Shown: piece after piece, positions 1-64,000 of the stretch
Numbering within the stretch: the stretch's first letter is position 1
Layout: each line of letters opens with the position of its first letter
NCBI GenBank assembly: GCA_963805085.1
Contig: CAWDTA010000002.1
Coordinates: forward strand, 1,344,001-1,408,000
Length of the DNA: 64,000 bases
DNA from: an uncultured Veillonellaceae bacterium
Lineage (GTDB): Bacteria > Bacillota > Negativicutes > JARBTT01
Direction of reading: 5' to 3'
Notes under the pieces: generated by a model
What the model saw: only the letters and a program-made list of their open reading frames with translations
Databases searched by the model: none
Told to the model about the DNA's origin: nothing
Program-made: the position numbers and the translations under genes

Positions 1-254
1 ATAATTTTCCCGTCTACCTGAAACGCCAACTGACTTTCATATCGTCCGCGCACTTCGCCGGAATATGTATATCCTTGCGAGGATTCTGCAACTTTGACTA
101 CGGTTGTTTGGACTAAAGGCATATCGGTTACAACCGCTTTTGTCTGATTCTGTGCTTTCCATACCATACCTCCCGCGATACATATTCCTAATACCGTTGT
201 TGCTAAAATGTAATATAATTGCTTTTTGGATATTAGATCGTTTAACTGTTTCAT
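1..254 (-). CDS. RND efflux periplasmic adaptor (membrane fusion protein), 5' part; runs off the window edge
   Basis: Manual translation from ATG at 254 (GAGGAG SD upstream): MKQLNDLISKKQLYYILATTVLGICIAGGMVWK...YTYSGEVRGRYESQLAFQVDGKII. One N-terminal TM followed by the typical 'L.F.V.GKI' MFP motif. Confidence 0.8.
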   Translation of the reverse strand, partial: MKQLNDLISKKQLYYILATTVLGICIAGGMVWKAQNQTKAVVTDMPLVQTTVVKVAESSQGYTYSGEVRGRYESQLAFQVDGKI

Positions 255-258
255 TCTT

Positions 259-480
259 TCACTCCTCATTTGTGTCATTTCTTAAAGGGACAAACTTGAT
301 CGAAGGTTTTTCATAAGAGTAGACATGAATCATTTTGCCATCGTTGATTAACTCGACTTTTCCTAGCTGCCTGCCTTCCCATTCCCATGTTTGGACAAGG
401 TCGGAAACAAGTTTATTGATTTTTTCTCGAGGCAATGTCGAATCTGCCAAGACGGGTATGCCATGAATGATATTACACAT
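259..480 (-). CDS. Small hypothetical protein (73 aa), co-oriented with the efflux adaptor
   Basis: ORF with AGGAGG SD; stop lies 4 nt upstream of the adaptor start. Confidence 0.65.
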   Translation of the reverse strand: MCNIIHGIPVLADSTLPREKINKLVSDLVQTWEWEGRQLGKVELINDGKMIHVYSYEKPSIKFVPLRNDTNEE

Positions 481-658
481 TTGAATTGTTCCTCCTAATC
501 AAAAAGTTAAGTGAATAACCGACTTAGTAAATTTTTTTATTATGAATAAATTAAGATAATAAAAAATTTTATTGGACAAAGATAGATGAATAGTTTCAAT
601 AAATAACTTATTTTTGTACCATGAATTACAATTTCGGTATTTCGGGTACAAAAATGCA

Positions 659-690
659 TTTTTAAATCGCACAAAAGTGCGATTTAAAAA
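659..690 (-). terminator. Intrinsic terminator after tetR
   Basis: Hairpin TTTTTAAATCGCAC-aaaa-GTGCGATTTAAAAA. Confidence 0.65.
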
Positions 691-708
691 ATAACAAAAG
701 GGAAAAAT

Positions 709-1272
709 TTATTTTTTATGAGGGAGTAAACCGAAGACGATAATATCAGTCATTGCAGATAATGCATCTGCAGATGTCATGTTACTTTCCTCGAGAAATT
801 GGTGGCTTAATAGATCATTCATAGTACTGGTTACGATTTGCTTAAATACGGATACATTGATTGGCCGTATTGAGTTACTTTCGATGGCTTCGTCGATAAG
901 GTATTTCAAATGCTTTAGATGCTTTTGACGAGCCTCTGATACCAATTGCCATTCATCAGGATAATAGTGGCCAAGATCATCATAGATGCGAGGACTGTTA
1001 ATTGGACCAAATACTTTTGGCGAGATTTTAAGTAAGCCTTGAATTTTTTCCACAATCGATAGATTGGAGTTGTTACAAATTTCTTGTTCTTGAGTTTGAA
1101 CATCCTTGATGGCTGTAATTAAAATGTCATGCACAAGTTCATTTTTGGAGGCAAAATGATCATATAAAGAAGTTTTGCTTATACTAAGACGCCTTGCTAG
1201 GTCGCTCATGGTAAATTTTACGCCGCGGATTTTCATCTCGTCGGCAGCGGCCATGAGAATTTGATTACGCAA
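709..1272 (-). CDS. TetR/AcrR family regulator, probable efflux operon regulator
   Basis: N-terminal HTH 'FTMSDLARRLSISKTSLYDHFASKNEL'. Confidence 0.9.
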   Translation of the reverse strand: MRNQILMAAADEMKIRGVKFTMSDLARRLSISKTSLYDHFASKNELVHDILITAIKDVQTQEQEICNNSNLSIVEKIQGLLKISPKVFGPINSPRIYDDLGHYYPDEWQLVSEARQKHLKHLKYLIDEAIESNSIRPINVSVFKQIVTSTMNDLLSHQFLEESNMTSADALSAMTDIIVFGLLPHKK

Positions 1273-1618
1273 AATTATATCACCTCAATCAGTTTGTACC
1301 CAAAAGACAAAATTGGTACTGTAAGTTCCAGAATATACTACTTTTTAACATCTGTCAATAATCATTGGTTATGGAAAGGGACACGAGGAGAGTTTCGTCA
1401 GGGGATGATAGACCGCATTTTAAAGCGTGCCTCTGATCGATTAGTAGCAGTTAAGAAATCTTGATATATTAAAATAAAAAATAAATATGTAAGCTCTTTT
1501 CGTTTTATATACGAATGTAGAACTTACACATTTATTTTTTCACGCGTTTGTGGTGGAGAAAATTTGCTTGTTTAAAAAAGCAGTTTACACAAAATTATCT
1601 GGGAGGCCATTAGCATTT

Positions 1619-2524
1619 TTAATCAACGGTGTTTTCTTCATTTTGAACATTATCATTTGTTACTTTGATGCTAGATTCATCTTCGGATTTCTTCTGGCTG
1701 TTATGTACCTTTTTGCCATCAGAGTTTATTTGCTGACTGCTATCTGTATCGACCTTAGTATCACTATTGTCCTTGCCTTTATTTATTGCATCATCTACAT
1801 AAGACCGATTGTATGCATCGGTCAGCATTTTACTTACTACTGCTACAGTCGAAGTGGCAGCAGAGTTCGTTTCTTTTCTTGCTTCTACCTCATCAGTTGC
1901 TTCCGTCGCCTTCATGTCGCTTGCCATCTGATCAGCCTTTTCTTGCCGCGATTGCGTTTCTAATTTAGCTCGATAATCGCTTGCCGCTTTTTGATCTATT
2001 TTTATTGCCCGAATATCTTGTTTATAGCCGCCTACTCTAGTGCTCACCATCATCTGCTCATCTGGCGACATAGTATCTATATTCTTTGTCAAGGCTGATA
2101 TTTTATCGTTGATTTCGTTGATTTTATCATCAGGCGTTTTAGTTTCATTTGTAAGTTTGTTGATTTCATCTTGGATGGTTTGTTTGTCATCGTCAGTAAG
2201 CTTGCCATCGTCCTCGTCAAGCAGTTTCTGCAAATCATCTTTAACCTGCAACTTGTCCTTTCGTTCCTGTTCCTTTGCATCCAGCTCGTTGAGTTTATCC
2301 GTAGCCTCACCGGTACTTTCTTTCTGTACTACATCATGTTTTAGCTGTTCACTTTTCGTTTGGGCTTCTTTTCCTTTATCGCTGATGGTAACATTGAACG
2401 CTGTCGCAATCTGTGATGTCCCTAGAAGAGTCTGGGCTGCTCCAGCAGAAGTTTTATTAACAGTCAGCGCATTATTGCTATTAGTAGTTAAAGAGTGTAA
2501 GGCACTTTGTTTCTGAATCTGCAT
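1619..2524 (-). CDS. Hydrophilic coiled-coil hypothetical protein (possibly FlxA-like / exported)
   Basis: Start moved to ATG 2524 (GGAGG SD). S/T/N-rich N-terminus, 'FNVTISDKGK' motif, D/E/K-rich coiled coil. Confidence 0.6.
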   Translation of the reverse strand: MQIQKQSALHSLTTNSNNALTVNKTSAGAAQTLLGTSQIATAFNVTISDKGKEAQTKSEQLKHDVVQKESTGEATDKLNELDAKEQERKDKLQVKDDLQKLLDEDDGKLTDDDKQTIQDEINKLTNETKTPDDKINEINDKISALTKNIDTMSPDEQMMVSTRVGGYKQDIRAIKIDQKAASDYRAKLETQSRQEKADQMASDMKATEATDEVEARKETNSAATSTVAVVSKMLTDAYNRSYVDDAINKGKDNSDTKVDTDSSQQINSDGKKVHNSQKKSEDESSIKVTNDNVQNEENTVD

Positions 2525-2889
2525 CGTATAACCTCCTTGTATTTCAGATACAGCTATTTTCATCCTTAAAAACTTATTCTTTTGCTAGTATCTACATGTA
2601 TAATATATCACAATTAAGTTAATTTGTAAAATTAAGGAATATATGAGCCTTTTTTCTAGAAATATGGGAACAGAGAATCAAAAGTGCCCGAGTAACGGTG
2701 TATTGCTTTTGTTTTATAAAGTAACGCATGATATTTTTAGCTAAAGAAATAATCGCTTATATTGCGTATGTATCGGACAAATATTTTTGTTCAACTATGA
2801 ATTAAATTCATTTTTTATTGAAATATTCACTAGATGAAGTATAATTAAAAGAGTTATACTTTTTATGAATTTTAGAGGAGGCAATTTAA

Positions 2890-3489
2890 GTGGTTGATTC
2901 AATAAATCGTCGGGAAAGAAAAAAGATTAATTCGAAAAAAGCTATTGTTGATGCTGCTGTAAAATTGTTTAGCCAAAAGGGGTATCAGGAAACGGCAGTT
3001 GCGGATATTATGAATGAGGCTGATTTGGGGATTGGGACGTTCTATAATTATTTTCAGTCCAAAGAAGAAATTTTGAAAAGTTTACTTTCAGAAATTGTGG
3101 AAGAGATCAATGCATTTTATGAGACTTTGTTAAAAGAGCCAAAGCCAGTTGCGGAAATATTGACGGAAATGTTTTTACTTACGGCTAAAATTTTAGATGA
3201 AAATAGATTCGTTTTGCCATTGTTTCTAAGTGCTGCTCATAAAAGAGCAATGCCAAAAGAGCATATGCCTGCGACAAATGGTTTAACCTTTAAGAGTATT
3301 TTTGATATTATCATCAAAAATGGTCAGAAAAAAGGCGAGTTTCGGCAGGATATTCCAGCTGAATTGATTGCGGAGATGTTCCATTCTGTGTTTCAAGCGG
3401 CTTCCTTTAGTAGCTTAGAAATGAGCTTTATGACGAATATTAAATATAAATTAATGCTTATACTAGATGGAATCGTTTTGAAAAAATAA
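2890..3489 (+). CDS. TetR/AcrR family regulator
   Basis: 'RRERKK...AVKLFSQKGYQETAVADIMNEADLGIGTFYNYF' TetR HTH. Confidence 0.92.
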   Translation: MVDSINRRERKKINSKKAIVDAAVKLFSQKGYQETAVADIMNEADLGIGTFYNYFQSKEEILKSLLSEIVEEINAFYETLLKEPKPVAEILTEMFLLTAKILDENRFVLPLFLSAAHKRAMPKEHMPATNGLTFKSIFDIIIKNGQKKGEFRQDIPAELIAEMFHSVFQAASFSSLEMSFMTNIKYKLMLILDGIVLKK

Positions 3490-3555
3490 TATTTACAATG
3501 TTTTTTTCCACAAAATGTCGCTAAGATATTTTGTACATATTTTAAAAATGATTGA

Positions 3556-3624
3556 TTGACCAAAAGAAGAAATACTGATAAGATAAAAATAAATGAATGC
3601 TATTCACTTATGAGTAGTATTCTA
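3556..3624 (+). promoter_or_regulatory. sigmaA-like promoter (TTGACC-17-TAAGAT) followed by a TGAAT-N3-ATTCA operator upstream of ahbC
   Basis: ATGAATGCTATTCAC at 3593-3607; the same palindrome (ATGAATTAAATTCAT) lies at 2797-2811 upstream of tetR. Confidence 0.5.
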
Positions 3625-3729
3625 TTTTTTGCAGTGGTATAATTGAAATATATTATATTTGGAATTTTTATAAATTTTGTGTACTTAAGTAGTATATTAA
3701 AGAGAGATATTTGTAGGTGAAATGAAAAG

Positions 3730-4908
3730 ATGATAAGTGTTACTAAACTATTATTTGCAACGGAATACTTTGGAGACTCTTTGCGTTATACAAAAGGAGC
3801 AAAAGCTGCTCGTCATGGGGTAAGAGAAGGAGCAGGCCCGGTTGTTGTTTGGAATTCTACCCGTACTTGTAACTTGACATGTCGTCATTGTTACATGAGT
3901 TCTGATGCGAAAAAATATCAAAATGAATTGACTACAGTGGAAGCAAAACAGTTCATTGATGATTTAGCAGAGTTTAATGTACCTGTACTGTTATTTTCCG
4001 GTGGCGAACCTTTAATCAGACCAGATTTTTTTGAGCTTGCAACCTATGCGGCTGAAAAAGGAGTAAGACCGACACTTTCTACAAATGGTACTTTGATTAC
4101 GCGGGAAGTTGCGCAAAAAATCAAAGATATCGGTGTGGGCTATGTGGGGATTTCTTTAGATGGTTTACGTGAAGTAAATGATAAGTTCCGTGGTAAAGAA
4201 GGCGCGTTTGAAGCTGCAATGCAAGGAATCAAAAACTGTGTTGCTGTTGGACAACGAGTAGGTTTACGTTTCACGATCAATCATCACAACATACAAGAAC
4301 TTGATCAGATTTTTGACTTTATTGAAGAAGAAAATATCGACCGTGTTTGTTTCTATCATTTGGTGTATTCCGGTCGTGGCAATGCAATGATGGCGGAAGA
4401 TGTAACGCCAGAGGAATCACGCAAAGCAATGGATACGATTATTCGTCGTACCAAGGACTTTGAAGCACGTGGTTTGAAAAAAGAAATCTTAACAGTAGAC
4501 AACCATTGTGATGGAGTTTACATGTATATAAAAGCGCTTGCTGAAGGCGACGAAGCATTAGCAGCTCAGATCAAAGAGTATATTTCGATGAATGGTGGAA
4601 ATCGTTCAGGAATTGCCTTTGGTGAAGTTGACCCTATGGGGTATGTACATCCAGACCAATTTACACAACACCATACATTCGGTAATGTTCGCGAACGTAA
4701 ATTCAGTGAAATTTGGCAAGATGAATCCCACGAACTTTTAGCTGGTTTAAAGGATCGTAAGCATTTATTAAAAGGTCGTTGCAGTAAGTGTCAGTACCTA
4801 GATAATTGTAATGGTAACTTTAGAACACGTGCCGAAGCAACTACAGGCGATTTCTGGGAATCAGATCCTGCTTGTTACTTAACAGATGAAGAAATCGGCT
4901 TAAAATAA
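3730..4908 (+). CDS. ahbC: Radical SAM/SPASM protein NirJ1/AhbC (Fe-coproporphyrin synthase, alternative heme pathway)
   Basis: CNLTCRHC SAM motif, 'GPVVVWNSTRTCNL', C-terminal 'DFWESDPACY'; followed by an AhbD-like gene. Confidence 0.85.
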   Translation: MISVTKLLFATEYFGDSLRYTKGAKAARHGVREGAGPVVVWNSTRTCNLTCRHCYMSSDAKKYQNELTTVEAKQFIDDLAEFNVPVLLFSGGEPLIRPDFFELATYAAEKGVRPTLSTNGTLITREVAQKIKDIGVGYVGISLDGLREVNDKFRGKEGAFEAAMQGIKNCVAVGQRVGLRFTINHHNIQELDQIFDFIEEENIDRVCFYHLVYSGRGNAMMAEDVTPEESRKAMDTIIRRTKDFEARGLKKEILTVDNHCDGVYMYIKALAEGDEALAAQIKEYISMNGGNRSGIAFGEVDPMGYVHPDQFTQHHTFGNVRERKFSEIWQDESHELLAGLKDRKHLLKGRCSKCQYLDNCNGNFRTRAEATTGDFWESDPACYLTDEEIGLK

Positions 4909-4936
4909 AACTTGATAGTTTGAGGAGAGACGAACG

Positions 4937-5929
4937 ATGATTATTTCTTGGAATACAACAAATGCATGTAATATGTACTGCGATCATTGTTATAGAGACG
5001 CTGGCTGTAAGGCTGAAGAGGAGCTCAATACTGAGGAAGCAAAAACGCTTTTGGATCAAATAGCAAAAGCTGGTTTTAAAATCATGATTTTCAGTGGTGG
5101 TGAACCACTGATGCGTACTGATATCATTGAGTTGGTAAAACATGCGACCGCTTTGGGCTTGCGTTCGGTATTTGGTACCAATGGTACGCTGATTACGGAA
5201 GAAATGGCGCAAAAATTAAAAGATGCTGGTGCGATGGGAATGGGAATTTCCTTGGATTCACTGGATAAAGCAAAACATAATCAATTCCGTAAGTTTCCAG
5301 ATGCTTGGGAAGGTGCAGTGCGTGGTATGCGCAATTGCCGTAAGGTTGGTCTGCCTTTCCAAATTCATACGACAGTTATGGATTGGAACTCTCATGAGAT
5401 CGAAGCAATCACTGATTTTGCTGTAGAAGAAGGCGCGGTTGCGCATCATTTCTTTTTCTTAGTGCCAACTGGTCGGGCGACTTCTATTGAAACAGAATCA
5501 CTACGCGCAGAGGCTTATGAAGATACTTTAACGCGGATTATGAATAAGCAAAAGGAAGTAAGCATTGAGTTAAAACCAACTTGTGCACCGCAATTTATGC
5601 GGATTGCAAAACAAATGGGCATGAAACTACGTTTTGGTCGTGGCTGTTTGGCAGGAACTTCTTATTGTATTATCAGCCCACGTGGACAAGTACAGCCATG
5701 TGCGTATTTAAATCTTCCACTTGGTGATGTTCGCGAAACACCATTTGATGAAATTTGGAAGAACAACGAAGTGTTAAATGAACTTCGCACTTTGAAATAC
5801 AAGGGCGGCTGTGGTAGCTGCGAATACAAACAAGCGTGTGGCGGTTGTCGTGCGCGGGCGGCTTACTATCACGAAGGCGACTACATGGCAGAAGAACCAT
5901 GGTGTTTATACCATGGGCGCAAAGGATAA
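4937..5929 (+). CDS. ahbD: Radical SAM/SPASM protein NirJ2/AhbD (heme b synthase)
   Basis: 'IISWNTTNACNMYCDHCYRDAG', 'KPTCAPQFMR', SPASM 'CGSCEYKQACGGCRARA'. Confidence 0.85.
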   Translation: MIISWNTTNACNMYCDHCYRDAGCKAEEELNTEEAKTLLDQIAKAGFKIMIFSGGEPLMRTDIIELVKHATALGLRSVFGTNGTLITEEMAQKLKDAGAMGMGISLDSLDKAKHNQFRKFPDAWEGAVRGMRNCRKVGLPFQIHTTVMDWNSHEIEAITDFAVEEGAVAHHFFFLVPTGRATSIETESLRAEAYEDTLTRIMNKQKEVSIELKPTCAPQFMRIAKQMGMKLRFGRGCLAGTSYCIISPRGQVQPCAYLNLPLGDVRETPFDEIWKNNEVLNELRTLKYKGGCGSCEYKQACGGCRARAAYYHEGDYMAEEPWCLYHGRKG

Positions 5930-6012
5930 ATCATTATAAAACTTAAGGGCAGAGCATCTATAGAACATTTTGTTCAATCAATAGGTGCGCTGCCCTTTCT
6001 TTATTATTGCAA

Positions 6013-6194
6013 AACAGATAATTTGCAATGAAAAGCAACAAGTCGGCAAAAGACGAATCTCAAGTTAGACTATATTCAAAGACCGCAATGAAGGCTAAAC
6101 TCCCTATGGTCAAACAAAAAGCCTTCAAAGCTATGAGTAGTAAGATTCGTCTATGTTGCCTTGGTTGAAAAGTTTTCATTGTAAACTATCTGTT
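6013..6194. repeat. Structured intergenic repeat (REP/MITE-like or ncRNA), copy A
   Basis: Nested inverted repeats around the core AAACTCCCtatGGTCAAACA; homologous to 13045-13199. Confidence 0.7.
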
Positions 6195-6395
6195 GCTGAT
6201 TATAATGAGTTACAATAAAAAGCAAAAAGTGCCAAGAGACGATTTTTAGATTAGCTTTAATTCAAAAATTATTTGTTTGTGTTTACAATTTTCGTTTATT
6301 TTAGGGAAAGAATAAAAAATAATTACAACTCATGGTATACTTATAAGGTGTTATTTTTATGATTTTTCGCACTGAATGATAAAAGGGGAAATGAT

Positions 6396-7193
6396 ATGAT
6401 AAAGCTGATTATGACGGATATGGATGGTACTTTACTGGACGAAAAAGGTGAATTGCCAATTGAGTTAGGTGAGATTGTACCACAACTGAGGGATAAGGGA
6501 ATTTTGTTTGCTGCGGCGAGTGGGCGGCAATATTATAAATTATTGGACACGTTTGATGAGTATAAAGATGAAATGCTTTTTTTAGCGGAAAATGGAACTT
6601 ATGTTGTCTATAAAGGACAAGAATTATTTTCTAATGGCATGTCAAAAGAAACGGTAGAGGGTATTTTAAAAATCGCGAGAAATATTCCTGATACGCATAT
6701 TTTGGTTTCTGGTAAAAAGAAAGGCTATTGTGAGGCTCCAACTACAAAATTTATCGATGAGCTTGAACTCTATTATGCACGTTATGAAGTGGTGGAAGAT
6801 TTCTTGTCAGTCGATGATGATTTCTTAAAAATCGCTATTTTTGATGATAAAGGTGCTGAGCATAATAGTAGCCATTACTTTAATGCGTATCGTGATCAAT
6901 TACAGGTAAGTGTGAGTGCCAAGCATTGGCTGGATATTATGAATCGAGGTGCAAATAAAGGGGTAGCGGTGAAACAAATTCAAGAGCATTTTGGTTTTAC
7001 CGGAGAAGAAACCATGGTATTTGGCGATTACCTCAATGATTTGGAAATGATGTCGGCTGCATACTATAGCTATGCGATGGAAAATGCGCATCCCGATGTG
7101 AAAAAAGCGGCCCGCTTTATGGCTAAAACGAATCGCGAGCATGGTGTAATTCAGGTGATACAGGGAAAAGTTTTAGACCAATTGAAAAAGTAG
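6396..7193 (+). CDS. Cof-type HAD-IIB hydrolase
   Basis: DMDGTLL, ASGR, NKG and FGDYLND motifs. Confidence 0.92.
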   Translation: MIKLIMTDMDGTLLDEKGELPIELGEIVPQLRDKGILFAAASGRQYYKLLDTFDEYKDEMLFLAENGTYVVYKGQELFSNGMSKETVEGILKIARNIPDTHILVSGKKKGYCEAPTTKFIDELELYYARYEVVEDFLSVDDDFLKIAIFDDKGAEHNSSHYFNAYRDQLQVSVSAKHWLDIMNRGANKGVAVKQIQEHFGFTGEETMVFGDYLNDLEMMSAAYYSYAMENAHPDVKKAARFMAKTNREHGVIQVIQGKVLDQLKK

Positions 7194-7225
7194 TTGTGAT
7201 AAGTTGAAGTGAAGGGATTTGTTAA

Positions 7226-8083
7226 TTGATGAAGTTTGATTATCATATGCATTTTGAATATGGCAGTTATGATTTAGAGTGGGTAAAGGGCTTTTTTGAT
7301 AGCGCTCAAACGCGTGGTATTGCAGAAATCGGCATTTCTGAGCATAGCCATGGCTTTGTAGAGTTTAAGGATTTGTATTATGATGAGCTCATTTTAGATG
7401 ATAGTATCGTTGGTGAATATCAAAAGAAATGGCTAACAAAAAATAAATTTAAATATAGCTTGGATGACTATTTTCATTTTATGAATATGCTCAAAGGGAA
7501 AGGCTATCCAGTCAAGACAGGCATCGAAATTTGTAATTTTAGGAATCAAGCACGTGTCAAAGAAATCATTGCAAACTACAATTTTGATTATGTAATTGGA
7601 TCGGTACATTTTCTCAAAGGTTGGGGCTATGATTTCGCTGATATTAAGTCGGAATGGAATAACCATTCTTTAGCAGATATTTATACTTGGTATGCTGAGG
7701 AAATTGAAAATCTCTGTAATGGCGCGCTTTATGATGTACTTGGGCATCCTTTCAATATTAGATTGTTTAAAAATATCCCTGATTTCGATGTTACACCAGT
7801 GCTGGAGCGAGTTGCAAGTGCATTAAGTAAGGCGAATATGGCGATTGATATTAACACGGGGACACTTTATCGTTATCCAATTGCTGAAATTTCTCCTTAT
7901 CCGGATTTCTTAAAAATAGCAAAGAAACACAACTTGCCAATCATCACTTCTTCCGATGCGCATCAACCAGAAGATTGTGGACGCTATATTGATAAAGCGG
8001 TAGAGTACGCAGAAGCCTATGGTTATGATAGCGTATTGACATTTAGCAATAGAAAAGCGATTGCGAGAAAATTTGCTGAGTAA
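7226..8083 (+). CDS. PHP-domain histidinol-phosphatase (HisJ/HisK family)
   Basis: DYHMH, ISEH, GSVHF and SSDAH motifs. Confidence 0.85.
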   Translation: MMKFDYHMHFEYGSYDLEWVKGFFDSAQTRGIAEIGISEHSHGFVEFKDLYYDELILDDSIVGEYQKKWLTKNKFKYSLDDYFHFMNMLKGKGYPVKTGIEICNFRNQARVKEIIANYNFDYVIGSVHFLKGWGYDFADIKSEWNNHSLADIYTWYAEEIENLCNGALYDVLGHPFNIRLFKNIPDFDVTPVLERVASALSKANMAIDINTGTLYRYPIAEISPYPDFLKIAKKHNLPIITSSDAHQPEDCGRYIDKAVEYAEAYGYDSVLTFSNRKAIARKFAE

Positions 8084-8131
8084 AGAATTTGGCGAAGGAA
8101 GTTTGTGGCCTGACCACGTGGAGGGGTTACA

Positions 8132-8605
8132 ATGGTAAAAGAAATTTTATTATTGGGTAATGAAAAACTATATGAAACAAGTGTAAAAATTGATCAAGAA
8201 GAACTTAGCAATCTCAAAGTAGTTGTCGATGATCTGCATGATACATTGCTAGAGTTTCGAAAAACCTATGGCGCTGGTCGGGCGATTGCTGCACCGCAAA
8301 TCGGTGTTCAAAAAAGATTGCTGTATATGTTTATTGATAAACCCGTTGTTTTTATCAATCCGATCTTAGAATTTACTGATGGAGAAATGATGGACGTTAT
8401 GGATGATTGTATGTCGTTTCCGCATTTGTTGGTAAAAGTAAAGCGGTATAAACATTGCAAAATAAAATACCAAGATATGAATTGGCAAGATTGTGAAATG
8501 GAATTAGACGGCGATTTGGCGGAGTTGTTGCAGCATGAGTATGATCATTTGGATGGTATTTTGGCAACGATGCGAGCAATCGACAAAGAATCATTTTTAT
8601 TATAA
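8132..8605 (+). CDS. def: Peptide deformylase (motifs 1 and 2 variant)
   Basis: GRAIAAPQIG, DDCMSF and QHEYDHLDG. Confidence 0.85.
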   Translation: MVKEILLLGNEKLYETSVKIDQEELSNLKVVVDDLHDTLLEFRKTYGAGRAIAAPQIGVQKRLLYMFIDKPVVFINPILEFTDGEMMDVMDDCMSFPHLLVKVKRYKHCKIKYQDMNWQDCEMELDGDLAELLQHEYDHLDGILATMRAIDKESFLL

Positions 8606-8626
8606 TTAGCCATAGAGGTGTGAGCT

Positions 8627-10342
8627 ATGAAAGAGACTCTGTTGTTTCAAATGGTGGAGCGGATGAGTATGGCAGCGACATTGGCATTTATTTTATCGCA
8701 GACGAATCTTTTTCGTAGAATAAATTACCAATCCGTGTCTACTGTCGACAGAATAAAATTGGCGATTATTTTTGGTTTGATTGGAATCGCAGGAACTTAT
8801 GCTGGCATTCCCATCAATGATGCTTTAGCCAACTCTAGGGTAGTCGGTGTGATGGCGGCTGGTTTAATTGGTGGCCCTGCTATGGGCGTGATGGCAGGCG
8901 TAGTTGCGGGTGGACATCGCTATTTCATGGGCGGATTTACCGCAGTTTCCTGTTCGCTCGCAAATATTTGTGAAGGCTTGCTGGCGGGCTTGGTTAGAAA
9001 ATATTATCCCTATCATCCAGTTCCTTGGTGGGTTGCTTTGCTTAGTGGTACCGTTGGTGAGATTATGCAAATGTTGATTATTTTGCTGACGGCTAGACCG
9101 TTTGACATGGCGTTTGAACTGGTCGAGAGTATCGCAGTGCCAATGATCGTTGCAAATTCGATTGGACTGGCTATTTTTATGTTAATTATCAAAACAACGA
9201 TGGATGTAGAGCTGCGAGCGGGAGCGATTCAGGCTCAAAAAGTGCTAGGGATTGCGGCGAAGACCTTACCGTATTTTAGACGTGGACTAAACATCGAGTC
9301 AGCGAAAGCTGCTGCCGAAATCGTCTATGAAAAAGGTGGTTATCATGCTGTTGCGGTGACCAATACTGAACAAATTTTGGCGTTTATCGGAGCAGAAGCA
9401 AAACATCATCTAGCGGAGAATAAGGGGTTTACAAAGGCCACAAATCAAGTCTTGCAGAGTGGTAATATTTACATCGCTCGGACACCTGAAGCGATTGGTT
9501 GCAATTGTGAAAAATGTTCTTTGGCGAGTGCGATTATCGTCCCCTTAAAATGTGGCTGCCAGGTCATTGGCACATTTAAGCTGTATTATACGGCGAGCAA
9601 TTTACTCAATCAATCCGATATCGTATTTGCCAATGGCGTGGCAGATTTATTTTCTATTCAACTTGAATTAGCGGAAATTGACCGTCAAGCAAAACAAGCT
9701 GCGCATGCAGAATTAAAAGCTTTACAAGCGCAGATAAATCCGCATTTTTTATTTAATACCCTCAATACGATTATATCTTTGGTGAGAACAAAACCGGAAT
9801 TAGCGAGAGAGTTGTTAATAAAACTTAGTTCTGTATTTCGTTTTACTCTACATAAAACAGGAAGGAATATAACCATAGACGAAGAGTTGACGCAAGTAAG
9901 AGCCTATTTAGCAATTGAGAAAGCGCGTTATGGCGAGAAACTTCAGATTAAAGAAAAGATAGAGGTAAATACCGAAATTTATTTGATACCGTCACTTATC
10001 ATTCAACCGCTTGTTGAAAATGCAGTAGGGCATGGGTTAAAGCCCAAACTAAACGGTGGCATCATCTTCCTTCGAATAGAAAAAGGGGAAAACTCGATTA
10101 AGATAAAAATTAGTGATGATGGGATTGGAATGGATTTGGCTAAGTTTAACCCATTGCAAGCGACTTCGGAAGGACATATTGGTCTAAAAAATGTGGATGA
10201 ACGTCTGCATAGTCAATATGGTGCCGAGTATGGAGTAACGTTAGAAAGTATCGTCAATCAAGGGACAACTGTTACCATTACGATACCTAAATTACTGAAT
10301 TCTTTGGAGGGCAATACCGGTGTTGAAAATTTTAATTATTGA
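8627..10342 (+). CDS. lytS: LytS/YehU(BtsS)-type 5TM-GAF sensor histidine kinase
   Basis: 5TM-5TMR_LYT N-terminus, 'LQAQINPHFLFNTLN', 'QPLVENA'. Confidence 0.92.
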   Translation: MKETLLFQMVERMSMAATLAFILSQTNLFRRINYQSVSTVDRIKLAIIFGLIGIAGTYAGIPINDALANSRVVGVMAAGLIGGPAMGVMAGVVAGGHRYFMGGFTAVSCSLANICEGLLAGLVRKYYPYHPVPWWVALLSGTVGEIMQMLIILLTARPFDMAFELVESIAVPMIVANSIGLAIFMLIIKTTMDVELRAGAIQAQKVLGIAAKTLPYFRRGLNIESAKAAAEIVYEKGGYHAVAVTNTEQILAFIGAEAKHHLAENKGFTKATNQVLQSGNIYIARTPEAIGCNCEKCSLASAIIVPLKCGCQVIGTFKLYYTASNLLNQSDIVFANGVADLFSIQLELAEIDRQAKQAAHAELKALQAQINPHFLFNTLNTIISLVRTKPELARELLIKLSSVFRFTLHKTGRNITIDEELTQVRAYLAIEKARYGEKLQIKEKIEVNTEIYLIPSLIIQPLVENAVGHGLKPKLNGGIIFLRIEKGENSIKIKISDDGIGMDLAKFNPLQATSEGHIGLKNVDERLHSQYGAEYGVTLESIVNQGTTVTITIPKLLNSLEGNTGVENFNY

Positions 10343-11078
10343 TGATGAACTGCCGGCACGTGATGAACTGAGATATTTAGTATCGCAGGAAGTTGATACT
10401 GAAGTTGTCGGGGATGCCGACAATGTTGCGGAAGCGGTAGGAATGGCAGCTAACTTACAACCAGATGTGATTTTTCTAGATATCAATATGCGTGAGATGA
10501 GTGGCTTGGAAGCAGCGGCGATCTTAAGAAAAGTGGCAAAAGAGGCTATGATAGTATTTGCTACGGCCTACGATGAATTTGCCTTAAAAGCCTTTGATAT
10601 TGGTGCGGTTGATTATATTTTGAAACCTTTTGAGCAAGAGCGAATCAGCAAAACAATTGCTAGATTGAGAAATTATCAGCCGGATGAATGGGACATGACA
10701 TCAAGGCAAGTTGATACAGCACTTGGTGGAAGTAAGATTTTATTGAGAAAGTTGCCGGTAGAAAAAGCCGGCAAGATTGTTTTGTTAAATTATAATGAAA
10801 TCATCTATGCCTATGCGAATAATGGAGCGGTTAGTGTTGTAACTGAAAATGGAGAATTGAATTATGGTGGAACTTTAGCAGAATTGCAAGAGCGGGTTGA
10901 AAATACAACGATGATTCGGGTTCATAAGAGTTATATTGTAAATTTAGATCAGGTGAAAGAAGTAGTACCATGGTTTAAGGGAACTTACTGGCTGAAAATG
11001 AATTGCAATTGTAAGAATGAAATACCTGTAAGTAAGAGTCAGATTAAAGAGATCAAAACTATTTTTGGACTGAAATAA
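10320..11078 (+). CDS. LytTR family response regulator
   Basis: Receiver domain (DDE, FLDI, FATAY, DYILKP) plus LytTR 'RVHKSYIVN'. Confidence 0.93.
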   Translation: MLKILIIDDELPARDELRYLVSQEVDTEVVGDADNVAEAVGMAANLQPDVIFLDINMREMSGLEAAAILRKVAKEAMIVFATAYDEFALKAFDIGAVDYILKPFEQERISKTIARLRNYQPDEWDMTSRQVDTALGGSKILLRKLPVEKAGKIVLLNYNEIIYAYANNGAVSVVTENGELNYGGTLAELQERVENTTMIRVHKSYIVNLDQVKEVVPWFKGTYWLKMNCNCKNEIPVSKSQIKEIKTIFGLK

Positions 11079-11104
11079 TAGTTTCTAATTATTTATGTAT
11101 AATT

Positions 11105-11133
11105 TCCATTCATGGCTTACTTTCATCCATTCA
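11105..11133 (+). promoter_or_regulatory. LytTR-type direct-repeat binding site upstream of cstA
   Basis: TCCATTCA repeated with a 21-bp period (11105, 11126), the usual LytTR geometry. Confidence 0.6.
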
Positions 11134-11224
11134 GAAAATTTTTATTTCTTAATAGATGAAATTAAGCTAACATTAAGCTTGCAATTAATTCAGAAAATTT
11201 AATTAATTCTAGCAAGGAGGAAGT

Positions 11225-13021
11225 ATGATGAATGGTTTTGTAATGAATGGTCTTTATTTAGTTATTATTTCTGCTTTAATCTTAACGATTTGCTACCGCT
11301 ATTATGGAGCTTTTATGGCAGCAAAGGTTTTAGCACTTGATCCAAGCCGTCCTACACCGGCGGTTGTAAATGAGGATGGGCATGATTATGTGCCGACGAA
11401 TAAATGGGTAACATTTGGTCACCATTTTGCAGCAATTGCTGGGGCAGGTCCACTGGTTGGCCCGGTGCTTGCAGCACAATTTGGGTATTTGCCAGGAACT
11501 ATTTGGCTCTTAGTGGGTGCTTGTATCGGTGGAGCAGTCCACGATATGATTATCTTATTTGCATCAATAAGGCATAATGGGTTATCTATTGCTGAAATTG
11601 CGAAAGAGGAAATCGGTAAATCTACTGGTCTTGCTGCCGCAGTTGCAGTGATCTTTATTTTAGTTATTACCATGGCAGGGATGGCAATCGCTGTTGCCAA
11701 TGCTTTATTTAACAGCCCTTGGGGTACATTTACCGTTGGCGCAACGATTCCAATCGCTTTATTTATTGGTGTTTATATGCGTTATTTACGCCCTGGTCAT
11801 ATAGGCGAGGCTTCTTTTATCGGCGTTGTAATGGTACTCGCAGCTGTATTTGCTGGCCCTTGGGTCCAACAATCCGCTTTGGCACCATTCTTTACGCTAA
11901 GTCGTTTTCAATTGGATATTATCTTACCGCTTTATGGTTTCGTTGCCGCAGCATTACCGGTGTGGTTACTGCTAGCACCGCGCGATTATTTAAGCACTTA
12001 TATGAAAATTGGTACAATTGGTGCTCTGGCACTTGGTATTGTGTTTGTGCAGCCAGAAATTCATATGCCAGCAGTCACAGAATTTATTCATGGTGGTGGT
12101 CCTGTTATTCCAGGTCCAGTTTGGCCATTTGTTTGTATCACGATTGCTTGTGGAGCAATTTCGGGTTTTCATACTATTATTGCTACAGGTACGACACCTA
12201 AAATGGTAAGCAATGAAAGAGAAATTTTGCCGATTGGTTTTGGGGCAATGCTCGCAGAATCTTTCGTTGGGATTATGGCATTAATTGCTGCAACTAGCTT
12301 GATCCCAGCTGATTATTTTGCCATTAACAGTGCGCCGGAAGTATTTCAAAAGCTAGGCATGACGATAAAAGAATTGCCAATGTTATCACAAATGGTTGGT
12401 GAAGATGTTGCTGGTCGTCCAGGTGGAGCAGTATCACTAGCTGTAGGGATGGCACATATTTTTTCGAAAATTCCAGGACTAGAAAGCTTTATGTCATTTT
12501 TATATCACTTCGCAATTATGTTTGAAGCCTTGTTCATTTTAACGATCATTGATGCAGGGACTCGTGTTGGTCGTTATTTACTACAAGAAATTGGTGGAAT
12601 GATTTATAAACCACTAGGTGATGTGCATTGGACTCCGGGAATTATTTTCACTAGTGCGCTAATCTCAGGGGCTTGGGGGTATCTCGTATTTGGTGGCTCC
12701 ATTGCATCGATTTGGCCACTATTTGGTTTATCCAATCAATTACTAGCAAGTATGACGTTAGCAGTCGGTACGACGGTCCTCTTAAGAATGGGGAAAGCGA
12801 GATATGCATGGACGACACTTGTTCCACTATCCTTTATGATTGTGACAGCATTAACTGCGGGATTCTATAATATTTTTGAACTTTATTTGCCAAAAGGACA
12901 ACTTTTACTTGCTGGTGCGAGCATAGTCATGATAGTCCTTATCGTTTTCGTCATTACAAACTCTGTTAGAGTTTGGTTTCAGATTATGAAAGAAGAAAAA
13001 CAAGTTAAAGCTTCCGCTTAA
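11225..13021 (+). CDS. cstA: Carbon starvation CstA family transporter (BtsT/YjiY-like pyruvate or peptide permease)
   Basis: 'FGHHFAAIAGAGPLVGP', 'PRDYLST', 'ITIACGAISGFH'; lies downstream of LytS/LytTR. Confidence 0.93.
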   Translation: MMNGFVMNGLYLVIISALILTICYRYYGAFMAAKVLALDPSRPTPAVVNEDGHDYVPTNKWVTFGHHFAAIAGAGPLVGPVLAAQFGYLPGTIWLLVGACIGGAVHDMIILFASIRHNGLSIAEIAKEEIGKSTGLAAAVAVIFILVITMAGMAIAVANALFNSPWGTFTVGATIPIALFIGVYMRYLRPGHIGEASFIGVVMVLAAVFAGPWVQQSALAPFFTLSRFQLDIILPLYGFVAAALPVWLLLAPRDYLSTYMKIGTIGALALGIVFVQPEIHMPAVTEFIHGGGPVIPGPVWPFVCITIACGAISGFHTIIATGTTPKMVSNEREILPIGFGAMLAESFVGIMALIAATSLIPADYFAINSAPEVFQKLGMTIKELPMLSQMVGEDVAGRPGGAVSLAVGMAHIFSKIPGLESFMSFLYHFAIMFEALFILTIIDAGTRVGRYLLQEIGGMIYKPLGDVHWTPGIIFTSALISGAWGYLVFGGSIASIWPLFGLSNQLLASMTLAVGTTVLLRMGKARYAWTTLVPLSFMIVTALTAGFYNIFELYLPKGQLLLAGASIVMIVLIVFVITNSVRVWFQIMKEEKQVKASA

Positions 13022-13044
13022 ATTTAGGAAACAGTTAAAAAACT

Positions 13045-13199
13045 AAAAGCAGATGAGTTGCAACGAAAACAACAAGTCGGCAAAAGATGAATCTCTCAAA
13101 CTCCCTGCGGTCAAACAAAAGGCCTTCAAAGCCGAGTGCTAGTAAGATTCATCTATATTGCCTTTATTGAACGTTTTCTTATGCAAATCATCTGTTTTT
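13045..13199. repeat. Structured intergenic repeat, copy B (internally shortened); probably also a bidirectional terminator
   Basis: Homologous to 6013-6194 with compensatory base changes; lies between convergent genes. Confidence 0.7.
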
Positions 13200-13241
13200 T
13201 TTCATATTATGGTATTCTGGGCAGGTATACTATAGTTGCTG

Positions 13242-13802
13242 TTATTGTATTGGTGTCTTAACTGCAATTTCAATTGTTGTTTCATGTTTAGCAGCGGCAT
13301 GTTCAAACATTGCATCGGAAGTATAGTTACTCCACACAGCTTGAACATTGGCAATGTAGGTATCTTTATTGAATGGGTTTGCCAATTGATTTTTTGTGCT
13401 TTCTATGAGTTTATCAAAGAAAGCATCGGGTAAAGTAATCGTACGCATTGCGAGCAAGATATCTAAGTGACTGTCAACAAGATATAAACTGATTGTTTTT
13501 TCTTTTACATCGATCAGTTTTGGTTGTTGATCCTCAGTATGAAAGTGAGCGGAATATGGGCTGTCTCCCCAACCGTTAATGATACCGTCAATTTTATATA
13601 ATAAGAAAATAATATCATTTTCTACAAATAGCCCTAACTCAATTTTTCCTGTGCGGAAGGCCTCAATCGCTATTAAATCAACTCTGCTCAATTTTAAAAT
13701 AAACATCGCTCCATTGATATCGTATTGAAAAATACCGCCGTCACCTTGCGCTTTTATTGGAAGAGGAAATTTTTCTCCTACCTGAAAACTTGTATATGAC
13801 AT
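13242..13802 (-). CDS. Hypothetical protein (186 aa)
   Basis: Long ORF with GGAGG SD; no recognised motif. Confidence 0.75.
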   Translation of the reverse strand: MSYTSFQVGEKFPLPIKAQGDGGIFQYDINGAMFILKLSRVDLIAIEAFRTGKIELGLFVENDIIFLLYKIDGIINGWGDSPYSAHFHTEDQQPKLIDVKEKTISLYLVDSHLDILLAMRTITLPDAFFDKLIESTKNQLANPFNKDTYIANVQAVWSNYTSDAMFEHAAAKHETTIEIAVKTPIQ

Positions 13803-13995
13803 AAAAACCTCCGACTATTAAAACTTATTCATAATTATTTATCTACTATATCACATATTGCCATAAATAAAAAAGATGGTATGAACGTTTCGTGTATTTC
13901 ATAATAAAAAATAAGTTTATCTTACTTTCGAAAAGGGGAATGTGATTTTTAGGCGAAGTAAGCAAGGATAGATCAAATGGTAAGGGAGTGTTTTT

Positions 13996-14832
13996 ATGGC
14001 TGAATCCGTATTACTAAATGCATTAGCGCAAGTTGCTGGTTATATCCCAAAACTTTTAACAAGTAAAATTGGGATGGTAGTTTGTGATAGAGAGAAATGG
14101 ATAGCTTCTAGTGCTATTGATGAAATAAAACATCAAATTGTGATTGGCGAACCAATCAAAGCAGGCTCAGCGGCGTATGATGCGATGCAAAAGAATCATC
14201 GTGTCGTTGTAGAGGTTGCAAAAGAAGTTTATGGGATTCCTTATATTGCGGTTAGTATACCGATTGTTGAAAATGGTGTAGTGGTGGGCGCTGCTGCGAT
14301 TCATGAATCTTTAGAACGTAAACAAGTATTGCAAGAGACTGCAAATAATCTTTCCGATGCGGCGAACATGATGTCGGAGGCAATGCAGGCGATTTCATCG
14401 CAAGCGAAGCAGTTGTCGATAGCGAGTCATAGTCTCAAGGATTTAATAAGCATTGCGCATCAAGAAGTAAGTGAGACGGATTCGGTTATTAGCTTCATCA
14501 AAAATGTTGCCAGCGAAACTAATTTATTAGGATTAAATGCGGCGATTGAAGCGGCACGTGTTGGGGAACAAGGTCGTGGCTTTGGTGTTGTGGCAACGGA
14601 AGTTCGCAAATTGGCTGTAAATAGTGCAAACTCCGCAACAGAAATTACCCAGACATTACTGCAAATTAGTGCATCCATTGGCCGCATCAATAATGAGATT
14701 GAGATTGTTGATTCTGTCAATCATAAGCAGTCAGATACGATTGAAAATATTGCAGGGAAAAGTAAGGAATTACAAGATATTGCGAAAAGATTGGCGGAAA
14801 TTGCAGCTAGTTTAAATAAAGAACATGATTAA
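13996..14832 (+). CDS. Soluble methyl-accepting chemotaxis protein
   Basis: '[34 protein letters not shown]' signalling domain; no TM segment. Confidence 0.92.
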
Positions 14833-14841
14833 ATAATAAAA

Positions 14842-14900
14842 ATTTATAGTTAATAGAAAAAGTGCTAGTAAAAACTAGCACTTTTTCTATTAACTATAAA
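14842..14900. terminator. Long perfect hairpin / terminator
   Basis: TTTATAGTTAATAGAAAAAGTGCTAGT ... ACTAGCACTTTTTCTATTAACTATAAA. Confidence 0.75.
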
Positions 14901-15004
14901 ATGACAGCGAGGCAGCCTATAATGCCTAAATATAGATTTTTATATTAATATGAAAACAATAAAAATTATGATACAATAGTCCTGATATCGCTAAAAAAAA
15001 TAAA

Positions 15005-15019
15005 TGATATTGATTATCA
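15005..15019. promoter_or_regulatory. Fur box upstream of a diguanylate cyclase
   Basis: TGATATTGATTATCA; one mismatch to the 7-1-7 Fur consensus TGATAATnATTATCA. Confidence 0.6.
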
Positions 15020-15105
15020 ATATAACAATGGTGATCATGAGGAAAAGTTAGTAAATATAAGCAAACAGTCGTAATCATACGTTAAGATTGTTAGGAGAGT
15101 TCATT

Positions 15106-16185
15106 ATGCTACAAGAAAAGTTATCAATTTTCTTTGGAAGTAATGTTCCTTTAAGAGAAAGATTATATTATGCAATATCTGCGGCAGGCATGGTAAGTGC
15201 GATAGTTGGTCTGATTAGTACATTTATGGCAGAACTCTCTCTTGGCGGAATTTTAGCGGCAGCATCTTGCATTATGACGTTAATTGCAATATCAATTTAT
15301 GTGATCAAAACTAAAAATTTTGACCGAGCATCTATCTTGATTAGTACTATTTTTAATCTTTTGATATTTCCGATTAACTTTATTTATGCGGGTGGCATTG
15401 AGGGTGGAATGCCGATGTATTTTATTATGGGGATATTCGCCACTTTTTTATTGGTAACGGGTAAAATTAGAAATATTTTAATTTTACTTTTTTTTATTGT
15501 TTATATAGCACTTCTTCTATATGGTTATTACAATCCCGATATGATAGTTCCGTTTCCTAGCACAGAAGCCCGTATCGTAGATTTAATTTTTGCTATGGTT
15601 ATCGTCTCTGGATTTACTGGTATTGTTATCAGCATTATTGTATATGAATATTCTACAGAACATGAAAAGGTGGAGCTGTTAAATCATCGGTTGCATCAGG
15701 TTGCAATCAAAGATCCTCTTACCAATTTATTTAACCGCAGATATTTAATGAATCAATTAAACTATCAGATAGAGAAAGCAAACCAAGAAGAGTATGATCT
15801 GGCATTAATTATTTTTGATATTGATTTTTTTAAGAATATCAATGATACCTATGGACATCTGATTGGTGATGAAGTATTAAAAGAATTTTCAAAATTACTT
15901 TCCAGTCAAATTCGGGGTGATGATATCGTCGGTCGTTATGGGGGAGAAGAATTTTTCCTTATTCTAGTTGAGACGGATAGTGAAGATGCAATTCATTTAG
16001 CAGAAAGAATAAGAAAAAAAGTATCTAATAGTATACTGTCGAAAAAAATAACCAATTTAATTACGATTAGTGGAGGAATTGGTATTTATCAGCCTGACAT
16101 GAGTGTTGAACAATTAATAGTGGCAGCGGATAAGAATCTTTATAAAGCAAAATCTGAAGGTCGCAATAAAATTATTAGCATATAG
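15106..16185 (+). CDS. Membrane-bound GGDEF diguanylate cyclase
   Basis: About 6 TM segments, DPLTNLFNRR, DIDFFKNINDTYGH, RGDD I-site, GGEEF. ATG 15106 follows AGGAG. Confidence 0.92.
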   Translation: MLQEKLSIFFGSNVPLRERLYYAISAAGMVSAIVGLISTFMAELSLGGILAAASCIMTLIAISIYVIKTKNFDRASILISTIFNLLIFPINFIYAGGIEGGMPMYFIMGIFATFLLVTGKIRNILILLFFIVYIALLLYGYYNPDMIVPFPSTEARIVDLIFAMVIVSGFTGIVISIIVYEYSTEHEKVELLNHRLHQVAIKDPLTNLFNRRYLMNQLNYQIEKANQEEYDLALIIFDIDFFKNINDTYGHLIGDEVLKEFSKLLSSQIRGDDIVGRYGGEEFFLILVETDSEDAIHLAERIRKKVSNSILSKKITNLITISGGIGIYQPDMSVEQLIVAADKNLYKAKSEGRNKIISI

Positions 16186-16211
16186 ATTTAACTATTATCA
16201 ATGAATTATAT

Positions 16212-16272
16212 ATAAAATCAGTCCTATAACAACATCGTGATAATTTACAATGTTGTTATAGGACTGATTTTA
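16212..16272. terminator. Long hairpin terminator
   Basis: TAAAATCAGTCCTATAACAACAT...ATGTTGTTATAGGACTGATTTTA. Confidence 0.7.
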
Positions 16273-16384
16273 TTATTTTGTAAATATTTAAAGTAAAATG
16301 CGCATTGTCCATGTGTGCAAGCCAATGCGTATAGTTAAGGAAGCAACATTATTTTTTAATAGGTGAAATAAATGTATTAATTTG

Positions 16385-16412
16385 GAAGGATATGTCTTGT
16401 TTATACAGAATA
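16385..16412 (+). promoter_or_regulatory. sigmaH-like promoter of kinase A
   Basis: gAAGGA-N17-GAAT, matching the Firmicute sigmaH consensus (AGGA...GAAT). Confidence 0.55.
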
Positions 16413-16487
16413 AAGAAATAGTATATAAAAATTAATGGGGTATTTATTATATTTTACATACTAATATTCTAAGTTGTAGGAGATATT

Positions 16488-18158
16488 ATGGAAAGTTTAT
16501 CTTTAGCATTTCTTAGCTCATTAGGCTCTATGGTTGCGATTATTGGGATCTACAGTTATATTTATGCCATATACAGAGAACGATATATGGGAATATGTGC
16601 AATCAGCTGGAGTTTATTTTTATCGCGTTATGTTATCTTTGATTCAGGAATTTTTGAGTGGAAACAATCAGTATTGGGATTGTTTATATTTCAGATGATC
16701 ATTATCTGGAGTGTACTATTATTTTTGTATGGTACATATGGTTTTTTTAATAAGTCGTATAATAAGAAGTTAGCATGTTATAGTGGTATAGGGATAATGA
16801 TAGCTTTGGTTATTATGGATTGTTTTGTTTCTGATTTAACGTATAAATTGATAATTCCTGTCTGTTTAGGTGTATATGCAGGTATGTCAATTGGATGGAT
16901 TTATATTAAAAACGAAAAAGTCCAAGGATTTGGAGCTTTATGTGTTGGCTATGCTTACATTGGATGGAGTCTTCTTAGTATTTTCATGCCGTTTGCTATT
17001 AATATTAAGTGGTGTTCTCCTTTGGGGTATGTTTTAGGAGGTTTATTTCGTTTAATTATAGCTTTAGGAACATTAATTGTTTATTTTGAAAAAAATCGCA
17101 GGGAGTATATCAAAAAAGAATCAGAGTATCGTTTATTAGCCGAAAATGCCGTTGATGTCATTTACTCTTATCAACTATTACCGGAGCGAAAACTTAAATA
17201 TATCAGTCCGGCAACCTTACATACTACAGGCTATACACCTGAGGAATATTATGCGAATAATAACTTGCTTTTTGAGATCGTCCATAGCGAGGATAGCCCG
17301 ATGCTAAAGAACTTTTATCGTGATTTAGCTAATTTAAATGGTAAACTCTTAACCTTGCGCTTGATTACGAAGCAAGGTAATGTTATCTGGGTAGAGCAAA
17401 AGAGTGTACCGGTCTATGATGAGAACGGTGAAATTGCCGAGATACAAGGAATCATCCGTGATATTACGGACAGAAAAGATCTGGAAAATATTGCAGCGCA
17501 GGTTGACCGGATGAATATGATAGGAAATATGGCGGCAACGGTAGCGCATGAGATCAGGAATCCGATGACAACTGTATTAGGATATATACAATTTTTATCA
17601 TTAAAAAGAAAATATAAAAGCGAAAAAGATATCTTTGAATTGATGATCGATGAACTCAATCGAACCAATGATATTATTCGTGAATATTTGTCTTTATCCA
17701 ACCAAAAGCTAGTTGATTTGAAAAAAGCGTCTTTGAATAAAATTTTGCAGGCCCTATATCCATTGCTTGAGGTTGATGGTTGCTCTAAAAAAGTAAAGGT
17801 AAAACTGGAGCTTGAGGATATTCCTGAGTTGTTATTGGATAGGAATGAGATTCGGCAGTTGGTGCTGAATATGGTGCGTAATGGCATTGAGGCGATGTCA
17901 AAGGGTGGCGAATTAACGCTGGGGACAAAATTAGAAAATAATGAAGTCATTTTATTTATTTGTGATCAAGGTACTGGAATCGATGAAGCAGTCCTTGAAA
18001 AGTTGGGAACCCCGTTTTTTACGACGAAAGCCAATGGTACAGGCTTAGGGCTTTCTATTTGTTATCGGATCGCGAATCGGCATAATGCAACGATCAAAAT
18101 CAATTCCAGTAAAGCTGGCACTACATTTAGAATTTGTTTTAATCGTGATTTAGCGTAA
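16488..18158 (+). CDS. Orphan multi-TM + PAS histidine kinase (kinase A; sporulation-kinase-like H-box)
   Basis: ~7 TM N-terminus, PAS ('YISPA..HTTGYTPEEY...RDITDRK'), AHEIRNPMT, NGIEAM, GTGLGL; no adjacent response regulator. Confidence 0.9.
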   Translation: MESLSLAFLSSLGSMVAIIGIYSYIYAIYRERYMGICAISWSLFLSRYVIFDSGIFEWKQSVLGLFIFQMIIIWSVLLFLYGTYGFFNKSYNKKLACYSGIGIMIALVIMDCFVSDLTYKLIIPVCLGVYAGMSIGWIYIKNEKVQGFGALCVGYAYIGWSLLSIFMPFAINIKWCSPLGYVLGGLFRLIIALGTLIVYFEKNRREYIKKESEYRLLAENAVDVIYSYQLLPERKLKYISPATLHTTGYTPEEYYANNNLLFEIVHSEDSPMLKNFYRDLANLNGKLLTLRLITKQGNVIWVEQKSVPVYDENGEIAEIQGIIRDITDRKDLENIAAQVDRMNMIGNMAATVAHEIRNPMTTVLGYIQFLSLKRKYKSEKDIFELMIDELNRTNDIIREYLSLSNQKLVDLKKASLNKILQALYPLLEVDGCSKKVKVKLELEDIPELLLDRNEIRQLVLNMVRNGIEAMSKGGELTLGTKLENNEVILFICDQGTGIDEAVLEKLGTPFFTTKANGTGLGLSICYRIANRHNATIKINSSKAGTTFRICFNRDLA

Positions 18159-18190
18159 GAAGAAATCACAAATGTAATAATTACAATATG

Positions 18191-18240
18191 AAAAAGCCTA
18201 TTAAGGTTGTAAAATTTTGCAACTTTAATAGGCTTTTTTT
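18191..18240 (+). terminator. Intrinsic terminator after kinase A
   Basis: AAAAAGCCTATTAAGGTTG...CAACTTTAATAGGCTTTTT followed by a T-run. Confidence 0.75.
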
Positions 18241-18278
18241 TGTTTTTTCTCTTTTTTGTGCAATCTTTGGCTATTTTT

Positions 18279-18332
18279 GCAAGGATACTATAAGGTAGCT
18301 ACCGTATCCCTTAAGTCAAGGGGGTGATAGTT
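18279..18332 (+). promoter_or_regulatory. Conserved leader of acyltransferase A: sigmaH-like promoter plus strong SD
   Basis: GCAAGGA-N16-CCGTATCCCTTAAGTCAAGGGGGTGATAGTT; near-identical to the leader at 35626-35677 (-). Confidence 0.65.
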
Positions 18333-18344
18333 ATGAAAGTGTAA
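18333..18344 (+). CDS. Putative tripeptide minigene Met-Lys-Val
   Basis: ATG AAA GTG TAA, 4 nt after AAGGGGGTGAT; paralogous minigene at 35614-35625. Confidence 0.5.
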   Translation: MKV

Positions 18345-18403
18345 TTTTTAGTTAAATCGCAGGGGATTTACACAAATAACTATGATGAAAAGGAGCTTAA
18401 AAA

Positions 18404-19573
18404 ATGAACAATAACAATCTAGGACAAGTTACAATGAAAGAAAAAAATATGGGGGAAGGATTTAAAGTTTGTGTTGCTAATACTTTAGCAGAAAAAAAAG
18501 CAATATATCAATTTCGATATAAAGTTTACGTTGAGGAAATGGCAAAGTATAAACTAATGAATCGTAATAAAGAATTATCAGATGAGATGGATGAATGGGG
18601 GCTATTGATCTATGTCAAAGATGGCGAAGAAGTAGTTGGTACAGCAAGAATGAATATTGGCAAAATGCTAGATTTTCCTGAAGAAATTATTAAAGAGTTA
18701 GCTATGAAGGAATTTCATGAATATTATGTTAGTACAAATAGTGATTATCAAGTGGCTTTGCTTAGTAAATTAATGGTTGCCGTAGAATATAGAAGTTCTT
18801 CGGTTCTTTATTTAATGCTGGTTAAACTTTATGAATTTCATTCTAAAACAGGCGTTCAATTTTCTTTTACAGGATGTAGTTTACATTTATTACGCTTTTA
18901 TGAAAAAATGGGCTTTCATCGCTATAGTAAAAATTTTACTGATTTTGGTTATGGATTATTAAGTCCAGTTGTGGTACTAGTTGATGATGCTAAACATTTT
19001 GCTTCAATACGGTCACCACTTTTTCGTATAGTCAGAAAAAAAGCAACTATAAATTCAAAAGATGTTGAATGGCTTCATGAAAAGTTGACGAAAAAATTAA
19101 ATAATGTGAATAGTCAATTGGTTACGGCAGATGAATTATGGTCAATTTTATGTGAGCGTTTACATGCTTTACCTACGGAAGTCATCGAAATATTGCAGGA
19201 TTTATCGATAGAAGAGGCAAAACTCTTTCTTCATGCCTGCAGTAGTATTGTTCAATGCGCAGCTGGAGAAGCCATTACGGTACAAGGCGATGTCAGTTAT
19301 TCGCATAATATATTACTATCGGGGCGTTTAAAATCGTTAACTTTTATAAATCCAATAAAGGAATATAAGATACCTGGTCAATATTTTGGTGCCAATGGGT
19401 TAACCGAGCATCATAAACATTTAGAAGAGATTGTGACGGCGACGCAATCAGAAATATTGGTGCTAACCGGTTTTACTTTCCCGAATTTTAGTAAAGCTAA
19501 TTTAGACATTGCCCATAAGATAATGAAAAAGATGATCACGATGACAAGAAACCCTGTATTTCATTTAAAATAA
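18404..19573 (+). CDS. GNAT N-acyl-amino-acid-synthase-like (FeeM/LuxI fold) protein with C-terminal cNMP-like domain (acyltransferase A)
   Basis: 'EKKAIYQFRYKVYVEEM...DEMD...VVGTARM...SKLMVAVEYR...LLRFYEKMGF'; C-terminal 'AGEAITVQGD...ILLSGRL...GQYFG'. Confidence 0.78.
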   Translation: MNNNNLGQVTMKEKNMGEGFKVCVANTLAEKKAIYQFRYKVYVEEMAKYKLMNRNKELSDEMDEWGLLIYVKDGEEVVGTARMNIGKMLDFPEEIIKELAMKEFHEYYVSTNSDYQVALLSKLMVAVEYRSSSVLYLMLVKLYEFHSKTGVQFSFTGCSLHLLRFYEKMGFHRYSKNFTDFGYGLLSPVVVLVDDAKHFASIRSPLFRIVRKKATINSKDVEWLHEKLTKKLNNVNSQLVTADELWSILCERLHALPTEVIEILQDLSIEEAKLFLHACSSIVQCAAGEAITVQGDVSYSHNILLSGRLKSLTFINPIKEYKIPGQYFGANGLTEHHKHLEEIVTATQSEILVLTGFTFPNFSKANLDIAHKIMKKMITMTRNPVFHLK

Positions 19574-19585
19574 CGATAACAAATA

Positions 19586-19623
19586 CACCTCCTCCATTAT
19601 CATTTAGATTTTGGAGGAGGTGC
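19586..19623. terminator. Bidirectional terminator between acyltransferase A and kinase B
   Basis: CACCTCCTCCA...TGGAGGAGGTG. Confidence 0.6.
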
Positions 19624-20963
19624 TAACAAATGAAAGCAAATAAAAAAGTAGTTCCTTTGTCACTGGTACTAATTTTAATCGTAGCGTGGTGCCTGTTTGC
19701 TATTTGATAGCAGATAGGAATACCGAGACCCGCCCCCGCTTTTTTTGTAGTAATGAAGGGGGTGCCTAATTTATCTAATACCTCGGGAGCAATTCCAAAG
19801 CCTTGATCATTGATTGACAGGATAACACGATGATCTTCTACGAAGGTTCGAATAGTTATTTTTCCACCCTTTGGCATGGCATCAACACTGTTGCTTATAA
19901 GGTTCAATAGTAGTTGACGTATTTCATTTTCATCTAGCGATAAATCAGGAATGTCTTGGAGATCAAGGATTACCTGTATTTTTAAGGAATTGATATGTTC
20001 ATGGATGAATGGCAGTAAGTCTTGAATCATTGTGTTTAGAGAACAAATTTTTAGATTAGCTACTTTTTGTTTAGATAAAGAAATGTATTTTTGAATGATG
20101 GTATTAACGATGTCGATTTCTTCGATCATTAGTTTGAATTCATCTGTATTAACATTGGCTTTATCTTTTTTTTCGAGAACTTGCAAGTAACCGCGGATTG
20201 TAGTAATCGGGTTTCTAATTTCATGGGCGACGGTAATTGCCATATTTCCAACCATAGTAATTCGATCAGGCAAAAGCTGTTGGTAATAAAAAGCATCGAG
20301 TTCAGTTCCTTTCATTAACTGATACTGCATTTTTTTGCCTAGTAAATCCATTCTGGTTTTCTCAAAATAGACCATTAAAGTACCAATAGCGATAACGAAG
20401 CGTAATATGCCGCCCAGTAAGTAGCACCAAGGAAGAAGATAAATTAATACTTCTGGTATCAAAAATCCAGAGATGTTTAGTAAACTCCACGAGATATAGG
20501 AATAGCCAGTAATAAAGCGTCCAATTCCTTTTAATTTTAAATGGCGAATAAAAAGTAGACCAACCCATATTAAAGCGGAGCAACCAAAAAATAGAGGAAG
20601 TAGTAGTTTATAAACCAAAGATGACAATATAGTGTTTAAAACAACATTTAGGGTAAATGTTGTGATAGCTATGTATAGCCAGCCTTTATTGATAGGTTTG
20701 TTGATAAAGCTATGATTTGCCAACAAAAACGTCAAACTATTCATATAAATAAGTAGTTGATATGTTAACAAGCACCAATTTGATTGTTGCCAATCTAGTA
20801 AATTTGCATCGAAAAACAGATATCGAGAAAGAAGAATGAGCCAACTTAAAGACCATAGCCCCATATACCGTTCACGATATAGTGCAAAAAGATATATATA
20901 GATAATCATCATTGAAATAGTACCGAGTGATGATATAATTATTGATAAAGAAAGATAATCCAT
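19623..20963 (-). CDS. Orphan multi-TM histidine kinase, PAS-less paralog (kinase B)
   Basis: Same N-terminal membrane domain as kinases A and C ('YRERYMGLW'), AHEIRNPIT, GAGLGI. Confidence 0.88.
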   Translation of the reverse strand: MDYLSLSIIISSLGTISMMIIYIYLFALYRERYMGLWSLSWLILLSRYLFFDANLLDWQQSNWCLLTYQLLIYMNSLTFLLANHSFINKPINKGWLYIAITTFTLNVVLNTILSSLVYKLLLPLFFGCSALIWVGLLFIRHLKLKGIGRFITGYSYISWSLLNISGFLIPEVLIYLLPWCYLLGGILRFVIAIGTLMVYFEKTRMDLLGKKMQYQLMKGTELDAFYYQQLLPDRITMVGNMAITVAHEIRNPITTIRGYLQVLEKKDKANVNTDEFKLMIEEIDIVNTIIQKYISLSKQKVANLKICSLNTMIQDLLPFIHEHINSLKIQVILDLQDIPDLSLDENEIRQLLLNLISNSVDAMPKGGKITIRTFVEDHRVILSINDQGFGIAPEVLDKLGTPFITTKKAGAGLGIPICYQIANRHHATIKISTSDKGTTFLFAFIC

Positions 20964-21013
20964 AATTACTCCTAATGAAACTTTATTTTACAATTATTAC
21001 ATATACTGTGGAT

Positions 21014-21040
21014 GTTCTACGGATTTTGTGATTTTCCTTC
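21014..21040 (-). promoter_or_regulatory. sigmaH-like promoter of kinase B
   Basis: Minus strand GAAGGAAAATCACAAAATCCGTAGAAC (AGGA-N17-GAAC). Confidence 0.45.
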
Positions 21041-21203
21041 CCAATTATTGTAATAAATTGATTGATTTAGAAATAATTATGCTAAAATAAATAATAAATT
21101 TAGAATGAAAAATTATTTATGGTGAGGTGGTAGTAATAAAAAGGTGCATTGTATTTTCTGGAATAGTAAGAGAATAAAAATTTGAAAGTTAAAGGGGATT
21201 TTT

Positions 21204-21842
21204 ATGGCTATTCCAGATTTAAAAAAAATATATCCTAGAAGCAATGATGTTGAAACAATTTATTTAAAAAATGTTATTAAGAAGAAAAACATTCAGATAG
21301 GAGATTTTACAATTTATAATGATTTTTGTAATGATCCTAGAGAATTTGAAAAAAATAATGTTTTATATCATTATCCAGTAAATGAGGATAGACTGAGTAT
21401 TGGGAAGTTTTGTTCGATAGCCTGTGGGGCAAAATTTATGATGAATAGTGCTAACCATACGCTGTCTTCACTATCAACTTATACATTTCCGATTTTTGGT
21501 GAAGAATGGGAAGAAACCTTACGACTGAAAGATGCTTGGGATAATAAAGGTGATATTGTAATTGGCAATGATGTTTGGATAGGCTATGAGGCTGTGATTA
21601 TGAGTGGTGTTCATATTGGCGATGGTGCTATCATTGCAACCAGAGCAGTTGTTACCAAGGATGTTCCAGCCTATACAATTGCCGGTGGAATTCCGGCAAA
21701 ACCGATAAAAAAGAGATTTAGTGATGAAATTATTGCAGAGCTGCTTTCTTTGCAGTGGTGGGATTGGTCATATGAAAGAATTCTTGCGAATTTAAAACTG
21801 ATTCAAGCTGGCAATATTGAAGCATTAAAAAATGAAATGTAA
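21204..21842 (+). CDS. CatB/Vat-related hexapeptide-repeat O-acetyltransferase
   Basis: 'LSIGKFCSIACGAKF', 'GDIVIGNDVWIG', 'WWDW'. Confidence 0.9.
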   Translation: MAIPDLKKIYPRSNDVETIYLKNVIKKKNIQIGDFTIYNDFCNDPREFEKNNVLYHYPVNEDRLSIGKFCSIACGAKFMMNSANHTLSSLSTYTFPIFGEEWEETLRLKDAWDNKGDIVIGNDVWIGYEAVIMSGVHIGDGAIIATRAVVTKDVPAYTIAGGIPAKPIKKRFSDEIIAELLSLQWWDWSYERILANLKLIQAGNIEALKNEM

Positions 21843-22015
21843 GTTCTTAAACCTATCAAATGATGTATTAAGCAATGCAAAAAATCCGTTAGAGATATAA
21901 AATCTAACGGATTTTTGCTCGTGTTTTAGTGTGAAACTATTTCTATAGATTGAAAAAACAGACGATAAGCAATTATGCATCGTCTGTTTTTATTGGAATC
22001 GTTTAAAGATTAAAC

Positions 22016-23833
22016 TTAAGCTACCGGTAATTTTCCTGCGTCTTCAGTATTTAATCCTAGTGGTTTTTCAATTTTTAAGAGGTTCAGCCAGCTGCGAGTA
22101 GAATCGCCTAGGATGATACCGACAAGGATGAGTAATAAAATCGTAATGACTCCATTGATATTACCTAATAAGTCACCACGGTTAAAAAATGTTGAAATAC
22201 TGTAGAAACCAGCAGTGAATACGGTTACTGTTAAGAATATCAGCGGAAGAAAAGTGATGAGTCCATAGACTTTTTTCTTTGCCACTTTTAAAATAATCGT
22301 GGTTCCTATAGCAAGGGATGCCACGGCTAAAAGTTGATTTGCGATACCAAACATCGGCCAGATGGAGGCAACATCACCGCTATAGAGTAAGTAACCCCAA
22401 GCAAACGATATCAGCGTACTGGTAAGAAGAATGCCTGGCCACCAATGAATTTGTTTTAATGGCTTGTAAGTGTAGGTGCCTAAAACATCTTGAAGGACAT
22501 AACGACCAACACGGGTAAAGGCATCAATTGTCGTCAAGATAAAGAGCGCCTCAAACATGATCGCAAATTGGTACCAATAATTCATCAAATGTTTCATCTC
22601 ACCGATACTAGAAAAAATATGAGCCATGCCAACAGCTAGAGATACTGCACCACCTGGGCGATGCGCAACGTCAATGCCAACCAATTGTGTGAGTTGGTCT
22701 AGATCGACTGTCTGTAGATTCAAGGTCCTAAAGACTTCGGCAGAGGTATTGATCGCAAAATAATCACCAGGCGCCAATACTGCAGCAGCAATTAAAGCCA
22801 TAACAGATACGATCCCTTCAACAAGCATTCCTCCGTAAGCGATGCCGCGGGCTTGGGTTTCTAGTTCCATCATTTTTGGTGTAGTACCAGAGCTAATGAG
22901 AACGTGTGCGCCAGAGATAGCACCACAAGCAATCGTAATACAGACATAAGGCCATACTGGCCCAGGGATGATTGGCCCGCCACCACTGATAAATTGCGTA
23001 GTGAATGGCAAGGCAATGCTAGGATGAACAATTAAAATACCAAGTGCCAAGGCCCCGATGGTGCCTATCTTCATGTAAGAACTTAAATAGTCACGGGGAG
23101 CTAACAGTAACCAAACCGGTAATACCGCCGCAGCGAATCCGTAGATCGGCAATGCAATTGATAATTGTTGTTTAGTTAGTGTGAACCAACTAGCAAAAGG
23201 AGAATTGGCAACGTAACTGCCGGAAAATACTGCAAATAAAACGAGTAAAAATCCAACGAGGGAGCCAGAAAAAATCGAACCAGGAGAAATTTTAAACATA
23301 TAGATACCGACTACCATGGCAATAGGAATTGTCATAAATAAGGTATAAACACCCCAAGGATTTTGATAGAGCGCATTTACAACGACGATACCAAGTCCAG
23401 CTAGAGCTACTACGACAACAAAGACCACGGCAATCGAGGTAGCTGCACCAGTAATTGGCCCGATTTCTCTTTTGGCAATGACCACGAGAGAATCACCTTT
23501 ATGGCGAATCGATGCAAATAAAATAATCAGATCTTGTACAGCACCAGCAAAGACAGAAGCAAGTAAGATCCAAATAAATGGAGGCCCCCAACCAAATTGT
23601 GCTGCTAGAATAGGACCAACCAATGGGCCAGGCCCCGCAATAGCGGCAAAATGATGACCAAATACAATCCATTTATTTGTTTTTACGTATTCGCGACCAT
23701 CCTCATATTGAACAGCCGGCGTAATGTTCTGATCATTCAATGAAAGCACTTTCGCGCAGATAAAAGCGGAATAATAGCGATAAGCAAGAAGAAAGAAACA
23801 GACGGAAACGATAATTAGCGTAATTGAATTCAT
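22016..23833 (-). CDS. cstA: Second CstA family transporter
   Basis: 'FGHHFAAIAGPGPLVGP', 'PRDYLSSYMKIG'; paralog of 11225-13021. Confidence 0.92.
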   Translation of the reverse strand: MNSITLIIVSVCFFLLAYRYYSAFICAKVLSLNDQNITPAVQYEDGREYVKTNKWIVFGHHFAAIAGPGPLVGPILAAQFGWGPPFIWILLASVFAGAVQDLIILFASIRHKGDSLVVIAKREIGPITGAATSIAVVFVVVVALAGLGIVVVNALYQNPWGVYTLFMTIPIAMVVGIYMFKISPGSIFSGSLVGFLLVLFAVFSGSYVANSPFASWFTLTKQQLSIALPIYGFAAAVLPVWLLLAPRDYLSSYMKIGTIGALALGILIVHPSIALPFTTQFISGGGPIIPGPVWPYVCITIACGAISGAHVLISSGTTPKMMELETQARGIAYGGMLVEGIVSVMALIAAAVLAPGDYFAINTSAEVFRTLNLQTVDLDQLTQLVGIDVAHRPGGAVSLAVGMAHIFSSIGEMKHLMNYWYQFAIMFEALFILTTIDAFTRVGRYVLQDVLGTYTYKPLKQIHWWPGILLTSTLISFAWGYLLYSGDVASIWPMFGIANQLLAVASLAIGTTIILKVAKKKVYGLITFLPLIFLTVTVFTAGFYSISTFFNRGDLLGNINGVITILLLILVGIILGDSTRSWLNLLKIEKPLGLNTEDAGKLPVA

Positions 23834-24218
23834 AGAAAAGCTCCTTTATATAATAAATAAAAAATACATGATTTCTATAATAAATCAATTTACGCAATAT
23901 AACAAATAATAAGTACTATAGTATTTTGGAGAAAAACAAAGAAAAGTAGACTAAATGTAAACTTTACACTTTAATTTTGTATACACATATTTTTTTTGCT
24001 GTAAAAATACAGAGTTTAAAGCTAAAGGTTTTTATAAAGTATTGAAAAGCAAGTGTAGAAGCCCTGAAAACAGGTGGATTTTTTGTAGGTTATAATAAAT
24101 ATGCTGATTTTTGTTCTAATATCGTAAGTATGGTATATTAAAATTTGATATAATAGTGTTGAGTGAAACGCTAATTTAACTATCTAATTTTTATAAAATA
24201 GTCTAGTGAGGTTTACTT

Positions 24219-24818
24219 ATGCTGACTTATAATAACAACGCAGATACAATGATTATTGTTCTTCATGAAATTTATGGTGTGAATAAACATATCATCAATG
24301 TGTGCGAAACATTGTCAAAATATCAATATGATAGTATTGCCCCCAATTTATTGAAAGAAAATGTTGTATTTGACTATGATCAAGCAGATCTTGCCTATCA
24401 TAATTTTATGGACAATGTCGGTTTTGAAAATGCCATGAAGCAGATAACGCAAATTCTTTGTAATGTAAGACCACATTATAAAAGAATTTATGTATGGGGG
24501 TATAGTATCGGGGCCACTCTTGCTTGGTTGTGTAGTCAAACAAATTTATGTGATTTCGTTGTTGGTTTTTATGGCTCAAGAATCAGAGATAATCTTGCGG
24601 TAATACCAAACTGCCCAACGCTATTGTTTTTTCCAACAGATGAAGAATCTTTCAATGTAGATGAATTGATTGTGAAGTTAAGTTGTTTAGATAATGTTAA
24701 GGTTGAAAAAATGCATGGCAGGCATGGCTTCGCTGATAAGTTTTCGAAAAATTATAATAGAGAGTCAGCTCTTAGAACAATTAGAGAGGTTTCACTATTC
24801 GCTAAAGCAGCATTTTAA
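24219..24818 (+). CDS. Dienelactone hydrolase family protein
   Basis: 'LHEIYGVN', 'GYSIGAT', 'FYGSRIR', 'HGF'. Confidence 0.85.
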   Translation: MLTYNNNADTMIIVLHEIYGVNKHIINVCETLSKYQYDSIAPNLLKENVVFDYDQADLAYHNFMDNVGFENAMKQITQILCNVRPHYKRIYVWGYSIGATLAWLCSQTNLCDFVVGFYGSRIRDNLAVIPNCPTLLFFPTDEESFNVDELIVKLSCLDNVKVEKMHGRHGFADKFSKNYNRESALRTIREVSLFAKAAF

Positions 24819-24931
24819 AAAAATCTATACAGTGAATAAAATTCAATCCTAAATTTTCCACTTATAAAACAGGATAAATTGCCAATAATAATTACTGCGT
24901 TTCAAGTACAGTAATTAAGGGAGGTTACTAT

Positions 24932-25141
24932 ATGACTGTTAAAAAAGATTTGGAAGAAGCTGTTGCTGCTGCGCAATCCGCCCAAGGTACGTATGCGACA
25001 TTTGCGACAGCAACCGATGATCCAAGTGCACAAACCATGTTTGAGCAAATGGCCAACGATATGGATCGTCACATTTCTCAAATTAAATTTCGCTTAAATA
25101 ATACAGCAGAAAATAAGATGAATAATCAATCAAATAAGTAG
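24932..25141 (+). CDS. DUF1657 small sporulation protein
   Basis: 'MTV...A..AQ....FA..T.D..A..MF' pattern; GGAGG SD. Confidence 0.7.
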   Translation: MTVKKDLEEAVAAAQSAQGTYATFATATDDPSAQTMFEQMANDMDRHISQIKFRLNNTAENKMNNQSNK

Positions 25142-25211
25142 TGGCGATAGTGGAATATTACATGTTTATTTGTTAGGCAGTTTTTACTAGCAGAAAATGA
25201 ACTAGAAACAA

Positions 25212-25256
25212 AAAGAAACGCCTGTTGCAATCCGATATAGATTGTAACAGGCGTTT
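25212..25256. repeat. 45-bp direct repeat, left copy (terminator-like hairpin) bounding the islet
   Basis: AAAGAAACGCCTGTTGCAATCCGATATAGATTGTAACAGGCGTTT, identical at 27807-27851. Confidence 0.9.
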
Positions 25257-25307
25257 TGTAATTATTGCTGTAAAAATGCAGACTTTCTATGTCAACGATG
25301 CAAAAAA

Positions 25308-25601
25308 CTACCTTCGGACAGAATCCCAAGTTAACGATTGTATGATCAATTTTATACCATCAGAAAATCCTTGGTTGTAAAAGATTTCGCCAGTGATTGC
25401 TTTTTGCGCTGAAAAGCAGTCGTATAATTTATTTAAATCTTTTACGTTCTCTTTCGGCAAAGCTTGGGAAAGTTCTTTTTCCAATTTATTAATTTGTTGA
25501 TCGGCACAATAGTAATCATTGGATAGTTTTTCTAAATGCATCAGATCGCTTTCATCATGCATAAACCGTAATTCTTTGGTTGTAGTTTCAAAAATGTTCA
25601 T
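25308..25601 (-). CDS. Hypothetical protein (97 aa) divergent from the XRE gene
   Basis: AGGAG SD; C-terminal 'FYNQGFSDGIKL' resembles small proteins of Firmicute mobile elements. Confidence 0.7.
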   Translation of the reverse strand: MNIFETTTKELRFMHDESDLMHLEKLSNDYYCADQQINKLEKELSQALPKENVKDLNKLYDCFSAQKAITGEIFYNQGFSDGIKLIIQSLTWDSVRR

Positions 25602-25768
25602 CGTGTCAACTCCTTAAAAAAATATTAAATATGCGTTCGAAAATATTATTTTGCTATTACAAATATAATACTACGATTGTAAATAAAATTCAATAGTATA
25701 AGCAAAAAGAATTTTGTTTTTGCAAATATTATTATGCTATAATAAATTATTCGAGGAGGATTGATCGT

Positions 25769-26002
25769 ATGGAAGAGATGAAATATGGGATACGTCATTA
25801 TAAATTATTTGATTTGTTAAATAGAAAAGGTATAAGCAAAGGTCAATTTGCAGAGATGGTAGGCTTATCATCTGCTACTACAGCAAAACTTTCTAGTGGA
25901 AAACCCATAAATACAACAATAATTAATAAAATTTGTGCGGCTCTCGATTGTCAGCCTGGAGATATTATGGAGTATGTATCTGAACGGAAAGAAAAAATTT
26001 AA
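25769..26002 (+). CDS. XRE/Cro-C1 HTH regulator (YozG-like)
   Basis: 'YKLFDLL...ISK...GLSSATTAKL...KICAALDCQPGDIMEY'. Confidence 0.9.
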   Translation: MEEMKYGIRHYKLFDLLNRKGISKGQFAEMVGLSSATTAKLSSGKPINTTIINKICAALDCQPGDIMEYVSERKEKI

Positions 26003-26035
26003 ACATAAAGAAAATGTTTGAAGGATGGCGATGAA

Positions 26036-27139
26036 ATGGAAGGTTTGGATAGGAATCAACTTAGTGCAATACGACTAAGAGGATACAAATCTATTAAAGC
26101 TTGCAATTTAGAGTTGAAAAAAATCAATGTGCTTATTGGCAGTAATGGAGCTGGTAAATCAAATTTTATTTCTGCTTTTGCATTATTACAAAATATATTG
26201 GCAAAAAATTTACAAGTAGCGGTTGCTCAAAGTGGAATAAATTCATTATTTTTTAATGGAAAAAAAGTTACCGAAGAAATTGAGTTTGAAGTTTTTTTCG
26301 GTAAGAATTCTTATGGTTTTAATTTAATACCAACAGATGATAATAGACTGATTTTCAGCAAAGAATATTTTGGCTATTATGGAGATTATCAAAACGAAAG
26401 TAATGTAAATCGTGGGCATAGTGAGTCAATGTGGCAAACTGGAACAGGTAACAGGATTGGTGATTATGTGAAACCTATTCTTGAAAAACAAAATTGGCGT
26501 GTGTATCATTTTCATGATACAGGTAGAAATGCAAAGGTGAAAACAGAACATAATATATCAAATAATAAAGCTTTACAATATGATGCAGCCAATTTAGTAG
26601 CATTTTTATTTAGATTAAAAAATAAATTCTCAGATAGCTATCATGAAATTGTGCAGACGATTCGCTTGATTGCTCCATATTTTGATGATTTTGACTTAGA
26701 ACCATTAGAAAATAATCAAGAACAAATAATTTTAAGATGGAAACAAAAAGGTTGTGAAGATATTTTTAATGTTTCGCAATTATCCGATGGTACGCTTAGA
26801 TTTATTTGTCTTGCAACCTTGCTTTTACAACCGCATGAACTCCAACCAGCAACTATTATTGTCGATGAACCGGAATTAGGTTTGCACCCGTATGCGATAA
26901 CAATATTTGCTGAAATGGTAAAGCAGCTTTCTGATGAAAAGCAAATTATTATTTCTACCCAATCGGTAGAACTTCTTAATGAATTTGATGTAGATGATGT
27001 GGTGGTAGTGGATAGGGATACAGATGGCTCGGTATTTAAGAGATTAGAAGAGGAAGAATTAAAAGACTGGATAGAAAACGATTATGCACTTGGTGAGCTA
27101 TGGATTAAAAATGTTTTGGGGGGCAGGCTCTCAAAATGA
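26036..27139 (+). CDS. AAA_21/ABC-type ATPase (defence/TA-associated)
   Basis: 'GYKSI', Walker A GSNGAGKSN, signature LSDGT, Walker B VDEPELGLHP, 'ISTQS'. Confidence 0.88.
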   Translation: MEGLDRNQLSAIRLRGYKSIKACNLELKKINVLIGSNGAGKSNFISAFALLQNILAKNLQVAVAQSGINSLFFNGKKVTEEIEFEVFFGKNSYGFNLIPTDDNRLIFSKEYFGYYGDYQNESNVNRGHSESMWQTGTGNRIGDYVKPILEKQNWRVYHFHDTGRNAKVKTEHNISNNKALQYDAANLVAFLFRLKNKFSDSYHEIVQTIRLIAPYFDDFDLEPLENNQEQIILRWKQKGCEDIFNVSQLSDGTLRFICLATLLLQPHELQPATIIVDEPELGLHPYAITIFAEMVKQLSDEKQIIISTQSVELLNEFDVDDVVVVDRDTDGSVFKRLEEEELKDWIENDYALGELWIKNVLGGRLSK

Positions 27140-27783
27140 AAAATGTATATATTTATTGTGAAGGACAAACTGAAGAATCCTTTATCAATGGAGTGTTATA
27201 TCCATACTTTATGAATATGGACATTTATGTGCGACCAATCATTTGTACTACCAAGAAGACAAAAAAACAAACCTTTAAAGGTGGCGCTAGTACTTATAAT
27301 AAAATAAAAAAAGAGTTAGCCATAATTTGTAATAAACATAAAAACGAAGTCGTTACAACAATGTTTGATTATTATGCAATGCCTGATGACACGCCTAATA
27401 TCAATAATAACGAAGTGGACATTTATAAACGAATTGAGCAAATTGAAGATTCTATTAACGCTGATATTGACATGGGTAATTTATTTTTCGGATTTTCTTT
27501 ACATGAGTTTGAAGCGTTGTTGTTTTCGGAGCCTCATGCATTCAAAGCAATTACAACTGATGACATTATAATTGAGATACAAGCGATGAGAGATGAAGCT
27601 TCAACTCCAGAGCATATTAATAATTCTCCAGAAACAGCACCGTCCAAGCGATTGAAGAAACTTATCAATAATTATTCGAAAATAAGATATGGAACAATTG
27701 TTGCAAAAGAAATCGGAATTGATAAAATCATGAGAGAATGTAAACATTTTGCAAAATGGATAGAAAAAATTAAAGCTTGCTAA
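27136..27783 (+). CDS. DUF4276 (TOPRIM-like) protein coupled to the ATPase
   Basis: 'IYCEGQTEE', 'TTMFDYY', 'HEFEALLFS', 'PEHINNSPETAPSKRL', 'C.HF..W'; ATGA overlap with the ATPase stop. Confidence 0.82.
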   Translation: MKNVYIYCEGQTEESFINGVLYPYFMNMDIYVRPIICTTKKTKKQTFKGGASTYNKIKKELAIICNKHKNEVVTTMFDYYAMPDDTPNINNNEVDIYKRIEQIEDSINADIDMGNLFFGFSLHEFEALLFSEPHAFKAITTDDIIIEIQAMRDEASTPEHINNSPETAPSKRLKKLINNYSKIRYGTIVAKEIGIDKIMRECKHFAKWIEKIKAC

Positions 27784-27806
27784 GAAATTGTAAATTTATA
27801 ATAAGC

Positions 27807-27851
27807 AAAGAAACGCCTGTTGCAATCCGATATAGATTGTAACAGGCGTTT
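27807..27851. repeat. 45-bp direct repeat, right copy; also terminator for kimA
   Basis: Identical to 25212-25256. Confidence 0.9.
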
Positions 27852-27859
27852 CGCATATT

Positions 27860-29704
27860 TTATTTCTTCAAGTGATAAGGAATCGTGGAAACGATAACAT
27901 TTTTCTTTAAGATGAGTAGCGTACGTAAGATCAAACCTGTTTGATTGTGTAGAAGCCTGTGCCACCATTTTTTCGTTTCAAATTCAGGAATGAGAATCGT
28001 AATATAATCATTAGGTCCTTTTTCTTGTGAAAGCTCTTCGATGAAATCAATCAAAGGCTGTACGACAAGACGATAAGGGGAATATAAAGTTACAAGTTCA
28101 ATGCCAGGATTCCAACAATTCCATTTTTCACGTACTTTATGACCGACTTCTTCATCAATCGCAACGTGTACTGCCAAGACATTATCACCAATTGATTTGG
28201 CATATTTTAAAGTTTGGGCAATAACGCTGGTTGGACTAGAAATTGGAACGACTACGATATTTTTACCAGCATGAATTTCGGTGGTCAAGGCAGGATCCAT
28301 CTGTTCGCTTGGGAGATGAAGTTGTTCCGCCATATCGTTGTAATGCTCTTTGATTTTTCTAAAGATGAAAATCATGATAGGAATGAAGATAAGTACGAGC
28401 CAAGCACCGTAGAAAAATTTGCTGATACCGATAATTAATACGACGATACCAGTTACTATCGCTCCCACTGTATTGACTGTGGCACGGAGAATCCAATAAG
28501 GACCCTTAACGCGGCGCCAGTGGACAATCATACCTGTTTGAGCAATGGTAAAAGATAAAAATACACCGATCGCATAAAGTGAGATGAGATGGTCAGTATT
28601 GCCTTGATAAAGGAAGATTAACATTCCAGCAGCAATACTTAAGAGAATAATACCATTAGAAAAACTGAGACGTTCACCACGGGCACCAAGGTAACGTGGC
28701 ATATAGCCGTCGCGGGCTAGAATAGATAGAAGGGGTGGTAATCCATTAAAGGAAGTGTTCGCTGCCAAATAGAGTACCAGCATTGTGGTGATTTGGATAT
28801 AGTAATAAAACCAGTTACGCCCAAAGGTCAATTCCGCTATTTTAGACAAAGACGTAGCATCTTCGAGTGGTAATATATGAAAATGCATAATTAAAAATGA
28901 TATTCCAATAAACATAAAGCCAAGGATACCAGACATCCAAAAAGTTGTTGTACTCGCATTTTTTACTGAAGGCTCCTTAAACATTGGCACTCCATTGGAA
29001 ATGGCCTCGATACCAGTCATAGAACTACAACCATTTGCGAAGGCCCGCAGTAATAATACACCAACAGTCCAATCAAATTGCCGTTCCAAGGATTCGGTGG
29101 GAATGATAGGAGTTTGTTGTGTGAATGCTTGATAGATTCCAGTGAAAATTAGAACCAATATGCCAAAAATAAAGGCATAAGTAGGGAATACAAAGGTAGT
29201 TGAAGATTCTCTGATGCCTCGTAAATTGACTAACATAAGGATAAAAAATAATACGAATAAGTCAATTGATACTTCATATTGCAATAAATCAGGAAATGCT
29301 GAAATGATAGCGGATGTACCTGCCGAAACACTAACAGCTACGGTTAATGTATAGTCAGCCAATAAGGAAGCTGCTGCCGTTAGGGCGGGAAGTTCACCTA
29401 AATTTTTAATGGCTACGGAATAAGAACCGCCACCACCAGGATTGGCTTTACCAACTTGAACATAGGAAATGGTTACAATCGCCAACAATAGTAAGATGGC
29501 TATGGCAACATGACTTAAATATCCATAAGCTAAAAGCCCAGGCACAGCAAGAATAATCATAATCTGTTCCGGTCCATAAGCAACCGAAGACAGTGCATCA
29601 GAAGAAAAAATAGCAAGAGCTTTAAACTTGGTTAGTTTTTCATGTGAAATTTCTTGATTGTGTAGCGGCCTGCCGATTAATAATCGCCTAAGCAAACGCA
29701 TCAT
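27860..29704 (-). CDS. kimA: APC-family K+ transporter KimA/YdaO
   Basis: 'LIGRPL..', 'SSDALSSVAYGPEQ', 'IPEFETKKWWHRLLHNQT'; c-di-AMP riboswitch upstream. Confidence 0.9.
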   Translation of the reverse strand: MMRLLRRLLIGRPLHNQEISHEKLTKFKALAIFSSDALSSVAYGPEQIMIILAVPGLLAYGYLSHVAIAILLLLAIVTISYVQVGKANPGGGGSYSVAIKNLGELPALTAAASLLADYTLTVAVSVSAGTSAIISAFPDLLQYEVSIDLFVLFFILMLVNLRGIRESSTTFVFPTYAFIFGILVLIFTGIYQAFTQQTPIIPTESLERQFDWTVGVLLLRAFANGCSSMTGIEAISNGVPMFKEPSVKNASTTTFWMSGILGFMFIGISFLIMHFHILPLEDATSLSKIAELTFGRNWFYYYIQITTMLVLYLAANTSFNGLPPLLSILARDGYMPRYLGARGERLSFSNGIILLSIAAGMLIFLYQGNTDHLISLYAIGVFLSFTIAQTGMIVHWRRVKGPYWILRATVNTVGAIVTGIVVLIIGISKFFYGAWLVLIFIPIMIFIFRKIKEHYNDMAEQLHLPSEQMDPALTTEIHAGKNIVVVPISSPTSVIAQTLKYAKSIGDNVLAVHVAIDEEVGHKVREKWNCWNPGIELVTLYSPYRLVVQPLIDFIEELSQEKGPNDYITILIPEFETKKWWHRLLHNQTGLILRTLLILKKNVIVSTIPYHLKK

Positions 29705-29810
29705 AGTGTGTATTCAACCTCCAGTTAATAGTGTCTCCATTTTTAATAACATTTATTTAAAAAAATGCATCGCATTTTGAATTGTTCTGTAAGTCATTAA
29801 AAAAGCGCAC

Positions 29811-29968
29811 AAAAAAAGACCCGTGGGCGGTCTTATGCCCCTCATTTTGGCCTACGAAGTTAGCTGACGGGTAGAATGACAAGAGAAAACATCCCTTCTA
29901 TCCAATGATAGAATTAACCCCAAAAAATTGGTTCCTCCGCTTCTTAATTTAAGAATTAAGCCGCTATT
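29811..29968 (-). ncRNA. Cyclic di-AMP (ydaO/yuaA) riboswitch with expression-platform terminator
   Basis: Minus strand GCTTAAT..GCGGAGGAACCA..TTGGGGTTAAT..AGGGAT..ACCCGTCAGCTAACTTCGTAGGC, then AAGACCgcccacgGGTCTTTTTTT. Confidence 0.92.
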
Positions 29969-30197
29969 TACATGTGAATTATATTATACACCTTTGGCCA
30001 TATAAACAAAAGACAATGAACAACGATAAATATGCAATAATAGGAGTTATAAAGCTATAATTTGTATTTATCATTGGCTTCCGTGAATTTCAACGAATTT
30101 CCTTTCATTTACTCTTATTATCTATTGATTTTTGATCGGGAAATTTAAAAAGCTGGCATGTCGCTCTGGACTGGCCAGCTTTTCAAAATATAGTTTG

Positions 30198-31583
30198 TTA
30201 TAATCTTCTTGCAGCTTCAGAAGCTAAAGGCGATCGTTCACATTCTTCTGGCAACATCGTTACTTGGAAGCATAATTTAGAGCCCATCATTTTTTCACTG
30301 GCATAGCTTAATCCGTTAGATCTGCTATCGAGTAAAGGGTGGTCAATTTGTGCAGGATCGCCAAGTAAGATTATTTTGGTGCCGATGCCGGGGCGGGTTA
30401 ATACAGCTTTTGCTTGGCGGGGCGTAGAATTTTGCATTTCATCGAAGATCGTCCAATATTTTTGGAGTGACCGACCACGTTGGTAAGCCAAGGCTTCCGT
30501 TTGGATGATACGTCTTTCAAAAAGCATATTTACGGTATCTTCTGTTTGTAAGAAGTCTTTGTCTTCTAGTGAAGAATTCCCTGACATCAGGGTAAATAGA
30601 TTGTCTTTAATCGCTCGCATATAGGGTTCTATTTTTTCCGCCTCAGTTCCAGGTAAAAAACCGATTCCCTCATCAAGCATCGCATTTGGACGACAGATCA
30701 GGATATGTTGATATTGTTTTGGTTGGCAATCCATATAATGATAGAGTCCAACGGCCAAGGAATAAAAGGTTTTAGCAGTTCCTGAAATTCCTTTTAAGAT
30801 AACCAGTGGTGCTTGTTCTGCACTCATCATGAGACATTCTTGCATGAAAATTTGACCTACATTTTTAGGCGTGACTCCGAACGGGGTGCGGCTTTGATAT
30901 TTTAAGTGGATTACCTTTTCGCCATCAAAACGGCCCAGTGCAGTATGCCTATCATTATCTGTTGATTTGATCAACAAAAATTGGTTAGTGACGAAAGTAG
31001 CGGGTATTAATATATCTGTTAAATCATCGAAAATATATAATTTATTTGGGTCGATAAATTGCTTATCATCGGAATGGAAAGCATTTATTACTTCACTGGA
31101 GGTATAAGCAATGATGCGACCGGTATATTGCTCTTCGATGCTAGCGACTTTATCATTGCGAAAATCTTCAGCTTGAATTTTTAAGATAGATGCTTTGACG
31201 CGCATATTGGTATCGCGGCTCACTAAAATAGTTTGCTCTCCACTTTCGACAAACCCTTTGCAAACTTGGAGAATCCGATTATCAGATTTCTCTTTGTCCC
31301 AATATATAGGCATGGAAGTGGCGGTATGATTTGCTTCTAAAATGAGAGTTCCGCCGTTGTTATTTAAAGAAACTCCCTCTAGCAGATTACCTTGAATGCG
31401 CATAGTATCAATAATACGACTAACATGGCGACTGTTGGCACCGCGTTCTGTTGATTCTTTTTTAAATCGGTCCAACTCTTCAATAACAACTTCGGGAATT
31501 ACCACTGTGTGTTCGTTGAAAGCATATAAAGCATTGGGTGAGTGCAGCAAAACATTAGTGTCTAAGACATAATATTTTTTCAA
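30198..31583 (-). CDS. PIN-PhoH (PhoH2/YlaK-like) ATPase/RNase
   Basis: 'YVLDTNVLL' PIN domain, GISGTAKT, 'RGRS', 'DEMQN', 'GDPAQID'. Confidence 0.9.
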   Translation of the reverse strand: MKKYYVLDTNVLLHSPNALYAFNEHTVVIPEVVIEELDRFKKESTERGANSRHVSRIIDTMRIQGNLLEGVSLNNNGGTLILEANHTATSMPIYWDKEKSDNRILQVCKGFVESGEQTILVSRDTNMRVKASILKIQAEDFRNDKVASIEEQYTGRIIAYTSSEVINAFHSDDKQFIDPNKLYIFDDLTDILIPATFVTNQFLLIKSTDNDRHTALGRFDGEKVIHLKYQSRTPFGVTPKNVGQIFMQECLMMSAEQAPLVILKGISGTAKTFYSLAVGLYHYMDCQPKQYQHILICRPNAMLDEGIGFLPGTEAEKIEPYMRAIKDNLFTLMSGNSSLEDKDFLQTEDTVNMLFERRIIQTEALAYQRGRSLQKYWTIFDEMQNSTPRQAKAVLTRPGIGTKIILLGDPAQIDHPLLDSRSNGLSYASEKMMGSKLCFQVTMLPEECERSPLASEAARRL

Positions 31584-31922
31584 CGGTAGCCCCCCTTAAT
31601 ATCTTCTCTCTTTTAGTATAGGCTATCTGAATGATTGCTGAGTTAGGAATTTATTAATATTATGTTAATATTTTGCCCGATAAAATAATAAGAATCCGTC
31701 TAAGCAAGCCTCCTTAGATTAATCAAAGTAGTAAACTATATTGCTGATAGCTATGGAGCTATATAGTATATGCCATTTTTATAAGAGTCAATTACAGTAA
31801 TCATAAAATATGGTTTAAATATTATATGATTGAAAAAGTAAAAGGAATCTTATTTTCCGATAGATTTAGTTAAAGGAGGCTGCCGTTATTTTTATGTTTG
31901 ACAAAATTCAATATGTATTCTA

Positions 31923-31946
31923 TAGTTAGTTGTATAAAACTAACTA
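31923..31946. promoter_or_regulatory. Probable MarR operator (copy 1)
   Basis: TAGTTAGTT-N6-AACTAACTA just downstream of a TTGACA promoter; second copy at 32432-32454. Confidence 0.7.
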
Positions 31947-31961
31947 ATAAAGAGGAATGTC

Positions 31962-32411
31962 ATGATGGCGACTGAAGATGTAATCGTCAAAGCGATTAAT
32001 ATTTTATCGGAATCAATGCGTGAATGTATGCGAAAGCATAAAGAAAAAACGCCTGATAGCAAAGAGCTATTTAATTTATCCATCACGCAATTGCATTATC
32101 TCCATGCAATAAGAGAAAGGTCTAATCCGACAATCACCGAGCTTGCCGAACTATTCGGAGTGCAAAAATCTACAGTAACGGTGGCGATCAATAAGCTTTT
32201 AGAGCGTGAGTTTATTGAAAAAACTTCATCGAAAAATGATTTGAGAGTGGTACATATCACCCTGTCAGAAAGGGGAAAACGATTAATTCAAATTGAAGAT
32301 ATGGGCTATTATAAGTTTGCCAGTCAAGTTATGGAGGCTTTAGATGAACAAGAAAGAGAGACCTTTGCGTTTCTATTAACAAAAGTGACAAACAATACTA
32401 CCCGCGATTAA
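31962..32411 (+). CDS. MarR family regulator
   Basis: 'LSITQLHYL...TITELAE..GVQKSTVTVAINKL..DLRVVHITLSERG'. Confidence 0.92.
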   Translation: MMATEDVIVKAINILSESMRECMRKHKEKTPDSKELFNLSITQLHYLHAIRERSNPTITELAELFGVQKSTVTVAINKLLEREFIEKTSSKNDLRVVHITLSERGKRLIQIEDMGYYKFASQVMEALDEQERETFAFLLTKVTNNTTRD

Positions 32412-32431
32412 GCGGGTTTTAAATAGACGAA

Positions 32432-32454
32432 TAGTTAGTTTGATAAAACTAACT
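32432..32454. promoter_or_regulatory. Probable MarR operator (copy 2)
   Basis: TAGTTAGTT-N6-AACTAACT upstream of the exported protein/nitroreductase pair. Confidence 0.7.
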
Positions 32455-32485
32455 TAAATAAAGGATATAGCATAGGAGGTTTACG

Positions 32486-33067
32486 ATGAAAAAAATACAA
32501 TGGAGTTTTAGTGTAATCGTAGCAATTTTGCTCTGCTTTGAGGCAACAGTACTCTGCTTCGCCAACGAGAATAAAGGGGTCGCTGATCAAAGAATTCTTT
32601 TGGTTATTGTTGATCAATCAAAAGAAACATATGGCACTGAAATGAAAAATCAAGTTTATAACCAATTAAAAAGTCAGGTAAAAGGTTTTATTAATGAAGG
32701 AAATGCTCTCAATGATAGTAACAGAGATAACGATGCAATAGCAAAATCAGAGCAGCCTGAGTTATTGCAATTGGCAAACGACAAGGGTGCTAAGCAAGTA
32801 TTACTTGTAGAGATATTGCCAACGAAATCTGATTTTAGTGATATTATCTTCTATAAGGCAATTAAGTCGGAGGCTACGCTAAGGGTTCGTTTATATGATG
32901 CTACGACGAAGCAATATAGGTTGAATGAAACGGTGTCAGGGATAGATACAAATAAAACCTACATTCCCTATACCGGTGTAGGGAAAAAAGTCACTGTATT
33001 AGAGGCGGTTCATAAAGCGACTGATATCGTAGCTCAAAAAGTCTGCTCAGTGGGGGAAGTGCAATAA
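32486..33067 (+). CDS. Exported hypothetical protein
   Basis: Signal-peptide-like N-terminus; AGGAGG SD. Confidence 0.75.
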   Translation: MKKIQWSFSVIVAILLCFEATVLCFANENKGVADQRILLVIVDQSKETYGTEMKNQVYNQLKSQVKGFINEGNALNDSNRDNDAIAKSEQPELLQLANDKGAKQVLLVEILPTKSDFSDIIFYKAIKSEATLRVRLYDATTKQYRLNETVSGIDTNKTYIPYTGVGKKVTVLEAVHKATDIVAQKVCSVGEVQ

Positions 33068-33093
33068 ACTAAGTTTTGCTATGGAGGCTGACT

Positions 33094-34203
33094 ATGAATA
33101 GACGGCAATTCATTCAGTGCGGTATAGTCACAATTGTCGCAGCAGGAGGATTCCCTATGTTTAGTTCCTTATCACAGTTGGAGACAGTAGCTAGAGAGAA
33201 TTTGCATGATAATGTGGCAGGATTAGAAGCAGATTACATTGATATTTTATATTTAGCATCATTGGCACCTAGCGGGCATAATGCACAACCGTGGACGGTA
33301 AAGCTTATGAATGACCATCATTGGATTATCGGTACAGATTCTAATCGGTGGTTACCTGTTATTGATCCAGAAAATAGGGAAGCACTTATTTCAATTGGTG
33401 CCTTTTTGGAAAATTTGGTGGTTGCGGCGAATTCAAAAGGCTATCATGTAGAATATCATATCATAGCTAAAAATCTCAAAGACAAAGACATAGTAGAGAT
33501 AAATTTATATAAAGTAGGTTTGCCGGACACTTCTGACGTCAAAAATATTGAATTGCGTAGAACCGTGAGAAATAAATTACTTACAGATGATTTATCTAGA
33601 GAAGATATTGAGTTTATGATAGGAGAAAATAAAGATGGCTTTCATTATTTTCCACGTAATACAAAAGAAGAGCAGTATTTAAGTGAAGGGACTATTCTAG
33701 CTAATAAATTACAGACCTACCAAGATTCAGCGCAAGACGAACTGGCTAAATGGGTTCGTTGGTCAAATAAGGATATTAGACAATTTGGCAATGGATTAAC
33801 AACTGAAACGATGGAAATAGAAGGGTTTGCCAGATGGTATGTTAAAAATTTTTATTCCAAGCAATCTGTGTTAGCGAATAGTTTTCGTGAAGCGACGATC
33901 AAGAAAATAACGGAGCAAGTGACAAATGGCAGTGGCTGGTTACTTCTTACGAGTATGGATTCCTCGGCGCTTGAGCTTATCGATCTAGGACGAAAACTTC
34001 AGCAAATGTGGCTTGGTATAAGAGAGAGACAAATCGCAATTCATCCGATGAATCAACTGATTGAAGATGTAGCAATGCGTGGTAAGACTTCTTCAGCCTT
34101 GGGGATTGCAGGCGATAGCCAACTTCTTCTTAGAGTTGGCTATATCAATAACTATCCTAAACCGGTCAGCCCAAGGATGTCTTTGCAAACTATCATCGTA
34201 TAA
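33094..34203 (+). CDS. Acg-like nitroreductase/FMN-binding protein with Tat-like signal
   Basis: 'MNRRQFI' twin-arginine motif, 'ASLAPSGHNAQPW', 'LLRVGY'. Confidence 0.82.
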   Translation: MNRRQFIQCGIVTIVAAGGFPMFSSLSQLETVARENLHDNVAGLEADYIDILYLASLAPSGHNAQPWTVKLMNDHHWIIGTDSNRWLPVIDPENREALISIGAFLENLVVAANSKGYHVEYHIIAKNLKDKDIVEINLYKVGLPDTSDVKNIELRRTVRNKLLTDDLSREDIEFMIGENKDGFHYFPRNTKEEQYLSEGTILANKLQTYQDSAQDELAKWVRWSNKDIRQFGNGLTTETMEIEGFARWYVKNFYSKQSVLANSFREATIKKITEQVTNGSGWLLLTSMDSSALELIDLGRKLQQMWLGIRERQIAIHPMNQLIEDVAMRGKTSSALGIAGDSQLLLRVGYINNYPKPVSPRMSLQTIIV

Positions 34204-34287
34204 AAAATTTGCTCATCACTTAGAATTTGATGTGGATATTTTTGTTATACGTATTCAGCAATAGCATTGGTTCTGCCAATAACAATA

Positions 34288-34329
34288 AATTGCCGTTACA
34301 CTTGAAGTTAACAAGTTGTAACGGCAATT
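34288..34329. terminator. Bidirectional terminator
   Basis: AATTGCCGTTACA...TGTAACGGCAATT between convergent genes. Confidence 0.65.
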
Positions 34330-34396
34330 ATATCTGTGATTAAATAGAATACAAATGGATTATTAAATTACTTGTTTGTTCACGTGGAAGTAGCAA

Positions 34397-35557
34397 TTAG
34401 CGACGTGATGGATATCTATCACATCGGCTAATGTTTTGCAGGATGTTGTTAGCAACGTTTGGATTTGCATTGCTGAATTTAGGAAAGGCTAAGCTGGAAA
34501 GTACTAATATCTCAGTGGTGGTAGTGGCAAAAATATCTTCCGTATGCTTAGGATGATTGACCAAGCCATTCACACCGATGGCATGGGCTGGGGGAATATG
34601 AGTGGTGACTGAGTTTGATATGTTTGCCGATCTTAGTTGCCCGGAGATTAATATATTTAGCGCATAGTTTGTATCGCCCTGGCAGGTAATCTGATCGCCT
34701 GCATCACAATGGACAACAACACCGCAGGAATGTAGAAACTTTATCGCATCTATATCCGATAAGTCTTGTAATAGCGGCAGAGCTTGATTTGGATAAGTAC
34801 CAAGCCGAGTATATAAAAACTCCCATAGTTCCTCTTGGCTAACTAGCTGGCTGTTTAGTATTTTTGAGTTTTCTTCAAACTCTTTATAAAACCATTGGAT
34901 TGCTTGGCTGTCTAACGATGCTCTTTTTCGCGCCGCACGATAAAAGGGAGAACGTACAGCTCGTAAATGGGCAATGTCATCTACCAATAAAACATAGGGA
35001 GCTAGTAATCCGTAACCATCATCAATAAAATTTCGCCCAAAACGGCGGAACCCAAATTGTTCATAGAGTCGTAATAAATGAAAATTACATACACCAAAAC
35101 TAAATTGTATTTGGTGCTGGCAATAAAATTGATAGCTCTCAATTGCAAGCAAATAGGATACAGTGGAATTTCGATAAGCTGCTGCTACCATAAATTTTGA
35201 GGTATAGGCGAATTGTTGATTGTTTTTCGTAAACTCTGAAAATTTTTTTAGAGAAAGTACTTGTATCCAAAACGAAGGGAAATCGTTAATTTGGCCAATA
35301 TTTACTCTTAGGGTGCCAATGATTTCTGAGCCAGCTTTAGCGTACACAATCAAGGCCCAGTCATCAAGATCATCATATAATAATTTATTCTTGTGATCCA
35401 TATTAGGAAAACGTTTAGCCATTTCCTCAGCATAGATACGATAACGAAAACGGTAAATTTCGATTTTTTCCTCAGCGGTTGTGGCGAGCCCGATTGTTAC
35501 TGCTTTTTCTTCTTCATTTAGGCAAGGAATTGTGTTCAGGTCATTCGGTTTCATCAT
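34397..35557 (-). CDS. GNAT N-acyl-amino-acid-synthase-like protein with cNMP-like domain (acyltransferase B)
   Basis: Paralog of 18404-19573: 'EKIEIYRFRYRIYAEEM', 'SKFMVAAAYR', 'LLRLYEQFGF', 'LRAVRSPF', 'NSQLV', 'AGDQITCQGD'. Confidence 0.78.
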   Translation of the reverse strand: MMKPNDLNTIPCLNEEEKAVTIGLATTAEEKIEIYRFRYRIYAEEMAKRFPNMDHKNKLLYDDLDDWALIVYAKAGSEIIGTLRVNIGQINDFPSFWIQVLSLKKFSEFTKNNQQFAYTSKFMVAAAYRNSTVSYLLAIESYQFYCQHQIQFSFGVCNFHLLRLYEQFGFRRFGRNFIDDGYGLLAPYVLLVDDIAHLRAVRSPFYRAARKRASLDSQAIQWFYKEFEENSKILNSQLVSQEELWEFLYTRLGTYPNQALPLLQDLSDIDAIKFLHSCGVVVHCDAGDQITCQGDTNYALNILISGQLRSANISNSVTTHIPPAHAIGVNGLVNHPKHTEDIFATTTTEILVLSSLAFPKFSNANPNVANNILQNISRCDRYPSRR

Positions 35558-35613
35558 TTTATTTCTCCTTTAATAATTCGTTATCTTTGCGTAAGGTTTT
35601 TAAAAAAATCACA

Positions 35614-35625
35614 TTACGTTTTCAT
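35614..35625 (-). CDS. Putative tripeptide minigene Met-Lys-Thr
   Basis: ATG AAA ACG TAA, 4 nt after a perfect AAGGAGGTGAT SD. Confidence 0.5.
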   Translation of the reverse strand: MKT

Positions 35626-35677
35626 AACGATCACCTCCTTGGCTAAGGGATACGGAGAAATATGAAGTTTTCCTTGC
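35626..35677 (-). promoter_or_regulatory. Conserved leader of acyltransferase B: sigmaH-like promoter plus perfect SD
   Basis: Minus strand GCAAGGA-N15-CCGTATCCCTTAGCCAAGGAGGTGATCGTT. Confidence 0.65.
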
Positions 35678-35724
35678 TAAATGTAGAAAATTTGAATGGA
35701 TTCTACAATTAATATAATTAAATA

Positions 35725-35771
35725 AAAGAAGCTCTTTTCAAAAGTAATTTACAATTGAAAAGAGCTTCTTT
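35725..35771 (-). terminator. Terminator after kinase C
   Basis: AAAGAAGCTCTTTTCAA...TTGAAAAGAGCTTCTTT. Confidence 0.7.
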
Positions 35772-37450
35772 TATTCTACTGTATTAGGTAAATTGAAATA
35801 AACAGCAATCATAGTGCCTTGAGGGCTACTTTTAATATCAATAAAAGCATTGTGTCTATGGGCAATTTGATAACAGATCGGCAGGCCTAAACCTGTGCCA
35901 GTATTTTTCGTGGTGATAAATGGTGTGCCTAATTTCTCCAGTACATGTGCTGGTATTCCAGAACCTTGATCACTGATAGATAGAGTAACAATATTGTTAT
36001 CTAGGGAAGTTTTTATAGCCAGAATGCCACCGTTTGGCATTGCCTCAATACTGTTACGTACTAAGTTAAGTAGCAGTTGACGAATTTCATTCTCATCTAA
36101 TAGTAGTTCAGGTATATTACTAAGCTCAAGTGTGACAGAGATTTTTGAAGCAGTTGCATCCGCCTCAATTAAAGGAAATAATAATTCAATAAATTGGTTT
36201 AAAGAACTTTTTTTTAGATCAGTTAGCTTCTCTCGTGATAAAGCAAGGTATTCGCGGATAATATCATTGGCCCTATCAATTTCTTCGATCATTAAGTTAA
36301 AGATTTCTTTATCAGCCTGATATGCCTCTTTCTTCCCGATAAATTGTAGATAGCCACGAATCGTCGTCATTGGATTTCTAATTTCATGAGCGACTGTAAC
36401 AGCCATACTCCCCACCATATTCATTCGATCAGCACATGCGGCGACTTTTTCTAATGCCTTGCGGGCGGTGATATCGCGAATAATACCTTCTAGTGCGATG
36501 AGGTGCCCTACTTTATCATAAATAGGGACACATTTTTGTTCAATCCATAAAATCGTTTTATCTTTTCGGACTAAACGTAAAACTAGTGGTAAGTCGTTAA
36601 TTTGACAGTTGTTGTGAATAAAATGATTGAATAAATGGTGATCGTCGGGATGGATCAATTTTAATACCAATTTTTCGTTCGTGTAATATTCCTCTGATGT
36701 ATAACCAGTAATGGAAAGCACTGAAGGGCTGATGTATTCAATTTTAGCTTTCGGTAGCATACTATAATGAAAAATGATGTCAATTGCGTTTTCTAAAAGT
36801 AATCGATAATGTGTTTCTCTATCTATCAGATTTGCTCTGCTTCTTTCCAAGAAAACCATTACCGTACTAATGGTAATAATTAATCTCAGCATACTACCAG
36901 TGAGTGAGATCAATAGGGGATACATTTCAATAAAAAATGGCAGTATCATAGTAAGAATACTCCAGAGGAGAAAAGCAATGCCCGTAATGATTTTACCCAC
37001 GCCCACCGCTTCTGTATAACGGAAGAAAACCGTAGAAATCCAGGCTAATACGATAAAGCTAAACCAAGCTGGGGGTATTATTTTATAGGAAAATGGTATC
37101 GGAGTCCAAAAAAGTAAGATACTTAAGAGAGAAGCGCTAACAGCGCCGTATAACCACCACTTATTAAACTTCTTATCAATAAAAATATAGGTGCCCCAGA
37201 CAAAGGTTAAACTGCAAGCAATAAAAAATAATTGATAGAAGGTGAAGGGCAGTAGCGATTGCTTCCATTGGAAGAAGTTATTGAATATGCCTGAGTCAAA
37301 GAATATATTTCTAAGAAATAGGATGCTCCAAGCGATTGCCCAAATGCCAATATAGCGTTCATGATACAAAGAATACAAATAAATATAAACAAGTATCATC
37401 GAAATTGTGCCAGTTATTGTACCAATGATTGATAAGTAAATATAATCCAT
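35771..37450 (-). CDS. Orphan multi-TM + PAS histidine kinase (kinase C)
   Basis: Start moved to ATG 37450 (AGGAG SD; MDYIYL matches the kinase B start). PAS, AHEIRNPMT, GTGLGL. Confidence 0.9.
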   Translation of the reverse strand: MDYIYLSIIGTITGTISMILVYIYLYSLYHERYIGIWAIAWSILFLRNIFFDSGIFNNFFQWKQSLLPFTFYQLFFIACSLTFVWGTYIFIDKKFNKWWLYGAVSASLLSILLFWTPIPFSYKIIPPAWFSFIVLAWISTVFFRYTEAVGVGKIITGIAFLLWSILTMILPFFIEMYPLLISLTGSMLRLIITISTVMVFLERSRANLIDRETHYRLLLENAIDIIFHYSMLPKAKIEYISPSVLSITGYTSEEYYTNEKLVLKLIHPDDHHLFNHFIHNNCQINDLPLVLRLVRKDKTILWIEQKCVPIYDKVGHLIALEGIIRDITARKALEKVAACADRMNMVGSMAVTVAHEIRNPMTTIRGYLQFIGKKEAYQADKEIFNLMIEEIDRANDIIREYLALSREKLTDLKKSSLNQFIELLFPLIEADATASKISVTLELSNIPELLLDENEIRQLLLNLVRNSIEAMPNGGILAIKTSLDNNIVTLSISDQGSGIPAHVLEKLGTPFITTKNTGTGLGLPICYQIAHRHNAFIDIKSSPQGTMIAVYFNLPNTVE

Positions 37451-37900
37451 AATTACTCCTAATAAGACAATTATTAACATGTAGATTATACCATACAATT
37501 TTAGAATACTTCTATTTTAAGATAATTTTGATAATATAAACTTATAGTTATTCTAAAAATAAAATAATTTCAGCCAAATGAACAGCATAAGAGTTGTCTT
37601 ACGAAGAGTGGATTATAAGAGGAAGATAGAAGAGCTGGTATAGTAAATTTGGCAATCTTGATAGGCAATATTAGCTACTTTTCAATGATTAAATTTTTCC
37701 TAGTATACTATTTATTTTCTATAAATAAAAAGTCTTTGCTTTTTTCTTATTTATATAGTACAATAGGATAACTAGAGATAAGGTCCAACGAAAAATTCCT
37801 TTGTCCTTCTCAAACTGTATTTATGTAGGGGAAGTCCTAATGAGCATTCGATTGAATCAAAAAATTTCTCAGTAATACATTTGAGGAGGCTATATATAAT

Positions 37901-38200
37901 ATGGCACAAGACAAAACTTTAACATGCAGCGATTGCAGCACAGAATTCATTTTCTCAGCATCAGAACAAGATTTTTACGCTGAAAAAGGTTTCGCTAACG
38001 AACCTGGACGTTGCCCTGAATGCAGAGCAGCTCGTAAACAACAAAGAGCAGGCGGCAACAACCGTGGTGGACAACAACAACAACGTGAAATGCATGACGT
38101 AACTTGCGCAGCTTGTGGTTGTGAAACTCAAGTTCCTTTCAAACCAAGCAACGATCGTCCTGTATTCTGCAGAGATTGTTTTCAAAGCAACAAACGCTAA
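37901..38200 (+). CDS. Zinc-ribbon / CxxC-x17-CxxC domain protein
   Basis: 'DKTLTCSDC..EF.FSASEQDFYAEKGF.NEP.RC..CR' and 'C..CG....VPF.P...RPV.C.DCF'. Confidence 0.9.
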   Translation: MAQDKTLTCSDCSTEFIFSASEQDFYAEKGFANEPGRCPECRAARKQQRAGGNNRGGQQQQREMHDVTCAACGCETQVPFKPSNDRPVFCRDCFQSNKR

Positions 38201-38322
38201 TTAGATAAAAAATGCTCCAGTCAAATGACTGGGGCTTTTTTTTTCAGACATAGAAGATTTTCGCTTTTGATACCTTTTTAGAGAAAATTTATTGTACTAT
38301 CAATACATAGAAAAAATATAGA

Positions 38323-38380
38323 AAAACACCTGCTAAATTTTGTATAAAACTAGCAGGTGTTTTAAGTTTTTATGAGAATA
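38323..38380 (+). repeat. Junction element copy 1 (11-7-11 palindrome + sigmaH-like promoter)
   Basis: CCTGCTAAATT-TTGTATA-AAACTAGCAGG...TTTTATGAGAATA. Confidence 0.75.
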
Positions 38381-38601
38381 TCTAACTTTAATATCAAAAA
38401 GATAGTGCCTACCATGATAAAAGAAAAATGACTCCACCCATTCCTTTTGATTGTGAATAATATGACGAATTTCTTTCGTTATAAGAGAACAAACTAAGGA
38501 ACGGTTCATCGTGGATAAGACGAAACTATTATGTTTGAAGGATGAGGCTACAAACATTTTCAATAGTTGAACTTAAATATATTATACAAGGAGTGATTAC
38601 T

Positions 38602-39987
38602 TTGGAATATCGCATTGAAAAAGATTCTATTGGAGAAATTAATGTACCTGTTGATAAATTATGGGGAGCCCAGACACAACGTAGTTATGAAAATTTCCAA
38701 ATTGGAACCGAGAAAATACCAATAGAATTGGTTCGCATATTTGCTACATTAAAATGGGCTGCGGCTAATGTGAATAAGGAATTAGAATTGCTCGATGAAG
38801 TTAGGGCGGATGCCATTATAAAAGCTTGTAATGAAATCAAAGAGGGAAAATTAGATGAGCATTTTCCTTTGGCTGTATGGCAAACCGGCAGTGGGACACA
38901 GTTTAATATGAACGTTAATGAGGTAATCGCACATCGTGCAACACAAATATTAGAAGAAGAGGGAAAACATAGTGCCATTCATCCTAACGATCATGTGAAC
39001 CGTTCACAAAGTTCAAATGATATATTTCCAACGTCACTTCATGTTGTAGGATTAACGCTAATAAAAAAGGATCTATTCCCAGCAATAGATGGCTTGATCG
39101 ATACATTGGAAGATAAGTCACAAAAATTTATGCAGATTGTAAAAATTGGACGAACCCATCTAATGGATGCTACTCCGCTCACTTTAGGACAAGAAATGAG
39201 TGGTTGGGTTAGCATGTTAAAACGTAACAAAGAAATGATCAGTGCTGGTATTGAATTTTTGCGTGATTTAGCAATGGGTGGGACAGCTGTAGGCACAGGG
39301 ATAAATACACACCCAGATTTTGCTGTAAAAGTTGCGAATGAAATTAGTGAACTAACAAAAGAGAAGTTTCAAACAGCTCCCAATAAATTTCAAGCTTTGT
39401 CCAGTAAAGATGAGCTTGTAGCTGTTCATGGGTTGCTGAAAGCTTTAGCAGCGGATCTTATGAAAATTGCCAATGATGTACGATGGCTAGCCAGCGGGCC
39501 ACGCTGTGGAATTGGTGAAATCACCATTCCAGCAAATGAGCCAGGAAGCTCAATTATGCCATCAAAGGTAAACCCTACACAAGCGGAAGCATTAACCATG
39601 GTTGTTACTCAAGTTTTTGGTAATGATACAACAATCAGCTTTGCTGCTAGCCAAGGAAACTTTCAATTAAATGTATTTATGCCTGTCATAGCATATAACT
39701 TAATTCAAAGTATAAGATTATTGAGTGATAGTATAAATTCATTTAACCATAACTGTGCTGTTGGTATCGAACCAAATCTTCCAACAATAAATCTTCACTT
39801 GAATCAATCATTGATTTTAATTACAGGGCTAGTCCCTTTAATTGGCTATGATAAATCAGCCGAAATTGCTAAAAAAGCAGCAAAAGAGGGAATCACCCTG
39901 AAAGAGTCTGCGTTATCATTAGGCTATGTAAATGAAACGGAGTATGACCGTTACATGGATCTAAATCACCTGATAAAGCCTGAATAA
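38602..39987 (+). CDS. fumC: Class II fumarate hydratase
   Basis: 'RIEKDSIG', '[17 protein letters not shown]', '[10 protein letters not shown]', '[14 protein letters not shown]'; TTG start after AAGGAG. Confidence 0.95.
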
Positions 39988-40076
39988 TTATGCGTGGTGT
40001 TCTTAGGAGAGTAATGAATATAGATAGCATTAAATCCTATTGAGTGCTCGAATAGAGGCATTAACATATAAAGTTT

Positions 40077-40131
40077 AAAGCTCCTGCTAAATCCCAGATG
40101 AATTTGGCAGGAGCTTTACTTATATGAAAAT
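40077..40131 (+). repeat. Junction element copy 2 (also terminator between fumC and selO)
   Basis: CCTGCTAAATC-CCAGATG-AATTTGGCAGG. Confidence 0.7.
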
Positions 40132-40176
40132 TCAATAACTATTTCGATTTGTCCAGGGCACATCCCCTTGTTATAG

Positions 40177-41655
40177 TCAGGTACCGCAAAAAGTTTTGTA
40201 AGGGCAGTTGGATAATGCGGGCGGTGTGGTGTATTCAGCCTGCTCAGGGGAGTGGGCATAAGGAGTTGAAAGAACTTTAAGCAGTCGATGCATTACGCTG
40301 TAATCACCTTGTTTTACTGCGGCTTCAAGAGCCGCTTCTACCCGGTGGTTTCGAGGGATGATCGCAGGATTGTTGCTTTGCATCCACTGCTGTGAGACAT
40401 TTCTTGGTTCTGCCTGTCTGTCTAGCCTTGCTTTCCATTGTGCATGCCACTGAGAAAAATCCGCGGAGTCAAACAGATCCGTGTCTTCTAGTAGATTAAA
40501 AGTTAATGCGCGGAAGGTATTTGTATAGTCCGCACGATGTTCTTTCATTATACGGAGGAGGTTTTCAATGAGTACCTCATCTTGCGTTTCTTCGTTAAAT
40601 AGTCCTAGTTTGCCTCTCATTCCTGCTAGCCAATGATCGTGGAATAATCTAGTAAAATCTGCAATGGCCGATTCAGCAAGTTTAACAGCCTGTTCTTGAT
40701 TGGCATCTAGTAATGGCAGTAAGGTTTCTGCAAATCGTGCGAGATTCCAAGCGGCAATATCTGGTTGATTGCCATAGGCATAGCGGCCACGCTTGTCAAT
40801 GGAGCTGAATACCGTTGCTGGATCGTAGCTATCCATAAAGGCGCAAGGCCCATAATCGATGGTTTCTCCACTGAGTGCCATATTATCGGTGTTCATTACT
40901 CCATGAATGAAGCCAACCAATTGCCATTGGGCAATCAATGCAGCCTGTCGTTTGACCACTTCTTGAAGTAGGAAAAAGTATGGGTTTTCAGCGGCATCCG
41001 CGCCGGAAAAATGCCTTCCTAAGGTGTAATCAGCCAGGATACGCAGATCCAGAACAGTGCCCCAATTGGCAGCGTATTGAAAGGTACCGACGCGCAGATG
41101 ACTGGCAGCTATGCGGGTTAGAATTGCACCAGATTGCTCGGTTTCTCGGATGACCGCATCACCGGTTGTCACCACCGCTAGGCTACGGGTCGTAGGGATA
41201 CCAAGCGCATACATTGCTTCGCTAATGATGTATTCACGGAGCATCGGCCCAAGGGCTGCACGTCCATCACCACCGCGTGAGTAGGGTGTTCTGCCTGATC
41301 CTTTGAGCCCAATGTCGACCCGCTCGCCTAAAGGCGTGATCTGTTCACCAAGTAGTAGTGCCCGTCCGTCCCCTAACATGGTAAAATGACCAAATTGATG
41401 ACCAGCATAAGCCTGAGCAAGAGGCAAAGCCCCTTCAGGAACTTGATTGCCAGCAAACACCGCTATGCTAGCATTGCTTTGTAACGATAGGGCATCTAAT
41501 CCTAGTGATATAGCCAAGGAATCATTGAGAATGATCAACTCTGGTGAGCGTACGGGATTCAGGTTAAGCGTGGTAAAAAATAATTTTGGGAGACGGGCAT
41601 AACTATTGTCGAAGTTCCAACTTGTTTCGGAGCTTGTATTGTTCTTTGTCGTCAT
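40177..41655 (-). CDS. selO: Protein adenylyltransferase SelO/YdiU
   Basis: '[16 protein letters not shown]', '[17 protein letters not shown]', 'HGVMNTDN', C-terminal 'TFCGT'. Confidence 0.95.
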
Positions 41656-41960
41656 AGCTTCGTTCTCCTTTTGGGCTTTTTACCCTATTATTTCTCTTAT
41701 ATGAGACCAATATAAAACAAATAACATAGGAATTCTATATGTTTTTTCATGAATACTGTCTATTTTAATACAAGACATCATTTTTTTAGTGTCTGCTTTT
41801 GTCAACTTATTATACTTGCTTTACCTGTTGGAAGTGCTAAGTGTCTTTATCATTGCAGTTCCATAATAAATAATAGCCTCACGCTTGTCCTTTCGCATCA
41901 GATTAGCTAGATAAATATTTCGTACTGTTTTTAGCCATAATAAATGTGGGAGGGGATAAT

Positions 41961-42557
41961 TTGTTTGACAGAATGCTTGATATTTTAAGTAGCCTTGGAT
42001 TGCCCGGGGTGTTTGTAGGCGTTTTTTTAGAAGCAATCGGGTTGCCATTCCCAGGCAGTGTTTTGGTTGCTTTGGCAGGTTTTCTGGCAAAGCAAGGAGA
42101 GTTTCACATTATAATAGCTTGGCTGGTAGCCTTGTTAGGATACATGCTGGGATCTATTTCTGCCTTTATAATAGGAAGTCATATTGGCGAACCATTTATA
42201 GAAAAATGGGGTAAATATATTAGGCTAACCCCGCAGCGCATTGACAAGGCACAGAAACTTTTGCAAAAGTCGGCGCCAGCTTATGTTATCGGTGGTCGAT
42301 TTTTACCAACGATAGGCAATGTTACACCGTATGTGGCTGGGATTAGTGGTATTTCTATCGTGAAATTTCTGATCTATGACATGATACACGCGGTTCTGTG
42401 GCTAACCATTTTCTTAGGATTCGGGGCTGTGCTCGGTAATAAGTGGCAAATGATTCTTGCAAATCCGTGGCTAAAGTGGGGTGCAATTGGGGGTGGCGTC
42501 TTGATATTGGTGTATGGGTTTAAAAAGTTACTTCCTGTGCATAGTGAGAAAAAGTAG
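41961..42557 (+). CDS. DedA family membrane protein
   Basis: 'FLEAIGLPFPGS', 'GRFLP...AG'. Confidence 0.88.
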   Translation: MFDRMLDILSSLGLPGVFVGVFLEAIGLPFPGSVLVALAGFLAKQGEFHIIIAWLVALLGYMLGSISAFIIGSHIGEPFIEKWGKYIRLTPQRIDKAQKLLQKSAPAYVIGGRFLPTIGNVTPYVAGISGISIVKFLIYDMIHAVLWLTIFLGFGAVLGNKWQMILANPWLKWGAIGGGVLILVYGFKKLLPVHSEKK

Positions 42558-42689
42558 AGCGACAGTGAAACGATTATCCCTTTGAGTAAAAAAACACCTC
42601 TTACATAACATATTTACTTATATGAAATAAGAGGTGCTTTTTTCTGTTCCCATTTATGAGAACTATATGCAGTAGAGGTGTAGATTCTA

Positions 42690-42887
42690 TTATTGATATT
42701 GAGAAAATTCCTTTTTGAATATCTTACAGGAGCCATCTAACCAATTTATGCAATCGGAACAACGCCTTTCATACTTGTCGGGGGAGATATTCAGTAGCGA
42801 GCAGCCATAACCCATAGCATTTATAATGTGTTCAAATTCTGTACATTCTTTTGCGATAGATTTCAATTGCTTTTCTGTGTAATTCAT
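42690..42887 (-). CDS. Small Cys-containing hypothetical protein
   Basis: 65 aa, 'IAKECTEF...RCSDCINW..GSCKIF'; AGGAG SD. Confidence 0.65.
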   Translation of the reverse strand: MNYTEKQLKSIAKECTEFEHIINAMGYGCSLLNISPDKYERRCSDCINWLDGSCKIFKKEFSQYQ

Positions 42888-43072
42888 AAATAAAGCTTCA
42901 CTCCTTTGATGATTTTTTTTTAGTATGTACTTATTCTAATAAAACAATCAATCGTTCAGAACTAGATATAGAAATATCGTTAATATAAAAAGTAAAAGGG
43001 AAATTACATTGCTTTGTCGAAAAAAATAAAGTAATAAATAAAAAGTGATGACGGTAGGTAGCAATAAATATA

Positions 43073-43897
43073 ATGCAAACATTGTTAAATGTACTAATTT
43101 TAAGTGTAACAGAGATCATTTATCTAGTAGGAATATTAATAGCAGTAGGAATTTTATTAGGTTGGATACAATCTATTTCAAATAAATGGGCATATCAAGC
43201 ATTAGGTAAAACAGGTATCATGTTAACCGCATGCATCGGGACCCCAATACATGAAACAGGGCATGCCCTCATGTGTTTTATATTTGGACATAAAATTAAT
43301 TCCATAAAATTTTTTGATTTGAATTCCGATACTACGACTCTTGGCTATGTAAATCATAGTTTTAGCAAACATAATCTATACCAGGCAAGCGGAAATTTTT
43401 TCATAAGTCTAGGACCGATCTTTAGTGGAACGGCCGCGATACTATTTTTCATGTATATGTTAGAACCCACTACATTCAAGATGCTGCAAAGATACGTAAT
43501 ATCAGCGCCTATAGCTAGTAATCATATCGTGAATTTTATAGAATGGTCAAGACACTCTGTATTTATTGTGTATACAGGAGTATTCAGCAATGGTAGCATA
43601 GCTTCACCGAGTTTTTGGCTATTCTTATTTTTGTCAATATGTATTGCTTCACATATCGCCTTAAGTAAGGAGGATATTAAAAATGCTATATCAGGCTTGT
43701 GGGTTACTTTATTTGTGGCTGTGTTTTTCAATATAGTTGCATCGTTAGGGGAGCTTGAGACACTAAAATATGTGCTGATGCTTGCTAGGTATAATATATT
43801 TTTGATATCGGTGTTATCTGTGTCGGTCTCATTTTCCCTTATAACAGCTTTGATTATGGGATTGCTTTCTGGAATAAAAAGGTTAATGATGAGATAA
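43073..43897 (+). CDS. Membrane protein with HExxH motif (M50-like metalloprotease)
   Basis: 'GTPIHETGHALMC', 'LGYVNH', 'LSKEDI'; multiple TM segments. Confidence 0.75.
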   Translation: MQTLLNVLILSVTEIIYLVGILIAVGILLGWIQSISNKWAYQALGKTGIMLTACIGTPIHETGHALMCFIFGHKINSIKFFDLNSDTTTLGYVNHSFSKHNLYQASGNFFISLGPIFSGTAAILFFMYMLEPTTFKMLQRYVISAPIASNHIVNFIEWSRHSVFIVYTGVFSNGSIASPSFWLFLFLSICIASHIALSKEDIKNAISGLWVTLFVAVFFNIVASLGELETLKYVLMLARYNIFLISVLSVSVSFSLITALIMGLLSGIKRLMMR

Positions 43898-44089
43898 GTA
43901 CTAAGAAATCCTTATACTCGTGAATGAACTGAACCGGTTCTGACGGACAAAAGAATGACCGCTAACTTGTAGAAAAGTCCTAACGGTTGCTTCGCGTTAC
44001 AACGAGGATTTAATCTGCGGGCGTTCCACTGATCAACCATTGACAAAGCTTGATCAGAATAGTGTAAATGGAGTATAAATAATAAAAAG

Positions 44090-44147
44090 GAAACTCCTGC
44101 TGGATTTTGTATGAATTTGGTAGGAGTTCTGAGCTTTTATGAGAATA
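44090..44147 (+). repeat. Junction element copy 3
   Basis: CCTGCTGGATT-TTGTATG-AATTTGGTAGG-AGTTCTGAGCTTTTATGAGAATA. Confidence 0.75.
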
Positions 44148-44247
44148 ATTAGGTCTATAAGTTAAAAAAGAATGGTCTTGATTGTGTGGACAAATTTATT
44201 TACTAAAAATGGTTTTAGATATTGTTTTGAAAGGATGTTATAAAATC

Positions 44248-46056
44248 GTGGGTACTTATAAAAAGTCGATGAAAAACCAAATTTGGTATTTATTTATTTT
44301 ACTGATGACAACGATGATTGCAGTTATTAGTTCTATCGCTTTTTATTATTGGAAAATATCCATTGATGATATGGTTATGAAAATTCAGGAGGAAGCACAT
44401 GCAAGCATTTTAACTGAAATAGAAAATTTTGTTCAGGTGCCTTTGTCCATGAATGAAGAAAACCAATATGTAATAAAGCATGGTTTGATTTCCATGGATG
44501 ATCCGGCGAGAAGAGAGCTGTTCTTTGCTGGAGTTATGCAGGCGGCAGCGGAAAATGTATATAGTTTTAGCTATGGATCGAAGGATGGGGACTATTATGG
44601 TGTGAGGCATAATGGGAAAAATGAACTGGAATTTATGAAAAGTAATGCTGAGACGAGTGGGCATTCTCAATATTATGAGATAAAAGATGATTTAACGATA
44701 GGAAGAGTACGTTTTTACCTAAATGAGTTTGATCCACGTAAACGGGATTGGTATAAAGTAGCTGAGAAAGAAAAAAAACCGGTATTTTCCTCGGTCTATA
44801 AGCATTTTATAGCCAATGACTTGGCTGTTTCAGCTTCCTATCCAATTTACGATGATCAAGGCCTACTGATGGGAGTATTGGGGACGCATGTGCTACTTTC
44901 AAAAATGAATCAGGAATTAAAGGATGCTGTGAAAGATAAACAAGCAACTGCTTATATTATAGAAAGAGCTTCAGGCGATCTTGTGGCAAATACGGAAGAT
45001 GAACCTAATTTCACGATTGATGCTAAAGAAAATATGCAGAGAATTCATATCGATCAAATAAAAAATAATGCTATTATTCATGCTTTAAAAAAATATATGG
45101 CGACATCGGAGCCCAAGTTCATGGACGGTATCGAAGAAAAAAATTCGTATGTAAAAGTATCAGAATTTAAAAAGGATGGTTTGGATTGGCTGATTATTAC
45201 AGCAATTTCAGAAGATCCGTATGTAGTTCAGATAAAGCAAAGTATCTTTATCTCAATCCTCTTATCGCTTGTGACAGTTCTAATAGCAATTCTTATATGG
45301 ACCCAAAAAATAGATCGCTATCTAGCACCAATTTATGAGTTGATTGCGGTTACAGAAAGCTTTTCTGCCGGAGATTTTTCTCAGCGGGCTAACATTTTAA
45401 AGCATGATGAAGTGGGAAAGTTAGGGCGAGCCTTCAATAAAATGGCGGAAGAAATCACAAGATTTATCAATGATTTGGAGTATAAAGTACAGGAACGAAC
45501 CAGCGAATTAGAAGAGCGCAATCGCCAGCTTGCTTTTGCCAAGGAACAATTGGAAATGTCTTCGCAGACAGATTTCTTAACTGGATTGTATAATCGGAAA
45601 TTTATTGTTGAAAAAATAGAACAGGAAATTGGACGATATAAACAATCAAAAGAGGAATTTACACTTATCATGATGGATATTGATTATTTTAAGAGGATTA
45701 ATGATCAATTTGGTCATGATTGTGGTGATGTAGTTTTAAAGGAAGTATCACAAATTATAAAAGATACGATTCGAGCAACTGATTGTATTGCTAGGTGGGG
45801 GGGCGAAGAATTTTTATTGTTTTTGCCAATGACACCAATCGATGGAGCTTTGCTCGTTGCCGAGAAAGTGCGCCGAAAAATTGAAGAACATCACTTTGAT
45901 TGTCGATCTGTGTGTATAAAAGCAACAATGACCTTAGGAATTGCGGTTTATCAGGAAGGACTAAGTCTTGATGAAGTAGTTAAACATGCGGATGTTGCTG
46001 TTTATAATGGCAAAAATAATGGCCGCAATCAGGTCTATCATTTTGAAAAGCCATAG
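44248..46056 (+). CDS. Cache-HAMP-GGDEF diguanylate cyclase
   Basis: 'FDPRKRDWYK' Cache motif, HAMP 'DEVGKLGRAFNKM', 'RWGGEEF'. Start uncertain (GTG 44248 chosen). Confidence 0.9.
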   Translation: MGTYKKSMKNQIWYLFILLMTTMIAVISSIAFYYWKISIDDMVMKIQEEAHASILTEIENFVQVPLSMNEENQYVIKHGLISMDDPARRELFFAGVMQAAAENVYSFSYGSKDGDYYGVRHNGKNELEFMKSNAETSGHSQYYEIKDDLTIGRVRFYLNEFDPRKRDWYKVAEKEKKPVFSSVYKHFIANDLAVSASYPIYDDQGLLMGVLGTHVLLSKMNQELKDAVKDKQATAYIIERASGDLVANTEDEPNFTIDAKENMQRIHIDQIKNNAIIHALKKYMATSEPKFMDGIEEKNSYVKVSEFKKDGLDWLIITAISEDPYVVQIKQSIFISILLSLVTVLIAILIWTQKIDRYLAPIYELIAVTESFSAGDFSQRANILKHDEVGKLGRAFNKMAEEITRFINDLEYKVQERTSELEERNRQLAFAKEQLEMSSQTDFLTGLYNRKFIVEKIEQEIGRYKQSKEEFTLIMMDIDYFKRINDQFGHDCGDVVLKEVSQIIKDTIRATDCIARWGGEEFLLFLPMTPIDGALLVAEKVRRKIEEHHFDCRSVCIKATMTLGIAVYQEGLSLDEVVKHADVAVYNGKNNGRNQVYHFEKP

Positions 46057-46098
46057 TAAATATTTATAGGAATATTGATAAATAAAATATAAATTGGA

Positions 46099-46148
46099 AA
46101 AGCGAAATGCCTGCTGAATTTGTATAAATTTAGCAGGCGTTTCGCTTT
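46099..46148 (+). repeat. Junction element copy 4 (terminator after the DGC; promoter tail absent)
   Basis: CCTGCTGAATT-TGTATA-AATTTAGCAGG (6-nt spacer). Confidence 0.7.
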
Positions 46149-46247
46149 ATAAGTATATTTAAATTCAATATTAGTTTGCCATCTTCTTTTAGATGGATAG
46201 GAATTTTATTTGGCTCGGAATTGATGCGAAGATAGAAACATCATTGT

Positions 46248-47240
46248 CTAGTTTGTTTTCAAATGTTTATTGAAAAAGTCAATTATTACATCCATTACTT
46301 CTTGTTGAACCCAATAAACACCGCCATGCTGGGCCCCATTGACTACATAGCGAGTAGATTCAATTCCATGTTCGAGGAGAGCCTGATGCAATATTTCTGT
46401 TTGGCTTGGGGATACAAGGGTATCTTTATTGCCATGCATCAAAAGAAAAGGCGCACTACTTTTCGATATATATGTGATTGGATTGGCTTTGGCTGCTTTT
46501 TCAGGATCAACTAGAATTCCGCCATCTTTACCACCAAAGGTAGAGCTGCCGTTTACCCATAGAGCTTCTGTTGCACCAGAAGATTTATGATTGTTTTGGC
46601 TTTCTTGTGAGAAATCAGCTCCAACTTTTGTTAGATCGGATAATCCATAAATATCGACGGCTGCTCTTACATCACTATTTTGATCTAGATTGTCACCCTT
46701 ATCAAATTTATCATTCCCATTTGTAGTGCCTACCATGGCTGATAAATAACCACCAGCAGATTCTCCGATGACACCAATGTTATTTGGATCAAGGCTAAAT
46801 TCTGTTGCATGCGCTTTGAGGTAACGAATTGCAGATTTTACATCTTCTAATGGTTTGGGAAAGGTTGCCGTTGGCGCAACACGATACTCAATGCTTGCAA
46901 CAACATAGCCTGCTTCGGCAAGATCCATCCGTTGCTGGATGTAACTATCTTTGTTGGCATGAATAAATCCACCACCTGTTACAAAAACAATCGCTGGCAT
47001 TTTCTCTTTTTTCTCCGGCTTGAGCACATCCATTTTCATAGCTACATTATCATAGCCCATAGTAGGAACTTGTTCATAAACAACATTAGAGATTAACTTG
47101 ATTAACGGTTTTTTTACCTGTACATCAAGTATTTTGCTGTCTGCTGTGTGATTTGTTTCGGCAAAAACAGATGAGCTTGTCCCCAATGTCAGCAAAGTTC
47201 CTGATATTGTCAGCAATGTCATCATCTTCTTCAGATTCAT
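46248..47240 (-). CDS. Exported alpha/beta-hydrolase (esterase/lipase)
   Basis: Signal peptide, 'VTGGGF', GESAGG nucleophile, 'HGNKDTLV', 'AQHG'. Confidence 0.88.
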   Translation of the reverse strand: MNLKKMMTLLTISGTLLTLGTSSSVFAETNHTADSKILDVQVKKPLIKLISNVVYEQVPTMGYDNVAMKMDVLKPEKKEKMPAIVFVTGGGFIHANKDSYIQQRMDLAEAGYVVASIEYRVAPTATFPKPLEDVKSAIRYLKAHATEFSLDPNNIGVIGESAGGYLSAMVGTTNGNDKFDKGDNLDQNSDVRAAVDIYGLSDLTKVGADFSQESQNNHKSSGATEALWVNGSSTFGGKDGGILVDPEKAAKANPITYISKSSAPFLLMHGNKDTLVSPSQTEILHQALLEHGIESTRYVVNGAQHGGVYWVQQEVMDVIIDFFNKHLKTN

Positions 47241-47348
47241 CTAATCACTCGCTTTCCTTGTATTTAAGTTGAACGCACTATTTCAGCTTGATCTATCAGT
47301 ATTTTTTTAGACACTTGGCTAACAGTAACTTAATTATATGGTGTTGTT

Positions 47349-47843
47349 TCAATTTTTGCGTGTTGTATAACCTGCCGGTAAATCTTTTGATGCGCAATCG
47401 ATTACATCGTCTCTGTCACGTCCGCAATCTTCTAAGAAAGTAATCTCGGCAAATTCATCTACTACCATTTTCGGATAGGTAGGGCCTTGATCGCGATACT
47501 GATGCATAAGGTCTAAATGTTCATTTTGATAACAGATTGTTTTTTTCGGATCATTCCCCACCCAAGCTGGGAAGAAAATCGTACCGTGTATTTTGCGTGA
47601 ATCTAGATTAAATGCTAGGCTTACACAAGTTCCCGTTGGTTCATCCCAAGAAATTTTAAAGATATTCTCAGCAAGCTTTACGATATAAGCTTGTTGGCCT
47701 GTTACCCAGCGACCTCCGACAATTCCACTATGAATGCGATAATCAAAGACTTTTTCACTTTTGATATAGACCTCATATTGCCAGCCATTATCATAGGTAT
47801 AGATAAAATGTTTTCCTACTAATTCTTTTAATTCTTCGTTCAT
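47349..47843 (-). CDS. padC: Phenolic acid decarboxylase
   Basis: 'GKHFIYTYDNGWQYE', 'DYRIHSG.VGGRWV', 'SWDEPTGT', 'GPTYPK'; ATG 47843. Confidence 0.95.
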   Translation of the reverse strand: MNEELKELVGKHFIYTYDNGWQYEVYIKSEKVFDYRIHSGIVGGRWVTGQQAYIVKLAENIFKISWDEPTGTCVSLAFNLDSRKIHGTIFFPAWVGNDPKKTICYQNEHLDLMHQYRDQGPTYPKMVVDEFAEITFLEDCGRDRDDVIDCASKDLPAGYTTRKN

Positions 47844-47873
47844 AACAAATTCCTTCTTCTTTATTATATATTT

Positions 47874-47917
47874 GTATAAATTACAACATGTAATTTTATA
47901 CATGTTGTAATTTATAC
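47874..47917. promoter_or_regulatory. PadR operator
   Basis: 19-bp-arm palindrome containing ATGT-N8-ACAT (the established PadR operator core), between divergent padC and padR. Confidence 0.85.
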
Positions 47918-47975
47918 GATTATTATATATAATAAAAAAATCAAAGTCAAGCAATCTGGCAAGGAGAGATTCAGA

Positions 47976-48518
47976 ATGAATACGTTAGGATATGCAATTT
48001 TAGGACTAATTGATAAAGAGAAACTTACTGGCTACGATCTTACTAAAATCTTCAGTGACAGTGTTGCTGATTTCTGGAGTGCCAAGCAAAGCCAAATATA
48101 TACGGAACTAAAAAAACTTGTAAAAGAGAATTTCATCGAATACGAAGTTGTTATTCAAGGCGAGATTCTCGAGAAAAAGGTTTACTCGCTTACTGAAAAA
48201 GGAGAAAAAGAACTTTTATCATGGATGACAAAGGATGATCCTCCTTTACCTCAGAGTAAAGATATTTTTAAACTTCGTCTTTATTTTTCAGAGAACATCT
48301 CAAAAGAAGAGCTTTTAAAAAAATTCGAAAATCGCCGTGAACAGACACTATCACTGATAACTCGTTATACTATGAAACTGCAGGAATATTCACCAACATC
48401 TATTCCAGATAAATATATTGGCGACTATCTTTTACTGAAAGGTGTCATTGCTGGTCTCCAAACCAATCTAGTATGGATAGAAAATTCGTTGGATTTTATA
48501 GAAAATTATAAAAATTAA
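47976..48518 (+). CDS. padR: PadR family repressor
   Basis: 'YAILGL...TGYDL...FWSAKQSQIY.ELKKL...KKVYSLTEKG'; divergent from padC. Confidence 0.93.
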   Translation: MNTLGYAILGLIDKEKLTGYDLTKIFSDSVADFWSAKQSQIYTELKKLVKENFIEYEVVIQGEILEKKVYSLTEKGEKELLSWMTKDDPPLPQSKDIFKLRLYFSENISKEELLKKFENRREQTLSLITRYTMKLQEYSPTSIPDKYIGDYLLLKGVIAGLQTNLVWIENSLDFIENYKN

Positions 48519-48727
48519 GGATCTCGAAAAAAATGGTATAATCAAGATAATTTCAGAGAAATCTTGAGTGTACCATTCTGGTTTGCATATAGCCATATTG
48601 ATTACTTCTGAGATACTGTCCATATTTTTACTCGGTGAATTTCATATTTAAAAAGCAAATATGATGAGATTACCATTTATTTGACTGCAATGGCAGTATC
48701 AATAACAAAAATATAAGCAATAAAAGA

Positions 48728-48782
48728 AAACTCTAACTTAGTTTTGTATGAATTTGGCAAGCTTCTGAGCTTTAATGAGAAT
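48728..48782 (+). repeat. Junction element copy 5 (degenerate left arm)
   Basis: CTAACTTAGTT-TTGTATG-AATTTGGCAAG-CTTCTGAGCTTTAATGAGAAT. Confidence 0.6.
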
Positions 48783-48803
48783 GTGGGATATTGATATCAA
48801 AAA

Positions 48804-49403
48804 TTACACATAAATAAATGCTTTTGTCCGAATATCTTGTAACTGACTATATAAATTTTTCCCTGGACAGAGCGTATCATAATTAAGATCTTTATGTCCA
48901 CGCACTGTTGATTTATTTGGTGTTAATCTATATGTATTACATAAATCAGCGATCAAACATGCGGCTGATTCGATTTGTTCAGGTTTGGGTGTAGCTATTT
49001 CGAAATTACCAACTAAATTAATACCGATTGACGTTTGGTTATGCCCATATGAATGTGCACCAATCGTATCGCGCGGGCGACCTCGTTCAATCGTTCCATC
49101 TTTACGGATAACGTAATGATAGCCTATTCCAGCCCAACCATTAGCAAGATGCCATTTATGTATTTCTTCAGAGGATACATCAACATCAGTATTTCCAACA
49201 TGATGTATAATAATAAGATTCGTTTTAAATCGATTTTTCAACGGTTGGACGAATTTTAAATTTGTTTCTTTGATTTCCAATTTGGAACTAAGTTCAGCGG
49301 CCGACAAACTTGCAAAAGCCTTAGAAACTTGGAATAAATCTTGTCCAAGATATAATGCGCTATAAGTATAGAAAGTTTTATATAAAAATGTTCTTCGATT
49401 CAT
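48804..49403 (-). CDS. N-acetylmuramoyl-L-alanine amidase (Amidase_2/PGRP-like) with Tat-like leader
   Basis: 'IIIHH', 'GWAGIGYHYVIRKDG', 'GAH', 'GHKD...T.CPG'. Confidence 0.9.
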   Translation of the reverse strand: MNRRTFLYKTFYTYSALYLGQDLFQVSKAFASLSAAELSSKLEIKETNLKFVQPLKNRFKTNLIIIHHVGNTDVDVSSEEIHKWHLANGWAGIGYHYVIRKDGTIERGRPRDTIGAHSYGHNQTSIGINLVGNFEIATPKPEQIESAACLIADLCNTYRLTPNKSTVRGHKDLNYDTLCPGKNLYSQLQDIRTKAFIYV

Positions 49404-49814
49404 CTAAAATTCCTCAATTTAATAAAATATGTTTAATTATCTTATCAAGCTTTCATTCATAGTAGTGTTACATAGACATGTTATTACATAATGCTATAAT
49501 TGTATAGTAGTAGATATTAAATGGATAAAATTTCAATCACAATCCTAAAGATTGAGAATGAGGGGGAAATGAATAGTTCTAAAAGATTATAAAGTAATAT
49601 TGTGAAATTTATATAACAAAAAAGGTGCCTATCTCAACGTCGAGATAAGCACCTGGATTTCTCAGTTTAAATGATTTGTCTTAGCAGGGAAAATTCTTGT
49701 TTACAATTTATTGAGCGTTTTATCCGTAATTTTAGTAATCATTTTTTTATCCGTTTTCTTTTTAATAGTCAAATAAGAACCCGGTAAAGTGCGATTTAAT
49801 CACAAGGCTGACTC

Positions 49815-50255
49815 CTATTTATCTTTAGCTGCTAATATTCTTTCTAGTGCTTCTTGAAACCGTATATCATCGTTAGCTGTTCGTTTTTGTGGCCCTTTAG
49901 TTCGTCCACCGCTACGGCGTAGTTTTGCTTTTATTTCTCGTTCTTCTAGCAAGAAGTCCATTTTATTTGCATCATATTGTATCCCCAAAGGGCTTAAACA
50001 ATCAGCCTTCTTACTTAAAACCATAGCTGCGAGACCCCAGTCTTGTGTAATTACGACATCATGTACTTTGGTCATATTTATTACCTTCAGGTCAGCTTCT
50101 TGTGAATTGTTGTCTACGGTTATATGATATTTATTTTCAATATTATGGTTGAAACTTGCTACAGTATAAACCTCTACTTTATGTTTATTACCTAATAACT
50201 TACATATTTCTAAAACATGTTTAGGGCATGCATCCGCATCAATGATTATTTTCAT
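49815..50255 (-). CDS. YaiI/YqxD (DUF188) family protein
   Basis: '[11 protein letters not shown]', 'EADL', 'TQDWGLA'. Confidence 0.9.
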
Positions 50256-50399
50256 GATTACCTCTACTTTATTTACTAACATAATTATATACATTAATTC
50301 TACACTAAAATAAGTATTACCTTTAGTGATTGGCACCCAATCCTAACTAACTTAAAAAAATAAATACCGCTAGTAAGGCAATAAAGCATTCAGTAATCT

Positions 50400-50726
50400 T
50401 TATTCATAACGGGGAGGATAAGCCCCAAATTGACGCGAATAGAGCAGTGTCAATAATTGATGATTCTGACGGGTAAGGGATTGGATTTCATTTATCGCAA
50501 GTGCATGTTGTTTCATGATTTCGCGCATTTCTTCAACCTCAAGTCTAGTCATTTGGCAGAGTTCATTTGTGTAGATAGAATTAACGTACGGATACCAATA
50601 CATCCGGTATTCCCTCCCTATATCATTATATTCCCAATCTTCATATGAGGCAGGAAGTCGATTGGTTGTAGCTGGTGGCTTTTGGGGAGCTGAGTCAGTG
50701 GAAGTAAAAATTTCTTCATGCCACAT
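50400..50726 (-). CDS. Hypothetical protein (possibly spore-associated)
   Basis: 108-aa ORF with AGAGGTG SD; Y/P-rich. Confidence 0.55.
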   Translation of the reverse strand: MWHEEIFTSTDSAPQKPPATTNRLPASYEDWEYNDIGREYRMYWYPYVNSIYTNELCQMTRLEVEEMREIMKQHALAINEIQSLTRQNHQLLTLLYSRQFGAYPPRYE

Positions 50727-50889
50727 TTATACAGAACACCTCTATTTTTTCTATAATATGTGTAATGGTTAGAATTTGTGAAAGATGAGCCTTGAAATGC
50801 AATGAGATACTTACTATATCTAGAAAATGATATAAGTTTATTTGTTTGTAGTATGGGAACATATTTTAGCCTGTTAGCAGCCGCTCAAG

Positions 50890-51123
50890 CAGTGTTTGTT
50901 TCGCAAATGACGTTGACGAATGTATGGGCTATAAGGAAAGATTGGTTGTATCAGATAAAAAAATATTGAAATATTTAATCAAAATTGGCATAACAAATAT
51001 AAGTCAATTACAGCAACTGAACAAAGAGCGAAGGGACGATGTTTTACGAAATATTAATGAGATAGAAGGCATTTCGATAAGGTAATTGGCGGAATATCAA
51101 GAAGTGTATTTGATGGAATATAG
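50890..51123 (+). pseudogene. C-terminal remnant of a REP-associated tyrosine transposase (RAYT)
   Basis: Translates '...SQLQQLNKERRDDVLRNINEIEGISIR*LA/GISRSV', like Firmicute RAYT C-terminal HTHs; has a stop and a frameshift and abuts a REP. Confidence 0.6.
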
Positions 51124-51124
51124 T

Positions 51125-51142
51125 GGGACAGGAAACCTGTCC
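51125..51142. repeat. REP left half (interrupted by the IS) including the 9-bp TSD AACCTGTCC
   Basis: GGGACAGGAAACCTGTCC; the remainder AACCTGTCCCCGTGTCCC is at 52803-52820. Confidence 0.75.
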
Positions 51143-52802
51143 GAAACCACTGAAAAATGACCATTTTTTAAGTCACTAGAATATTCTTATATTTTATAAT
51201 TGTCTGATGGACATTATTTTCCGAAATTTGGAGTAAATATTCGAAGAAAAAGGATACTAGCGCTGCTATCCTTTTCAAGTTCACTGCCAAAGCTGTAAGC
51301 TTGGCTTGCAGACTCATACTTTTTAGACCATACCCTCGGGCACGGTCTAATCCATGAAAGCGTTTCATTTCGCCATTTTTCCATTCATGGCTGGCACGTT
51401 TTTTATATTTCTCCTTAAACTCGGGTGTCTTTGTTCGTTGATTATGTTCATAATAGTCAGCTGTATTAATTCCAACATCTAAACGTTTTACAGATGCTTT
51501 TTTGCCAGCACATTCTACTCTATTGGGACAATCTTTACACATAACCTTATCAAATTTATACTTTAGAATTTCTTGTCCCCAGCTACTCTTGCCATGTTTT
51601 TTTGCTATCGTATGATTTCCCATTATACAAAACCACTGGTCGCTATCCTTGTTATAACTGAATTTACTCTCGTCAATTTTGTATACTGACGCACTTACGG
51701 GGATAATTGGCTCCACATTGTCTGCCTTTAAAATATCAAGTATCGGTTTACGAAAATATGCTTTGTCACCATAGGCTTCTTTTATATTAATTCCACATTC
51801 TTTACTTCGATTATATAATTCGCCAAACTTATTTCCATCTACATAAGCACCATCACACGTTTCTATAGCCATAATAATACGTTCTTCTGGTATCATTGTA
51901 AATTCAACTTTATAACCATAAAAACTATCCGTTTTTGATTTATACCCTACACGAGCGTCTTTATCAACAAGTGAGCGTAAGCCTTTTTGTATGATAAACT
52001 TTTCATCGCTTAGTATCTCTTTTGCTTGGACTATCGCTTTTGAAGTTTTTGGCATGGTCGAGATATCAACGTTATTTTCGACTTCTGTCATCATGCTTTC
52101 CAAAAGTTTTCATCATTTCCTTAGCTTCTTTATGATCCACTATTCCCTTATAATCGGGGATAGTGGTATTTATCTCAGGCGATATTTCTCCTGATTCTTC
52201 TTTTATATTTTTAAATATTTTCTTGGCCAAATGTTTCATAATCCGTTCTGGGACTAGCTTCATTGTATTGGCTTTTGCATGAGTGGCGTCAATTGTTAAT
52301 CCTGTCCCTTTAATAAGGCCATTTTCGATACATTGGTGTACGACTTCCGTAATAATATTATCAACACTAGTATCTTTGAGTCGCTGTGTTCTGAATTTTG
52401 CAAGTAAGCTTGCATCAGGTAAATCTTCATCTGGGTTGATACCAATAAACCACATATATGCAAGATTCAAAGAGGCTTCTTCTATGACTTTTACATCTGA
52501 TAAATTATACAAATATTGCAATATGAGAAGTTTCGCCATCATTTCAGGTTCCTTTGCTGGACGACCAAAATGCTTGCTGTAGGAGCCTTCAAGTAATTTA
52601 TTTATAAAACTGAAATCTACTACTTTATCTATGCTTTTAAGTAAGTGATCATCGGGTATTTTATCATATAAAATTGAATATAAACTTAATTGTTTCGATG
52701 TAGATTTAAGCATACTAAACCCCACTTTCTCAATATATACAATATGTTTATTATACCAAAAATGGGGTATATTTGATATAGTTTGACTTTTTCAGTGGTT
52801 TC
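51143..52802 (-). mobile_element. IS1182-family insertion sequence (1660 bp)
   Basis: Perfect 15-bp terminal IRs GAAACCACTGAAAAA, 9-bp TSD AACCTGTCC, DDE transposase inside. Confidence 0.88.
51168..52713 (-). pseudogene. IS1182-family transposase, split by a frameshift near 52105
   Basis: ORF1 'IPDDHLL..ID...GRPAKEPEMM..LL.LQYLYNLSD...IDATH'; ORF2 'DKDARVG.K', 'GDKAY', 'E.KNGEMKRFHGL...NLKRI'. Confidence 0.85.
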
Positions 52803-52854
52803 AACCTGTCCCCGTGTCCCATATACTAACGGATTAATTAGAGGAGGATATATT

Positions 52855-53980
52855 ATGAAAATTTCAAAGAAAGATGCGTTGATATGGTTTGAATTTTTTT
52901 CGCTATTGCCTGAGGAAGAGGAACTTATGACAAAACAACAAGAAATCATTTACTGCTACCTTTGCGCAAATTGAGGCAGCGATTGATCATAGAAATGATA
53001 CGTTAATGTCGGAAATTAGAGGTTTGAAAACTTTGGAGAATAGAACTTTTTTTGTGGGAAATGAAAACAAATTCCCAAAAGGATGTCGTTCTTGTCTGTT
53101 GGGCACTGGTTTGAGTGCAATTAGGAAAACGAACAAATGTAACATAGAGTGTAAGTTCTGTTATAATTATGGAGAACTAGAAGATATTCCTCCGGTTGGC
53201 GAAGGTATGTGGGAAATTGGAGGCACAAAATTTTATGAGAAGGATATTGATTTACTTCTTTCCATCCACCAGAAACCCACTGGCATTTCCTACGTTTATT
53301 TAGAGCCATTCATGGAAATTGAAAAATACTATTCGGTAATAAAGAAATTTAGTGATGCTCAGATTCATCAACATCTATATACAAATGGCACTTTAGCTAC
53401 GGAAGAGACATTGAAAGCATTAGGTGAAGCCGGTCTTAACGAGATACGTTTCAACCTGGGTGCTTCTAAGTGTTCAGACAAAGTTATTGAAAATATTGGA
53501 ATAGCGAAAAAATATATTAAAAATGTAGGTATTGAAACTCCAATGACTCCTGAGTTTTTCGAAGCTTTTTTTAAGAAAAAGCAAGCGATCTTAGAGACAA
53601 AACTCGATTTTATCAATTGTGCAGAATTACATTTAAATGAGAATAACATAGACAATTATTATGGGGAAAATATGTATATTTCCAGACATGGCTATATATC
53701 TCCAATTTGGAGTAGGGAATTAACTCTGAAATTCATGAAAATAGCCGATGAAGAAAAGTGGGATTTAGTAGTTCATGATTGCTCAAACTATACAAAATTT
53801 GCCAGAGATTTAAATTTGAGCAGCAAAGAGGGTAAGTGGTTCGGAGCCAGTAATTATGCCTGTGAGTTTTCCAGGATTCCATACGAAGTATTTTTACCAA
53901 TACTGCGTGATGACAATTTCAAATTTTTAAGTGAAGAAGAATTGCCTGACGGCTATAAACCAGGAGAGCTGATTTTTTAG
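52855..53980 (+). pseudogene. Radical SAM protein with a +1 frameshift near 52954 (pseudogene or sequencing error)
   Basis: GAGGAGG SD + ATG 52855. Removing one base in TACTGCTACC joins MKISKKDALIWF... to ...YATFAQIEAAID..MSEIRG. CNIECKFC motif. Confidence 0.75.
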
Positions 53981-54040
53981 AGCGTCTTGTCAATTACGAG
54001 TGTTGTATTAAAAAATTAGCCATTCAGTGGCATGTTAAGA

Positions 54041-54284
54041 GGGACAAGGGGACAGGTTCTCTGTCCCAAGATGAAAAAATGTTATACTGTTATTGGGGTG
54101 GTATAATGCCGAGATAAGCAAGGGAAAAAAGCCGAACCAGAATATATCATCTAATGTTTAGGGGAATTAATAAGCAAAATATATTTGAAGACGAAGAGGA
54201 GAGAAAAAAATTTTAGAAACGCTAAAATATTAAAAAAGTGTAATTAATGGAATATAGTGGCGCGGAGAACCTGTCCCCGCGTCC
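54041..54284 (+). mobile_element. Internally deleted RAYT remnant flanked by REPs (MITE-like), copy 1
   Basis: GGGACAAGGGGACAGGTTCTCTGTCCC ... MPR*AREKSRTRIYHLMFRGINKQNIFEDEE ... AACCTGTCCCCGCGTCC. Confidence 0.7.
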
Positions 54285-54380
54285 GATAAATAAAAAGTAT
54301 TAGCGTAATGTTGATGCTTTTTTTGTACATACTAATTAGGAGAGTGCGATGTAATCAAACTGATTTTGAGGGGTGATTTC

Positions 54381-54552
54381 GTGGACAATAAGCCAAATAA
54401 GTTAATCAATGAAAAATCTCCATATCTCCTGCAACATGCTTATAACCCATAGATTGGTACCCTTGGTGTCCTGCAGCATTTGAAAAGGCGAAGCAGGAAG
54501 ATAAGCCAGTATTCTTAAGTATCGGATATTCAACATGTCATTGGTGCCATGT
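54381..54552 (+). pseudogene. Truncated, frameshifted 5' copy of the YyaL-like gene
   Basis: Same sequence as 56224-56396 with a 1-bp deletion; homology breaks off after the CHWCH codons. Confidence 0.8.
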
Positions 54553-54722
54553 TTCCAAAGGTTACATTTTATGTCTATATTGCAAAAGTAACCTTGCTTA
54601 TACTGGCAAGGGCATTAGTATTTAATTTTATAAAAATGGGGTAATTTTTTTGTCTATTTGCTAGCCAATATTCATGTTGCTATCAATGGTGCAGGTCAAC
54701 ATACTTTGGAGTGGTACTTAGT

Positions 54723-55058
54723 TTAGTCGCTTGACGAAGGCATATATTTTGTTCCCCACTCGGACATGAGCTGAAATAGTGGAATTAACGTTTCCCCTTT
54801 TTGGGTCAATGAATATTCCACTTTAGGCGGTATTTGGTGATATTCTTCTCGATGAATCAACTGTTCAGATTCTAGTTCTTTGAGTTGTTGACTTAACATC
54901 TTATGAGTGATAGGTGGTATGCTTTTTTTTAGTTGACCATATCTTTGCAGTCCATTGTGAAACAATGAGGCCAGTATAATCCACTTCCATTTGCCTCCAA
55001 TAACGGATAAGGTATATAGAAGGGGCTTGCCACATTCATTCATTGAGCAATTCATCAT
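54723..55058 (-). CDS. HxlR family winged-helix regulator
   Basis: 'IGGKWKWIIL', 'ITHKMLSQQLKELE', 'PPKVEYSLT'. Confidence 0.92.
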   Translation of the reverse strand: MMNCSMNECGKPLLYTLSVIGGKWKWIILASLFHNGLQRYGQLKKSIPPITHKMLSQQLKELESEQLIHREEYHQIPPKVEYSLTQKGETLIPLFQLMSEWGTKYMPSSSD

Positions 55059-55177
55059 AACGCTCTCCTTTTGTATAGTATCTACCTTTAAAGTGCATAC
55101 TTTACTTTATGCTAAAACTATATACAATTAAGAGAGAGAAATCAAGTAAATAAGATCTAAAATATGGAGGTATAGTT

Positions 55178-55834
55178 ATGAAAATAATAGCGATAAACGG
55201 AAGCCCAAGAAAAAAATGGAATACGGCAACGCTACTCAATAAAGCAATGGAAGGTGCAGTTACGCAAGGAGCAGAGACGGAACTTATACATCTTTATGAT
55301 CTCAACTACAAAGGATGTATCAGCTGCTTTGCTTGTAAAAGCAAAGGTGGTAAAAGTTATGGTAAGTGTCCAATACAGGATGATCTAGCACCGATTTTCA
55401 AAAAAGTGGAGGAAGCAGATGCCATTATATTAGGGTCTCCAATTTATATGGGAAGGGTTACTGGCGAGATGGCAGCCTTCATGGACCGTTTTGTTTTTCA
55501 ATATTCAGTTTATAGTGATCCTCCACAATCACTTTTTCCTAAAAAAATTAATACAGGCTTTATCTACACAATGAATGCAACAGAGGAACAGATGAAAGCA
55601 ATGGACTATGATCACCACTTTGTTATTAATGAAAATATGTTGCAACGTATATTCGGGGTTTCAGAGTATCTCCTTAGTTTTGATACGTACCAATTTGAGG
55701 ATTACTCAAAGGTGGTTGCAACAAGGTTTGATCCTGAGAAGAAAGCTAAGAGGCGAGAAGAAGTATTTCCCGATGATTGTAAAAAGGCATTTGAAATGGG
55801 GGCTAGGCTTGTAACCGAGAAGTTTGAATCATGA
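55178..55834 (+). CDS. Flavodoxin / iron-sulfur flavoprotein (NADPH-dependent FMN reductase family)
   Basis: 'INGSPRKKWNT', 'GCISCFACK...C', 'GSPIY'. Confidence 0.9.
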   Translation: MKIIAINGSPRKKWNTATLLNKAMEGAVTQGAETELIHLYDLNYKGCISCFACKSKGGKSYGKCPIQDDLAPIFKKVEEADAIILGSPIYMGRVTGEMAAFMDRFVFQYSVYSDPPQSLFPKKINTGFIYTMNATEEQMKAMDYDHHFVINENMLQRIFGVSEYLLSFDTYQFEDYSKVVATRFDPEKKAKRREEVFPDDCKKAFEMGARLVTEKFES

Positions 55835-55882
55835 TATTTGAAAAATGAGTGGTCTCAGGGAGGCTTCTTGGTTCAAATTTAT

Positions 55883-56396
55883 GAGGGACAAGGGGACAGG
55901 TTCTCTGTCCCAAGATGAAAAAATGTTATACTGTTATTGGGGTGGTATAATGCCGAGATAAGCAAGGGAAAAAAGCCGAACCAGAATATATCATCTAATG
56001 CTTAGGGGAATTAATAAGCAAAATATATTTGAAGACGAAGAGGAGAGAAAAAATTTTAGAAGCGCTAAAATATTAAAAAAGTGTAATTAATGGAATATAG
56101 TGGCGCGGAGAACCTGTCCCCGCGTCCGATAAATAAAAAGTATTAGCGTAATGTTGATGCTTTTTTTGTACATACTAATTAGGAGCGTGCGATGTAATCA
56201 AACTGATTTTGAGGGGTGATTTCGTGGACAATAAGCCAAATAAGTTAATCAATGAAAAATCTCCATATCTCCTGCAACATGCCTATAACCCAGTAGATTG
56301 GTACCCTTGGTGTCCTGCAGCATTTGAAAAGGCGAAGCAGGAAGATAAGCCAGTATTCTTAAGTATCGGATATTCAACATGTCATTGGTGTCATGT
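55883..56396 (+). repeat. 514-bp direct repeat copy 2 (includes mini-RAYT copy 2 and the intact gene start)
   Basis: See copy 1; offset 1844 bp. Confidence 0.9.
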
Positions 56397-58290
56397 CATG
56401 GAAAGAGAATCATTTGAGGCTGAAGAAGTCGCCGAAATCCTGAATCGTGATTATGTGTCAATTAAGGTAGATCGGGAGGAACGTCCAGATATTGATCATA
56501 TCTATATGAAGGCTTGTCAGCTCCTTACAGGACGAGGGGGCTGGCCACTTACGATTTTGATGACGGCTGATAGAAAGCCATTTTTCGCAGGTACTTATTT
56601 TTCAAAAACCAATCAGCATGGACGCATTGGTTTGATAGAGCTCTTGGCAAAGATAGCTGTGGCATGGAAATCGAATCGGAGTTCTCTATTAGAACATAGT
56701 GATGTACTTACAAAAGCCGTACAAGAAACATCCTTAGAAAGTGGTGTGGGTCAATTATCGGAGAATTTATTACATCAAGCTTATGCAAATATAGAAGATA
56801 GTTTTGATGTAACTTATGGGGGCTTTGCCGAAGCACCTAAATTTCCGACGCCACATAATTTGATGTTTTTAATGAGGTATTATCATAAGACGAAAAAAAT
56901 GGAAGCGCTTCAGATGGTGGAGAAGACACTTTCATCAATGCATGCGGGGGGCATTTATGATCATATTGGATATGGATTTGCCCGTTATTCAACAGATACA
57001 AAATGGATAGTTCCACATTTTGAAAAGATGCTTTATGATAATGCTCTGTGTATTATTGCCTATGCTGAAGCTTATCAAAGTACTGGAAAACGTGAATATG
57101 CACAGGTTACAGAAGAAATCATTGCATATGTAAAACGCGATATGACCGATGTCCTTGGCGGCTTTTATTCAGCAGAGGATGCTGATAGTGAAGGCATTGA
57201 AGGTAAGTTTTATGTTTTTTCCAAACAAGAGGTGCTAGATGCCTTGGGCGAAGCACAAGGGGAGCTGTTCTGTTCGTATTATGATATTACTGAGCAGGGC
57301 AATTTCATGGAGCAAAAAAATGTTATGAATTACATTGGTCATGATATTGATGATTTTGTCATAGAACATCGTTTAGTAAAAGATGACTTCATTGAATTGT
57401 TAAAGCAGGGGCGGGAAAAGCTATTCGTGCTTCGTAGAAGAAGAATTCCACCATATAAAGATGATAAGATTTTAACAGCTTGGAATGCGCTGATGATTGT
57501 AGCGCTATCAACAGCGGCAAGGGCTCTGCAGAATAAAGCATATGAAACAATGGCCCAAAAAGCCTTGAAGTTTATCTATGCAAGCTTATTTAAAGACAAT
57601 AGATTATTGGCACGTTATCGTGAAAACGAAGCAGAAATATTAGCGTATATAGATGACTATGCGTTTTTGCTATGGGCGCTGGTTGAACTATACGAAACGA
57701 CTTATGAGCCGGAATACTTAACAAAAGCAGAAGCGCTAGCGGGACAAATGAAAATACTATTTTACGATGATGATCAGGGCGGATTTTTCTTCACAGGTAG
57801 TGATGGGGAAGCCTTATTAATGCGCCATAAAGAGATTTATGATGGTGCAATACCATCGGGAAATTCTGTAGCTGCACTGGCGTTACAAAAGTTAGCAGGG
57901 TTAACCGAGAAAAAAGAGTACGAGCTGATTGCAAAAACTTTGTTAGAATTTTTTGTAGATGAGGTAGAGCAAAATCCTGATGCATATACTTTTTATTTAA
58001 TGGCACTTGATTATCATTTAACACCACCACAAAATTTAGTGGTTGCTGGTGATATTTATGATAAAAAATTGCAGTCGACACTAAGTAGAATTCAACGACA
58101 CTTTTTACCATATACCGCCGTATTAGTAAATGCGATTGATAAGGAAAATGAAATCAAAGCGATATTGCCACATATCAGTGATAAATTGCCGATTGAAAAG
58201 AAACCGACTGCTTATCTATGTAAAGACTTCCATTGTTTACCACCGATTACCGATGGAGATGTTTTAGAAGGAAAGTTAAGACAGTGTTAG
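56224..58290 (+). CDS. Thioredoxin-domain protein YyaL/SSP411 (DUF255) family
   Basis: '[21 protein letters not shown]', '[13 protein letters not shown]', '[11 protein letters not shown]'; GTG start after GAGGGGTG. Confidence 0.92.
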
Positions 58291-58711
58291 GCTATAATAA
58301 ATGAAGAAGAAGGCTCTTAGCTGATTTTTAGCTAGGAGCTTTCTTTCTAATCCTTGAATTAATAACCTGCATAAAGCTGAAATATTGGTCGATGATTTAT
58401 TTGTATATAGGAAGTTAGCGTGAAAAATAACAATAACATAGTCTTTTGCAACAGCTACAGCTCATACAAAATCAAGTCTAAACGTTTAGTTAAATCTTAT
58501 ATCAATTTGGCAGAAAGTGTTTCTGCGAAAATTTGTGATTTTAATATTAGAAAGATAATACACCAGTGTTAACAAGGAAAAGCTTGTTGAATGCAAAAAA
58601 AATTCTTTAAACTTCAAACTTTTTTCAAAGTAGTATTGTATAATATTTTAATATGGTAATTATTACTGTAATTGTTGTTGTCTAAAATATATAAGAAAGG
58701 AAATTTTTACT

Positions 58712-59623
58712 TTGAATAAATATATTAAAAAATGTCTATCTGTTATAAATAAGAGTTATGTTGCAAAACCATTATTAATTGCTTTTTTTTCAATTGTTAT
58801 TGCTTATTATCTACCAGATTTAACAGCAAATTTTATCGAAGAAGGACTGCCTGATTTTCCAGAGATTAAGCCCAATAAACTGGATTTATATAATCAGATT
58901 CACCTTTTTAGTATGGGATTCATTCTTATTTTCAGTTGTTCAATATCATTCTATGGAATGTATGGACTTATTCGTTATACGATGTTGCAAAAGCATCGGG
59001 GGAGAAGGAAACTTATTCTTGTTCTAGTTACATATATGTACATGATTATCGGCTTTGCTAATACCTACTTTTTAATTAGCTATGTTGGTGATGGCTATGA
59101 TGCGATAAATAAATTTAATAATTATTATAAGCTATCCCAAAATAAAGATACAAAGGATCTAATAATTCAAAAAGAGCTTCGTATATCAAATTCTAATGCT
59201 CTTTCGGGAATCCAAGATAAACTGTGGTCTGGGGTTGATACCAGAGAACAACTCCAACTTTGGAACTCTGGACTTTCTAAAGATATAGCGGAGCCGCTCC
59301 CAATTTCCATTATTTTAAAGGGGGTTGAATACCCTCAAACTCAGGTTATACGATACCTGCCGGACAATAAATCATCTGTATATGCCAATTGCCTATATTT
59401 TAGTACGATTACCATAGCCGCGTTAGGGTATGGGGATATTTTGCCGCAGTCTTATTTAGCTAAGCTGCTTGTCTGTTTAGAGACGATACTTGGACAATTA
59501 TTGCTAGCATTAGGGATTGCCAGCGCATATTCAGGAATCTCGAGCACAAGTAGGAATAAGCCTTCTGTAAAGCAAGCGGTAAATATAGATAGAATAACTG
59601 GTGGCTATAGTATTACAAAATAA
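58712..59623 (+). CDS. Potassium-channel (Ion_trans_2) domain membrane protein
   Basis: 'LYFSTITIAALGYGDILP' pore-like motif; several TM segments. Confidence 0.75.
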   Translation: MNKYIKKCLSVINKSYVAKPLLIAFFSIVIAYYLPDLTANFIEEGLPDFPEIKPNKLDLYNQIHLFSMGFILIFSCSISFYGMYGLIRYTMLQKHRGRRKLILVLVTYMYMIIGFANTYFLISYVGDGYDAINKFNNYYKLSQNKDTKDLIIQKELRISNSNALSGIQDKLWSGVDTREQLQLWNSGLSKDIAEPLPISIILKGVEYPQTQVIRYLPDNKSSVYANCLYFSTITIAALGYGDILPQSYLAKLLVCLETILGQLLLALGIASAYSGISSTSRNKPSVKQAVNIDRITGGYSITK

Positions 59624-59676
59624 ATTACCTAGTATCGATCCTGCCGTTAAATATAACTGCTTACTGAGTTGAAAAG

Positions 59677-59735
59677 GAAACGCCTACTGATTTCTATATG
59701 AATTCAATAGGTGTTCTGAGCTTTTATAAGAGAAA
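59677..59735 (+). repeat. Junction element copy 6
   Basis: CCTACTGATTT-CTATATG-AATTCAATAGG-TGTTCTGAGCTTTTATAAGAGAA. Confidence 0.65.
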
Positions 59736-59777
59736 AATTTATTCCTTTTTGCTACATAAAATATAAATATTAAAAGG

Positions 59778-59834
59778 AGGTTCCTGTTTAAATTTGTATA
59801 AATTTGGCAGAAATTTCAAACTTTTTTGAGAATA
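59778..59834 (+). repeat. Junction element copy 7
   Basis: CCTGTTTAAAT-TTGTATA-AATTTGGCAGA...TTTTTTGAGAATA. Confidence 0.6.
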
Positions 59835-60010
59835 GGTAAGTTTAATCTTAAAAATTTGATGGTGAGGTATTAGAAATATGTTTAGATATGTACATACCAA
59901 TATTATAGCGAAGGACAGTAAGAAATTAATAAACTTTTATAAAGATGCATTAAAATGGTAGTAGGCTAAGAAATTTGGTTTTGCGTACCGCTGAAAGAGG
60001 GGATTTTGAA

Positions 60011-60442
60011 ATGAACAGAATGAATATTATTTGTTTAGGTGTAAGAAATATGGAAATATCAATCAAATTTTATCGTGATGGTCTCGGCTTTAAAACAAAT
60101 GAAAAAAGCAACAATCCAGAAGTAATCTTTTTTAATGCATCTGGAACGAAACTTGAATTATATCCATTAAATTTGTTAGCAAAGGATATTAATGAAAATA
60201 ACCCGCCTGAAATTACGAATGGTTTTGCTGGAGTTACCCTTGCCTATAATGCCAAAAGTAAAATAGAAGTTTGTGAAATTATTGAATTGGCAAGAAAATC
60301 GGGAGCAAAGATTGTAAAAGAACCACAAGATGTTTTCTGGGGTGGTTATCATGGTTACTTTTCTGATCCAGATGGGTACTATTGGGAAGTCGCCTGGGGG
60401 CCAGACTTTACCTTTGATGAAAATGATATGCTGAAATTTTAG
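60011..60442 (+). CDS. VOC/glyoxalase family protein
   Basis: 'ICLGVRNME.SIKFYRDGLGF', 'PQDVFWGGYHGYFSDPDGYYWEVAW'. Confidence 0.92.
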   Translation: MNRMNIICLGVRNMEISIKFYRDGLGFKTNEKSNNPEVIFFNASGTKLELYPLNLLAKDINENNPPEITNGFAGVTLAYNAKSKIEVCEIIELARKSGAKIVKEPQDVFWGGYHGYFSDPDGYYWEVAWGPDFTFDENDMLKF

Positions 60443-60479
60443 AGTCTAATAAGCATAAATAGAATGTAAATAGTAAAAA

Positions 60480-60537
60480 GAAACTCCTGCTGAGTTCTGT
60501 ATGAATTTAGCAGGAGTTTTAAGCTTATATGAGAATA
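60480..60537 (+). repeat. Junction element copy 8
   Basis: CCTGCTGAGTT-CTGTATG-AATTTAGCAGG-AGTTTTAAGCTTATATGAGAATA (AGGA-N17-GAAT). Confidence 0.78.
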
Positions 60538-60581
60538 TGTAAATTTAAAATATAGAAAACTCATACAAGGAGTGTTGTATT

Positions 60582-61148
60582 GTGCGTAGATTAATTTGTT
60601 TGGTAATTACTATTAATATTCTGCTGATTTGCTTGCCCGGAAAGTCATATTGCTATGCCTCAGAATCCAAGATTGAAGTGGAGTCGGACTACTTGACGCA
60701 TGCACACTTTAAAGACCGCTATATTGATACGGTATCACTACATATACTTGAGAATATTTCAAAAAAAAACAATTGGTCTATATATAGAGGCGTTACAATC
60801 ACTCGACCGTATGGACACATAATAAATGACAATCAACAGATTAAAGACAGTTCCGCAGTTGGGATCGGACCCGTTTATATGATTCGCAATGGAAAGAAAA
60901 TTTCAGAAAAACTATATGAAGCATTAGATATGAGCGGCGGATTTATTGTATATGACAAAGCATTTCCGGCAGAAGGAAGATATTATAATTTTATGTGGCG
61001 AATCGGACCTCGATTGATTTATAAAACTAGTGAAAACTCTTCAATAAATATCGGGTATACACTAATGCATGTTTCTAATGGTTTTGGAACTCATAATCCT
61101 GGATATAACGGTGAAGGAGTTTCATTAAGTTTCGAGAGGAATTTTTAA
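60582..61148 (+). CDS. Acyloxyacyl hydrolase / PagL-like lipid A deacylase (OM beta-barrel)
   Basis: Signal peptide, 'FPAEG..YNF', 'HVSNG...NPGYN', terminal Phe. Confidence 0.75.
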   Translation: MRRLICLVITINILLICLPGKSYCYASESKIEVESDYLTHAHFKDRYIDTVSLHILENISKKNNWSIYRGVTITRPYGHIINDNQQIKDSSAVGIGPVYMIRNGKKISEKLYEALDMSGGFIVYDKAFPAEGRYYNFMWRIGPRLIYKTSENSSINIGYTLMHVSNGFGTHNPGYNGEGVSLSFERNF

Positions 61149-61215
61149 ATCAGTAAAATTCTAAGTAGAATACATAAAAACACTGCTCTGATGAGGAAGC
61201 AGTGTTTTTGCGTTT

Positions 61216-62277
61216 TTATAATAATGCCTGTACCCTTGCAATGTATAATTTTTCTTTTTGTAGATCCAAAAATTTGCCATTTTGCATGCAGATAAGTGGC
61301 TTAGTAAAGCAAGCGTCTTTGGCGGAAAAGGCAATGACTTTTGCTTTTACACCATTGCTTAAGATCACGCTACTCCCGGTGAAATAATTTTGCATATTAT
61401 CAATGAAAGTCAAACAGGCACCGGGCTCTAACTTCTTGAACATAGAATCTGCCAATATATCAAGTGCTTGGAATGGCGTCATTTTAAGGCGGTATACCCG
61501 ATCCGATGTAATCGAATCGTAGATATCCGCAATGGCAATAATTTTTGCCTCAGAACAAATTTCATCATCGATAAGCCCCAGGGGATATCCGCTACCATCC
61601 AGACATTCATGGTGCTGGAAAATTCCGAGTTTGATATTTTCAGAAAGTCGAGCATCTTTAAGCAATTGATAGGCTTCTTGAGGATGCTTCTTAATGATGA
61701 CGAATTCTTCATCAGATAAACGATCTGGCTTATTTAGTATGGACAAAGGAATAAATAATTTGCCAATATCATGCAGTAGGCCAGTTAAAATTAGATCTTT
61801 CAACTCAGCTCTTTTGTAACCACACCACTTACCCAAAATCCCAGCAGTTATAGCAACATTTAAGGAGTGTTTGAAGGTATACTCACTATAACATCGTATA
61901 TTGTGTAGATGTTCTAAAACACCAATTGTTTCTACTAAAAGGACAATCTTTTGATCGATGAGTTCCTGTATCTCAGCAATTGGAACTTCTCTAAATTTTT
62001 TAATCTGTTCAAATGCATGAACAATTTTATCAATCGTTTCATTATATCCTTTGTTAAATTCTTCCTTAGTCATATAAACGGCAATGTCTTCATTCTTCAT
62101 TTTCTCTGGGGGATTATCAATATAGATAGATGATAATCCCCAGCTTCTAAGCCTGTTTATTTGTGATTGATTGAGAATAACACCTTGAGCCAATAGTTTT
62201 ATAAATCCATCCCCGACGATTATATCTTCACTTGTGCACAAACCGGGAACTAAATTTTTTGTAAAAATTAAATTCAT
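61216..62277 (-). CDS. HD-GYP c-di-GMP phosphodiesterase
   Basis: 'YTFKHSLNVA', 'LHDIGK', 'QHHECLDGSGYP', 'IADIYDSITSDRVYR'. Confidence 0.92.
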   Translation of the reverse strand: MNLIFTKNLVPGLCTSEDIIVGDGFIKLLAQGVILNQSQINRLRSWGLSSIYIDNPPEKMKNEDIAVYMTKEEFNKGYNETIDKIVHAFEQIKKFREVPIAEIQELIDQKIVLLVETIGVLEHLHNIRCYSEYTFKHSLNVAITAGILGKWCGYKRAELKDLILTGLLHDIGKLFIPLSILNKPDRLSDEEFVIIKKHPQEAYQLLKDARLSENIKLGIFQHHECLDGSGYPLGLIDDEICSEAKIIAIADIYDSITSDRVYRLKMTPFQALDILADSMFKKLEPGACLTFIDNMQNYFTGSSVILSNGVKAKVIAFSAKDACFTKPLICMQNGKFLDLQKEKLYIARVQALL

Positions 62278-62292
62278 GCGTACCTCCGCAAC

Positions 62293-62490
62293 CTACTGCT
62301 TTTCTCTCCAAGCTCGTATTTCAACATAACTTATATTTTTTTGGAATAAATTTTTGGGGGAATAAGTTTTTAAATAAAAATATCGTAGAGTCAGAAGCAA
62401 TATACCCGATCCTAATAAAATAATATAAATTCTATATAGAAGTTCCGTTGATATATTCATGTAGCCCTCCGTGTGATTTATTTTGTTCAT
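62293..62490 (-). CDS. Small single-TM hypothetical protein
   Basis: 65 aa (an internal ATG after GGAGG is an alternative start); co-oriented with the HD-GYP gene. Confidence 0.4.
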   Translation of the reverse strand: MNKINHTEGYMNISTELLYRIYIILLGSGILLLTLRYFYLKTYSPKNLFQKNISYVEIRAWREKQ

Positions 62491-62648
62491 GTTTTTGCAC
62501 GCAGATTATGAATAGCTTTTTCTAAGTTTATTTCAAGCTTTTTAAAAGACTCCACTGTAGTAATTTCAGTTGCTTGCACTATAATCTGCAGCTCTTCCAG
62601 TTCTGTACGCTTTTTTTCGACTGTTTTAAACACTTCAAGCATAAACAT
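62487..62648 (-). CDS. Small hypothetical protein (53 aa), not in the ORF track
   Basis: MFMLEVFKTVEKKRTELEELQIIVQATEITTVESFKKLEINLEKAIHNLRAKT*; stop overlaps the next start (ATGA). Confidence 0.4.
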   Translation of the reverse strand: MFMLEVFKTVEKKRTELEELQIIVQATEITTVESFKKLEINLEKAIHNLRAKT

Positions 62649-62990
62649 TCTCCATTATTAGCGTAGTCATTATTTTCATAAGTTTCATTAACTCCAGGTT
62701 CCTTTACCTGTATTGATCTTAATTTTTGATTTAAGTTGCAAATTTAGATAATTGTATATTTTTAATTTGATGAATATTAAGACAATGGTCCTGATATTGA
62801 TATATAGGGGTTCTATCTTATTTCAATTATCGAATAGCCAACCTTTTATGAAGTAAAGATGATGGTCTTTATTTTTTTTATTTTTCTCTATAACAGAATT
62901 CTGTAAGGCGAAGAGTGCAGTTAAAAAATTAGTCGAAAAAAGGCCTTTCATAGTATATACAGCTTAGCATAAATAAGAATCACTTGTTAA

Positions 62991-63028
62991 TTATCTAATT
63001 GGATAGAATGTTTTATCCAATTGGATAA
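62991..63028. promoter_or_regulatory. Tandem palindromic operator-like sites
   Basis: TTATCTAATTGGATAG and TTATCCAATTGGATAA with a 22-bp period. Confidence 0.5.
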
Positions 63029-63254
63029 TTGCTCTATATAAAATTATTATTAACAGATCTTAACTTGGGTACTAAGTCTTATAAAATAAGCATCCGTTAA
63101 AGACAGCATGGGAAATCTTATATTAAAATTTTTTTAAGAAAACTTGTAGTAATTTTCCTCAATTAGAGAAAATGTAGCAATTATTGAGTTATCTGTTATT
63201 ATAGAGTATACTTTCGATTAAAATATTATCGGCAAGAAAGGTAGCTTTTAGGAG

Positions 63255-64000
63255 ATGACTTATCATGAGACAACAAAAAAAATAGTAAGGTTTTTAATAC
63301 TACTTTTACTTCCTTTAGTATTTCTTTATTTTTTAAACAGTTTTTTTTCTCATAGTATTAAAACCCCTAAAGCGCAACAAGGAGTTTTAGATCTTAGCGG
63401 TTGGAATCTTGAAGAAGATGGTGTTGTACTTTTAGATGGTGAATGGGAATTCTATTGGAATCAGCTTCTAACATACCAGGACTTTCACAACGGAAGCAGT
63501 CAGAAGAAAAATTATGGCAATGTCCCTAGTACCTGGGATTCTTATAAAAATAATTTGCCGGGTACTGGCTATGCTACCTATCGTTTAAAAGTAAAAACAA
63601 TCAATTTAAGTTCAATAGATGGATTAAAAATCAAGACTATGCTTACTTCCTATAAATTGATGGTTAACGATAAAGTTGTAGCTGCTAACGGAGTTGTTGG
63701 CAAAAATCCGGAATCATATTTTCCCGAATACAAACCGTTGAGCAGTTTTTTCAATGCAGATAAAAATGAATTTGAAATCATTCTCCAGGTAGCAAACTTC
63801 ATTTACGCCCGTGGTGGTCCTAGGTATTCCATTTATCTGGGAACCGACCATCAAATCATTGCATTACAGGAGAAATCCCGGCAAAAGGACATATTTCTAT
63901 TAGGCACTATTTTTATAATGGCCTTATATCACACGGCAATTTTTCTGTTGCAAAGAAAATATCATTATAAAGCTGAGCTATATTTTGTGTTTTTTATGGT
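63255..64000 (+). CDS. 7TM-DISM-type sensor protein (kinase or cyclase), 5' part; runs off the window edge
   Basis: Manual translation: TM, then 'PKAQQGVLDLSGW..LDGEWEFYWNQLL...VPSTW...GYATYRL'. Confidence 0.8.
   Translation, partial: MTYHETTKKIVRFLILLLLPLVFLYFLNSFFSHSIKTPKAQQGVLDLSGWNLEEDGVVLLDGEWEFYWNQLLTYQDFHNGSSQKKNYGNVPSTWDSYKNNLPGTGYATYRLKVKTINLSSIDGLKIKTMLTSYKLMVNDKVVAANGVVGKNPESYFPEYKPLSSFFNADKNEFEIILQVANFIYARGGPRYSIYLGTDHQIIALQEKSRQKDIFLLGTIFIMALYHTAIFLLQRKYHYKAELYFVFFM

What the first reader, a model, noticed from the sequence alone, without database searches (positions are those of the whole stretch)
16385..37450. Candidate new signalling system: N-acyl-synthase-like GNAT-cNMP enzyme paired with an orphan multi-TM sporulation-type kinase, present twice
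Seen: the order kinase -> terminator -> conserved leader -> GNAT-cNMP occurs at 16488-19573 (+) and 37450-34397 (-), and a third paralogous kinase converges on the first module. All three kinases share a ~200-aa membrane domain (Y.ERY.G.W...FD.G...WKQS...LR..I.....V..E) and an AHEIRNP(M/I)T H-box, and none has an adjacent response regulator. Kinases A and B and both GNAT leaders carry AGGA-N17/18-G(A/T)A(T/C) promoters. Established: FeeM/LuxI-fold GNATs make diffusible N-acyl amides; synthase plus membrane-kinase pairs (LuxM/LuxN, CqsA/CqsS) underlie quorum sensing; HEIRNP orphan kinases and sigmaH feed Spo0A in spore formers. Inference: an acyl-amide autoinducer/receptor system, diversified into paralogous 'dialects', that may gate sporulation in Negativicutes.
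Basis: partly seen in the sequence, partly recalled or inferred. Interest (0 to 1): 0.88.

Follow-up and report, generated by a model that had tools for sequence, protein, structure and literature searches.

The report
Membrane kinase paired with acyl-amide synthase
In spore-forming Negativicutes, a membrane-embedded sensor kinase always sits next to an enzyme of the kind that makes fatty acyl-amide lipids, which looks like an undescribed signal-maker and receptor pair, though no experiment has yet tested it.

Summary
The window carries two kinase -> terminator -> leader -> GNAT modules and a third, convergent kinase. The genome has 5 GNAT copies, and 7 of its 8 such kinases lie beside one. 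In 40 relatives of the same class, 30 of 30 GNAT hits lie within 3 kb of a kinase hit. In public contigs, 39 of 41 Negativicutes loci show the pair; the other two lack upstream DNA.

The shared kinase N-terminus is a confidently modelled 7-helix bundle with very short outer loops and no Pfam family. The enzyme is an Acetyltransf_5/FeeM N-acyltransferase fused to a cyclic-nucleotide-binding fold. That fold has lost both cNMP-contact residues in Negativicutes (0 of 42) but keeps them elsewhere (31 of 39).

Neighbouring tailoring genes point to a small-molecule product rather than protein acetylation. These are a B12 radical-SAM enzyme, a methyltransferase and haem-oxygenase-like oxidases, some fused to the GNAT.

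Best reading (about 0.42): a lipophilic acyl-amide is sensed inside the membrane by the neighbouring kinase. Quorum sensing and control of sporulation remain untested. Some paralogues have their own AraC-type regulator, kinase B lacks the proposed promoter motif, and Spo0A was not found in this 83%-complete assembly.

The parts
16387..16411 (+). sigmaH-like bipartite motif (AGGA-N17-GAAT) upstream of KinA
   Evidence: One search gives the match. The strict form occurs upstream of 8 of 40 family kinases (shuffle mean 0.3) and the relaxed form upstream of 14 of 40 (shuffle mean 0.8). The sigmaH consensus itself is recalled, not taken from a call.
16488..18158 (+). KinA: 7TM sensor (aa 1-~205), PAS (236-328), HisKA (346-405, H-box AHEIRNP), HATPase_c (451-552)
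   Evidence: The AF2 model of aa 1-219 has 7 helices and pLDDT 91.7.
18191..18238 (+). intrinsic terminator after KinA
   Evidence: 20-pair stem followed by a T run; -28.9 kcal/mol, z -9.06.
18282..18307 (+). conserved promoter-like bipartite motif AGGA-N16/17-CCGTA(T/A) before GNAT-A
   Evidence: A relaxed form occurs in 27 of 42 kinase-GNAT intergenic regions against 0.5 expected.
18302..18344 (+). conserved leader: CCGTAT, a small hairpin that pairs a pyrimidine run with a GGGGGTGA ribosome-binding site, and a 3-codon mini-ORF ATG AAA GTG TAA (18333-18344)
   Evidence: The full pattern occurs exactly twice in the 4.2-Mb genome, both times before a type-1 GNAT. The hairpin has 5 pairs, 2 of them with compensatory changes. 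No Rfam family matches.
18404..19573 (+). GNAT-A: Acetyltransf_5/FeeM N-acyltransferase domain (aa ~20-215) plus a cNMP-binding-fold domain (aa ~235-380) with degenerate phosphate-binding cassette
   Evidence: (AF2 pLDDT 85.7, pTM 0.84).
19623..20963 (-). KinC: 7TM + HisKA + HATPase_c, no PAS, convergent with GNAT-A
   Evidence: No 7TM hit with a comparably short open frame lies beside a GNAT-A orthologue in the relatives searched, and the one GNAT-A-orthologue locus read has a non-kinase ORF downstream (L006).
21014..21038 (-). sigmaH-like motif (AGGA-N17-GAAC) upstream of KinC
34397..35557 (-). GNAT-B: paralogue of GNAT-A (44% identity) with the same two domains
35614..35655 (-). conserved leader of GNAT-B, with mini-ORF ATG AAA ACG TAA at 35625-35614
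35650..35674 (-). AGGA-N17-CCGTAT promoter-like motif before GNAT-B
35721..35775 (-). terminator hairpin after KinB
   Evidence: -28.7 kcal/mol, z -9.23. The simple scan missed it.
35771..37450 (-). KinB: 7TM + PAS + HisKA + HATPase_c. The likely start is the ATG at 37450.
   Evidence: No AGGA/GAAT motif lies within 200 nt upstream, and the window-wide scan finds no match upstream of it.

Best explanation
This is a two-gene signalling module specific to Negativicutes. A cytoplasmic FeeM/OlsB-type N-acyltransferase probably makes a lipophilic N-acyl amide; in about a third of loci a co-translated B12 radical-SAM enzyme would tailor it. The product would partition into the membrane and be read inside the bilayer by the 7-helix bundle of the histidine kinase encoded next door.

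The enzyme's C-terminal cNMP-type fold no longer binds cAMP or cGMP. It presumably binds another ligand (possibly the product itself) or a partner.

The kinase and enzyme genes are transcribed separately. The kinase has a sigmaH-like promoter and its own terminator. The enzyme has its own conserved promoter-like motif and a leader holding a sequestered ribosome-binding site and a 3-codon mini-ORF.

Ancient duplication produced at least seven paralogous pairs. Their sensor and enzyme parts diverged, while the phosphotransfer helix of the type-1 kinases stayed nearly invariant. Several channels therefore probably feed one shared partner, plausibly the Spo0F/Spo0A relay. A derived 'type-2' form instead carries its own REC+AraC regulator.

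Shown: the anatomy, conservation, co-inheritance, family membership, loss of the cNMP-contact residues, and the biosynthetic neighbours.
Inferred: the product, its sensing by the kinase, the shared downstream partner, and any cell-to-cell role.
For: Linkage:
- 30 of 30 GNAT hits in 40 relatives lie within 3 kb of a 7TM-kinase hit; 29 have the kinase upstream on the same strand.
- 5 of 5 own GNAT copies and 7 of 8 own kinases are paired.
- 39 of 41 Negativicutes contig loci show the pair. The other two have under 300 nt of upstream DNA.
- The dependence is one-sided: no GNAT occurs without a kinase, but 14 of 45 non-own kinase hits have no GNAT. Recalled quorum-sensing systems with 'solo' receptors show the same pattern.

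The constant partner is the 7TM domain, not the kinase core:
- Type-2 modules keep 7TM plus GNAT, but have no PAS, a different H-box (VAHDFKAPL; 22% identity in the core against 30% in the 7TM) and their own regulator.
- 7TM distances track GNAT and CNBD distances best: r 0.82 and 0.83. The partial r of 7TM given core is 0.58, against 0.34 for core given 7TM.

Intramembrane sensing:
- Seven helices at pLDDT 91.7, with outer loops of about 3-9 residues.
- Arg188 in helix 7 and Glu201 are invariant.

Small-molecule enzyme:
- Acetyltransf_5 in 39 of 40 members and FeeM in 36 of 40.
- Conserved charged residues R38, E44, E45, D63, R82, K122 and R130.
- A B12 radical-SAM gene directly after the GNAT in 12 contig loci, plus fragments in L054, and in L019-L021.
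- In other phyla the neighbours are a SAM methyltransferase and haem-oxygenase-like oxidases. GNAT+Haem_oxygenas_2 and GNAT+B12-binding fusions exist.

Shared output:
- DHp residues are invariant across 40 type-1 kinases.
- The core is the slowest-evolving part: mean distance 0.56, against 1.25 for the 7TM.

Spo0A:
- Spo0A_C was found in 18 of 18 non-own genomes that carry the 7TM kinase.
- spo0B-spo0F is reported present in Negativicutes (10.1101/2022.02.25.481979, one passage).
Against: - No chemistry, binding or phosphotransfer data exist.
- The 7TM domain is a widespread general module: 1324 representative clusters at E<=1e-3, including 7TM-PAS-GGDEF-EAL proteins and hybrid kinases. In 10 other Bacillota genomes it occurs without any GNAT-cNMP.
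- GNAT-cNMP relatives in other phyla work without it.
- Correlated distances and congruent trees are expected from tight linkage alone, and faster-evolving domains correlate better for technical reasons.
- No exporter is associated with the pair.
- The role of the degenerate cNMP fold is unknown.
- Sporulation link: AtoS and ZraS models match the core as well as KinD does, all far below their cut-offs. KinB lacks the sigmaH-like motif. Neither Spo0A_C nor SpoIVA was found in this 83%-complete assembly. Co-occurrence with Spo0A is confounded by phylogeny.
Confidence: 0.42

Rival explanations
1. Output, not input. The kinase senses something else in the membrane, and the GNAT (with the radical-SAM enzyme where present) is simply the locally regulated target. 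It would make a secondary metabolite, surfactant or antibiotic that the kinase does not sense.
For: - The GNAT has its own conserved promoter-like motif and leader, separate from the kinase gene.
- Type-2 modules have a divergent REC+AraC regulator placed to control the GNAT-kinase operon.
- The tailoring genes resemble a small biosynthetic cluster.
- The 7TM domain occurs widely without a GNAT.
Against: - Type-1 kinases have no local regulator that could act on the GNAT promoter.
- Their near-invariant DHp across paralogues points to one shared partner, which fits poorly with pair-specific control of up to four or five separate GNAT genes in one genome.
- 7TM divergence tracks GNAT and CNBD divergence more than the core does (weak evidence).
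Confidence: 0.2
2. Protein partner. The GNAT-CNBD protein is a cytoplasmic accessory sensor that docks on the kinase. Its altered cNMP fold would bind a metabolite, and the GNAT domain would acylate the kinase or act as a scaffold.
For: - Loss of the cNMP contacts (0 of 42 against 31 of 39) coincides with the lineage in which the kinase pairing arose.
- The CNBD is as fast-evolving as the 7TM domain, and its distances correlate best with those of the 7TM (r 0.83).
- A recalled precedent is the mycobacterial cAMP-regulated protein acetyltransferases, which combine a CNBD with a GNAT.
Against: - The GNAT belongs to the acyl-amide synthase group, not to protein acetyltransferase families.
- Its tailoring-enzyme neighbours and fusions imply a small-molecule substrate.
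- Relatives in other phyla have no kinase partner.
Confidence: 0.18
3. Envelope lipid homeostasis. The GNAT makes a membrane aminolipid, as OlsB does, and the intramembrane kinase monitors bilayer state, forming a feedback loop on membrane composition.
For: - Weak matches to OlsB models (E 1e-5 to 0.04) and to the exosortase-associated acyltransferase.
- The kinase has almost no extracytoplasmic loops.
- Negativicutes are diderm (recalled).
Against: - OlsB scores (14-25 bits) are far below their cut-offs (320-350).
- No OlsA-type partner was seen among the neighbours examined.
- Up to five diverged paralogous pairs in one genome, with fast-evolving sensor and regulatory domains, suit diversified specificity better than a housekeeping lipid.
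Confidence: 0.12
4. No functional link: the two genes are neighbours by descent only.
For: Correlated trees and distances follow from linkage alone.
Against: - The pairing survives across at least seven ancient paralogue clades and many genera.
- It survives a swap of kinase core and gene order in the type-2 modules.
- There are no exceptions on the GNAT side: 35 of 35 in the class sample and 39 of 41 contig loci, the other two being uninformative.
Confidence: 0.05

Closest known systems
LuxM/LuxN and AinS/AinR, CqsA/CqsS (Vibrio synthase plus membrane histidine-kinase quorum-sensing pairs; recalled)
   Same: A gene for a small lipophilic signal synthase lies beside a polytopic membrane histidine kinase that senses the signal in its transmembrane bundle. 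Several parallel channels converge on one phosphorelay.
   Different: The synthase family differs: Acetyltransf_5/FeeM with a CNBD fold, and no Autoind_synth hit at E<=0.01. The kinases here are not hybrids with a receiver domain. Gene order and separate transcription differ. The host is a Bacillota lineage. Nothing has been tested.
FeeM and other long-chain N-acyl amino acid synthases, including the PEP-CTERM/exosortase-associated acyltransferase TIGR03694 (Pfam and NCBIfam hits; biology recalled)
   Same: The N-terminal domain matches Acetyltransf_5 and FeeM and weakly matches TIGR03694. It shares the recalled D-x-[FL]-D-type and R-Y/E-E motifs. A proposed signalling role beside a two-component system is also recalled for the exosortase case.
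   Different: The protein carries a C-terminal cNMP-binding fold. TIGR03694 scores (30-31 bits) are far below the cut-off of 112. The pairing is with a 7TM kinase rather than PrsK/PrsR.
cAMP-regulated GNAT acetyltransferases of mycobacteria (CNBD plus GNAT; recalled)
   Same: One polypeptide combines a cyclic-nucleotide-binding fold with a GNAT domain. Relatives of the present family outside Negativicutes keep the cNMP contacts (31 of 39), and three Leptospiraceae/Spirochaetales loci have an adenylate/guanylate cyclase gene next door.
   Different: The domain order is reversed, with the GNAT first. The GNAT is from the acyl-amide synthase group, not a protein lysine acetyltransferase. The Negativicutes members have lost the cNMP contacts.
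BtsS, a LytS-type 7TM histidine kinase that binds pyruvate (PMC10653868; search listing and start of abstract only)
   Same: A bacterial histidine kinase whose sensor is a 7-transmembrane bundle that binds a small ligand.
   Different: No sequence-family relation was found: the 7TM domain here has no Pfam hit. The kinase core and regulator type also differ.
Sporulation kinases KinA-E of Bacillus and orphan Spo0A kinases of clostridia
   Same: PAS plus HisKA with an AHEIRNP H-box, no adjacent regulator, multiple paralogues with a conserved DHp, a sigmaH-like promoter for KinA and its clade, and occurrence only in Spo0A-bearing genomes among those sampled.
   Different: The kinases score far below the KinD equivalog cut-off (164-167 bits against 775), and AtoS and ZraS models match equally well. 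The 7TM sensor has no counterpart named in those kinases. Phosphotransfer is untested.

Membership tests
Acetyltransf_5 / FeeM N-acyl amino acid synthase group | Match to Pfam PF13444 above its gathering score | tested here: met
   35.1 and 32.9 bits against a cut-off of 22.4. 39 of 40 family members match at E<=0.01.
Acetyltransf_5 / FeeM N-acyl amino acid synthase group | Match to Pfam PF21926 (FeeM) above its gathering score | tested here: inconclusive
   GNAT-B scores 30.1 bits (cut-off 27) but GNAT-A scores 26.0, just below. 36 of 40 members match at E<=0.01.
Acetyltransf_5 / FeeM N-acyl amino acid synthase group | GNAT fold | tested here: met
   The AF2 model has pLDDT 85.7. Foldseek hits GNAT structures 1q2y (TM 0.87 on the target) and 3efa. 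A direct structural comparison with FeeM was not obtained.
Acetyltransf_5 / FeeM N-acyl amino acid synthase group | Transfers a fatty acyl group from acyl-ACP or acyl-CoA to an amino acid or amine | not testable with these tools
   Needs expression and LC-MS.
Cyclic-nucleotide-binding domain (PF00027) | CNBD beta-barrel fold | tested here: met
   Foldseek hits CNBDs at E about 2e-8. The profile hits PKA regulatory subunits at E 1e-8. 38 of 40 members hit PF00027 at E<=0.01, although the two window proteins score below the gathering score (22.2 and 24.1 against 27.5).
Cyclic-nucleotide-binding domain (PF00027) | Phosphate-binding cassette Glu (FGE) and Arg (PR[ST]A) that contact the cNMP (their role is recalled) | tested here: not met
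   0 of 42 Negativicutes-type sequences have both; the Arg position is His, Gln, Asn and so on in all 42. 31 of 39 relatives from other phyla have both.
LuxI-type / LuxM-LuxN-type synthase-receptor quorum sensing | Synthase homologous to a known autoinducer synthase family | tested here: not met
   No Autoind_synth hit at E<=0.01 in the two window proteins or among the families listed for 40 members. LuxM/AinS and CqsA models were not tested separately.
LuxI-type / LuxM-LuxN-type synthase-receptor quorum sensing | Synthase gene conserved beside its membrane receptor kinase | tested here: met
LuxI-type / LuxM-LuxN-type synthase-receptor quorum sensing | Diffusible product accumulates with cell density and is sensed by the kinase | not testable with these tools
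   No RNA run was listed, and no chemistry is available.
Sporulation-initiating histidine kinases | Equivalog-level match to a known sporulation kinase | tested here: not met
   The KinD model gives 151-167 bits against a cut-off of 775. The AtoS model gives 185-207 bits and ZraS 148-164.
Sporulation-initiating histidine kinases | Orphan kinase (no cognate regulator nearby) | tested here: inconclusive
   Met for KinA, KinB and KinC: no REC domain in 16385-37450. Not met for type-2 paralogues, which have a divergent REC+HTH_AraC gene.
Sporulation-initiating histidine kinases | Occurs with Spo0A | tested here: inconclusive
   18 of 18 non-own genomes with the 7TM kinase have Spo0A_C, and 7 Spo0A-positive genomes lack the kinase. 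In the own assembly (83% complete) Spo0A_C and SpoIVA were not found, while a SpoIIE-like 841-aa frame was. Relatives are not independent.
Sporulation-initiating histidine kinases | Phosphotransfer to Spo0F or Spo0A | not testable with these tools
   Needs phosphotransfer profiling.
Named 7TM sensor domains (7TMR-DISM_7TM, HisKA_7TM, MASE3, 5TMR-LYT) | Match to the Pfam model | tested here: not met
   No relevant hit even at E<=10 for the three window 7TM domains. The Atlas feature search gives these families only at 0.82-0.83, which is lead level.
Named 7TM sensor domains (7TMR-DISM_7TM, HisKA_7TM, MASE3, 5TMR-LYT) | Seven transmembrane helices placing the output domain in the cytoplasm | tested here: met
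   AF2 helices at 2-29, 32-52, 62-86, 93-113, 122-141, 148-170 and 177-218. Loop charges fit an N-out, C-in topology (read). The best PDB matches are only generic 7TM bundles, with E>=0.016 and TM 0.4-0.5.

The most novel reading that the evidence does not exclude
Spore-forming Negativicutes use a lipid-amide signalling language. Each FeeM-type synthase makes a distinct N-acyl amide, and a dedicated 7-transmembrane receptor kinase detects it inside the membrane, as animal GPCRs detect acyl-amide lipids. Several such private channels converge through an invariant phosphotransfer helix on the Spo0F/Spo0A relay, so that commitment to sporulation is gated by cell density or kin. The enzyme's former cAMP pocket would be re-used to sense the product for feedback.
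Probability: 0.25. Interest if true: 0.88.

Novelty: new variant of a known kind. Interest (0 to 1): 0.7.

Why it matters
Cell-to-cell signalling in Bacillota is known almost entirely from peptides. What the orphan kinases that start sporulation actually sense is a long-standing open question.

This module offers a concrete candidate ligand source next to a candidate receptor. It is conserved across Sporomusa, Pelosinus, Propionispora, Anaerospora, Lucifera and relatives, and occurs in several diverged copies per genome. The question therefore becomes directly testable: express the enzyme, identify the product, and add it to the kinase.

The work also:
- defines a large unnamed 7TM sensor family (over 1300 representative clusters);
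- shows a cNMP-regulated acyltransferase family that lost cNMP binding in one lineage;
- reveals a conserved leader with a 3-codon mini-ORF.

If instead the enzyme is only a regulated output, the module still marks an uncharacterised acyl-amide natural-product pathway.

Tried and rejected
- Complex prediction (kinase plus GNAT, full length, own alignments): no verdict. The score was 0.30 against a mark of 0.32 and the controls were not run. It counts neither for nor against binding.
- RNA evidence: no RNA holder was listed and the best DNA holder has a share of 0.38. Read laying was therefore not used. Nothing can be said on expression, transcription start sites or habitat.
- Rfam on 16000-38000 at E<=1: nothing for the leaders. 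The only hits over the terminators were microRNA-like noise.
- Consensus fold of 14 leaders: only the 5-pair anti-SD/SD hairpin is supported. A second stem seen by eye, pairing the end of the mini-ORF with downstream sequence, was not recovered, so I do not claim it.
- Genome-wide search for an 'AGGA...CCGTA' regulon: my regex was mis-specified and missed both window leaders. It mostly found a repeated 26-nt string. I dropped this line of work.
- Foldseek of the whole GNAT model: the listing is dominated by CNBD hits. The VIA-align libraries were not available, so no direct FeeM or LuxI structural comparison was made.
- Foldseek of the 7TM model: no match at E<=0.001.
- Atlas search of the 7TM part: only unnamed clusters at 0.90-0.94. 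These are leads only.
- Considered and rejected: protein acetyltransferase (wrong GNAT subgroup, and the neighbours are tailoring enzymes); true cAMP sensor in Negativicutes (contact residues lost); chance adjacency (no exceptions on the GNAT side).
- Literature: the three term sets aimed at such a pairing were 'N-acyl amino acid synthase' + 'cyclic nucleotide-binding' (0 papers), 'FeeM' + 'histidine kinase' (2 unrelated), and 'Sporomusa' + 'quorum sensing' + 'acyltransferase' (0). None found a paper on this pairing. I did not open the papers listed by the other four, broader searches, except for one passage of the preprint. The library does not cover most subscription journals.
- Supplementary Table S2 of 10.1101/2022.02.25.481979, which may list which Negativicutes carry spo0F/spo0B, could not be seen.

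Full report
**What is in the window**

- KinA lies at 16488-18158(+) and has 556 aa. It has about 205 hydrophobic N-terminal residues, then PAS, HisKA and HATPase_c.
- GNAT-A lies at 18404-19573(+) and has 389 aa, with Acetyltransf_5/FeeM at the N-terminus and a cNMP_binding match at the C-terminus.
- KinC lies at 19623-20963(-) and has 446 aa. It has the same N-terminus and kinase core but no PAS, and it converges on GNAT-A.
- On the other strand, KinB runs from 37450 to 35771 and GNAT-B from 35557 to 34397.

The two GNATs are 44% identical over their whole length.

Each upstream kinase gene ends in a very stable hairpin (-28.9 and -28.7 kcal/mol, z about -9). No receiver domain lies inside the finding's span. 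The nearest Response_reg hit is about 6 kb upstream of KinA (neighbours scanned).

**The pairing in this genome**

The window is G000:C2:1344001-1408000. A whole-genome search finds five GNAT-cNMP copies, one of them cut to 130 aa. It finds eight kinases with the shared N-terminal domain, and seven of the eight lie beside a GNAT copy.

The three copies outside the window have a different layout ('type 2').
- A REC+HTH_AraC response regulator is transcribed divergently from a GNAT -> kinase operon (GNAT -> kinase -> kinase in one locus). In one locus the GNAT and kinase genes overlap by 10 bases.
- These kinases lack PAS and have a different H-box (VAHDFKAPL).
- They are only 22% identical to KinA in the core, but 30% identical in the membrane domain.
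- The same type-2 layout occurs in one relative, G004.
- One type-2 copy is decaying: the GNAT is truncated and the regulator is split.

So the constant partners are the membrane domain and the GNAT-cNMP protein. The kinase core and the 'orphan' status are not constant.

**The pairing in other genomes**

In 40 relatives of the same class, 16 hold GNAT-cNMP hits (17 of 41 with G000) and 18 hold the membrane-domain kinase (19 of 41). Comparing coordinates gives the following.
- 30 of 30 non-own GNAT hits have a kinase hit within 3 kb.
- 29 of them have the kinase upstream on the same strand, and 2 have one downstream.
- Conversely, 31 of 45 non-own kinase hits are next to a GNAT. The other 14 are not, and two of those sit at contig ends.

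A scan of one genome per species returned 80 loci. Forty-one are of the Negativicutes type: Sporomusa, Pelosinus, Propionispora, Massilibacillus, Anaerospora, Lucifera and metagenome-assembled genomes. One short contig is labelled Sphingobacterium.
- In 39 of the 41, a 550-580-aa kinase with the membrane domain lies directly upstream on the same strand.
- The other two loci have under 300 nt of upstream DNA.
- The remaining 39 loci are 25-33% identical full-length relatives from Proteobacteria, cyanobacteria, Nitrospirota, Leptospiraceae and others. None of them has the membrane-domain kinase.
- Five whole genomes among those 39 loci have no such domain anywhere.

In a sample of 150 further genomes of the phylum, 10 have the membrane domain, in 577-1085-aa frames. 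None of the 10 has a GNAT-cNMP gene.

The pairing is therefore specific to Negativicutes and has no exception on the GNAT side.

**Co-inheritance**

For 44 pairs, kinase and GNAT distance matrices correlate at r=0.78 (0 of 2000 permutations reach this). Nearest neighbours agree for 29 of 44.

The two trees show the same seven or so clades. Each clade spans several genera, and species with several pairs hold one from each of several clades. The pairs are thus old paralogues inherited as units. Linkage alone would produce this pattern, so it is weak evidence for function.

By domain, the membrane domain (mean distance 1.25) and the CNBD-like domain (1.23) evolve fastest, and the kinase core slowest (0.56). 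Membrane-domain distances track the GNAT and CNBD domains best (r 0.82 and 0.83). The partial r given the core is 0.58, against 0.34 the other way round. This is suggestive only, because faster domains carry more signal.

The DHp helix around the phospho-accepting His is almost invariant across 40 type-1 kinases. As recalled from work on two-component specificity, this is what paralogues sharing one partner are expected to show.

**The membrane domain**

AlphaFold2 on a 33-sequence alignment gives seven helices at pLDDT 91.7.
- The outer loops are about 3-9 residues long, and loop charges fit an N-out, C-in topology (read).
- Invariant residues include Tyr29, Trp41, Arg188 (inside helix 7) and Glu201.
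- There is no Pfam match even at E<=10.
- There is no PDB fold match at E<=0.001. The best are generic rhodopsin or GPCR bundles at TM 0.4-0.5.
- The Atlas feature search gives only unnamed clusters.

A profile search of 1.84 billion representatives finds 1324 clusters at E<=1e-3 and 336 at E<=1e-30. Nine long members that I scanned are 7TM-PAS-GGDEF-EAL proteins, hybrid kinases and a GAF-rich kinase.

It is thus a large, unnamed, general 7TM sensor module with essentially no extracytoplasmic surface. That suits a ligand in the membrane, or sensing of the state of the membrane.

**The enzyme**

Acetyltransf_5 matches 39 of 40 family members, FeeM 36 of 40 and cNMP_binding 38 of 40. Public names are all automatic: 'cyclic nucleotide-binding protein', 'GNAT family N-acyltransferase', 'FeeM domain-containing protein'. 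NCBIfam gives only weak hits to the exosortase-associated acyltransferase and to OlsB.

The AF2 model is confident (pLDDT 85.7, pTM 0.84). Its parts match CNBDs and small GNATs.

The phosphate-binding cassette reads FGANGL...KHTED where PKA and CRP have FGE...PR[ST]A.
- Across all fetched relatives, 0 of 42 Negativicutes-type sequences keep both the Glu and the Arg.
- 31 of 39 from other phyla keep both.
- Three Leptospiraceae/Spirochaetales loci have an adenylate/guanylate cyclase gene next door.

The family is therefore ancestrally a cNMP-regulated acyltransferase. In Negativicutes it lost cNMP binding, in the same lineage in which the kinase pairing appears.

**What the enzyme acts on**

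In 12 of the contig loci with a kinase-GNAT pair, a B12-binding radical-SAM protein of about 580 aa starts at or within a few bases of the GNAT stop. L054 carries fragments of one. Three further loci from relatives show the same arrangement.

Outside Negativicutes the gene directly downstream varies.
- In L062 it is a SAM methyltransferase. Similar ORFs occur in roughly ten loci; this count is approximate, because the BLAST cluster also contains the GNATs.
- In 6 cyanobacterial loci and 3 others it is a haem-oxygenase-like (Haem_oxygenas_2) protein.
- Fused proteins exist: GNAT+Haem_oxygenas_2 (P0117) and GNAT+B12-binding (P0099).

These are tailoring enzymes of small-molecule pathways.

**Regulatory DNA**

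Upstream of KinA and KinC, and of many orthologues, lies AGGA-N17/18-GAA(T/C), 34-95 nt before the start codon. The strict form occurs in 8 of 40 upstream regions against 0.3 in shuffles. The relaxed form occurs in 14 of 40 against 0.8. This matches the recalled sigmaH consensus. KinB has no such motif.

The GNAT leaders differ. They hold a conserved AGGA-N16/17-(T)CCGTA(T/A) motif (27 of 42 against 0.5). Next comes a short hairpin in which a pyrimidine run pairs with a GGGGGTGA-type ribosome-binding site (5 pairs, 2 with compensatory changes). Then comes a three-codon ORF, mostly Met-Lys-Thr-stop, about 30-60 nt before the GNAT start. It is present in 22 of 42 intergenic regions and only in some paralogue clades.

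The whole pattern occurs exactly twice in the 4.2-Mb genome, at the two type-1 GNATs. No Rfam family matches. Whether CCGTA is a -10 element or part of the RNA cannot be decided without mapping transcript ends.

**Sporulation**

For:
- the AHEIRNP H-box with a PAS domain and orphan status;
- the near-invariant DHp;
- the sigmaH-like promoters;
- Spo0A_C in 18 of 18 non-own genomes that have the kinase, while none of the 15 non-own Spo0A-negative genomes has it;
- a preprint passage stating that spo0B-spo0F occurs in Negativicutes.

Against, or neutral:
- AtoS and ZraS models match as well as KinD does, all far below their cut-offs;
- relatives are not independent samples;
- 7 Spo0A-positive genomes lack the kinase;
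- in this assembly (83% complete) neither Spo0A_C nor SpoIVA was found, though a SpoIIE-like 841-aa frame was;
- type-2 modules have their own regulator.

I put the sporulation link at roughly one in three.

**Verdict**

It is a conserved, repeatedly duplicated module of a 7TM kinase and an acyl-amide synthase that my literature searches did not find described (see Tried and rejected for coverage).

The most economical mechanism is a lipophilic acyl-amide read inside the membrane by the neighbouring kinase (confidence about 0.42). The rivals are a regulated output (0.20), a direct protein partner (0.18), lipid homeostasis (0.12) and mere linkage (0.05).

The following were unavailable: the search of earlier findings, the listing of cluster members, the VIA-align libraries, the look-up of encoding contigs and paper supplements.

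Noticed in passing
window 29834-29972 (-): A c-di-AMP riboswitch (RF00379, 84.8 bits against a gathering score of 38) lies directly upstream of a 614-aa amino-acid permease gene (27860-29704, AA_permease_2).
   Followed up: partly
window 26018-27783 (+): Two overlapping genes, AAA_21 ATPase (373 aa) and DUF4276 (215 aa), match the PADLOC candidate defence system HEC-01 (HEC-01A E 2.5e-143, HEC-01B E 7.3e-76).
   Followed up: partly
G000:C2:1719010-1722273 (outside the window; L005/L106): A decaying type-2 module. The GNAT is truncated to 130 aa ahead of an intact 486-aa 7TM kinase. The divergent regulator is split into a partial REC frame and a separate HTH_AraC ORF.
   Followed up: partly
P0117 and P0099: Natural fusions of the GNAT with a Haem_oxygenas_2 domain (488 aa) and with a B12-binding domain (656 aa). 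L092 (Spirochaetales MAG) has a 691-aa GNAT-cNMP ORF with an extra C-terminal part that I did not scan.
   Followed up: no
L067, L071, L078, L098, L103: In five loci from other phyla (three labelled Rhodospirillaceae/Rhodospirillales, one Binatia, one Nitrospirota), a histidine kinase lies convergent to or near the canonical cNMP-type GNAT. The one scanned (L071) has a MASE1 membrane domain. Kinase association may therefore have arisen more than once.
   Followed up: partly
L054 (contig labelled Sphingobacterium sp. MAG, 3293 nt): This contig carries a Negativicutes-type GNAT-cNMP with a degenerate cassette, followed by radical-SAM fragments. It is probably a mis-binned contig.
   Followed up: no
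window 13996-16276: A methyl-accepting chemotaxis protein fragment (278 aa) and a GGDEF diguanylate cyclase (365 aa) lie just upstream of KinA. A 20-pair hairpin on the - strand (16266-16219) separates them from the kinase promoter. Another GGDEF-EAL protein lies near the type-2 module at C2:1311258-1313288.
   Followed up: no
window 30198-31583 (-) and 37901-38200 (+): A PIN+PhoH fusion protein (461 aa), and a 99-aa double treble-clef zinc-finger protein just upstream of KinB.
   Followed up: no
whole genome G000: Spo0A_C and SpoIVA_ATPase were not found in this assembly of 4.2 Mb in 5 contigs (83% complete, 6% contamination). The same-genus genome G001 does have Spo0A_C.
   Followed up: partly
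G000, nine places on all five contigs: An identical 26-nt string turned up nine times in a regex search. It is presumably part of a multi-copy element such as an rRNA operon or an insertion sequence.
   Followed up: no

Follow-up and report, generated by a model that had tools for sequence, protein, structure and literature searches.

A minigene with a strong Shine-Dalgarno sequence lies within a conserved, predicted four-helix leader of a kinase-linked FeeM-like acyltransferase gene in Negativicutes

The window analyzed here is a 64,000-nucleotide stretch of the genome of an uncultured Veillonellaceae bacterium (contig CAWDTA010000002.1), whose GTDB family and order comprise two genomes only. 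It carries two copies, A and B, of a module in which a minigene sits between a PAS histidine kinase gene with its terminator and a gene for a FeeM-like GNAT with a cNMP-binding-like domain. The genes, terminators, minigenes, and minigene Shine-Dalgarno (SD) sequences are as follows.

16488..18158, plus strand, histidine kinase A, with an N-terminal membrane region and PAS, HisKA, and HATPase domains (Pfam)
18191..18238, plus strand, intrinsic terminator after kinase A (terminator scan; 20-pair stem, then a T run)
18318-18328, plus strand, minigene A SD, complement of the 16S 3′ tail with a single G-U pair
18333-18344, plus strand, minigene A, ATG AAA GTG TAA (sequence; orthologous mini-ORFs at other loci)
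18404..19573, plus strand, GNAT A, FeeM-like N-acyltransferase domain and cNMP-binding-like domain (Pfam, NCBIfam)
34397..35557, minus strand, GNAT B, paralogue of GNAT A, 44% identical (Pfam, pairwise comparison)
35625-35614, minus strand, minigene B, ATG AAA ACG TAA (sequence)
35640-35629, minus strand, minigene B SD, perfect 12-nt complement of the 16S 3′ tail
35719..35777, minus strand, long hairpin and T run after kinase B, likely terminator (sequence)
35771..37498, minus strand, histidine kinase B, 47% identical to kinase A (Pfam, pairwise comparison)

The hairpin after kinase B was not called by the terminator scan, and Rfam returned only a sub-threshold, hairpin-shaped match for it. 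A PDB sequence search with the GNAT gave marginal GNAT matches only (E ~0.1). Both minigenes, encoding MKV and MKT, were found exactly where the initial annotation had placed them. SD strength was judged against the 16S rRNA 3′ tail read from the same genome, with which the minigene SDs pair over 9 to 12 nt. The near-perfect SD that had been claimed proved to be a 12-nt perfect complement in copy B and an 11-nt complement with one G-U pair in copy A; the two differ by a single A-to-G change that still permits the G-U pair. Thus, the 5′ leader of both copies has a stretch that is complementary to the 16S 3′ end and lies at a distance from the main start, which is a feature of STAB-SD elements. 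Each GNAT also has its own SD, and its start codon lies 59 nt (A) or 56 nt (B) downstream of the minigene stop, in keeping with the ∼55 to 60 nt originally described.

Conservation between the two copies was counted on a two-sequence alignment (A1). From CCGTAT through codon 2, leaders A and B are identical at 32 of 37 positions (86%), and from the GCAAGGA box through codon 2 they are identical at 45 of 60. The flanks are ∼40% identical (upstream, 50/128; downstream, 32/76), and the protein identities of the GNATs (44%) and the kinases (47%) are far below that of the leader core. The claim that the core is conserved while the flanking DNA has diverged was thereby borne out. Within the 4.2-Mb genome, an SD-hairpin-ATG pattern with up to two mismatches occurs at these two sites only, with 0 matches in the reversed control, and no leader of this type precedes any of the three further GNAT paralogues that the genome encodes.

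Next, the mini-ORF was followed across 121 homologous GNAT loci from 63 Negativicutes genomes, 107 of which have a same-strand kinase upstream. The pattern was defined as an SD with at most two mismatches from GGAGGTGAT, then a start codon that opens an ORF no longer than 10 codons. The comparison of homologous upstream regions proposed in the initial annotation recovered this strong SD and short ORF in 78 of the 107 kinase-linked loci. Twenty-nine had no pattern-defined ORF; some of these were rescued by eye, and others are truly without one. The ORF is no longer than four codons in 68 kinase-linked loci and exactly three codons in 58, with a range of 1 to ∼10 codons across orthologous leaders. 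All three stop codons are used (TAA, 53; TAG, 18; TGA, 12), and a stop falls within four codons in frame 0 in 68 of 82 distinct leaders, versus 6 of 82 in the +2 frame. At seven loci from four GTDB families, ATG is followed directly by the stop. The start position reads ATA or ATT in three leaders that are otherwise intact, and one more leader keeps the SD and has no start. The distance from minigene to GNAT is 40 to 59 nt, and the minigene frame relative to the GNAT varies (the three possible frames are used by 20, 19, and 13 leaders). In all, the device is kept in at least 50 genomes from many Negativicutes families.

Five of six kinase-less paralogues have no leader, and the sixth is interrupted by a contig end. 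Among distant non-Negativicutes homologues, used as a negative control, the pattern was present in 1 of 44; none of these loci has a kinase, the sole kinase match (L017) being a Negativicutes locus. A covariance model of the leader (R1) was then run on the source genome and on 151 Negativicutes genomes. In the source genome, it found the two leaders only (E ≤ 1e−15), and it gave 48 matches in 34 of the 151 genomes. Forty-seven lie directly upstream of GNAT matches, and the 48th precedes a GNAT N terminus interrupted by a contig end, so that by all 48 covariance matches the leader is exclusive to this kinase-linked GNAT family. Neither leader had an Rfam match near the gathering score, even with lax filters. 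As the initial annotation had supposed, the element is invisible to standard annotation, and Rfam has no model of it.

The minigene lies in a conserved leader of ∼115 nt, for which thermodynamics and strand covariation support four predicted helices. In the computed fold, P1 pairs a 5′ pyrimidine strand with the GNAT SD; P2 pairs an anti-SD mimic, CGUAUCCCU, with the minigene SD; P3 pairs the minigene spacer and start codon with a tract immediately 5′ of the GNAT SD; and P4 pairs minigene codon 3 and the stop with a tract further downstream. The predicted helices and the upstream boxes are placed as follows.

18279..18285, plus strand, GCAAGGA box of leader A (conserved across loci)
18297..18303, plus strand, P1 5′ strand of leader A, partner of the GNAT A SD (minimum-free-energy fold; self-versus-cross z, −6.9)
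18305..18326, plus strand, P2 hairpin A, anti-SD mimic 18305-18312 and SD arm 18319-18326 (fold; 93 to 94% of cells paired)
18327..18383, plus strand, P3 of leader A (18327-18334 with 18376-18383) around P4 (18339-18344 with 18368-18373) (fold; z, −5.3 and −4.8)
18392..18397, plus strand, GNAT A SD, P1 3′ strand (fold)
35560..35568, minus strand, GNAT B SD region, P1 3′ strand (fold)
35578..35630, minus strand, P3 of leader B (35630-35624 with 35584-35578) around P4 (35618-35614 with 35594-35590) (fold)
35632..35652, minus strand, P2 hairpin B, anti-SD mimic and minigene SD (fold)
35654..35662, minus strand, P1 5′ strand of leader B (fold)
35671..35677, minus strand, GCAAGGA box of leader B (sequence, A/B alignment)

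The same P1-P2-P3-P4 arrangement was the minimum-free-energy structure of both diverged copies (A, −25.8 kcal/mol, z −2.3; B, −25.1 kcal/mol, z −3.5). Among the minimum-free-energy folds of 52 distinct leaders, P1 was present in 38, P2 in 43, P3 in 33, and P4 in 29, and the main-gene SD is accordingly predicted to be sequestered by P1 in 38 of 52. Covariation was assessed by a self-versus-cross test, in which the pairing of a leader's own strands was compared with that of strands swapped between leaders. The resulting z values were −6.9 (P1), −5.3 (P3), −4.8 (P4), and −3.4 (P2), with 0 of 1,000 to 2,000 permutations as extreme; 18 control pairings of non-partner segments (10 of 11 in one set, 7 in another) gave −1.7 to +1.1, and one adjacent-window pair gave −3.3. 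On a model-fitted alignment (A4), 80% of cells were paired versus 49 to 66% for slid partners, and double changes were seen in 14 of 20 pairs (56 cells versus 25.7 in shuffles). Between 20 and 30% of the cells in P1 and P3 are unpaired. On a MAFFT alignment (A3), covariation of P1 and P3 was weak (20 double-change cells versus 19 to 36 in slid controls), RNAalifold recovered P2 alone on both alignments tried, and 150-nt windows from distant clades, upstream terminators included, gave no consistent architecture. Between P1 and P2 lies the motif CGTA, whose T and A are invariant and whose C and G are near-invariant across leaders. Taken together, these comparisons show that the conserved features are the strength and spacing of the SD, the start codon, and a stop that follows very early in frame, all inside a conserved fold that is predicted to cover the GNAT SD.

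Scans of both copies found no sigma-70-type promoter between the kinase terminator and P1, and transcription from just upstream of P1, with inclusion of the P1 5′ strand in the transcript, is therefore presumed rather than observed. The GCAAGGA box showed no covariation with RNA segments (self-versus-cross z, −1.7 to +0.5) and may therefore be a DNA-level element. A widespread alternative-sigma promoter made up of the AGGA box and CCGTAT was considered and is not supported, the source genome giving 6 matches versus 21 in the reversed control.

The most likely role of the minigenes is that of a control element at which ribosomes load. More fully, we hold it to be somewhat probable that the minigene is the ribosome-loading site of a folded ∼115-nt leader that controls the FeeM-like GNAT/cNMP gene in cis, with a peptide that has no role. 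The minigene is presumably translated. Its ORF would be kept minimal, with 0 to 3 codons after the start, so that a ribosome would be captured with high affinity and then released on the spot. In the working model that is most likely by analogy with vmlR, LEE1, and axe-txe, a ribosome initiating or stalled on the minigene would melt P2, P3, and P4, and the melted leader would be remodeled or protected in a way that sets the level of GNAT translation. The direction and the trigger of such control are putative, and activation by ribosome occupancy is the direction that we prefer. Of the readings offered in the initial annotation, that of a start-stop-like regulatory uORF or 5′ mRNA element is supported and refined by the comparison: SD, start, and early stop are conserved inside a fold predicted to cover the GNAT SD, and its pure stabilizer form is kept as a rival.

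How occupancy might be transmitted was approached computationally. Opening the GNAT SD and start codon costs ∼8 kcal/mol on average in the 52 leaders. When the region from −18 to +15 relative to the minigene start was kept single-stranded in the computation, the opening cost of the GNAT SD was not lowered (8.2 versus 8.0 kcal/mol); leader by leader, it fell by more than 1 kcal/mol in 17 of 52 and rose by more than 1 kcal/mol in 12. The results thus give no support to a ribosome footprint unmasking the GNAT SD by simple thermodynamics; for activation, steric, kinetic, or nuclease effects would be required. No conserved alternative pairing that frees the GNAT SD was found among the segments tested for self-versus-cross signal.

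Among the nearest parallels is vmlR of Bacillus subtilis, in which a three-codon uORF (MIN) with its own SD lies inside a stem-loop of a Firmicute 5′ leader, a hairpin sequesters the SD of the main gene (here, a computed feature only), and induction is described as requiring initiation at the uORF and not its peptide, the natural variants MDN, MDK, and MRK being functional (PMC9226507). As presented there, vmlR acts mainly through an intrinsic terminator, an antiterminator, and NusG pauses, whereas the terminator scan found no terminator-like site between minigene and GNAT in either copy here; its uORF SD is described as single-stranded, whereas the minigene SD pairs with an anti-SD mimic in the predicted fold; and the gene that it regulates encodes an ABCF resistance factor rather than a kinase-linked acyltransferase (PMC9226507). 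A NusG-type TTNTTT pause motif was not enriched after the minigene stop (6 of 52 leaders versus 4 of 51 in the next window), and vmlR has neither a sequence relationship with the leaders here nor a shared Rfam match.

The LEE1 minigene of enterohemorrhagic E. coli, needed for optimal ler expression, and the axe-txe minigene are two-codon, translated leader ORFs with a positive, cis-acting effect on the gene that follows (for the present minigenes, translation is presumed), and in LEE1 the second codon is likewise AAA (PMC3262186, PMC8708949). They differ in being single cases from Proteobacterial or plasmid systems, in the critical distance to the next gene (and, for axe-txe, the critical frame), whereas here the frame is not conserved and the distance varies as given above, and in that their abstracts describe no conserved four-helix fold (PMC3262186, PMC8708949). 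In the start-stop elements of E. coli yecJ and hslR, a ribosome binds at a start with a (nearly) immediate stop, for which a regulatory role without a product was proposed; these sites are intragenic, and only a small effect (16%) is reported for them (bioRxiv 10.1101/520783). The seven ATG-stop loci are true start-stops of this kind. The window copies, having three codons with two sense codons after ATG, are not, and the element here differs further in lying in a conserved 5′ leader fold.

Possible but rather unlikely is a pure 5′ mRNA stabilizer or roadblock, in which a ribosome on the strong SD and mini-ORF blocks 5′-to-3′ decay by RNase J without a signal-dependent switch, as for STAB-SD, hbs, and the LEE4 mini-ORF. 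The extent of 16S pairing fits such a role, as do the minimal ORF, the equal evolutionary workability of start-stop variants, and the location of the minigene SD ∼15 to 20 nt downstream of the P1 5′ strand; 5′ trimming up to the held ribosome might even remove that strand and free the GNAT SD. STAB-SD, in its original description, reportedly works without a start codon, whereas start and immediate stop are strongly kept here. The element here also differs from STAB-SD in its predicted base pairing to the main gene's ribosome-binding region. Stabilization would not explain the predicted P3 and P4 pairing of the minigene start and stop, with its covariation. The genome encodes two RNase J genes and RNase Y, as suits this explanation. 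As with STAB-SD and hbs, the strong SD here lies in a 5′ UTR, far from the main start, in a Firmicute with RNase J and RNase Y. On hbs mRNA, initiating ribosomes at a strong SD are described as blocking RNase J1 (PMC5737220); a ribosome bound at the minigene could protect its mRNA similarly.

A riboswitch-like or protein-binding three-way junction, in which P1-P2-P3 form an aptamer or protein site, a ligand or protein sets the stability of P1, and the minigene is part of the expression platform, is improbable. The architecture appears in the computed folds, pairing accounts only partly for the near-invariant CGUA, and, as masking of the GNAT SD stays at ∼8 kcal/mol with or without the ribosome footprint, another opener would be needed. 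However, conservation at the junction may instead reflect an anti-SD mimic extending P2, no Rfam family matches, the gene context suggests no ligand, and the strict start and early-stop constraint points to the ribosome as the partner.

Very improbable is an element acting at the DNA level only, with the core as promoter or operator, the palindrome as repressor site, and the tiny ORF as incidental. It draws on upstream boxes conserved without RNA covariation, on the promoter-like spacing of CCGTAT, 15 to 17 bp after the AGGA box, and on P2 arms that are palindromic in some loci, but the palindrome loop varies from 0 to 8 nt, a range that fits an RNA hairpin rather than a dimer site, the early in-frame stop is drawn from all three stop codons, strands of P1, P3, and P4 covary over long range, and, as noted above, the genome shows no enrichment of the box pair.

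Finally, the claim that the adjacent acyltransferase uses the tripeptide (f)Met-Lys-Val/Thr as its acyl acceptor or as a signal precursor, and that residue 3 determines specificity, is barely credible: the minigene always adjoins a FeeM-like N-acyltransferase gene and MKT is the commonest product (30 of 83, using both Lys codons and all four Thr codons), but orthologous leaders encode 40 different products of widely varying length, Lys is swapped for N, T, R, I, S, D, Q, P, or L, the start is noncanonical in three leaders, the start-stop loci can make no peptide, and bases of codons 2 and 3 belong to helix P4. A RiPP-like conserved core peptide beside its modifying enzyme was, on the same grounds, looked for and rejected. 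The 40 peptides, the seven start-stops, and the use of all three stops effectively rule out a conserved peptide substrate and support a regulatory uORF. The frequency of MKT could mean that the identity of codon 2 or 3 has a role, such as in the kinetics of initiation or termination; pairing of these bases in P4 also accounts for much of the pattern.

Returning to ribosome loading as the favored role of the minigene, a more tentative extension is that the leader is a "ribosome-as-ligand" sensor, in which the extended SD, the ORF of 0 to 3 codons, and the cis anti-SD competitor would read free or stalled initiating ribosomes and gate an enzyme for an N-acyl amino acid-type signal that is paired with a sporulation-type kinase. 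Possible triggers would then be entry into stationary phase, sporulation, or inhibitors at the peptidyl-transferase center.

To our knowledge, two- and three-codon regulatory minigenes in bacteria are known only as isolated, individually dissected cases (vmlR, LEE1, and axe-txe), and bacterial start-stops only as a handful of sites with small effects. What is new here is a minigene embedded in a ∼115-nt leader of four predicted helices, with natural variants that range between a bare start-stop and an ORF of a few codons, and with a reproducible fold that links it to the ribosome-binding site of the main gene. This natural series is a ready-made mutational experiment that can separate what the element needs (SD strength, start, immediate stop, and pairing partners) from what is dispensable (the peptide). 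The finding also flags an uncharacterized signaling module, a membrane PAS kinase beside a FeeM-like acyltransferase with a cNMP-binding-like domain, whose expression is probably under tight post-transcriptional control. If the ribosome-as-ligand view is true, these leaders would be the first bacterial family of natural three-codon and start-stop regulatory ORFs to be phylogenetically broad and to have a defined RNA architecture.

The window contains two inverted copies of one module, with ~17 kb between them. Each copy consists, in order, of a membrane PAS-HisKA-HATPase kinase, a terminator, a leader, and a FeeM-like N-acyltransferase (GNAT) with a C-terminal cNMP-binding-like domain. In each leader lies a three-codon ORF (the minigene) with a strong Shine-Dalgarno sequence (SD):

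18333-18344 (+): minigene A, ATG AAA GTG TAA
35625-35614 (-): minigene B, ATG AAA ACG TAA

Reading of the sequence confirmed that both positions in the initial annotation are exact. The minigene stop lies 59 nt (A) or 56 nt (B) ahead of the GNAT start, and each GNAT has its own SD. The SD of minigene B is a perfect 12-nt complement of the 16S rRNA 3' tail of the same genome; that of minigene A carries one A-to-G change relative to copy B, at which a G-U pair with the 16S tail is still possible. From CCGTAT to codon 2, the leader core is identical at 32 of 37 positions in the two copies, versus 50 of 128 in the upstream flank and 32 of 76 in the downstream flank, and the GNATs and kinases share 44% and 47% identity, respectively. 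The initial view of a conserved core amid diverged flanking DNA is borne out by these values. When searched with up to 2 mismatches, the core pattern occurred in the 4.2-Mb genome solely at these two sites, and a reversed control gave 0 occurrences. Three other GNAT paralogues in this genome are without an upstream kinase and without such a leader.

Some further features were observed around the two copies. The stop of minigene B overlaps a second ATG directly followed by TGA (TAATGTGA, 35614-35609 (-)), creating an overlapping start-stop that is not found in copy A. At ~1.72 Mb on contig 2 of the same genome, two more GNAT paralogues (locus records L006 and L007) lie ~3.7 kb apart with near-identical upstream regions, one of them truncated to 130 aa; the pair looks like a local duplication and has neither kinase nor leader. 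The region of module A is rich in signaling genes, and the third histidine kinase there is convergent with GNAT A. The neighboring features are as follows:

15088-16185 (+): GGDEF diguanylate cyclase, flanking module A
19623-20963 (-): third histidine kinase, flanking module A
21204-21842 (+): hexapeptide-repeat transferase, flanking module A
26018-27783 (+): overlapping genes for an AAA_21 ATPase and a DUF4276 protein, between the two modules; looks like a defense-type two-gene system
27860-29704 (-): AA_permease_2 family transporter gene
29834-29972 (-): c-di-AMP riboswitch (Rfam RF00379, 84.8 bits, E 1e-18), 5' of the transporter gene

The host is a member of the Negativicutes whose GTDB family and order contain two genomes only, and the named relatives of the GNAT are in Sporomusa, Pelosinus, and Massilibacillus. 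Of 401 genomes sampled from the class, 63 had matches to a profile built from the two GNATs. The upstream DNA of all profile matches, together with the window copies and the host's own paralogues, gave 121 records, in which the kinase was upstream on the same strand (107), divergent (6), or absent (6); the other 2 had too little upstream DNA. The mini-ORF pattern was defined as an SD with ≤2 mismatches from GGAGGTGAT, 2 to 8 nt, ATG, GTG, or TTG, and an ORF of ≤10 codons. It was present in 78 of the 107 same-strand records; ORFs of ≤4 codons were found in 68 of the 107, of exactly 3 codons in 58, and start-stops in 5. Inspection of the misses by eye added two start-stops (L121 and L129) and three- or four-codon ORFs with slightly altered SDs (L075, L112, L125, L128, and L130). 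Exceptions were also seen: ATA or ATT replaced ATG in an otherwise intact leader (L091, L095, and L136), L116 has an SD without a start, and the ORF of L141 has 21 codons. L118, L119, L122, L124, L127, and others had no leader whatever by eye. The mini-ORF was absent from five of the six kinase-less records, the sixth (L081) being truncated at the edge of its contig. Among 44 distant homologues (43 from outside the Negativicutes plus L017), the pattern occurred in 1 only, and a kinase was found only at L017, the Negativicutes member.

Two sets of records deserve separate mention. One subclade of Sporomusa-like genomes (L136 to L141) has kinase and GNAT in divergent orientation rather than the kinase upstream on the GNAT strand. 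The SD and a mini-ORF encoding MKT persist at four of these six loci; of the other two, one reads ATA in place of the start codon and the other carries a 21-codon ORF that reaches the GNAT start. L014 (DKIT01000180.1, ~150-230) has a Negativicutes-type leader and GNAT on a contig labeled Sphingobacterium sp., probably a binning error; its record reads NN precisely at the would-be minigene start and is not scorable.

The initial annotation had offered two readings of the minigene: a Met-Lys-X peptide serving as acyl acceptor or signal precursor, or a regulatory uORF or 5' mRNA stabilizer. Across loci, 40 distinct peptides are encoded by the mini-ORFs. The most frequent is MKT (30 of 83), and then come M alone, MIV, MRT, MKV, MTT, MNI, MNL, MLA, and others; the stops are TAA (53), TAG (18), and TGA (12). 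When SD and start were chosen without requiring a stop, an in-frame stop within 4 codons followed in 68 of 82 distinct leaders, compared with 6 of 82 in the +2 frame; the +1 frame cannot serve as a control, since ATGA yields TGA at once. Seven loci, in seven genomes from four GTDB families, are start-stops. The diversity of products, the early in-frame stop, and the start-stop loci argue that selection maintains a very strong SD, a start, and a near-immediate stop, and not the peptide. For this reason the substrate or signal-precursor reading fails, and the conserved SD, start, and early stop favor the regulatory uORF or 5' mRNA element. A residual codon preference exists for Lys (AAA 22 and AAG 14 of 63) and Thr (ACN 38 of 63), which may stem from initiation efficiency or from base pairing of those codons in helix P4 (see below). 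AAA is a favorable second codon for initiation.

RNAfold predicted the same architecture for both diverged window leaders, with energies of −25.8 kcal/mol (z −2.3) and −25.1 kcal/mol (z −3.5):

P1: 5' strand with the GNAT SD
P2: anti-SD mimic with the minigene SD
P3: minigene spacer and start with the tract just 5' of the GNAT SD
P4: codon 3 and stop with a downstream tract

Compensation between the copies was seen in P1 (AGCUACC/GGAGCU in copy A versus AUUUCUCC/GGAGAAAU in copy B), P3 (AUAGUUAU/AUAACUAU versus UCGUUAU/AUAACGA), and P4 (GUGUAA/UUACAC versus CGUAA/UUACG). For a wider test, 68 records with E ≤ 1e-118 were taken; 15 were dropped on failure of the pattern or the GNAT start assignment, leaving 53 delimited leaders, 52 of them distinct. 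The minimum-free-energy folds of these 52 contained P1 in 38, P2 in 43, P3 in 33, and P4 in 29. The RNAalifold consensus recovered P2 alone and not P1, P3, or P4. In A3, for which MAFFT aligned the 45 leaders left after exclusion of three near-duplicates and four divergent sequences from the 52, the P1+P2+P3 structure paired 81% of cells, versus 50 to 59% for slid partners, and double changes were not above the slid-control frequency. In A4, an alignment of 63 sequences that is biased toward the structure by model fitting, 80% of cells were paired versus 49 to 66% for slid partners, and double changes occurred at 14 of 20 pairs (56 cells versus 25.7 in shuffles; 0 of 500 reached 56). An alignment-free test, which is cleaner than these, compared the duplex energy of each leader's own strands with that of strands exchanged among the 52 leaders. 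It gave z values of −6.9 (P1), −5.3 (P3), −4.8 (P4), and −3.4 (P2), with 0 of 1,000 to 2,000 permutations as good. In 18 controls that combined segments that are not partners (10 of 11 in one set and 7 in another), z was −1.7 to +1.1, and one adjacent-window pair gave −3.3. Formal support for the fold is mixed overall, and the P1-P4 fold is probably real.

The leader is specific to its setting. In the host genome, the leader covariance model (R1) found the two window copies only (E 1e-17 and 1e-15), the next match having an E of 0.34. Of 151 sampled Negativicutes genomes, 34 contained matches to the model (E ≤ 1e-3), 48 in all; 47 of these are immediately 5' of a GNAT profile match and the 48th lies 5' of a GNAT N terminus cut by a contig end. 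Against 98 sources (the window plus 97 loci, comprising kinase-linked loci, the six divergent-kinase loci, and L178), 63 leaders matched, including the ATA/ATT variants and two start-stop variants. Neither leader copy had a match in Rfam.

In the computed folds the GNAT SD is masked, opening of this SD and start costing ~8 kcal/mol on average, and the minigene's own SD and start are likewise paired. We prefer the reading that GNAT output would rise when a ribosome occupies the minigene or stalls there. The ribosome would compete with the cis anti-SD mimic for the minigene SD; initiation would melt P2-P4, and the ribosome would depart at once because the ORF ends. This reading follows the analogy with vmlR, whose induction needs initiation at a three-codon uORF in which other tripeptides also function (PMC9226507); minigenes act positively in LEE1 (PMC3262186) and axe-txe (PMC8708949) as well. 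With −18 to +15 around the minigene start kept unpaired, the GNAT SD was no cheaper to open (8.2 versus 8.0 kcal/mol), a computed result that counts against the simple version in which occupancy unmasks that SD. Three routes could nevertheless yield an effect. An initiation complex protects mRNA further upstream, and sterically it might reach to about the P1 strand; kinetically, the freed AU-rich P3 strands could serve as a standby site. The third, a nuclease route, is the main rival: a minigene-parked ribosome would stand in the way of RNase J, as in STAB-SD and hbs, and 5' trimming could strip the P1 strand. RNase Y and two copies of RNase J are encoded in the genome. A less likely alternative is a junction that binds a ligand or protein, for which the almost invariant CGUA between P1 and P2 would speak.

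No sigma-70-type promoter was found between the kinase terminator and P1 in either window copy. Conserved DNA does lie 5' of the leader (18240-18285 (+) and 35710-35671 (-), also in other loci), consisting of TTTCTAC/TTTTTACA-type repeats, then an (A/G)CAAGGA(A/T)T box, and CCGTAT 15 to 17 nt further on. These boxes are not enriched across the host genome, so they are not a genome-wide promoter motif, and they showed no RNA pairing or covariation with leader segments; candidate roles for them are a response-regulator site and an atypical promoter. The most conserved leader heptamer, CCGTATC (18302-18308 (+)), is identical to a stretch of the host 16S rRNA near its 3' end, just before GGAAGGTG (16S record L179, ~1520-1530 (-)). 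Possibly both pair with a GGUG tract, or the likeness could be chance for 7 nt.

Elements of this kind, namely leader minigenes, uORFs, start-stops, and SD-based stabilizers, are already known, and no prior description of this leader family was found in the open-access literature searched. The novelty lies in the phylogenetic breadth of the family, which at least 50 of the examined genomes carry, in a four-helix architecture that links the minigene to the main ribosome-binding site, in a natural series running from start-stop to a few codons, and in an exclusive link to an uncharacterized kinase-acyltransferase module.
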